Shown in pieces: positions 1-34,985 of a stretch of 34,985 nt of DNA. The translations under genes were made by a program, and so were the position numbers. Source of the stretch: Patescibacteria group bacterium (GTDB lineage: Bacteria > Patescibacteriota > Minisyncoccia > Phycocordibacterales > UBA12079); contig JBDRMF010000015.1 of assembly GCA_043812415.1 (NCBI GenBank), forward strand, positions 1 to 34,985, given 5' to 3'. Each line of letters starts with the position of its first letter. The stretch's first letter is position 1. Below the pieces are notes generated by a model. That model ran no database searches. It was given only the letters and a program-made list of their open reading frames with translations, and was not told where the DNA came from.

Positions 1-432
1 CTGTTTTGCTTTTTTAGCTTTGTGAAGGCGGAGCGATGTTTTTGCTTCCCACAAAGAAGCAAAAACCGCGAGCCGGGGTCGGCAAACACTTAGTAGATTT
101 TGAGCGAAGCGAAGAAATATACTTAGTGATTTGTGACCACATAGATTTTGCGAGCGAAGCACTCCTTTAATTTAGCAAAAATTTTCTTTGCGATTTTTTT
201 CTTTTTTTTCACTCGCCTAACTTTTGTTTTCGAAGAAAACAAAAGTTAGGCGAGCAAGCCCCCCAAATCTTGGAAAAATGGAAAAGAAATTTTTGTTTTG
301 GTTTCGGAAAAACAGCCAGTATTAAATACTTGGGGATACTGATTGCTTTTCACTACTTTTTAACCCAACGGCTCAACGACTTGAGCCGTTGGAAAAATTT
401 CTAAAAACTATATGCTAATTATAGTATGTAGC

Positions 433-446
433 ACTAAAGTTAGCAA
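433..446 (+). promoter_or_regulatory. candidate operator (C-box-like) upstream of the controller/nuclease operon
   Basis: The 14-mer ACTAAAGTTAGCAA lies 21 nt upstream of the ATG at 468, next to TATAAT at 452-457. The identical 14-mer occurs on the minus strand at 3133-3146, upstream of the methyltransferase operon. It contains the small dyad CTAA-AG-TTAG. Confidence 0.35.
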
Positions 447-467
447 CTCTATATAATATTTATAAAT

Positions 468-677
468 ATGAAAAAAGAAATTTTAATTAAATTTGGAAAT
501 AAGGTTAGAGAAAAAAGACTAGAATTAGGTCTATCACAGGAAGCATTGGCTAATCGTGCAAAAGTTCACCGAACATATATCGGAATGATTGAGCGTGCTG
601 AAAAAAATATAACTTTGGAAAATATCGAAAAAATTGCAAAGGCTTTAGACATTGCAGTTGATAAATTACTAAAATAA
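468..677 (+). CDS. XRE-family helix-turn-helix protein, likely R-M controller (C) protein
   Basis: 69-aa ORF with an HTH signature (LGLSQEALANRAKVHRTYIGMIERAEKNITL). It sits 17 nt upstream of a nuclease-sized ORF and beside two methyltransferase genes, the typical C-protein context. Confidence 0.7.
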   Translation: MKKEILIKFGNKVREKRLELGLSQEALANRAKVHRTYIGMIERAEKNITLENIEKIAKALDIAVDKLLK

Positions 678-693
678 ATAAATAAAAAAAGAT

Positions 694-1296
694 ATGTCAG
701 AAGAACAAGAACATGGATTTATTTTTGAAAATTGGGTCAAAAAAATATTAGGAGTTGAAAAATTAGCAAGTAATTATACTCAAAAATGGGATATTCCCAA
801 CGAAACTCCAATTAGTGTTAAGTTTATGGGGTTGACGAATGCTTTAGAATTTGGAAGTACTGTTAGAATTTGGGAGATAGACGAGCCTTTTACTTTGGTA
901 ATTGGTAGGTGGAAACAAAATGGTGACAAAAAAATAATTAAAAGTATTGATGAAATAGATATAACATTAGAAATATTAAATAAAATGAGAGGAAAAATAA
1001 AATTGGAAGAAATTAAAGAATTTGATCAAAAAATAAAAAAGTTCTCTGCTGGGAAAGATGGACAGGCTGAAGGTATAGAATTTGCCAAAAATTGGAAATC
1101 AGAAAGAAAAGATAAAATAGGGCTTTTAACAATAACTCATAAAATTGATAGTAAAAGCCAGAGAAGAATTCAATGTAATTTAAATTACAAAAATTATGTT
1201 GAACTGTTTGGAATTCCTTCTTTTGAAACAAAATTTAGAGATAATAATTTTGATCAAGAAATAAATCATCCAGCAAGAATTTTCAATAAAAAGTAA
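694..1296 (+). CDS. putative type II restriction endonuclease (assigned by context only)
   Basis: 200-aa ORF co-directional with the HTH gene and convergent with the two methyltransferases. It has an acidic N-terminus (EEQEHGFIFE), and WDIPNETPISVK could be a D...(S/E)xK nuclease core. I recognise no family by eye. Confidence 0.4.
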   Translation: MSEEQEHGFIFENWVKKILGVEKLASNYTQKWDIPNETPISVKFMGLTNALEFGSTVRIWEIDEPFTLVIGRWKQNGDKKIIKSIDEIDITLEILNKMRGKIKLEEIKEFDQKIKKFSAGKDGQAEGIEFAKNWKSERKDKIGLLTITHKIDSKSQRRIQCNLNYKNYVELFGIPSFETKFRDNNFDQEINHPARIFNKK

Positions 1297-1300
1297 ACTT

Positions 1301-2431
1301 CTATAAAGCTACCTTAAAATCAAAAACGTTTTCTTTTTTAATTGATTTACTTCCTACTCGACAAGTTATATTTCTAAAATAATCAATATTGTTGTTTACT
1401 TTTTCACAAATTTTTTCTTTTAAATTTCTATCTCCATTGAATTCATCTTTAAAATCAAAAACATAGAACATATCATTAAGAATATCTTTCTTGATATTTA
1501 TCAAACCACATTTTCCTACACTAGAATTGCCTACTCTAACTACTGCCATTTTGTAATCGGAAACTTTTTCTTTTTCCGGAATTTTCGTCATATCTAATAT
1601 ATTTTTTGCAGAAACATTATTTTCTTTAAAAGATTTAAAAACTTTAATTCTGCCTGAACTCAAAAATTCTTTTAAAGGAATTCCTTTTTCATTTTTTATA
1701 AAACCGTTATTTTTGTGAAAAATAACTTGTGGAATTAGTTCTTCGTGAATATTTGAAAAATCGAAAACTTCCTCATTTCTTTCCCCATTCTCATAAATAA
1801 TAATTATTTTATTTTTTAATTTCTTTACGTTAGTAAAAATAGCAAAACCACAAGGGATATTCCTATCAAACCAAATTTGATCATTTTGGTAAATTATTAT
1901 TGTAGAAAATTTATTTTTTAATTTTTCCTTAACTAATTTATTCCTATTCTTGATAAAAAATGAAATGGGCAAAACAAAAGCAATAGTTGGGTCATCATCT
2001 TTCAAATGTTCTAAAGATTTATAAATAAAAGCATTTTCTATTTTCTGTTTGTCTTTTTTTATATCAATTTCTTCTAAATATGTATTTGGTTGGACATCCG
2101 AATTTTTATATTTTGAATAATAATAATAACTTTCTTTTAGATTATATTTAGTAAAAGGAGGGTTTCCTACAATAAAGTCGAATTTCTCAGTCAAGGAAAC
2201 ATCAAAAAAATCTGTGGGATTTTTCGTTAAATCTTTATCAATTTCAAAATCTTTAATTTTCTTGAAATTTTTATTTTTTAATTCTTTAACAAAATTACCT
2301 GTACCAGAAGAAGGTTCGAGGATAGATACATCTTTGTCATAATTTTTATACGAGAAAGTTAAATCTAATAGTTTTTCCACTATTTCAGATTTAGTAAAAT
2401 ATTGTCCTAATGTTTCTTGTTTATTTATCAT
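1301..2431 (-). CDS. gamma-class N6-adenine DNA methyltransferase (TaqI/Eco57I-like)
   Basis: 376 aa. N-terminal GQYFT, AdoMet motif I LEPSSGTGNF, then catalytic motif IV GNPPF, in gamma-class order. Confidence 0.8.
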   Translation of the reverse strand: MINKQETLGQYFTKSEIVEKLLDLTFSYKNYDKDVSILEPSSGTGNFVKELKNKNFKKIKDFEIDKDLTKNPTDFFDVSLTEKFDFIVGNPPFTKYNLKESYYYYSKYKNSDVQPNTYLEEIDIKKDKQKIENAFIYKSLEHLKDDDPTIAFVLPISFFIKNRNKLVKEKLKNKFSTIIIYQNDQIWFDRNIPCGFAIFTNVKKLKNKIIIIYENGERNEEVFDFSNIHEELIPQVIFHKNNGFIKNEKGIPLKEFLSSGRIKVFKSFKENNVSAKNILDMTKIPEKEKVSDYKMAVVRVGNSSVGKCGLINIKKDILNDMFYVFDFKDEFNGDRNLKEKICEKVNNNIDYFRNITCRVGSKSIKKENVFDFKVAL

Positions 2432-3071
2432 TTTTAATTTTTTTTAATCTTTCTTCTGCTATTTTGCAATATTCTAAATCTATTTCAAAACCTATATAAT
2501 TTCTATCAATTTGTTTACAAGCTACCGCAACACTTCCGCTTCCAATAAAAGGGTCTAAAATAACATCATTCTCTTTTGAAAACATCATCAAAATATCTTT
2601 TATAAAAGTTTTTGGTTTTGGAGTTGGATGTTTTATAAAACCCTCATCAGGTTCAACCATTCTCCCTGGCGTGTCAACAAAAATATCTTTTCCTCTTTTA
2701 TTCATTTTTGGGTTACCTTTCTTAAAAACTACACAAGACATATATTTTGTAAAACCTATTGGAGAAAACACACTTGCATTTGGACAATATAAAACAAAAT
2801 TCCAAAAATAATCGAAAGGATTATCTTTAAATATTTTAGGTAAAAATTTAGTACTAAAAAAAGTTATAAAATAAGCATCATCTTTTAAAACTTTATAACT
2901 TTCTGGAAGGATTTTATAAAAAAGGTCAAGATTTTGGTCATTTTTAATTCCTGCTTTATTCAAACCGTAAGGAGGATCTGTGAAAATAACATCTATAGAT
3001 TTATCTTCTAGTTGTTTCAATCCCTCTAAACAATCTATATTTTGAATTGTGTTTTTCCACTTATTTATCAT
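2421..3071 (-). CDS. beta-class DPPY DNA methyltransferase (N6-adenine or N4-cytosine)
   Basis: 216 aa. Catalytic TDPPYG lies near the N-terminus and AdoMet motif FIGSGS near the C-terminus, which is beta-class order. It overlaps the downstream methyltransferase gene by 11 nt. An AAAGG Shine-Dalgarno precedes the ATG. Confidence 0.85.
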   Translation of the reverse strand: MINKWKNTIQNIDCLEGLKQLEDKSIDVIFTDPPYGLNKAGIKNDQNLDLFYKILPESYKVLKDDAYFITFFSTKFLPKIFKDNPFDYFWNFVLYCPNASVFSPIGFTKYMSCVVFKKGNPKMNKRGKDIFVDTPGRMVEPDEGFIKHPTPKPKTFIKDILMMFSKENDVILDPFIGSGSVAVACKQIDRNYIGFEIDLEYCKIAEERLKKIKNDK

Positions 3072-3132
3072 ATCTACCTTTTGTTAATTATTAATATTTT
3101 AACATTTATTTCTAAAATTGTATGCAATTTAT

Positions 3133-3146
3133 TTGCTAACTTTAGT
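3133..3146 (-). promoter_or_regulatory. second copy of the candidate operator, upstream of the methyltransferase operon
   Basis: The minus strand reads ACTAAAGTTAGCAA, identical to 433-446. It is flanked by ATGTA as in copy 1 and sits between a TTGATG (-35-like) and an ATAAAT (-10-like) hexamer, 62 nt upstream of the ATG at 3071. Confidence 0.35.
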
Positions 3147-3211
3147 ATACATCAATAAATATGATCTTGCAAAATTTTTTGTTAATAAAGTATTTATGTT
3201 AGAATAATTGT

Positions 3212-3523
3212 ATGAATTATATCATTTTAATCCTAGTTGCAGTAGCGGGAATAATTATCGGAAGTTATTTTCCCTCTTTCGCTAAAGCTACAAAGGACAG
3301 AGGTGTCGGTTTGATTTTTGGACAATCAAAGAAAAAACAAGAAAATAAATCTAAAATTCAAGAATTTTTGAAAGACACACCTAAAATTACAAACAATGAT
3401 GTTGAAAAATTATGTGGGGTTTCGCACGCGACCGCGGAAAGATACTTGGACGAATTGGAAAAAGACGGAAAACTTGTCCAACACGGCAAAATCGGAACTG
3501 ATGTATTTTATACCTTAAAATAA
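3212..3523 (+). CDS. membrane-anchored winged-helix DNA-binding protein (hypothetical)
   Basis: 103 aa. It has an N-terminal hydrophobic helix (IILILVAVAGIIIGSYF) and a C-terminal wHTH-like segment (ITNNDVEKLCGVSHATAERYLDELEKDGKLV). TAGAAT lies 6 nt upstream of the ATG. Confidence 0.5.
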   Translation: MNYIILILVAVAGIIIGSYFPSFAKATKDRGVGLIFGQSKKKQENKSKIQEFLKDTPKITNNDVEKLCGVSHATAERYLDELEKDGKLVQHGKIGTDVFYTLK

Positions 3524-3536
3524 GGACATTTTAACC

Positions 3537-3584
3537 AATTAACTCAACGAGCCTGCTTGTGCCGGTAGGCAGGTTGAGTTAATT
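3537..3584. repeat. stem-loop with CCTGC...GCAGG core
   Basis: A 12-bp outer stem AATTAACTCAAC/GTTGAGTTAATT encloses an inner CCTGC...GCAGG pairing. It belongs to the CCTGCC-N-GGCAGG hairpin family also seen at 10165-10180, 12041-12055, 15916-15939 and 26084-26105. Confidence 0.6.
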
Positions 3585-3656
3585 AAAAAATAAATATGAT
3601 AAATAAAAATTTAGAAACATACCCAGTGCAAGTAATTGGTTTCCAAAGAAGTCTGT

Positions 3657-3664
3657 TGTATAAT
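3657..3664 (+). promoter_or_regulatory. -10 element TGTATAAT of the ftsW operon (copy A)
   Basis: The octamer TGTATAAT lies 10 nt upstream of the ATG at 3675, with TTGGTT 17 nt upstream. The same octamer is conserved at 26750-26757 upstream of ftsW copy B, although the surrounding sequence has diverged. Confidence 0.5.
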
Positions 3665-3674
3665 TATCGGTGAT

Positions 3675-4781
3675 ATGTCCCAAAAAAGAAAAATTGATAA
3701 GGTTTTCGCCAGCATTGCCATCGCGTTGGTTTTGCTCGGTTTTTTTCTCTTTGTGTCCGCTTCTCTGGGGGTGTTAGCGAAAGACAAAAGTAATTTCTTA
3801 TCTGTCTTTTCCACGCAAATAATTTTAGGTTTGGCGGGCGGAATGGCCAGTCTGATTATTTTGTCAAAAATTTATTATAGGGAATACAGAAAATACGCTT
3901 TTTATATTTTTGTGGTGGCGTTAATTATTTCTTGTTTGGTTTTTATCCCTAATATAGGAATTGAACACGGTGGAGCCAAACGCTGGTTGGACATCGCGGG
4001 TGTTTCTTTTCAACCAGCGGAATTTTTGAAAATAGGTTTTGTTATTTATTTTGCAACCTTGCTTTCCGCTTTTAAATTAAAATTACATCAGTGGAAATAT
4101 GGCATAATTCCGATTATGTCTTTATTGTTTAGCGTTGCCGTCATCGCTTTTTTTCAACCGGATTATGGAACTTTATTGGTTATCGCCATCACCGCATTAG
4201 GAATGATTTTGGTCGCCGGAATTAATTTGAAACATTTTTTTGTCATAATCGGTTCAGCTCTGATAACCATTGTTCCGTTAACATTGATATATAAATCTTA
4301 TATATTAAGCAGATTATTGTTTTTTTTCAAACCCGGAGACAGTTTGTTGGGAGCAGGTTACCAAATAAAACAATCGCTTATTGCCATCGGTTCGGGCGGA
4401 ATTTTTGGCAAAGGTTTCGGACAAAGTATTCAAAAATTCGGATTATTGCCGGAGCCGATGGGGGATTCAATTTTTGCGGTTACCGCGGAAGAATGGGGTT
4501 TTATCGGAGCGACTATTTTAACAGCTTTGTTTTTATTTTTTGCGTTAAGAGGACTGAGCATCGCTTCGCGTTCCCAAGATGTTTTTGGTAGACTATTGGC
4601 AGTGGGAATTGTTATACTTATAGTATCGCAATCGTTTTTAAATATCGCTTCAATGTTAAGCATATTTCCGATAATAGGTATGCCATTGATTTTTGTGAGT
4701 CAGGGCGGGACGGCTTTATTATTCGCTTTGGCGGAAGTCGGAATTTTATTAAATATTTCCAAATATAAAACAATACAATGA
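3675..4781 (+). CDS. ftsW: FtsW/RodA (SEDS) family peptidoglycan glycosyltransferase, copy A
   Basis: Polytopic membrane protein with SEDS-like blocks (QPAEFLK, QPDYGT, IGSGGIFGKGFG, LPEPMGDSIFA, EEWGFIG). The start is set at the internal ATG (MSQKRKIDK), which aligns with copy B. Its stop overlaps the murG start (ATGA). Confidence 0.88.
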   Translation: MSQKRKIDKVFASIAIALVLLGFFLFVSASLGVLAKDKSNFLSVFSTQIILGLAGGMASLIILSKIYYREYRKYAFYIFVVALIISCLVFIPNIGIEHGGAKRWLDIAGVSFQPAEFLKIGFVIYFATLLSAFKLKLHQWKYGIIPIMSLLFSVAVIAFFQPDYGTLLVIAITALGMILVAGINLKHFFVIIGSALITIVPLTLIYKSYILSRLLFFFKPGDSLLGAGYQIKQSLIAIGSGGIFGKGFGQSIQKFGLLPEPMGDSIFAVTAEEWGFIGATILTALFLFFALRGLSIASRSQDVFGRLLAVGIVILIVSQSFLNIASMLSIFPIIGMPLIFVSQGGTALLFALAEVGILLNISKYKTIQ

Positions 4782-5914
4782 AAATATTATTTACAGGAGG
4801 AGGAACCGGTGGTCATTTTTATCCGTTGATTGCCGTGGCCCAAGAAATAAATAAAATTATTAAGGAGAAAAAAATTATTCCGCCTAAATTATATTATTTA
4901 TCAAATAATTCTTACGACAAGAGATTATTGTTTGAAAACGGAATAACTTTTAAAAAAATTTCCGCCGGCAAATTAAGAAGGTATTTTTCCTTTCTTAATT
5001 TTTTTGGGTTATTTAAAACGGCTTATGGTCTTGTAAAATCTTTATATTTAATTTGGAAGATTTTCCCCGATGTTGTTTTCAGCAACGGCGGAAATGTGGC
5101 TTTCCCGGTTTTATTAAGCGCCAAAATATTTAAAATTCCAGTTTTTATCCATATTTCCGACGTGATACCCGGCCGAACAAATCGTTGGGCTTCTAAATTT
5201 GCCCAACGGGTTTCCACCGCCTTTCCGGAAACTTGCGAATATTTATCCGTGAAAAAAGAAAAGGTGGCTGTTTTAGGCAACCCTATTCGGAGAGAATTGA
5301 TTATACCGCTTGAAAAAGGAGCGGGCGAGTTTTTGCAAATGGAAAATGACATACCTGTTATTTTTGTCTTGGGCGGTTCCAGTGGAGCGCAAACTATCAA
5401 TGAAAATTTAATTGATATTTTGCCGGAATTGACGGAAAAATATCAAATCATTCATCAAACAGGAAAACAATTATTTGAGGATGCGAAAAGACGAGCTTTT
5501 TTGGTTTTAGAAAACAGCAAAAATAAAAAAAGATATAAACCTTTTCCATATTTGAATACTTTGGCGATGAGAATGTCCGCAGGCACTTCCAATTTGATTA
5601 TATCAAGAGCGGGCGCCAATTCCATTTCGGAAATCGCAGTGTGGGGCAGGCCCAGTTTAATAATTCCCATTTCGGAAGAAGTGAGCGGTGACCAAAGAAA
5701 AAACGCTTTTGCGTTTGCGCGAGCGGGAGCATGCGTAGTGATTGAACAAAAAAATTTAACACCTATATTATTTTTAGCCGAAATCAACAAGCTTATGGAT
5801 GATAAAGAAAAAATGAAAACAATGGGAATAAAAGCCAAAGAGTTTTCGCGACAAAACGCCGCCAACAAAATAGCTGATGAAATAATTAATATTGCGATAA
5901 AATATGCCGAATAA
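4778..5914 (+). CDS. murG: UDP-N-acetylglucosamine--LPS/lipid I N-acetylglucosaminyltransferase MurG, copy A
   Basis: 378 aa with the N-terminal G-loop GGGTGGHFYP and a GT28-like C-terminal half (GGSSGA, ISRAGANSISE). Confidence 0.88.
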   Translation: MKILFTGGGTGGHFYPLIAVAQEINKIIKEKKIIPPKLYYLSNNSYDKRLLFENGITFKKISAGKLRRYFSFLNFFGLFKTAYGLVKSLYLIWKIFPDVVFSNGGNVAFPVLLSAKIFKIPVFIHISDVIPGRTNRWASKFAQRVSTAFPETCEYLSVKKEKVAVLGNPIRRELIIPLEKGAGEFLQMENDIPVIFVLGGSSGAQTINENLIDILPELTEKYQIIHQTGKQLFEDAKRRAFLVLENSKNKKRYKPFPYLNTLAMRMSAGTSNLIISRAGANSISEIAVWGRPSLIIPISEEVSGDQRKNAFAFARAGACVVIEQKNLTPILFLAEINKLMDDKEKMKTMGIKAKEFSRQNAANKIADEIINIAIKYAE

Positions 5915-7301
5915 CAAAGAAATTACTAATAAAGTCATTACACGGTTTCCGCCTTCTCCCACCGGCTTGTTTCATATTGGCAGCGCGAGAACGGCTTTTT
6001 TTAATTATCTTTTCGCAAAACACAATAATGGAAAAATGCTTTTTAGATTGGAGGATACGGACAAGCGGAGGTCAAAAAAAGAATTTGAAGAAAATATTTT
6101 AGAGAGTTTGATTTGGCTGGGTTTGGATTTTGACGGCGAAATTTCAAAACAATCGGAAAGAACGGCAATATATAAAAAATACATTCAAAAACTGATTGAT
6201 GAAAACAAAGCTTTTATTTCAAAAGAGGAAATTGATTTGACTTCGTCCGACACGAATAAGTCGGCGGAAAAACGCGCGAAAGTGATTCGTTTTAAAAATC
6301 CGAATATTAAAGTTGTATTTGATGATTTAATCAGAGGACGAGTGGAATTTGACACAACTGAATTGGGCGATTTTGTGATTGCCAAAAGTTTAGAAGAACC
6401 GCTTTATCATCTAGCGGTTGTGGTGGATGATTTTGAAAGCGAAATTACTCATATTATTCGCGGAGAAGACGGTATTTCAAACACGCCTCGGCAAATTTTA
6501 ATTCAAGAAGCGCTCGGTGTGCCTCGCCCAATTTACGCGCATTTGCCGTTGATTTTAGCTCCTGACAAATCAAAAATGTCAAAAAGATACGGGGCCATTT
6601 CCATAAACGAGTATAAAAAAATGGGGTATTTGCCGGAAGCCGTGCTTAATTATTTGGCTTTATTGGGCTGGAATCCGGGAACGGAACAAGAAATTTTTTC
6701 CGTGGAAGAATTGATTAAAGAATTTGATTTGAAAAAAGTTCACAAGGGCGGGGCGGTGTTTAACATTGAAAAACTTAAGTGGATAAATAAAGAACATATA
6801 AAATTGATGTCCGAGAAAGATTTTAAAAATAAAGTTTTGGAATTTTTACCGAATGAAATTAAAAAAATGACGCTCGGTGATAACAAAATGTTCAATAAAA
6901 TTTTACCGCTTATAAAAGAACGAATTGAAAAATTTGAAGATGTGGCGGACTTGGCGAAAGTGGGGGATTGGAATTATTATTTCGTTCAGCCGGAATATAA
7001 AACAGAAAAAATATTGTGGAAAGATGATAACGATTTGAACAATGTTAAAAAACATTTGGAAAAAATCATTTCACTTTTGAATGAAATGGAAATTTTTTCA
7101 GCTGAAAAAATAAAAGAAAAAATTTGGGATTATGCGACAGAGCAGGGGAGAGGTTTTGTCCTGTGGCCGATGAGATACGCTTTGTCCGGCAAAGACAAGT
7201 CTCCGGACCCATTTGTGTTGGCGGAGGTTTTGGAAAAAGCAGAAGTAATCAAACGACTCAAATATGCAATTGAAAAAATTAATTCAACAAAGATTGTCTA
7301 A
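5904..7301 (+). CDS. gltX: glutamyl-tRNA synthetase, copy A
   Basis: 465 aa with class I signatures HIGSARTA (HIGH) and KMSKR (KMSKS), plus RFPPSPTG and RGEDGISNTPRQ. It overlaps the murG end by 11 nt. Confidence 0.92.
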   Translation: MPNNKEITNKVITRFPPSPTGLFHIGSARTAFFNYLFAKHNNGKMLFRLEDTDKRRSKKEFEENILESLIWLGLDFDGEISKQSERTAIYKKYIQKLIDENKAFISKEEIDLTSSDTNKSAEKRAKVIRFKNPNIKVVFDDLIRGRVEFDTTELGDFVIAKSLEEPLYHLAVVVDDFESEITHIIRGEDGISNTPRQILIQEALGVPRPIYAHLPLILAPDKSKMSKRYGAISINEYKKMGYLPEAVLNYLALLGWNPGTEQEIFSVEELIKEFDLKKVHKGGAVFNIEKLKWINKEHIKLMSEKDFKNKVLEFLPNEIKKMTLGDNKMFNKILPLIKERIEKFEDVADLAKVGDWNYYFVQPEYKTEKILWKDDNDLNNVKKHLEKIISLLNEMEIFSAEKIKEKIWDYATEQGRGFVLWPMRYALSGKDKSPDPFVLAEVLEKAEVIKRLKYAIEKINSTKIV

Positions 7302-8667
7302 GTTTTTCAAACAAAGACAAACATCAATTCAGACATTTCGTTTGGGAATATTATTCCTAAATTTTTGGAAATACTATTCCCAAAAATTATTTGGATGGAT
7401 TTTGATTTTTGCATTTGTTGGGGGGTTAGTTTGCCCCATATATATTAACGCAACTCAAATTGATGAATTAAAATCTCAAATTTCTGAAAAAAGTTTAGAG
7501 ATGAAACAATTGGAAGAAGAAATTGAAAAATGGGAAACGGAAATTGAAGTAATCGGGACAAAGAAAAAAAGTTTGAGCAACGAAATAAATTATTTAAACA
7601 CAACACAAAAAAAAATAAATTCCGATATTTATTTGACCAGCAAACAAATAAACACCGCCGGTTTAACAATTGAAAAATTAGGTATTGAAATAAACGAGAA
7701 AAAACAAAATATTCAAACAAGTTCCGCGGCCTTGTCAGAAACACTCAAAACAATCAATGAGCAAGAAACCACCACTTTTTTGGAAACTTTATTAACTTAT
7801 AATACTTTATCCGAATTTTGGAATGATATGGAAGGACTGCAGAAAGTGCAGGCACAGATAAAAAACAAAACCAGAATATTAAAAGATTTAAAAGCCGGAA
7901 TGATTTCTGACAAGGAAGAATTGGAGCAAAGAAAAAATGAATTGTCTTCCCATCAAGTTGAGTTGACTGACAAAAAAGAAATAGTTGAAAATACCAAAAA
8001 AACAACAAACGAATTATTGGTTGATACCAAAAACAAAGAATCAAATTATCAGGAAATTTTGGATGAAAAATTAGCCCTCAAAAAAGCCTTTGAAAATGAG
8101 TTGAGAGAATACGAAGATAAATTAAGACTTATTGTGGACCCCACCAGTATTCCTGACGCCGGTTTTAGCGTTTTGAGTTGGCCACTTGATAAAATTTATA
8201 TAACTCAATTTTTTGGCAATACTCCTTTTGCCACAAAAAATCCTCAAATTTATGCGAGCGGGGAGCATAACGGGGTGGATTTTAGGGCGTCAATAGGAAC
8301 TGATTTAAAAACGGTTTTAAGCGGAACGGTAGTTGCGACAGGCGACACCGATATCGCTTGCAAAGGAGCTTCTTACGGCAAATGGGTTTTGATTAGACAT
8401 AATAACGGGCTTTCTACCGTGTATGGACATATGTCTAAAATTTCAGTGGAACCGGGGCAAATTTTGGTAACGGGGGATAAGATTGGCTACACTGGCAATA
8501 CAGGAGCATCAACTGGCCCCCATTTGCATTTTGGAGTTTTTGCGACACAAGGCGTGGCGGTGAAAGAATATAATTTTAATTCTTGCAAAGGTAAATCAAC
8601 AACAATGCCAATGGCAACAAAAGACGCGTATTTAAACCCGATGTCATATTTACCGGAATATAAATAG
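7264..8667 (+). CDS. coiled-coil M23 (LytM/EnvC-like) peptidase, copy A
   Basis: It has an N-terminal TM segment and a roughly 250-aa charged heptad-rich region. The C-terminal M23 core carries HNGVDFRA (HxxxD) and GPHLHFGV (HxH). The ATG overlaps the gltX end by 38 nt, as in copy B. Confidence 0.85.
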   Translation: MQLKKLIQQRLSKFFKQRQTSIQTFRLGILFLNFWKYYSQKLFGWILIFAFVGGLVCPIYINATQIDELKSQISEKSLEMKQLEEEIEKWETEIEVIGTKKKSLSNEINYLNTTQKKINSDIYLTSKQINTAGLTIEKLGIEINEKKQNIQTSSAALSETLKTINEQETTTFLETLLTYNTLSEFWNDMEGLQKVQAQIKNKTRILKDLKAGMISDKEELEQRKNELSSHQVELTDKKEIVENTKKTTNELLVDTKNKESNYQEILDEKLALKKAFENELREYEDKLRLIVDPTSIPDAGFSVLSWPLDKIYITQFFGNTPFATKNPQIYASGEHNGVDFRASIGTDLKTVLSGTVVATGDTDIACKGASYGKWVLIRHNNGLSTVYGHMSKISVEPGQILVTGDKIGYTGNTGASTGPHLHFGVFATQGVAVKEYNFNSCKGKSTTMPMATKDAYLNPMSYLPEYK

Positions 8668-8805
8668 TAGTATAATGAAGATACTCAAAAAAGTCGCAAA
8701 AATATCGGAAAAATTAGAGGTGAAAATTTTGAGTTTTGAGGAGAAAATAAACTTATACAGGTTTATTATTTTAAATAAATTTAAAAATACTATATAATTA
8801 GAAAT

Positions 8806-9129
8806 ATGATGAATTTTAAAAATGATAATAGGGGATTGGTAAAATGGATTATTATAATTTTAATAGCAATTATTATTTTAAGTTATTTTGGTTTTGATTT
8901 GCGGGCAATTGTGGGATCAGATGCGACTCAAAATAATTTGTCCTATGTCTGGGGTTTGGCGGTAACCGTGTGGAATGATTATTTGTCGCGACCAATTCTT
9001 TATTTTTGGCACAATATTTTCATTGATTTGCTGTGGGAAAGTTTTGTTGACAATATGAACAGAATAAAAAACGGGGAACCGACTACTATTGAAAATTTGG
9101 CGCCGGAAATTGTGAAAATTCCAAATTAA
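8806..9129 (+). CDS. conserved small membrane protein (hypothetical), copy A
   Basis: 107 aa with one N-terminal TM helix. It is strongly conserved with 32044-32352 (YFGFDLR, NLSY.WG..VTVWN.YLS.P.LYFWHNIFIDLLWE). TATAAT at 8793-8798 ends 7 nt before the ATG. Confidence 0.65.
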   Translation: MMNFKNDNRGLVKWIIIILIAIIILSYFGFDLRAIVGSDATQNNLSYVWGLAVTVWNDYLSRPILYFWHNIFIDLLWESFVDNMNRIKNGEPTTIENLAPEIVKIPN

Positions 9130-9177
9130 CAGGGGAATAATAAACTGATTAGTAATAATTGGTTAGTTTAAAAAATG

Positions 9178-9203
9178 AAAAAATTTGCGGAGCAAATTTT
9201 TTT
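9178..9203 (+). terminator. rho-independent terminator after the membrane protein gene (copy A)
   Basis: An 11-bp stem AAAAAATTTGC/GCAAATTTTTT with loop GGA runs into a T tract. A near-identical hairpin sits at the same position in copy B (32386-32410). Confidence 0.6.
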
Positions 9204-9222
9204 AATACTTAATACTTATATT

Positions 9223-16471: not shown

Positions 16472-18430
16472 ATGCTTATAATAATGAACAAAAAACACAA
16501 ACAAAAGATTGAAAAAATAATTGAAGGGAATATTTTTATCACCGGCAAAAAAACCGGTTTTATTCGGCAACCTGAAAAAGATATTGAAATTCAAGAACGC
16601 AATTTGAATACCGCTTTGCATAATGACCTTGTCAAAGTTTTAATCACCGGCGAGGGCCGACACAGCCAAGCCAAAATTATTGAAATTATAGAACGCGCCA
16701 AAACAAAATTTGTCGGAACAGCCGTGCGAGACAACGACGGAATTTTTTTAATTCCGGACAATTCCAAATTTTATCCTCGCTTGACAATTCAATCGCCAAC
16801 CGCTCCGGAAATCAAACTTCCGGATAATGAAAATATCAAAGTGTTGGTTGAGTTGTTGCCGTGGACTAACGCTAAAAAAAATCCCGAAGGGAAAATATTA
16901 AAAATTTTAGGCAAGAAAGGCGAGCACGAAACGGAAATAAAATCTATTCTTTACGAGCAAGGTTTTGAATCCGACTTCCCTGTCACGGTTGAAAAAGAAG
17001 CGTTAAAAATCAGTGAACAAGCTCGGCAAGATTTTGAAAATGAAATTTCTAAACGCAGAGATTTCAGAGGCGTAACCACTTTTACCATTGACCCCGACGA
17101 CGCGAAAGATTTTGACGACGCTCTTTCGGTTAAAAAATTGCCAAACGGCGATACTGAAATCGGCGTTCATATCGCCGATGTGTCACATTTTGTCCAAATA
17201 AATTCGCCCATTGACCGCGAAGCCACTGAAAGATGCACTTCGGTTTATTTGGTGGACCGAACTATTCCGATGTTGCCCGAAGTTTTGTCCAATAACCTTT
17301 GTTCGCTTAATCCCGATGAAGACAAATTGACTTATTCGGCTGTTTTTATTCTTGATAAAAACGCCCGAGTCAAAGAAAGATGGTTTGGAGAAACGGTTAT
17401 TCATTCCGATAAAAGATTTTCATATAAGGAAGCTCAAAAAGTTTTAGATACGGGCGGCGGAGAATTTTACGAAGAATTAAATACCTTAAATAATTTGGCA
17501 TTAATTATGCGAACCGAAAGAACCCAACAAGGAGCGATTTCTTTTGGTTCAAACGAATATAAATTTATTCTGAACGCTGATGGTAAACCAACCGCCGTGT
17601 CTAAAAAAGAATTATTGGCGACGATGGAATTGATAGAAGATTTTATGCTTTTGGCCAACAAGGAAGTCGCGGAATATATTGACCGCGAACAAAAAATAAG
17701 AAAAGTTGTTATGCCTTTTGTGTATCGCATTCACGACCAACCTAAACCTGACCAAATTAAAGAATTAAAAGAATTTTTAAAAACTATCGGTTATCATTTG
17801 CCTCTCAAAAACGGTCTGGTTTCTTCGCAAGATTTAAACGCATTATTGGAAAAAATTGAAAACGAACCCGAGGGAAATTTAATCGCGACCGCAGTCTTAA
17901 AATCAATGGCGAAAGCGATTTATTCCGTCAACAATATTGGGCATTATGGTTTGGCTTTCAAACATTACACTCATTTTACTTCCCCGATTCGCCGTTATCC
18001 GGATATAATGACACATCGTTTGATGAAAAAATATTTGTTAAACAGCAAACTTTCAATTCGTTCCAAACAAAAATACAAAGAATTAACCGCGCGATCCACC
18101 GCGCAAGAAATCGCGGCAACTCAAGCGGAGAGGTCTTCGGTGAAATATAAATTTGTTGAATTTATGTCGGAAAAAATCGGAGAAGAATTCGCTGGCATCA
18201 TTTCTGGCATCACAAAATGGGGCGTTTATGTTCAAATTGAAAATGGCGCAGAAGGAATGATTAGCGTTCGTTCGCTGAAAGACGATTATTATGAATTGGA
18301 CACAAAAAAATATTGCCTGATCGGACAAAAGACACGCAACACTTATCGCCTCGGCGACGAAATAAAAGTTTGCTTGGTCAAAACCGATTTGGACCAAAAG
18401 ACGATTGATTTTGAATTATTGGCGGATTAA
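16472..18430 (+). CDS. rnr: ribonuclease R (RNB family 3'-5' exoribonuclease)
   Basis: 652 aa with RNB core blocks (TIDPDDAKDFDDALS, YLVDRTIPMLPE, HYGLAFKHYTHFTSPIRRYPD) and a C-terminal S1 domain (GIISGITKWGVYVQIENGAEGMI). The start could instead be the ATG at 16484. Confidence 0.9.
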   Translation: MLIIMNKKHKQKIEKIIEGNIFITGKKTGFIRQPEKDIEIQERNLNTALHNDLVKVLITGEGRHSQAKIIEIIERAKTKFVGTAVRDNDGIFLIPDNSKFYPRLTIQSPTAPEIKLPDNENIKVLVELLPWTNAKKNPEGKILKILGKKGEHETEIKSILYEQGFESDFPVTVEKEALKISEQARQDFENEISKRRDFRGVTTFTIDPDDAKDFDDALSVKKLPNGDTEIGVHIADVSHFVQINSPIDREATERCTSVYLVDRTIPMLPEVLSNNLCSLNPDEDKLTYSAVFILDKNARVKERWFGETVIHSDKRFSYKEAQKVLDTGGGEFYEELNTLNNLALIMRTERTQQGAISFGSNEYKFILNADGKPTAVSKKELLATMELIEDFMLLANKEVAEYIDREQKIRKVVMPFVYRIHDQPKPDQIKELKEFLKTIGYHLPLKNGLVSSQDLNALLEKIENEPEGNLIATAVLKSMAKAIYSVNNIGHYGLAFKHYTHFTSPIRRYPDIMTHRLMKKYLLNSKLSIRSKQKYKELTARSTAQEIAATQAERSSVKYKFVEFMSEKIGEEFAGIISGITKWGVYVQIENGAEGMISVRSLKDDYYELDTKKYCLIGQKTRNTYRLGDEIKVCLVKTDLDQKTIDFELLAD

Positions 18431-18440
18431 AAAAGGGATC

Positions 18441-18516
18441 GCTTCGTCGTTTCGCTATCGCTCCACTCCTCGCAAAGACGGATTTTGGCGAAGCCACGCC
18501 TAACAGGTGGTCAAAC
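18441..18516. repeat. modular intergenic repeat shared with the 11.8-12.0 kb region
   Basis: 18441-18479 (GCTTCGTCGTTTCGCTATCGCTCCACTCCTCGCAAAGAC) matches 11796-11833 with a few differences. 18493-18516 (GCCACGCCTAACAGGTGGTCAAAC) resembles 12017-12038 and, inverted, 11776-11797. Confidence 0.75.
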
Positions 18517-18918
18517 AGTCCAGAAATTTTTTGATTTAATTATTCCAAAATCCAAATTATTCCAAATTAGTCAAATCAAATCCAAATGACAAAATCCAAC
18601 ACAGATTAAATTAAAAGTAATCCAAATTATTCCAAATTGTTCAAATGAAATCCAAAAACTAAAACCTAAAAAAATTTAAACATAATTTTGACATTTGACA
18701 TTTGAGCTTGATTTGGAGTAATTTGAGCTTTGGACTTTGAACTTTGAACTTTGAAATTTTATCTTGTTAGTGAACATTCAATCATTGGAACATTAATCAT
18801 TCAATCAAAATTCGAAATTCAAACTTCAAAATTAATTTTTATTTAGCGCTAATTAATTTTTGTAATTTGTGGTTTGTTACAGTTCAAGTTTCCCAAAAAC
18901 TATTATATAATAGCACTA

Positions 18919-21561
18919 ATGTTATCAGAAACAAAAGACAATTGGTATAGTCTGGAAAAAACTGAACTGAAAAAAACGCTGAAAACGGATTTCAAAAACG
19001 GTTTGACCGCGGCGGATGTTTTGGAGCGGCAAAGAAAAGGCGGGAAAAATGTTTTAACGGTCAAACGGCAAATCACCTTTTGGCTCAAATTTATCACTCA
19101 CTTAAAAAGTCCGCTGGTTTTTGTTTTAATCGGCGCCGGACTGGTCGCCGTGATTTTAGGCCAGTTTTTAGACGCGCTGGTTATTTTTTTGGTGGTAATA
19201 ATCAATTTGGCGGTTGGAATTTTCCAAGAAAACAAAGCGGACCAGGCGTTTGAAAAACTAAATACCGCCCAGAAAAAATACGCGACGGTTCTGCGCGGCG
19301 GCGCGCTCAAAGTTGTGTTGGCTTCGGAATTGGTTCGGGGCGATATTGTCATTTTGACGGCGGGAGTGTCCGTTCCGGCCGACCTGAGAATTTTTGAGGC
19401 GAAGGATTTGTCGGTGAACGAGGCGGTTTTGACGGGCGAATGGCTGGGCGCGACGAAAAACGCGCGGCCGATTCTTGAAAAAGAAGTCGCTCTCAAAAAC
19501 CAGTCCAATATGGTTTGGATGGGAACTCTGATTTCCGCGGGCTACGGGAAAGGCGCGGTTGTGGAAACAGGCAAAAAAACTCAATTGGGCAAAATCTCTG
19601 AAAGTTTGTCCGATTTTGAGGAGAGCACGCCGCTGAAAAGAAAAATAAATAAGATAGTTCGGTTTTTGTTTTATATTGTTTTATTATCAGTCGCGGTGAT
19701 TTTTGGGGCGGGTATTTACCAGGGCGAAACTTATTTGAATATGTTTTTGATTGTCATCGCGATTGCCATCGCGGTGGTTCCAGAAGGTTTGCCCATCGCT
19801 CTAACTTCGGTTTTGGCGGTGGGGATGAAAAAGGTTTTGAAAAAGGGCGGTCTGATTAAAAACTTGCTGGCCTCGGAGACATTGGGAAATGTGTCCGTAA
19901 TTTTAACCGACAAAACCGGCACTCTCACCGAAGCCGAAATGAAACTTTCCCATATTTTCACGCGTGCCGATTTGGAGGAAGACCGCAAGGAAATTCTCAC
20001 TCTGGCGGTGATTAGCTCGGACGCGTTTATTGAAACGGGGGAAGGGAATAAATTAATCATTCGAGGCCGGCCGCTGGAAAAAGCGATTATTGCCGCCGGG
20101 CTGGAACAGGGCGCGGTTCAAAGCGACTTAAAGAACGAACATAAACGGCTGGACTTGTTATTATTTTCGTCTGATAACGGCTACGCGGTGTCTCTTAACC
20201 AAACTGCGGGGAAAGAAAATAAAATTTATGTTTCCGGCCGTCCCGGCGCGCTTCTGGAAAAATCAAAATTTATTTTGAAGAACGGGCGGACAGAAAAAAT
20301 TAACTCAGACGACATCGGGTATTTCAAGCGGGTTTTGCGGGAAAAAACCAATCAAGGCGCGCGGGTGACGGCGGTTGCGTTTGCACCTGTGGCTTGGAAA
20401 AAAATTCCCGACCAATTGCCGGCTAATTTGGTTTTTGGCGGCCTCTTGGCGTTTGACGACCCCCTCAGAAAAGACGCACGTCAGTCTGTTGGTTTGACCA
20501 AAGAATTGGGGATCAGGACTATTATGCTCACGGGTGACAACGAAGGCACTGCCCGAAAAATCGCCGAGGAAGCGGGCATAATTGGAAAAGGCGGGCGGGT
20601 GCTGGTGGGCTCAATTCTTGAAAAAATGAGCGACAAAGAATTAAACGCCGCGCTGGACGAAGCGGATGTTTTTGCCGAAATGACCCCCGCACAGAAATTA
20701 AGAGTCTCCAAGATATTAAAAGAGAAAGGGGAAGTCGTGGCCATGACCGGCGACGGCATCAACGACGCGCCGGCGCTGAAAAACGCGGATGTCGGCATCG
20801 CGGTTGAGAGCGGGACGGAAGTCGCCAAAGAAGCGGCTGATATGATTTTGTTAAACAACAGTTTTTCCGTTATTGTGTTCGCGATAGAAGAGGGGCGGCG
20901 GATCATTGACAATCTAAAAAAAATTGTCGCCTATCTTTTGTCAACCAGTTTCAGCGAAGTATTTGTCATCGGGGGCGCTCTTTTTATGGGTTTTCCTCTG
21001 CCGATTTTGGCGCCTCAAATTTTGTGGATAAATATCATTGAGGAAGGTCTGATGAATTTCGCTTTTGTGTTTGAGCCAAAAGAAAAATATATAAAAAGCC
21101 GCGATTTTTTTTCGGCGAATCAGGAAATTCTGACGGCTCGGCTTAAAAGAATGATATTGACAACAGGTTTGATTACGGGTCTGTTTGTGACGGGCTTGTA
21201 TTTTATTTTAGTCAGTCTTAATTTGCCGCCGGACCGAATCAGGACGATTGTTTTCGCCGCCCTGTCTGTTGATTCTCTTTTTATCGCTTTTTCCCTCAAA
21301 TCGCTGTATCAGCCGATTTGGAAAATCAATTTATTTTCTAACCGTTTTCTCATTGGGGCGTGGCTGTCCAGTATGGGAATGATTTTGGCCGCTCTTTATG
21401 TTCCGTTTTTGCAAGTGGTTCTGCGCACTATTCCGCTTGATTGGTCCGACCTCGCGCTTGTTTTTGGCGTCGGTCTTTTTAACCTGATTCTCATAGAAAT
21501 TACCAAATACCTCTTTTTTGAAAAAAACAGCGGTTTAAATAACGGTTTGGCAATCTCTTAG
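18919..21561 (+). CDS. P-type cation-transporting ATPase (P2/Ca2+-ATPase-like)
   Basis: DKTGTLT phosphorylation site, TGDGINDAPAL hinge and PEGLP in the TM4 region. The start is set at ATG 18919 (MLSETKDNWYSL...); the TTG at 18874 in the ORF track is unlikely. TATAAT at 18906-18911 ends 7 nt before the ATG. Confidence 0.9.
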   Translation: MLSETKDNWYSLEKTELKKTLKTDFKNGLTAADVLERQRKGGKNVLTVKRQITFWLKFITHLKSPLVFVLIGAGLVAVILGQFLDALVIFLVVIINLAVGIFQENKADQAFEKLNTAQKKYATVLRGGALKVVLASELVRGDIVILTAGVSVPADLRIFEAKDLSVNEAVLTGEWLGATKNARPILEKEVALKNQSNMVWMGTLISAGYGKGAVVETGKKTQLGKISESLSDFEESTPLKRKINKIVRFLFYIVLLSVAVIFGAGIYQGETYLNMFLIVIAIAIAVVPEGLPIALTSVLAVGMKKVLKKGGLIKNLLASETLGNVSVILTDKTGTLTEAEMKLSHIFTRADLEEDRKEILTLAVISSDAFIETGEGNKLIIRGRPLEKAIIAAGLEQGAVQSDLKNEHKRLDLLLFSSDNGYAVSLNQTAGKENKIYVSGRPGALLEKSKFILKNGRTEKINSDDIGYFKRVLREKTNQGARVTAVAFAPVAWKKIPDQLPANLVFGGLLAFDDPLRKDARQSVGLTKELGIRTIMLTGDNEGTARKIAEEAGIIGKGGRVLVGSILEKMSDKELNAALDEADVFAEMTPAQKLRVSKILKEKGEVVAMTGDGINDAPALKNADVGIAVESGTEVAKEAADMILLNNSFSVIVFAIEEGRRIIDNLKKIVAYLLSTSFSEVFVIGGALFMGFPLPILAPQILWINIIEEGLMNFAFVFEPKEKYIKSRDFFSANQEILTARLKRMILTTGLITGLFVTGLYFILVSLNLPPDRIRTIVFAALSVDSLFIAFSLKSLYQPIWKINLFSNRFLIGAWLSSMGMILAALYVPFLQVVLRTIPLDWSDLALVFGVGLFNLILIEITKYLFFEKNSGLNNGLAIS

Positions 21562-21632
21562 TGCTCCAAGCACTAACAGAAAAATGTGAGATATTATAAG
21601 GTTGTTTTGGGTTCTGTTAGTGCTTGGAGCAC
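21561..21632. repeat. hairpin element with GTGCTCCAAGCAC core (copy 1)
   Basis: 21-bp perfect inverted repeat (21561-21581 / 21612-21632) around a 30-nt spacer, starting at the last base of the ATPase stop codon. It shares its core with the element at 26508-26603. Confidence 0.8.
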
Positions 21633-21925
21633 CAATAGTACTAATAGAATTAGGGATAAAAGCGCCAAACACCAAGACACAAGAAACAATAACCAAAAAA
21701 ATAATCAAACACCAAACACCAAAATTCAAACGATTTGGAATTTGACGGACGTCGGACATCCGTCAAAGCGTTCCACTCGTTATTGGTTATTGAATTTTTT
21801 TGATGTTTGTTTTGTATTTTGTCTATTGTATCTTTTTTCACTTGGTGCTTGGAATACTGAATAATACACTTCCACCTCCCGTCTTCAACTTTTAACTTTC
21901 AACTTTTTACTATATACTATGTCAT

Positions 21926-22996
21926 ATGTCTAATTTAACTGTTTTTATTATTGTCGTTTTGTTTTTTGCTTTGAACGCAGGTTTTTTGTGGTTTTTGTGG
22001 ATGCAAATTAAAAAAGGGCAGGAAAAAAATAACGGCGGGCAGGATGAAAAAAGTTTTTTGATGCTCCAAAATCAAATGCAAGAATTGAATAAAACTTTAG
22101 ATTTGAAAATGGGGGAGTCGGCGAAATTGATGAACGACTCGGTTAAAATTCAATTTAGCGAATCGCAAAAACTTATTAAAGACATCACCGGCGAATTGTC
22201 AAAAGTTAAGGAAACAGGCCGGCAGGTCGTGAGTTTCGCCGACCAGCTCAAAAATTTGCAGGATATTTTGAAAAATCCGAAACAGCGGGGGGTTTTGGGA
22301 GAATACTATTTGGAAACGGTGTTGAAAAATGTTTTGCCGCCGGGTCGGTTTCAAATGCAGTATAAATTCGCGGGTGGCGAGATTGTGGACGCGGCAGTTT
22401 TTTTGGACAAGGGGAAAGTTTTACCGATTGACTCCAAGTTTTCTTTGGAAAATTATAATAAAATAATTCAAGAAAATAATCCGGCGGAAAAAGAACGGCT
22501 AGAAAAATTATTCAAGCAGGATTTGAAAACCAGAATTGACGAAACGGCGAAATATATCAGACCCAAAGAAGGAACGATGGATTTCGCTTTTATGTTTATT
22601 CCGTCCGAGGGAATTTATTACGATTTGCTGATTGGCAAAGTAGGCGTCGTGGACAGCGTCAGTTTGATTGAATACGCTTTTCAGAAAAAGAAAGTGATTA
22701 TTGTGTCGCCGACTTCTTTTTTGGCGTATTTGCAAACAGTGTTGCAGGGTTTGCGGTCGCTCCAAATTGAAGAAAAAGCGCAGGATATTATTAAGTGGGT
22801 GGGGAATTTGGGCAAGCATATCAATTCCTACGAGGATTTTATTAAAAAATTAGGTAGTTCGTTGGCGACTACGGTTAATCAATACAACCAGTCCAATCGT
22901 GAATTCAAAAAGATAGACAAAGATGTTTTGAGAATAACCGGCCAGTCCAACGCCGTGGACATCGCGCTGATTGAAAAACCGGAAAGAGAGGAATGA
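21926..22996 (+). CDS. rmuC: DNA recombination protein RmuC
   Basis: 356 aa with an N-terminal TM helix, a coiled-coil stretch and a conserved RmuC-like C-terminal region (LPIDSKF, DFAFMFIPSEGIYY, VIIVSPTSFLAYL). TATACT at 21913-21918 ends 7 nt before the ATG. Confidence 0.85.
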   Translation: MSNLTVFIIVVLFFALNAGFLWFLWMQIKKGQEKNNGGQDEKSFLMLQNQMQELNKTLDLKMGESAKLMNDSVKIQFSESQKLIKDITGELSKVKETGRQVVSFADQLKNLQDILKNPKQRGVLGEYYLETVLKNVLPPGRFQMQYKFAGGEIVDAAVFLDKGKVLPIDSKFSLENYNKIIQENNPAEKERLEKLFKQDLKTRIDETAKYIRPKEGTMDFAFMFIPSEGIYYDLLIGKVGVVDSVSLIEYAFQKKKVIIVSPTSFLAYLQTVLQGLRSLQIEEKAQDIIKWVGNLGKHINSYEDFIKKLGSSLATTVNQYNQSNREFKKIDKDVLRITGQSNAVDIALIEKPEREE

Positions 22997-23157
22997 GTTA
23001 AAAGTCCATAAAGTCCATAAAGTTAAAAGAAACGAGGCGAATTTTGGCTCTGCCAAAATCTGCCTATAGAAATTTACCACAAAATTTGACACCGCGGACT
23101 GTTTGCTATAAGATGTAACGCACATTGATTAACATTGATTAAAATTAAAATATTTTT

Positions 23158-23427
23158 ATGCCAACCACAATTCCAATCACAAAAGCGAGAATAAATTTAG
23201 GCGCGATTGTCAAACGAGCCAGTCTGAATAAGGAAAAATTTATTTTAGAAAAGGACGGGTATCCTGTGGCGGTTTTGATGGACATTGATGAATACGAAGA
23301 TTTCGTGGAGCAACGCAATCCCAGAATTCAAAAAATACTGAAAGAATCACACCAAGATTATTTAGCCGGCAGAGTTCAGTCGGCGCGAGAATTATTGAAA
23401 GAATTAAAAAAAGAGAATGGAATATAA
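23158..23427 (+). CDS. type II antitoxin, Phd/YefM family
   Basis: 89 aa. The N-terminal ITKARINLGAIVKRASLNKEKFILEKDGYPVAVLMDIDEYEDF is a typical Phd/YefM fold signature. It overlaps the downstream toxin gene by 11 nt. Confidence 0.8.
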   Translation: MPTTIPITKARINLGAIVKRASLNKEKFILEKDGYPVAVLMDIDEYEDFVEQRNPRIQKILKESHQDYLAGRVQSARELLKELKKENGI

Positions 23428-23689
23428 AATAACATCCACTCTAAAATTCAAAAAAGACATTAGAAAACTTATCAAGCGGGATAAAATAATTATTTCTTTT
23501 TATGAAAAAGTTTTAGATATTTTAGAAAAGGGCTCTTTTGAGAATAAAATAAAAAAATTAAAAGATGTTAAAAAAGATGATTTGGGGCAATGGCGAATTC
23601 GCGTAGGGCAATATCGGTTCCGTTTTGATATTGAAAAGAAAAAAATAATTTTGAAATTTGTCGGACACCGTATAGATTCTTATCGCTAA
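23417..23689 (+). CDS. type II toxin, RelE/ParE superfamily
   Basis: 90 aa, basic. WRIRVGQYRFRFDIEKKKIILKFVGHR matches the RelE/ParE beta-sheet core pattern (YRIR.GDYR..Y......I....I.HR). Confidence 0.72.
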   Translation: MEYKITSTLKFKKDIRKLIKRDKIIISFYEKVLDILEKGSFENKIKKLKDVKKDDLGQWRIRVGQYRFRFDIEKKKIILKFVGHRIDSYR

Positions 23690-23691
23690 AT

Positions 23692-23720
23692 TTGACATAA
23701 GACGCGCGCGGCAATATAAT
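23692..23720 (+). promoter_or_regulatory. consensus sigma-70-type promoter of groES-groEL
   Basis: TTGACA (23692-23697), a 17-nt spacer, then TATAAT (23715-23720), 46 nt upstream of the groES ATG. No CIRCE inverted repeat is visible downstream. Confidence 0.6.
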
Positions 23721-23766
23721 GAAGCAGTCTTGTTATCAATTTATTACTAACTTAATTTAATTTTTT

Positions 23767-24159
23767 ATGTCTAAAAAAACAAAGAAAGGAATTAAAAAAA
23801 CGGTCAAAGCGGTCAAAAAAAGCGGAAAAAAAATGACGGAAAAGGCGAAAGGCGTTAAAAGCGCGATAATTCCTTTGGCGGACCGAGTATTGGTTCGACC
23901 TTTGACGGAAGCGGAAATGGAGAAAAAAACTAATTTTGGAATTATTATTCCCGAGACAATTGACGAAGGCAAAGTAAAAGACCAAGGAATTGTGGTGGCG
24001 GTGGGGAAGGGAAAATACGACGATGGTAAATTAAACCCGATGACCGTAAAAGAAGGCGACCGCGTGGTTTTTTCAAGATACGGGTTTGACGAAGTAAAAT
24101 TAAAAGGCGAAGAATATTTTATTTTGAAAGAAGAAAACATTTTAGCCATTATTAAATAA
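23767..24159 (+). CDS. groES: co-chaperonin GroES with Lys-rich N-terminal extension
   Basis: The GroES core starts at IIPLADRVLVRP (residue about 34) and continues GIIIPET...GIVVAVGKG...GDRVVFSRYG. It is preceded by MSKKTKKGIKKTVKAVKKSGKKMTEKAKGVKSA. An alternative start is ATG 23833. Confidence 0.88.
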   Translation: MSKKTKKGIKKTVKAVKKSGKKMTEKAKGVKSAIIPLADRVLVRPLTEAEMEKKTNFGIIIPETIDEGKVKDQGIVVAVGKGKYDDGKLNPMTVKEGDRVVFSRYGFDEVKLKGEEYFILKEENILAIIK

Positions 24160-24345
24160 AAAATTTAAGAGGAACAAATTTTGAATTTAAAATTTTGAAT
24201 TTTAATTCAATTTTGAATGACTGAATTTTGAATGTTTAAACATTCTGTCATTAAAAATTTGTTATTCAACCAAAATTCGAAATTCGAAATTCTTTTTGAG
24301 ACCCAACTTTTTATTAAAAAATAATAATTAATCTGCAATAAAGAT

Positions 24346-26007
24346 ATGTCAAAACAAATAAAATATGGTCAAGACGCGCGGATGGCGCTTAAAAAAGGGA
24401 TTGACAAAGTTGCCAACGCCGTGAAAGTGACGATTGGTCCGCGCGGCAAGAATGTTATTTTGGAGAAAAGTTATGGCGGTCCGACCATTACCAATGACGG
24501 CGTGACTATTGCCAAAGATATTTCATTGTCGGACAAGTTTGAAAATATGGGCGCGGAAATTATGAAAGAAGTCGCCTCCAAGACGAATGATACAGCCGGC
24601 GATGGCACGACTACTTCAATTATAATCGCGCGCGCGCTGATTGAAGAAGGAATGAAAAAAATTACTATGGGCATTAACGCGCTGGGAATAAAGGCGGGAA
24701 TTGACCGCGCGACGGAGGAAGCAGTCAAAGAATTAAAAGCGATTGCCCGACCGGTGAGCGAGAAAGAAGAAATCAGGCAAGTCGCGACCATCGCGGCGGA
24801 ATCGGAAGAAATTGGGAAAATTATCGCTGACACAATCAGCAAAGTCGGCAAAGACGGCGTGATAACGGTGGAAGAATCCCAGTCATTTGGCATTGAATCG
24901 GAAGTGGTGGAAGGAATGGAATTTGACCAAGGATATGTTTCGCCCTATATGATTACGAATGTGGAAAGAATGGAAGCGGAGTTCAGGGATTCGGCTATTT
25001 TGCTCACTGACAAAAAGATTTCCTCGGTCAAAGAAATTTTGCCGCTCTTGGAAAAAATGGCGGAGACGGGGAAAAAGGAGTTGGTTATTATCGCCGAGGA
25101 GATTGAGGGCGAAGCATTGGCGACTTTTGTCGTGAATAAATTGCGGGGGGCTTTTAATGTTTTGGCGGTCAAAGCGCCCGGCTATGGAGAAAGAAAAAAG
25201 GAAATGTTGGAAGATATCGCGGCGACCATCGGCGCCAAAGTGGTTACGGAAGATATCGGCTTAAAACTTGAAAAAGCGGGGCTGGATGTTTTGGGCAAGG
25301 CCAATAAAGTGATTGCCACGAAGGACAAAACCGTGCTTGTCGGAGGCAAAGGCAAAAAAGCCGCGATTGAAGCGAGAATTGAACAATTAAAAAAGCAATT
25401 GAAATTAACCGATTCTAAATTTGACGCGGAAAAAATTGAAGAAAGAATCGCGAAACTTTCCGGCGGAGTGGCAGTGGTGAAAGTCGGCGCGTCCACGGAA
25501 ACGGAAATGAAATACCTCAAGCTAAAAATTGAAGACGCTGTGAACGCCACTAAAGCTGCGATTGAAGAGGGGGTTATCCCCGGCGGCGGTTCTGCTTTGG
25601 CGAAAATCGCCCAAAAAATCGGCGGCAAAAAATTCAAATCGCCCCTGGAAGATTTTGAAGAAGAATTTCAAATCGGTTTTGGCTTGCTATTGAAAGCTTT
25701 GGAGGCGCCCTTGAAACAAATAGCGGTGAACGCCGGAAAAGACGACGGCTCTGTCATTTTGGACAAAGTTAAAAGCTCAAAAGGCGCTTGCGGATATGAC
25801 GCCAACAAAGATGAAATTGTTTCCGATATGATTGCCGCAGGCATTATTGACCCGGTTAAAGTGGCGAGGAGTGGCATTCAAAACGCCGCCTCTTCCGCCG
25901 GTATTTTGCTGACAACGGAAGTCGCCATCGCGGACGAACCCAAGAAAGAATCTGAACCGTCCGGCGGAGTGGGCGGCGGGATGTCGGAAATGGGCGGGAT
26001 GATGTGA
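24346..26007 (+). CDS. groEL: chaperonin GroEL
   Basis: 553 aa with AGDGTTTSIIIA and VAVKAPGYGERKK, plus the C-terminal Gly-Met tail GGVGGGMSEMGGMM. Confidence 0.95.
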   Translation: MSKQIKYGQDARMALKKGIDKVANAVKVTIGPRGKNVILEKSYGGPTITNDGVTIAKDISLSDKFENMGAEIMKEVASKTNDTAGDGTTTSIIIARALIEEGMKKITMGINALGIKAGIDRATEEAVKELKAIARPVSEKEEIRQVATIAAESEEIGKIIADTISKVGKDGVITVEESQSFGIESEVVEGMEFDQGYVSPYMITNVERMEAEFRDSAILLTDKKISSVKEILPLLEKMAETGKKELVIIAEEIEGEALATFVVNKLRGAFNVLAVKAPGYGERKKEMLEDIAATIGAKVVTEDIGLKLEKAGLDVLGKANKVIATKDKTVLVGGKGKKAAIEARIEQLKKQLKLTDSKFDAEKIEERIAKLSGGVAVVKVGASTETEMKYLKLKIEDAVNATKAAIEEGVIPGGGSALAKIAQKIGGKKFKSPLEDFEEEFQIGFGLLLKALEAPLKQIAVNAGKDDGSVILDKVKSSKGACGYDANKDEIVSDMIAAGIIDPVKVARSGIQNAASSAGILLTTEVAIADEPKKESEPSGGVGGGMSEMGGMM

Positions 26008-26008
26008 A

Positions 26009-26073
26009 AAAACAAACAGAGCGAAAAAAACGGGTTGCCAAAGGCAACCCGTTTTTTTCGCTCTGTTTGTTTT
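26009..26073 (+). terminator. groEL terminator, 31-bp perfect stem
   Basis: The 26009-26039 arm pairs perfectly with 26043-26073 (checked base by base), with loop AAA. The stem starts 2 nt after the groEL stop and its 3' arm ends in GTTTGTTTT. Confidence 0.85.
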
Positions 26074-26507
26074 AGAATCCTAAACCTGCCTGCCGGCAGG
26101 CAGGTCAAGAATTATGAATTATGAACGGCGTCTGCCTTAGGCAAACGCCGTTTTTAATTTTAATTTGAAATTGTGGCGGATGACGGAGAGATTTATGGCT
26201 ATTTAATTTATGGCTATGCGATAGCCATAATCTGCGGAGGTTCAACCTCCGCACCGCAAATAACCTCCGCAAAAAAGACTCACTTCCGCAAAAAATAAGA
26301 ACCCCCCTACGGTATAGGGGGGAAAAGGAGGGGCTGAAGCCCTTGGTATTAAGAAGCCGCTGTCCCAATTGCTCTTGTTTCGGGGCGCTTTTACAAAAAG
26401 CGACCCGAATCACAGCTAAGCCTCTCAAAGAACTTCAACCGTCGATATGATACCAAGCTCGCTAAAATTTGTCAAATCAAAAAAAGCATTCAACCTGTTG
26501 GCGCAGA

Positions 26508-26603
26508 ATTCTCTCAGTGCTCCAAGCACTAAGAAGAAAATACTTGTTATTTTTGAGTTATCCACAATTTTAATTTACTTAGTGCTTGGAGCACTGAGAG
26601 AAT
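26508..26603. repeat. MITE-like hairpin element with GTGCTCCAAGCAC core (copy 2)
   Basis: 26-bp perfect inverted repeat ATTCTCTCAGTGCTCCAAGCACTAAG (26508-26533 / 26578-26603) around a 44-nt spacer. Its core is shared with 21561-21632. Confidence 0.8.
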
Positions 26604-26749
26604 ATTTGTTTTGTAATTACTCCAATTGATTGGAGTAATTATATAAATTGAAATCTGATAACTGAGATGGCGAAGCGACAAACAATACAAAAATTTGGGG
26701 ATAAAAGCGGGCGGGGTGTTTTCCACTTTTCCACCAGGGCGGTTTTTGC

Positions 26750-26757
26750 TGTATAAT
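26750..26757 (+). promoter_or_regulatory. -10 element TGTATAAT of the ftsW operon (copy B)
   Basis: Same octamer as 3657-3664, 9 nt upstream of the ATG at 26767. Confidence 0.5.
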
Positions 26758-26766
26758 CAAAGGGAA

Positions 26767-27879
26767 ATGTCCCCTAAAAGAAAGTTTGATAAATTTTTCG
26801 CGACGGTTCTGGCTATTTTAATTTTGGTCGGTTTTTTTCTATTTGTTTCGGCGTCTTTAAGTTTGCTGGCAAAAGAGAGCGGCGCGAAATTTTCATCCAT
26901 ATTTTTCAGCCAATTTGTGTTTGGTCTCGCGTTCGGCCTGGTGTTTTTAATTGTTTTTTCAAAAATTCATTACCGCAAATACAAAAAATACGCTTTTTAT
27001 ATTTTTTTGGCCGCGCTGGTCGCGTCGTGTCTTGTGTTTGTTCCCGAGCTGGGTCTTTTCCACGGCGGGGCGAGAAGGTGGCTTTCCATCGCGGGCGTTT
27101 CTTTTCAGCCGGCTGAATTTCTTAAATTCAGTTTTGTGATTTATTTCGCCGCCATCTTGGCGTCTTTCAAGTCCAAATTTTATCATTGGAAATTTAGCAT
27201 TCTGCCCGCTCTGATTATCTTGTCTGTCATCGCTGTTATTTCATATTTTCAACCGGACTTTGGGACATTGCTCATTATTGGAATAACCGCGGTCGCGATG
27301 ATTTTTGTTTCCGGTATTCGTTTCAAGCATCTTGTGATTACCGGCTTATTGATGGCGGTCTGTTTGACGCCGCTCGCGTTTTCAAAGGAATATTCTCGCG
27401 AGAGAATACTAAATTTTTTCAACAACTCTGAAAGCGCGCAAAACGACGAAAATTATCAAATAGAGCAATCGCTTATCGCGATTGGTTCGGGTGGTTTGTT
27501 CGGAAAGGGTTTTGGAAAAAGCGCGCAAAAATTCGGCGTTCTGCCCGAGCCGATGGGGGATTCCATTTTCGCGGTTACAGCCGAAGAGTGGGGCTTTATC
27601 GGCGCGTCGCTTTTGGTTTTGCTTTTTTTCCTGTTCACTTGGCGCGGTTTGAGAATCGCGTCCCGCGCGCCGGATTTATTCGGTAGACTGCTGGCGGTCG
27701 GATTTGTTATACTGATAGCGTCGCAGTCGTTCATAAATATGGGTTCTATGCTGCATATTTTTCCGATTATCGGAATGCCGCTTTTATTTATCAGTCAAGG
27801 GGGAACGGCTCTGCTGTTTGCTTTGGCGGAAGCGGGAATAATTTTGAATGTTTCTAAATATCAGGGGAGCGGCGGTTAG
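26767..27879 (+). CDS. ftsW: FtsW/RodA (SEDS) family peptidoglycan glycosyltransferase, copy B
   Basis: It aligns end to end with copy A and shares the same blocks (QPAEFLK, QPDFGT, IGSGGLFGKGFG, LPEPMGDSIFAVTAEEWGFIG). The start is set at the ATG (MSPKRKFDK) that aligns with copy A. Confidence 0.88.
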   Translation: MSPKRKFDKFFATVLAILILVGFFLFVSASLSLLAKESGAKFSSIFFSQFVFGLAFGLVFLIVFSKIHYRKYKKYAFYIFLAALVASCLVFVPELGLFHGGARRWLSIAGVSFQPAEFLKFSFVIYFAAILASFKSKFYHWKFSILPALIILSVIAVISYFQPDFGTLLIIGITAVAMIFVSGIRFKHLVITGLLMAVCLTPLAFSKEYSRERILNFFNNSESAQNDENYQIEQSLIAIGSGGLFGKGFGKSAQKFGVLPEPMGDSIFAVTAEEWGFIGASLLVLLFFLFTWRGLRIASRAPDLFGRLLAVGFVILIASQSFINMGSMLHIFPIIGMPLLFISQGGTALLFALAEAGIILNVSKYQGSGG

Positions 27880-27900
27880 GAGGTGTTTATTCAACCAAAA

Positions 27901-27980
27901 GAAGTCCGACCTCGGCTATAATAATTCTAAAAGTTGGATAACTAAAAACAAAGTTGGACATAATTAAGAGGTCGGACTTC
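27901..27980. repeat. inverted-repeat element inserted between ftsW and murG of copy B
   Basis: 13-bp inverted repeat GAAGTCCGACCTC / GAGGTCGGACTTC (27901-27913 / 27968-27980). It belongs to the same GAAGTCCGAC word family as 11551-11563 and 11616-11628. Confidence 0.75.
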
Positions 27981-28137
27981 GCGCGGCATAATTTGCCAGT
28001 AAGCAAGTTCATAAGAAAAATATGGCCCATGTTAAATATCATTTGAGTTAAAAGAACTCAAATGACTCAAATTTTTACAAAATTTGATTTAACAGGGCAA
28101 TATTTTTCTAATTCGCCTTGCTCATAAGAAAAATATT

Positions 28138-29274
28138 CTGAAAATAATACTCGCGGGCGGGGGGACGGGGGGACATTTTTATCCTCTAATCGCCGTCGCT
28201 CAAAAAATAAATAAAATTGTCGCGGAACAAAAGCTTTTGAAGCCGAAGCTGTATTATTTGGCTGACAATCCTTACGACAAAAAACTGCTGTTTGAAAATG
28301 AAATTATTTTTAAAAAAATATCAGCCGGAAAATTGCGGAGATATTTTTCAGTTTTGAATTTTTTCGGCGTTTTCAAAACGGGCTGGGGTTTTATCAAAGC
28401 GTTTTTTTTGGTTTTTAATATTTTTCCGGATGTGATTTTCAGCAACGGCGGCAATATCAGTTTTCCTGTTTTATTAAGCGCCAAAATTTTCAAAATTCCT
28501 GTGATTATTCATATTTCCGACGCGGTTCCGGGCCGGACAAATTTGTGGGCGGCGAAATTTGCCCGCAAAGTCGCGGTCGCTTTTCCGGAAGCCGTTGGCC
28601 GTTTGCCGATAGAAAAAGACAAAATTGCCGTGTTGGGCAATCCGGTCAGAGAAGAATTAGTTCATCCACTTTCAGAAGGAGCCGCCGAATTTTTGGGTCT
28701 AAGCAAAGAAATCCCGACTATTTTGGTATTGGGAGGCTCAAGCGGCGCGCAAATTATAAACGAAAATCTTGTGGACATTTTGCCGGAATTGGTTGAGGAA
28801 TACCAAATTATTCACCAAACCGGAAAAAAATTATTTGAGGAAACCAAAGGTCGCGCCGGGGTTGTTTTGGAAAAAAGCGAACACAAAAACAGATACAAAG
28901 CGTTCGCTTATTTGAACACTTTGGCGTTGCGATTGTCGGCGGGGCAGGCGGATTTGGTGATTTCCCGCGCCGGCGCCGGTTCCATTTCGGAAATTGCCGT
29001 CTGGGGACTGCCGAGCATTATTATTCCCATTCCGGAAAGCGTGAGCGGCGACCAAAAGAGCAACGCGTTCGCGTTCGCGCGCGCCGGCGCGGCGGTCGTG
29101 ATTGAGCAGGACAATTTGACGGCCAATTTATTTTTGTCGCAAATAAATAAATTAATGAGAGATGAAGACAGCCGAAAAAAAATGGGGGAGAACGCTCGAA
29201 AATTTGCGCGCGCCGGCGCGGCCGAAAAAATCGCCGCGGAAATTATCAATATCGCTTTAGAACATGCAGACTAA
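28138..29274 (+). CDS. murG: MurG, copy B, with non-canonical (CTG/ATT) start or N-terminally damaged
   Basis: The frame is open from 28093. Codons 28138-28236 encode LKIILAGGGTGGHFYPLIAVAQKINKIVAEQKL, which aligns with the copy A N-terminus including the G-loop. There is no ATG/GTG/TTG before the TTG at 28237 that the ORF track uses. CTG at 28138 aligns exactly with the ATG of copy A. Confidence 0.75.
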   Translation: MKIILAGGGTGGHFYPLIAVAQKINKIVAEQKLLKPKLYYLADNPYDKKLLFENEIIFKKISAGKLRRYFSVLNFFGVFKTGWGFIKAFFLVFNIFPDVIFSNGGNISFPVLLSAKIFKIPVIIHISDAVPGRTNLWAAKFARKVAVAFPEAVGRLPIEKDKIAVLGNPVREELVHPLSEGAAEFLGLSKEIPTILVLGGSSGAQIINENLVDILPELVEEYQIIHQTGKKLFEETKGRAGVVLEKSEHKNRYKAFAYLNTLALRLSAGQADLVISRAGAGSISEIAVWGLPSIIIPIPESVSGDQKSNAFAFARAGAAVVIEQDNLTANLFLSQINKLMRDEDSRKKMGENARKFARAGAAEKIAAEIINIALEHAD

Positions 29275-30643
29275 CAACCATACGAAAATAATTCGGACGA
29301 GAATCGCTCCGTCTCCGACGGGATTTTTGCATATTGGCACCGCCCGCACGGCGTTTTTTAATTATATTTTCGCGAAGCAAAACAACGGGCAAATAATTTT
29401 AAGAATTGAGGATACGGACAAAGACCGCTCAAAAAAAGAATTTGAAGACAGCATTGTGAACGGATTTGAATGGCTCAATATCAAATTTGACGAAACTTAC
29501 CGCCAGTCGGACAGAACGGAAATACACAAAAAATATTTGGAGTCGTTGCTTGCCGCGGACAAAGCTTTTCTCTCAAAAGAACAAGACCAAGATACGGGAG
29601 CGGCCGCGGGTAAACGAAGCGAAGTTATTCGTTTTAGAAATCCCCGCGAAAAAATTTCATTTGAAGACAAAGTGCGAGGGACGGTGGAATTTGACACGGC
29701 GGAGTTGGGGGATTTCGTGATTGCCAAAAGTTTGGATGAACCTCTGTATAATTTTGCGGCGGTCGTGGACGATTTTGAAATGAACATCAGTCATATCATT
29801 CGCGGCGAAGACCACATTTCCAACACGCCGCGGCAAATTCTTTTGCAGGAAGCTCTTGGCTTACCGCGTCCGATTTACGCGCATCTGCCGCTGATTTTAT
29901 CTTCCGACCGGTCCAAAATGTCCAAACGAGGCGGGGCGAAAGATATCTGCCAGTATAAAGAGACGGGCTATTTGCCGGAAGCGCTTTTGAATTATTTAAT
30001 TCTGTTGGGCTGGAATCCGGGCACCGAGCAAGAAATTTTTTCTTTTGAGGAGTTATTGGAAAAATTTGATTTGACAAAAATACAAAAAGGCGGCGCGGTT
30101 TTTGACGCTCAAAAGTTGAATTGGGTCAATAAAGAATACATCAAGTTGTTGGACAGCGAAAATTTCAAACAAAAAGTTTTGGAATTTTTGCCGGAAGCGA
30201 ACAAAAAAATGGCGGCGGCGGACAACGGGAAATTTGAAAAAATTTTGCCGCTGATTCGGGAAAGAATTGAAAAATTTGAAGATGTCGGCGAATTGTCTCG
30301 GGCGGGGGATTTGAATTATTATTTCGTCCAGCCGAAATATGAGACGGAAAAATTATTATGGAAAGGAGAGAATGATTTAACGCGGGTCAAAACTCGCTTT
30401 GAAAAAATATGCAAGTTGTTGGAGAAAGTGAGCGATTTTTCGGCGGACAATCTCAAGCGAAATATTTGGCCTTTCGCGGAAGAAGAGGGGAGAGGGGCGG
30501 TATTGTGGCCAATGAGATACGCTTTGTCAGGCAAAGACAAAACGCCGGACCCTTTTTCGCTGGCTGAAATTTTGGGCAAAGAAGAAACTATCAAACGCCT
30601 CAATTATGCCATTCAAAAAATTATTTCAACAAATAATACCTAA
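29264..30643 (+). CDS. gltX: glutamyl-tRNA synthetase, copy B
   Basis: 459 aa with HIGTARTA (HIGH), KMSKR (KMSKS) and RGEDHISNTPRQ. The 11-nt overlap with murG matches copy A. Confidence 0.92.
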   Translation: MQTNNHTKIIRTRIAPSPTGFLHIGTARTAFFNYIFAKQNNGQIILRIEDTDKDRSKKEFEDSIVNGFEWLNIKFDETYRQSDRTEIHKKYLESLLAADKAFLSKEQDQDTGAAAGKRSEVIRFRNPREKISFEDKVRGTVEFDTAELGDFVIAKSLDEPLYNFAAVVDDFEMNISHIIRGEDHISNTPRQILLQEALGLPRPIYAHLPLILSSDRSKMSKRGGAKDICQYKETGYLPEALLNYLILLGWNPGTEQEIFSFEELLEKFDLTKIQKGGAVFDAQKLNWVNKEYIKLLDSENFKQKVLEFLPEANKKMAAADNGKFEKILPLIRERIEKFEDVGELSRAGDLNYYFVQPKYETEKLLWKGENDLTRVKTRFEKICKLLEKVSDFSADNLKRNIWPFAEEEGRGAVLWPMRYALSGKDKTPDPFSLAEILGKEETIKRLNYAIQKIISTNNT

Positions 30644-31988
30644 ATCTAAACACTTGGGAATAGCATTCCCAAGTACTTGGGAATGCTATTCCCAAGTAGC
30701 GATTTTTTTAATTTTAATTTCGGTTATTGTGACGGCGGGGTTAATTTGTCCGGTTGGTCTAAACGCGTCTCAAATTGACGAGTTAAAGTCCAAAATTTCC
30801 GAAAAAAGTTCGGAAATGCAAAAATTGGAAGAAGAAATAAATGTTTGGGAGAAAGAGCTCACAGCGGTGGGGGAGGAAAAACAAAGTTTAAACAAAGAAA
30901 TAAATTATCTCAATTTAACGGGGAAAAAATTGAATTCCGATATTTCTCTGACAACTAACCAAATAAATGCCACTGGTTTGGAAATTCAAAAATTGGGAAT
31001 TGAAATTGACACTCAGGAAATAGAAATCCAAAAAAATTCCGGCGCTTTGTCTGAAGCGATGCGCGTGATTAACGAACAGGAAGAATATTCATTTTTGGAA
31101 TCAATTTTGGCGCAAGAGACTCTCGCGGAATTTTGGAATGATTTGGAAAATCTGCAAAAAGTTCAAATCGGGATAAAAGAAAAAACCGCCGCTCTGAAAG
31201 AATTAAAAGAAGAATTAATCTCCAGCAAAACACAATTAGAACAAAAGACGCAAGACCTCTCTGTTTATCAATCCGAACTGTCCGACCAGAAAGAAATCGT
31301 GGAAAGCAACCAGTCGGCCAAAAATAATTTGCTGGCGGCGACGAAGAGCAAGGAATCAAATTATCAAAAAATTTTGGACGAGAAGCTCGCGTTAAAAGAG
31401 CGGTTTGAAGCCGAATTGAGAGCCTATGAAGACCAACTGCGGCTGGCGGTTGACCCCGGCAGTATTCCGAAAGCCGGTTTTAGCGTTTTGGCGTGGCCGG
31501 TTGATAATGTTTATATTACCCAGTTTTTCGGGCAAACGCCGTTCGCGACCGCCAATCCGCAAGTCTATGGCAGTGGGGGACACAACGGAGTTGATTTTCG
31601 GGCTTCGGTCGGAACAAAAATAAAAACGGCGTTAAGCGGAACGGTTGTGGCGGTTGGGAACACAGATGATTCTTGTCCGAGCGCTTCCTACGGAAAGTGG
31701 GTTTTTGTGAGGCATAATAACGGGCTGTCCACTCTGTACGCGCATTTGTCTTTAATTAAAGTGAGCGGCGGACAAATTTTGACGACGGGGGATGTAGTCG
31801 GGTACAGCGGCAACACAGGATATTCAACCGGTCCGCATTTGCATTTCGGAGTGTACGCGACGGAGGGCGTGGAAGTAAAAGAATACAGTTTTAAGTCCTG
31901 CGCGGGCAAGTCAACTGTGATGCCGCTGGTGACTCGCCGCGACGCTTATCTTAATCCACTTTCATATTTGCCGGAATATAAGAATTGA
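30606..31988 (+). CDS. coiled-coil M23 (LytM/EnvC-like) peptidase, copy B
   Basis: Same architecture as 7264-8667, with HNGVDFRA and GPHLHFGV. The 38-nt overlap with gltX is conserved. Confidence 0.85.
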   Translation: MPFKKLFQQIIPKSKHLGIAFPSTWECYSQVAIFLILISVIVTAGLICPVGLNASQIDELKSKISEKSSEMQKLEEEINVWEKELTAVGEEKQSLNKEINYLNLTGKKLNSDISLTTNQINATGLEIQKLGIEIDTQEIEIQKNSGALSEAMRVINEQEEYSFLESILAQETLAEFWNDLENLQKVQIGIKEKTAALKELKEELISSKTQLEQKTQDLSVYQSELSDQKEIVESNQSAKNNLLAATKSKESNYQKILDEKLALKERFEAELRAYEDQLRLAVDPGSIPKAGFSVLAWPVDNVYITQFFGQTPFATANPQVYGSGGHNGVDFRASVGTKIKTALSGTVVAVGNTDDSCPSASYGKWVFVRHNNGLSTLYAHLSLIKVSGGQILTTGDVVGYSGNTGYSTGPHLHFGVYATEGVEVKEYSFKSCAGKSTVMPLVTRRDAYLNPLSYLPEYKN

Positions 31989-32043
31989 TGTTAAAATAAA
32001 AAAATTAAATGGTGGTTATGGTAAAATTTAAAAAATTAAAAAA

Positions 32044-32352
32044 ATGAATTTTAAAAACAACAAGGGATTTATCAAATGGCTTTTTCTTATTTTACTGGCG
32101 GTGATTGCGCTGGGTTATTTTGGATTTGATTTAAGAACGATTATTGAGTCGGAACCTGTTCAGGATAATTTATCTTATTTGTGGGGGATAGGGGTGACTG
32201 TTTGGAATGAATATCTCTCCCAGCCGGTTTTGTATTTTTGGCACAATATCTTTATTGATTTGCTGTGGGAGACTTTTGTTGAAAATATGGAACGGCTCAA
32301 AGCCGGGCAAGCGACCACGGCCGAACAATTGGCGCCGGAAATTATGCGATAA
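32044..32352 (+). CDS. conserved small membrane protein (hypothetical), copy B
   Basis: 102 aa, collinear with 8806-9129. Confidence 0.65.
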   Translation: MNFKNNKGFIKWLFLILLAVIALGYFGFDLRTIIESEPVQDNLSYLWGIGVTVWNEYLSQPVLYFWHNIFIDLLWETFVENMERLKAGQATTAEQLAPEIMR

Positions 32353-32385
32353 ATATGAATTATGTATTATGAATTATGAATTAAG

Positions 32386-32410
32386 AAAAATTTGCGAGAC
32401 AAATTTTTTT
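32386..32410 (+). terminator. rho-independent terminator after the membrane protein gene (copy B)
   Basis: 9-bp stem AAAAATTTG/CAAATTTTT with loop CGAGA, followed by a T tract. It is nested inside a 17-bp perfect inverted repeat ATGAATTATGAATTAAG / CTTAATTCATAATTCAT (32369-32385 / 32418-32434). Confidence 0.6.
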
Positions 32411-32454
32411 CTTGACGCTTAATTCATAATTCATAATTCTTAATTCTTTTTCAT

Positions 32455-32574
32455 ATGTGGGAAAAAATTTTAATTATATTTTTGACCGTGTTCGCGATTT
32501 TTTTATACGCGCTCACGGTTCATATTAATAAGGTTGTGGATGACCCCATTATTAAAGAAAATTTGGATATTTAG
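32455..32574 (+). CDS. conserved 39-aa hydrophobic micro-protein, copy B (absent from the ORF track)
   Basis: ATG at 32455, TAG at 32572-32574. It encodes MWEKILIIFLTVFAIFLYALTVHINKVVDDPIIKENLDI, 26/39 identical to the copy at 9223-9342 with no indels. Confidence 0.55.
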   Translation: MWEKILIIFLTVFAIFLYALTVHINKVVDDPIIKENLDI

Positions 32575-32675
32575 AATTAAAAATTGAAGATTAAAAATTA
32601 GAATTGAAACTTGTTTGCTGACTGGCAAACCAAAAAGGTAATCTTCTCCGCGGTTGGATATTAAAACTCTTAAAT

Positions 32676-32787
32676 CGCAATTTTGGGCTTCGTTTTGACC
32701 TTAAAATTGGCGAATTCTAGGGTTGGTTAAATACAGTGATTTTTAGGGCAAAAGATTGGTAATGTCGCAAAAGGTATATTGTGCGAC
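32676..32787. other. conserved non-coding box pair (candidate sRNA or regulatory element), copy B
   Basis: Box A (32676-32694) and box B (32762-32787) are identical to copy A. The spacer is 67 nt here against 88 nt in copy A. Confidence 0.35.
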
Positions 32788-32989
32788 GGTATATTTATTT
32801 AACCCCCTACCTTTCCTCTCTCCCCGACCCCCGCGCTTAAAATATATTGTTTTTGCTTACGACAAATTTTTACAGTCGCAATTTTATTCTTACCCCCTTC
32901 CCTTTGTCTATTGAAAAATTAAAAAAAATCGGAGGTTCAACCTCCGCAGTTGCTTGTTTTGCCGCCAAACTGTATCCCCTATTTTTTGA

Positions 32990-33017
32990 TTGACAAATGT
33001 TGAGATTATGATATGAT
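32990..33017 (+). promoter_or_regulatory. promoter of the receiver-domain gene
   Basis: TTGACA (32990-32995), a 16-nt spacer, then TATGAT (33012-33017). The downstream AAAGGAG Shine-Dalgarno at 33065-33071 precedes ATG 33082. Confidence 0.5.
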
Positions 33018-33081
33018 TTTATTTGAAAGTTTGTCCTTCAAAATTGAAAATTCAACCAAAACCAAAAGGAGACGCGGACAG

Positions 33082-33456
33082 ATGAAAAAAATAATGATAG
33101 TTGATGATGAACCAAAGATGCGGAATTTATTAAAAGCATTTCTGCAGAAAGAATACATTGTCTTCTCTGCAGGAAGGGGTGATGAGGCCTGGAAAATTTT
33201 AGGTAATCCCAAATTGATTTTCAAGCCCGACCTTTTGATTACAGATGTTGAGATGCCTGGGGAAATAAATGGACTCCAATTGGCCAAGCAGACCAAAGAA
33301 ATCTTTCCTGCCTTGCCCATTATTGTGATGACCGGATTGTTGAGCAAAGGGATTGTTCTCCCCCCCAAAAACGGAGGCGCGGATGTTTATTTGGGGAAAC
33401 CCTTTCGGTTAGCTTTCTTGGACAAAATGATAAAAAAACTACTGGGCTTATCATAA
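33082..33456 (+). CDS. stand-alone CheY-like response regulator receiver domain
   Basis: 124 aa from the SD-preceded ATG. It has the acidic pair in IVDDEP, phospho-acceptor D in LLITDVEMPG, T in VMTG and K in LGKPF. There is no output domain and no counterpart in block A. Confidence 0.85.
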   Translation: MKKIMIVDDEPKMRNLLKAFLQKEYIVFSAGRGDEAWKILGNPKLIFKPDLLITDVEMPGEINGLQLAKQTKEIFPALPIIVMTGLLSKGIVLPPKNGGADVYLGKPFRLAFLDKMIKKLLGLS

Positions 33457-33488
33457 TCAGACCCAGAATAAATTTTGTTGTCTATTTT

Positions 33489-33525
33489 CGGCGTCCACCT
33501 TTGGTGGACGCCGTTTTCTTTTTTA
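33489..33525. terminator. bidirectional terminator between the receiver gene and Ada-like gene copy B
   Basis: 11-bp GC-rich stem CGGCGTCCACC/GGTGGACGCCG with loop TTT, followed by TTTTCTTTTTT. Confidence 0.7.
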
Positions 33526-33909
33526 TATTCCTTTGCAATTGCTGGCTGGAGTGTAACCCGCTTTTTCGGCTTCTTCTTTTGAATTAAACCAAATTTGATT
33601 TTCTTCTTTTATTCTTTGCGCGCCTGAACACCACGGCGCGTGGTATTTGTCGCTGTTTTTGGAAGCGACATATTTTCCCCCGAGAACTAATGCGGGGACA
33701 TCTGTTTCTATCGGAACTAAAACTGAAGCCAAATTGGCGTTTTGAATGGAAAGTGGAATTTTGTTTTCTTCCAGCGCGGATAAATGCCCCAAGGCGAACG
33801 AACTTAAAGATGATAAAATTAAAACCGAAACGACAAAAACAGCCTTATTTTCCAAAACCCTCTCCCCCGCCCGCTTGATTTTATTTAACTTTTCCTTTAT
33901 ACTCTGCAT
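33523..33909 (-). CDS. membrane-anchored protein with C-terminal Ada-like Cys/His domain, copy B
   Basis: 128 aa with the same N-terminus (MQSIKEKLNKIK) and the same C-terminal domain (KYHAPWCSGAQRIKEENQIWFNSKEEAEKAGYTPASNCKGI) as copy A. Confidence 0.55.
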   Translation of the reverse strand: MQSIKEKLNKIKRAGERVLENKAVFVVSVLILSSLSSFALGHLSALEENKIPLSIQNANLASVLVPIETDVPALVLGGKYVASKNSDKYHAPWCSGAQRIKEENQIWFNSKEEAEKAGYTPASNCKGI

Positions 33910-33911
33910 GA

Positions 33912-33933
33912 TTTGATATTATAATAATATCAA
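33912..33933. promoter_or_regulatory. conserved palindrome at the Ada-like gene start (copy B)
   Basis: TTTGATATT-ATAA-TAATATCAAA region, with 9-bp arms TTTGATATT/AATATCAAA. The minus strand carries TATAAT 8 nt before the ATG at 33909. Confidence 0.4.
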
Positions 33934-33962
33934 ACTTAATTCATAATTCATAATACTTAATC

Positions 33963-34235
33963 ATGGCGCATAAAAAAGCCGCCGGGTCGGCAAAAAATTT
34001 TAGAGATTCCGGACCGCAATATCTGGGAACAAAATTATATGACGGGCAAACGGCAAAAACCGGTTCCATTTTGGTTCGCCAAAGAGGAACAAAAATTTTG
34101 GCCGGAAAAAATGTAGGCATTGGAAAGGACCACACGCTTTTTGCTTTGAAAGAAGGACAAGTGAAATTTACCGAAAAAAGAAAACTGAATTTTGACAGTT
34201 CTAAAAGGCGAAAAAAAGTCGCGAATGTTTTCTAA
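33963..34235 (+). CDS. rpmA: 50S ribosomal protein L27, copy B
   Basis: 90 aa, with 70 of 90 residues identical to copy A by hand alignment and no gaps. Confidence 0.93.
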
Positions 34236-34299
34236 AAAACGCGAAATAAAAAAACCGCAAAATTAATTTTGCGGTTTTTTTATTTCGCGTTTTTTAGAA
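34230..34299. terminator. 70-nt perfect palindrome (bidirectional terminator) overlapping the rpmA copy B stop codon
   Basis: Positions 34230-34299 are perfectly self-complementary (checked base by base), centred on AATT/AATT. A/T tracts on both sides suit termination in both directions. Confidence 0.8.
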
Positions 34300-34343
34300 T
34301 TATAAATTGTAGATTGTAAATTGTAAATTAAAAATCACGAGAA

Positions 34344-34375
34344 AAATTTGCTCCGCCAGCTGGCGGAGCGAATTT
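34344..34375 (-). terminator. rho-independent terminator of rplI copy B
   Basis: Stem AAATTTGCTCCGCC / GGCGGAGCGAATTT with one mismatch and loop AGCT. On the minus strand it is followed by TTTTTCTC. Confidence 0.6.
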
Positions 34376-34412
34376 TACTCATGATTCATAATACTTAATT
34401 CATAATTCATCA

Positions 34413-34859
34413 TCATTTTTCTTCGGCTTTGATATTTAAACTCAATTCGGTTTCTTCTTCTCCTATTTTAATTTTAACTTTGTGCTCCCCCGCTATCTTG
34501 ATGGGTTTCTCCAATTCTAAAATTTTTGGATTTATGTTCAAACCCGTTTTTTCCTGAATGGCTTGGGCTATTTCCTTTTTGTCTAAACTGGCGAATAATT
34601 TTCCCTCTTTATTGGCTTTCGCTTTTATTTCAATCGGTTTTTTCAATTTTCCAAGTTTATTCTTTAATTCCGCTATTTCAGCGTTTTTGGTTTCTTCCTC
34701 TTTTTTCCTCTCCGCTTCTAATTCTTTAATGGCTTGTTTAGTCGCTAAACGCGCCAATCTTTGAGGCAATAAAAAATTGAGCGCGTATCCGTCGGACGCG
34801 TTTTTGACTTCAAATTTTTTGCCAAATTTGGCGACATCTTGCAATAAAATAATTTTCAT
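34413..34859 (-). CDS. rplI: 50S ribosomal protein L9, copy B
   Basis: 148 aa with the N-terminal MKIILLQDVAKFGKKFEVKNASDGYALNFLLPQR, collinear with copy A. Confidence 0.9.
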   Translation of the reverse strand: MKIILLQDVAKFGKKFEVKNASDGYALNFLLPQRLARLATKQAIKELEAERKKEEETKNAEIAELKNKLGKLKKPIEIKAKANKEGKLFASLDKKEIAQAIQEKTGLNINPKILELEKPIKIAGEHKVKIKIGEEETELSLNIKAEEK

Positions 34860-34985
34860 ATCTAAACAATCAGTAGGTTCATTTTATCTTTTTTGAGCAA
34901 AAAAGCAATAACTAACAACTTTTGGACGTTGGACGTCCAAAAATGTCCAAAAACTAACAACTTTTGGATATCCAATGTCCAAAAA

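Follow-up and report, generated by a model that had tools for sequence, protein, structure and literature searches.

The window analysed here is one whole contig of an NCBI metagenome-assembled genome (MAG), 34,985 bp long and assigned to Patescibacteria/Paceibacteria, with both GltX proteins annotated on it. A sequence-only reading had proposed that it carries two diverged copies of a core-gene block of about 8 kb. Self-blastn bore this out, returning a single collinear diagonal of 3654-10964 (block A) against 26747-34867 (block B) in six pieces, with 68-82% nucleotide identity and E-values down to 0. Upstream of block A, the left half carries a restriction-modification island and a wHTH gene. 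The contig ends 126 nt beyond rplI of block B, within a 42-nt tandem repeat. The features are listed below, percentages being amino acid identities between copies A and B unless stated otherwise.

3675-4781, + strand: ftsW copy A, SEDS protein (PF01098, E 3e-89; 62.7%)
4778-5914, + strand: murG copy A (PF03033, PF04101; ATG start, 4-nt overlap with ftsW; 68.8%)
5904-7301, + strand: gltX copy A, MFH1402118.1 (65.1%; at most 72.5% to other organisms)
7264-8667, + strand: coiled-coil M23 peptidase copy A (PF01551; 64.3%)
7341-7384: conserved hairpin directly past the stop of gltX copy A
8806-9129, + strand: 107-aa membrane protein copy A (no Pfam match; homologues equally placed in many related loci; 66.7%)
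9223-9342, + strand: 39-aa micro-ORF copy A, starting MWEK
9423-9555, + strand: non-coding boxes copy A (19-nt box 9423-9441, 26-nt hairpin box 9530-9555)
9636-10061, - strand: membrane-anchored Cys protein copy A (64.1%)
10210-10482, + strand: rpmA (L27) copy A (PF01016; 77.8%)
10498-10956, - strand: rplI (L9) copy A (PF01281, PF03948; 59.6%)
10957-18430: remainder of the left low-GC3 domain (GC3 0.31-0.37; genes identified by Pfam)
from 10957: repeat-rich spacer of 1.1 kb between rplI copy A and ctpA
12083-13306, - strand: ctpA
13541-14464: corA
14455-15906: cysS
15907-16471: tandem-repeat-rich spacer
16472-18430: rnr
18431-18873: junction spacer, proposed breakpoint at about 18500-18690
18874-26766, + strand: unique part of the right high-GC3 domain (Pfam, GC3)
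18874-21561: P-type ATPase (Pfam)
21926-22996: rmuC (Pfam)
23158-23689: phd/parE toxin-antitoxin pair (Pfam)
23767-24159: groES (Pfam)
24346-26007: groEL (Pfam)
3′ of groEL to 26766: spacer carrying TTAGTGCT-N3-AGCACTAA palindromes
26767-27879, + strand: ftsW copy B
27880-28137, + strand: ftsW-murG spacer specific to block B
28138-29274, + strand: murG copy B, full-length in frame, ATG destroyed
29264-30643, + strand: gltX copy B, MFH1402138.1
30606-31988, + strand: M23 peptidase copy B
32044-32352, + strand: 102-aa membrane protein copy B
32455-32574, + strand: 39-aa micro-ORF copy B, starting MWEK
32676-32787, + strand: non-coding boxes copy B (32676-32694, 32762-32787)
33013-33456, + strand: response-regulator receiver gene, block B only (PF00072, E 1e-19)
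33523-33909, - strand: Cys protein copy B
33963-34235, + strand: rpmA copy B
34413-34859, - strand: rplI copy B

Gene content and fine structure of the two blocks

Pfam supports the core genes, with matches to FTSW_RODA_SPOVE, Glyco_transf_28 and its C-terminal domain, Peptidase_M23, Ribosomal_L27 and the N- and C-terminal domains of L9. The Cys protein had been described as Ada-like. It does form a homologous pair, but its Ada_Zn_binding match is weak (E 0.0035) and lies below the cut-off. The hand counts for L27 (70/90) and the micro-ORF (26/39) were reproduced. Across the eight A/B protein pairs dS is 0.8-2.1, which is saturated, and dN/dS values of 0.10-0.24 show purifying selection on every pair. 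Moreover, both copies encode the HIGH/KMSK signatures of GltX, HxxxD/HxH of the M23 peptidase and the G-loop of MurG, and both gene sets look functional.

The blocks also share the fine structure that had been claimed for them. Both keep an 11-nt murG/gltX overlap, which is found again in L163, a related contig with a single block, and a 38-nt gltX/M23 overlap when the longest ORFs are taken. The motif TGTATAAT stands upstream of ftsW in A and B alike, and a hairpin followed by a T-run lies 3′ of the membrane protein gene in each (about 9181-9203 and 32389-32411). A 41-aa homologue of the micro-ORF is called in L163. The copies agree letter for letter in two non-coding boxes (19 nt at 9423/32676 and 26 nt at 9530/32762). 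At least 30 related loci retain the longer one, and therefore its identity between A and B is uninformative on recent exchange. Each block is an ordinary representative of a conserved Paceibacteria locus and displays its fine features: the 11-nt overlap, the 26-nt hairpin box, the hairpin past gltX and the MWEK micro-ORF.

The same elements had been reported in the same order. This is true of the overall collinearity, but block B has in addition the response-regulator gene and a 258-bp insert that parts ftsW from murG, two genes whose counterparts in block A overlap by 4 nt. This insert contains a 13-bp perfect inverted repeat (27901/27968) and a leader 84% identical to the corresponding spacer of L161, a second single-block contig. 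The catalytic signatures had been called intact in both copies, which is correct, but murG copy B has lost its start. Its ancestral ATG is split by a 3-nt insertion (AT-TCT-G), and no ATG, GTG or TTG remains ahead of the G-loop, only in-frame ATT and CTG; the first canonical start, at 28237, would drop the G-loop. Copy B sits behind groES/groEL, a placement seen in no relative examined.

Phylogeny and composition of the two halves

Dozens of relatives, both genomes and metagenome contigs, conserve the order ftsW-murG-gltX-M23-...-rpmA-rplI(-ctpA-corA-cysS) as a single copy, and rplI-ctpA-corA-cysS is the usual continuation, as for copy A. Relatives such as L163 and L165 have one block each, whereas this contig has two, and neither the best 80 GTDB loci nor the best 80 from metagenomes included a genome or contig with two copies. 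In a neighbour-joining tree of concatenated FtsW, MurG, GltX and M23 (200 bootstraps), the topology (A,(B,L163)) was recovered in 200/200 replicates and a pairing of A with B in 0/200. Copy B groups with L163 (and L161), which are independent contigs. Similarly, GltX of block A has 67-72.5% identity with many other organisms as against 65% with its counterpart in block B, and the latter is 68-70% identical to L161 and L163. A three-taxon count gave 272 unique changes in A, 222 in B and 217 in L163, with copy B evolving no faster than the single-copy L163 (chi-square 0.06). No gene-conversion tracts were detected, as A-B nucleotide identity tracks that of A-L163 and B-L163 across the whole block. 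The best explanation of these comparisons is that A and B would be orthologues of one chromosomal locus from two related Paceibacteria lineages, and not paralogues within a genome.

Composition divides the contig at about 18.5-18.7 kb. Genes of at least 250 aa have a GC3 of 0.349±0.025 to the left and 0.494±0.026 to the right, with no overlap (p = 3e-4), and at the junction GC3 steps from 0.374 in rnr to 0.525 in the ATPase gene. For comparison, the median within-locus standard deviation of GC3 is 0.039 in 48 related loci, and the GC difference between the halves is larger than in all 46 control loci. A GC3 gap of 0.13-0.16 separates the copies in 5/8 A/B pairs, and GC1 differs too. That block B is richer in GC at synonymous sites had been noticed before; the same holds for the ATPase, rmuC and groEL genes outside the block.

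Repeat families follow the same division in part. The GC-rich repeat CCTCGCRAAGAC occurs only to the left of 18.5 kb and the TTAGTGCT-N3-AGCACTAA palindromes only in the right half, with period-7 microsatellites numbering 17 on the right vs 5 on the left. Within the junction spacer, a GC-rich repeat of the left type (18436-18500) is followed by low-complexity tandem repeats (18538-18685) and then by period-7 microsatellites of the right type (18687-18833), with about ten overlapping TRF arrays between 18538 and 18833. The switch point lies in one of the two most tandem-repeat-dense spacers of the contig, both of which flank rnr. The longest exact match between the halves is 26 nt of low-complexity sequence. 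Both halves carry a rare 13-bp inverted-repeat element (arm spacing 65-67 nt in both, one compensated substitution) and a (CAAAATT)-type repeat, neither of which was found in 2.1 Mb of related loci. The halves also have in common an unusual oligonucleotide signature, rich in CpG and poor in AG/CT, but it is not genome-specific because two other genomes, L081 and L001, show it to the same degree.

The first of three explanations offered by the sequence-only reading was an ancient, retained duplication. A segmental duplication in one lineage, with both copies selected and perhaps subfunctionalised as division/translation modules, would account for two intact sets under purifying selection, and for the signature and small repeats common to both halves. 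However, it is highly improbable. Single-copy L161/L163 and the GltX clade of copy A branch between A and B, so that repeated losses would be needed. The GC3 gap argues against long co-residence, since long residence in one genome would have equalised composition, and the unique neighbours of each block match the composition of their own half. Moreover, gene conversion is not visible, and the shared signature is found in other genomes too. Thus paralogous duplication is not supported by relatedness (A and B are not closest relatives), by synonymous composition, which differs, or by copy number in related genomes, the best 80 loci of each scan showing no second block. This reading is close to refuted.

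Possible origins of the proposed join at about 18.5-18.7 kb

The other two explanations, acquisition of the block and chimeric assembly, both fit the data, since each predicts two domains, half-specific repeats and a non-sister phylogeny, the features by which the two sides differ in origin. We infer that the contig is probably an inter-genome assembly chimera, the join being an artefact, and assign this reading a probability of about 0.55. Positions 1 to about 18,500 would derive from a low-GC3 population (restriction-modification island, wHTH gene, block A, ctpA, corA, cysS and rnr) and about 18,700-34,985 from a co-occurring population of higher GC3 (P-type ATPase, rmuC, toxin-antitoxin pair, groES/groEL and block B). 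The assembler would have switched genomes inside a 300-bp AT-rich tandem-repeat run between rnr and the ATPase gene. Four considerations favour this. The right domain looks like ordinary core chromosome, with no integrase, transposase, tRNA, tmRNA or phage gene found in it by tRNA/tmRNA scan and Pfam. Both gene sets are intact, with copy B no faster than L163. The switch sits in one of the two spacers densest in tandem repeats, a repetitive, low-complexity stretch of a kind that could mislead an assembler. Lastly, inter-genome translocation at repeats is the most common metagenome misassembly in benchmarks, which also found misassembled contigs to be enriched in short tandem repeats (PMC9661791).

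Like the chimeras of short-read metagenome assemblies benchmarked with metaMIC for MEGAHIT, metaSPAdes and IDBA-UD (PMC9661791), this contig appears to switch between two related genomes, with the switch in a short-tandem-repeat region, a step in composition and normal chromosome on each side. In benchmarked chimeras the partners are usually closely related strains or species, joined at conserved genes or at exact repeats of some length, whereas the lineages here are only about 69% identical in DNA, and the halves have no long exact match that would obviously mislead a de Bruijn assembler. The rare inverted-repeat element and the (CAAAATT)-type repeat in both halves also count against a chimera, being natural if there is one genome, as does the shared oligonucleotide signature, though with the reservation given above. 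The lost ATG of murG copy B is a further point, as it could be a first step of decay in a redundant gene. Moreover, we could not identify a second, B-type ctpA of the same MAG among the top 120 matches, and therefore the bin is no obvious 1:1 mix of two genomes.

A tentative alternative is a real contig, in which one lineage acquired at least 16.5 kb of chromosomal DNA from a related Paceibacteria lineage of higher GC, or vice versa. Natural transformation is a plausible route, with the DNA then recombining illegitimately or through microsatellites in an AT-rich spacer. The cell would then hold a second, foreign ftsW, murG, gltX, M23 peptidase, L27 and L9 together with the ATPase, rmuC and groES/groEL of the donor. 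The small repeats in both halves could have spread after the merger, and the lost ATG of murG copy B and the repeat insert before it are in keeping with a redundant copy that has begun to decay. The failure to find a second ctpA of the same MAG among the top 120 matches fits as well, and the genes on both sides of the junction are intact. Affinity to another lineage and composition atypical of the flank are both observed, as in a genomic island, but a chimera predicts the same; the integration hallmarks of an island, including a direct-repeat border, are absent from the right half, of which only one border lies inside the contig, and its cargo beyond the toxin-antitoxin pair is plain core chromosome. 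With all genes intact and copy B changing at the rate of L163, the event would have to be very recent and yet fixed in the dominant population. Neither scan showed a second copy elsewhere in its best 80 loci. Redundant sets of essential genes are not expected to last long in reduced CPR genomes, which also counts against acquisition.

Foreign extra copies of housekeeping genes are known from horizontal transfer, for example second aminoacyl-tRNA synthetase genes in bacteria. As in those cases, the extra gltX and core genes here are diverged, have their nearest relatives in another lineage and differ from their neighbours in codon composition. The known cases are usually single genes or small cassettes, often selectable (antibiotic resistance) and often on mobile elements, whereas here the unit would be ordinary chromosome at least 16.5 kb long, which includes ribosomal proteins and groES/groEL and has no mobility genes.

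A misassembly of more than two parts is unlikely. It would comprise at least three true segments (1 to about 16.1 kb, rnr alone, and about 18.7 kb onwards) joined at tandem-repeat-rich spacers, and some of the joins could be within one genome. The neighbours of rnr are non-canonical on both sides: in relatives, murE-ftsI-ftsL-rsmH-mraZ is divergent from rnr (L168 at 77%, L169 and L170 at 71%), and cysS is followed by DnaB and RecR in L164 and L165. The density of tandem repeats in both rnr-flanking spacers fits such joins, as does the best k-mer split, which falls at about 16.6 kb once the restriction-modification island is left out. However, these broken adjacencies are weak evidence because these genomes conserve little of their gene order outside operons, and what lies upstream of ftsW is different in nearly all relatives. 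Moreover, the GC3 of rnr is of the left type and so is the GC-rich repeat after it, which fits contiguity with the left segment.

No independent contig with the same rnr-ATPase junction was found in the collections searched, in which the nearest relatives of the window are only about 70-77% identical and none exceeds 80%. Relatives at 66-77% identity have neither the rnr-ATPase nor the cysS-rnr adjacency, gene order at such distance being too fluid for this to speak for or against a chimera.

If the join is an artefact, as we favour, the MAG contig as deposited ought to be divided at around 18.5-18.7 kb, and its duplicated single-copy markers should not be taken for biology. Chimeras could then form between lineages about 69% identical, in AT-rich microsatellite spacers. 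If instead the join is real, for which we hold out a smaller chance, a CPR cell would possess two complete, intact sets of division/peptidoglycan and translation genes, one of them from a different genus-level lineage. This would be a rare, directly observable uptake of a large piece of foreign core chromosome, with ribosomal proteins and a chaperonin operon, by a reduced CPR genome, and would bear on how much DNA exchange is tolerated by bacteria that are proficient in DNA uptake yet streamlined.

Two diverged copies of the block

The window comprises one entire MAG contig, whose GltX copies are NCBI MFH1402118.1 and MFH1402138.1 by protein search. L- and P-numbers denote related loci, contigs or GltX relatives used for comparison.

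Main features of the contig
694-3071: very AT-rich island
3212-3523: small membrane-anchored wHTH protein gene
3654-10964: block A
10957-12082: rplI_A-ctpA spacer
18431-18873: spacer between rnr and the P-type ATPase gene
26747-34867: block B

Sensitive self-blastn of the window returned a single collinear diagonal between the blocks, made up of six pieces whose nucleotide identities are 68-82%, which bears out the sequence-only reading of two diverged, syntenic copies. Across eight protein pairs the amino-acid identity ranges from 60 to 78%, dN/dS is 0.10-0.24 and dS is 0.8-2.1, meaning that synonymous sites are saturated.

Amino-acid identity between copies A and B
FtsW: 62.7%
MurG: 68.8%
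GltX: 65.1%
M23: 64.3%
Small membrane protein: 66.7%
Cys protein: 64.1%
L27: 77.8%
L9: 59.6%

That reading had placed the same elements in the same order in both blocks. The order holds; block B, however, carries an extra response-regulator gene and a 258-bp insert parting ftsW_B and murG_B. Pfam agrees with the gene families named, the "Ada-like" label of the Cys protein corresponding to a sub-threshold match only. The TGTATAAT ahead of ftsW, the 11-nt murG/gltX overlap, the hairpin and T-run 3′ of the membrane gene and the 39-aa MWEK micro-ORF (26/39 identical) were all recovered in both copies as described. The 38-nt gltX/M23 overlap is likewise present in both, as an overlap of longest ORFs, and the true M23 start may lie further downstream. 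Directly 3′ of the gltX stop, within the longest-ORF 5′ end of M23, we observed a conserved hairpin (7341-7384 in A; 30652-30697 in B, where it is 46 nt and perfect) that is also found in L081 (~1981-2001) and L163 (~11367-11395). The real M23 start may be 3′ of this hairpin, and the overlap would then be an effect of ORF calling.

The two non-coding boxes said to be identical between the copies are so (19 nt and 26 nt), with the qualification that the longer one is widespread. This hairpin box (ATGTCGCAAAAGGTATATTGTGCGAC, stem GTCGCA/TGCGAC, at 9530-9555 and 32762-32787) is kept with 0-4 mismatches in at least 30 related loci, including L047, L146, L158 and L163. In loci with mapped gene order it lies downstream of the M23 and small-membrane-protein genes, even where GltX is only ~40-45% identical. 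It has no Rfam match and probably represents a regulatory or RNA element conserved in Paceibacteria. The micro-ORF encodes a hydrophobic 39-41-aa protein (MWEK[IF][FL]IIFL...DP.I..N) directly after the gene for the 102-107-aa membrane protein.

Micro-protein ORFs
Window, 9223-9342 (A) and 32455-32574 (B): sequence confirmed
L163, 13113-13238: sequence confirmed
L165, 14240-14362: candidate of 40 aa in the same position, assigned by position alone

The ATG of murG_B is destroyed by a 3-nt insertion (AT-TCT-G, 28135-28143; AAGTATGAAAATA in L161 versus AATATTCTGAAAATA in murG_B). In frame ahead of the G-loop there are only ATT and CTG; the gene, otherwise intact, would need one of these rare starts. 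A leader of ~130 nt ahead of murG_B (28018-28149) shares 84% identity with the L161 spacer between ftsW and murG (8764-8886) and 77% with the sequence immediately upstream of rplI in L164 (11415-11546). Thus the same leader or promoter cassette fronts different genes in different lineages.

A single-copy locus in relatives

Scans with an alignment of GltX A and B, run against JGI metagenomes and GTDB species representatives, returned Paceibacteria/Zambryskibacteria-like loci. These have the order ftsW-murG-gltX-M23-membrane protein-(variable)-Cys protein-rpmA-rplI. Next in line is often ctpA-corA-cysS, and copy A therefore stands in the canonical downstream context. The downstream side of copy B is missing, as the contig ends 126 nt past rplI_B within a 42-nt tandem repeat. 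In neither scan did any genome or contig among the 80 best loci carry the block twice. The closest relatives of GltX_B, L161 (NCBI GCA_053999995.1) and L163 (ENA k141_259748, 28 kb), lie on independent contigs, the latter with one complete block.

A neighbour-joining tree of concatenated FtsW, MurG, GltX and M23 recovered (A,(B,L163)) in all 200 bootstraps and A+B in none of them; on these sequences, A and B do not form a sister pair. The grouping of B with L163 runs counter to compositional attraction: A shares its AT-richness with L163, and B is GC-richer. Moreover, GltX_A belongs to a separate, well-populated clade (P0007 at 72.5%, P0010, and P0011, which is L081), to whose members GltX_B is only 59-64% identical. 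Unique changes in three-taxon counts (A 272, B 222, L163 217) describe a near-trichotomy with A as the outlier, and the rate of copy B is not accelerated relative to single-copy L163. Gene conversion, which would prove co-residence, was sought by three-way sliding-window identity among A, B and L163, and an A-B excess was found nowhere. An ancient duplication retained within one genome is thus effectively excluded by the non-sister position of A and B, their differing composition, the single copy in relatives and the lack of gene conversion.

Composition and the junction

Between the blocks lie ctpA, corA, cysS, rnr, the P-type ATPase gene, rmuC, a phd/parE pair and groES/groEL. GC3 is 0.30-0.41 in every gene from ftsW_A through rnr. 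To the right it is 0.525 in the ATPase gene, 0.48 in rmuC, 0.52 in groEL and 0.45-0.50 from ftsW_B through the response regulator, and the lower-GC3 exceptions are small genes only (the toxin-antitoxin pair, groES, Cys protein B, rpmA_B and rplI_B). When only genes of 250 aa or more are counted, the means are 0.349±0.025 (left) and 0.494±0.026 (right), and the two sets do not overlap (p = 3e-4). Across 48 related loci, the median SD of GC3 within a locus is 0.039, and the GC difference between the halves exceeds that of all 46 control loci. Block B had been noted as GC-richer at synonymous sites; this proved correct and extends to the ATPase, rmuC and groEL genes. The A/B pairs also differ at first codon positions, indicating that copy B evolved for long under a base-composition pressure unlike that on copy A.

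An unusual signature, rich in CpG (rho 1.3-1.5) and poor in AG/CT (~0.65), with a preference for TTG, GGC and CGN codons, runs through the whole contig. Phylogenetically it is patchy: it is absent in the nearest protein-level relatives (L161, L163, L164 and L165) and present in the environmental lineages L081 and L001. The homologous blocks confound comparisons of whole halves; in oligonucleotide usage, the unique part of the left half correlates with that of the right at 0.85, versus at most 0.66 with relatives. However, L081 and L001 match the unique segments equally well (0.83-0.90 at k=4), so that the signature marks a lineage group, not a single genome, and we dropped it as a same-genome test.

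The island at the left end (GC3 0.15-0.17) forms a third compositional class. It encodes an N6/N4 DNA methylase (PF01555) and 376-aa and 200-aa ORFs, both without a Pfam match, and is probably a mobile restriction-modification system. The wHTH gene lies upstream of ftsW_A. Its homologue in the related locus L008 (961-1164, 71% identical) adjoins a P-type ATPase gene upstream of the gltX block, and this ATPase is 47% identical to that of the window; the two genes may be old neighbours of the locus. No tRNA genes or Rfam families were found in the window, sub-threshold Rfam matches being hairpin noise. The rplI_A-ctpA spacer is 1.1 kb of non-coding DNA rich in repeats and hairpins (30-310 nt in relatives), and an L20_leader match within it (11832-11947, minus strand; 29.5 bits versus a gathering score of 58.7) is probably noise.

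Within the window, a GC-rich repeat with core CCTCGCRAAGAC is confined to the left half (11634, 11822 and 18468), where the contig start also has a related sequence. TRF lists 17 rows of period-7 microsatellites to the right of 18.5 kb versus 5 to its left, in similar amounts of intergenic DNA. The left-type repeat ends at 18,500 and the first right-type heptamer array begins at ~18,690, placing the switch between them, inside a 300-bp run of tandem repeats. Palindromes TTAGTGCT-N3-AGCACTAA occur in the window only at 21558, 21617, 26514 and 26579, and singly in L161, L146 and L168. The two window pairs (21554-21644 and 26508-26606), each a larger inverted repeat, flank rmuC, the toxin-antitoxin genes and groES/groEL. 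The arms loosely resemble CIRCE half-sites, but their spacing and position are not CIRCE-like.

Other small repeats span both halves. In a (CAAAATT)-type repeat, 11738-11763 and 24173-24198 are identical over 26 nt, and a third copy lies at the junction. One family of 13-bp perfect inverted repeats occurs at 11551/11616 (11551-11628; GAAGTCCGACTTC / GAAGTCGGACTTC) and 27901/27968 (27901-27980; a GACCTC/GAGGTC variant), with arms 65-67 nt apart, unrelated loops and one substitution compensated across both arms. The left one sits in a cluster of similar hairpins (11461-11540), and the motif has neither an exact match nor a paired copy in 2.1 Mb of related loci. As a same-genome test, shared small repeats are weakened: CCTCGCRAAGAC-type repeats occur in many copies in L082, L112 and L114 (93% identical in L082) and the 26-nt hairpin box is identical in very distant loci, so that such elements cross lineages.

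Neither the rnr-ATPase nor the cysS-rnr adjacency was present in the relatives examined. The nearest rnr relatives (L168, 77%; L169 and L170, 71%) have murE-ftsI-ftsL-rsmH-mraZ divergent from rnr, and relatives in the copy A clade have cysS followed by DnaB-RecR, making the neighbours of rnr non-canonical on both sides. Since gene order is fluid at such distances this is suggestive only, and it leaves room for a multi-part misassembly. Within the contig, tandem repeats are densest in the two spacers that flank rnr.

Origin of the contig

Exact-protein look-ups with five window proteins returned no record, the start codon of the rnr query differing from the annotated one. A search for another ctpA from this MAG, which would have pointed to a mixed bin, found none among the top 120 hits. 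Self-blastn gave no end-to-end match within the contig that would suggest a circular or terminal-overlap artefact. For the right half, an origin from phage or plasmid was rejected, there being no phage match and plasmid matches only to the P-type ATPase motif.

Two readings were weighed. The contig may be real, one lineage having recently taken in a stretch of 16.5 kb or more from the chromosome of the other. Such a transfer is supported by the small repeats common to both halves, by the loss of the murG_B start codon and by the fact that no long repeat which an assembler could have crossed is obviously shared; we nevertheless consider it the less likely reading. We prefer the reading that the assembler joined two co-occurring populations, at a probability of roughly 0.55, and somewhat higher if multi-part misassembly is counted with it. 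The assembly chimera is favoured because the right half is plain core chromosome without mobility genes, the two sets of genes are both intact and evolve at normal rates, no relative examined shows such a duplication, and the switch lies in a tandem-repeat tract, a kind of place where inter-genome misassemblies concentrate (PMC9661791). The small repeats and the signature shared between the halves are only partly explained. The blocks are orthologous loci of two lineages, not the duplicate of one genome.
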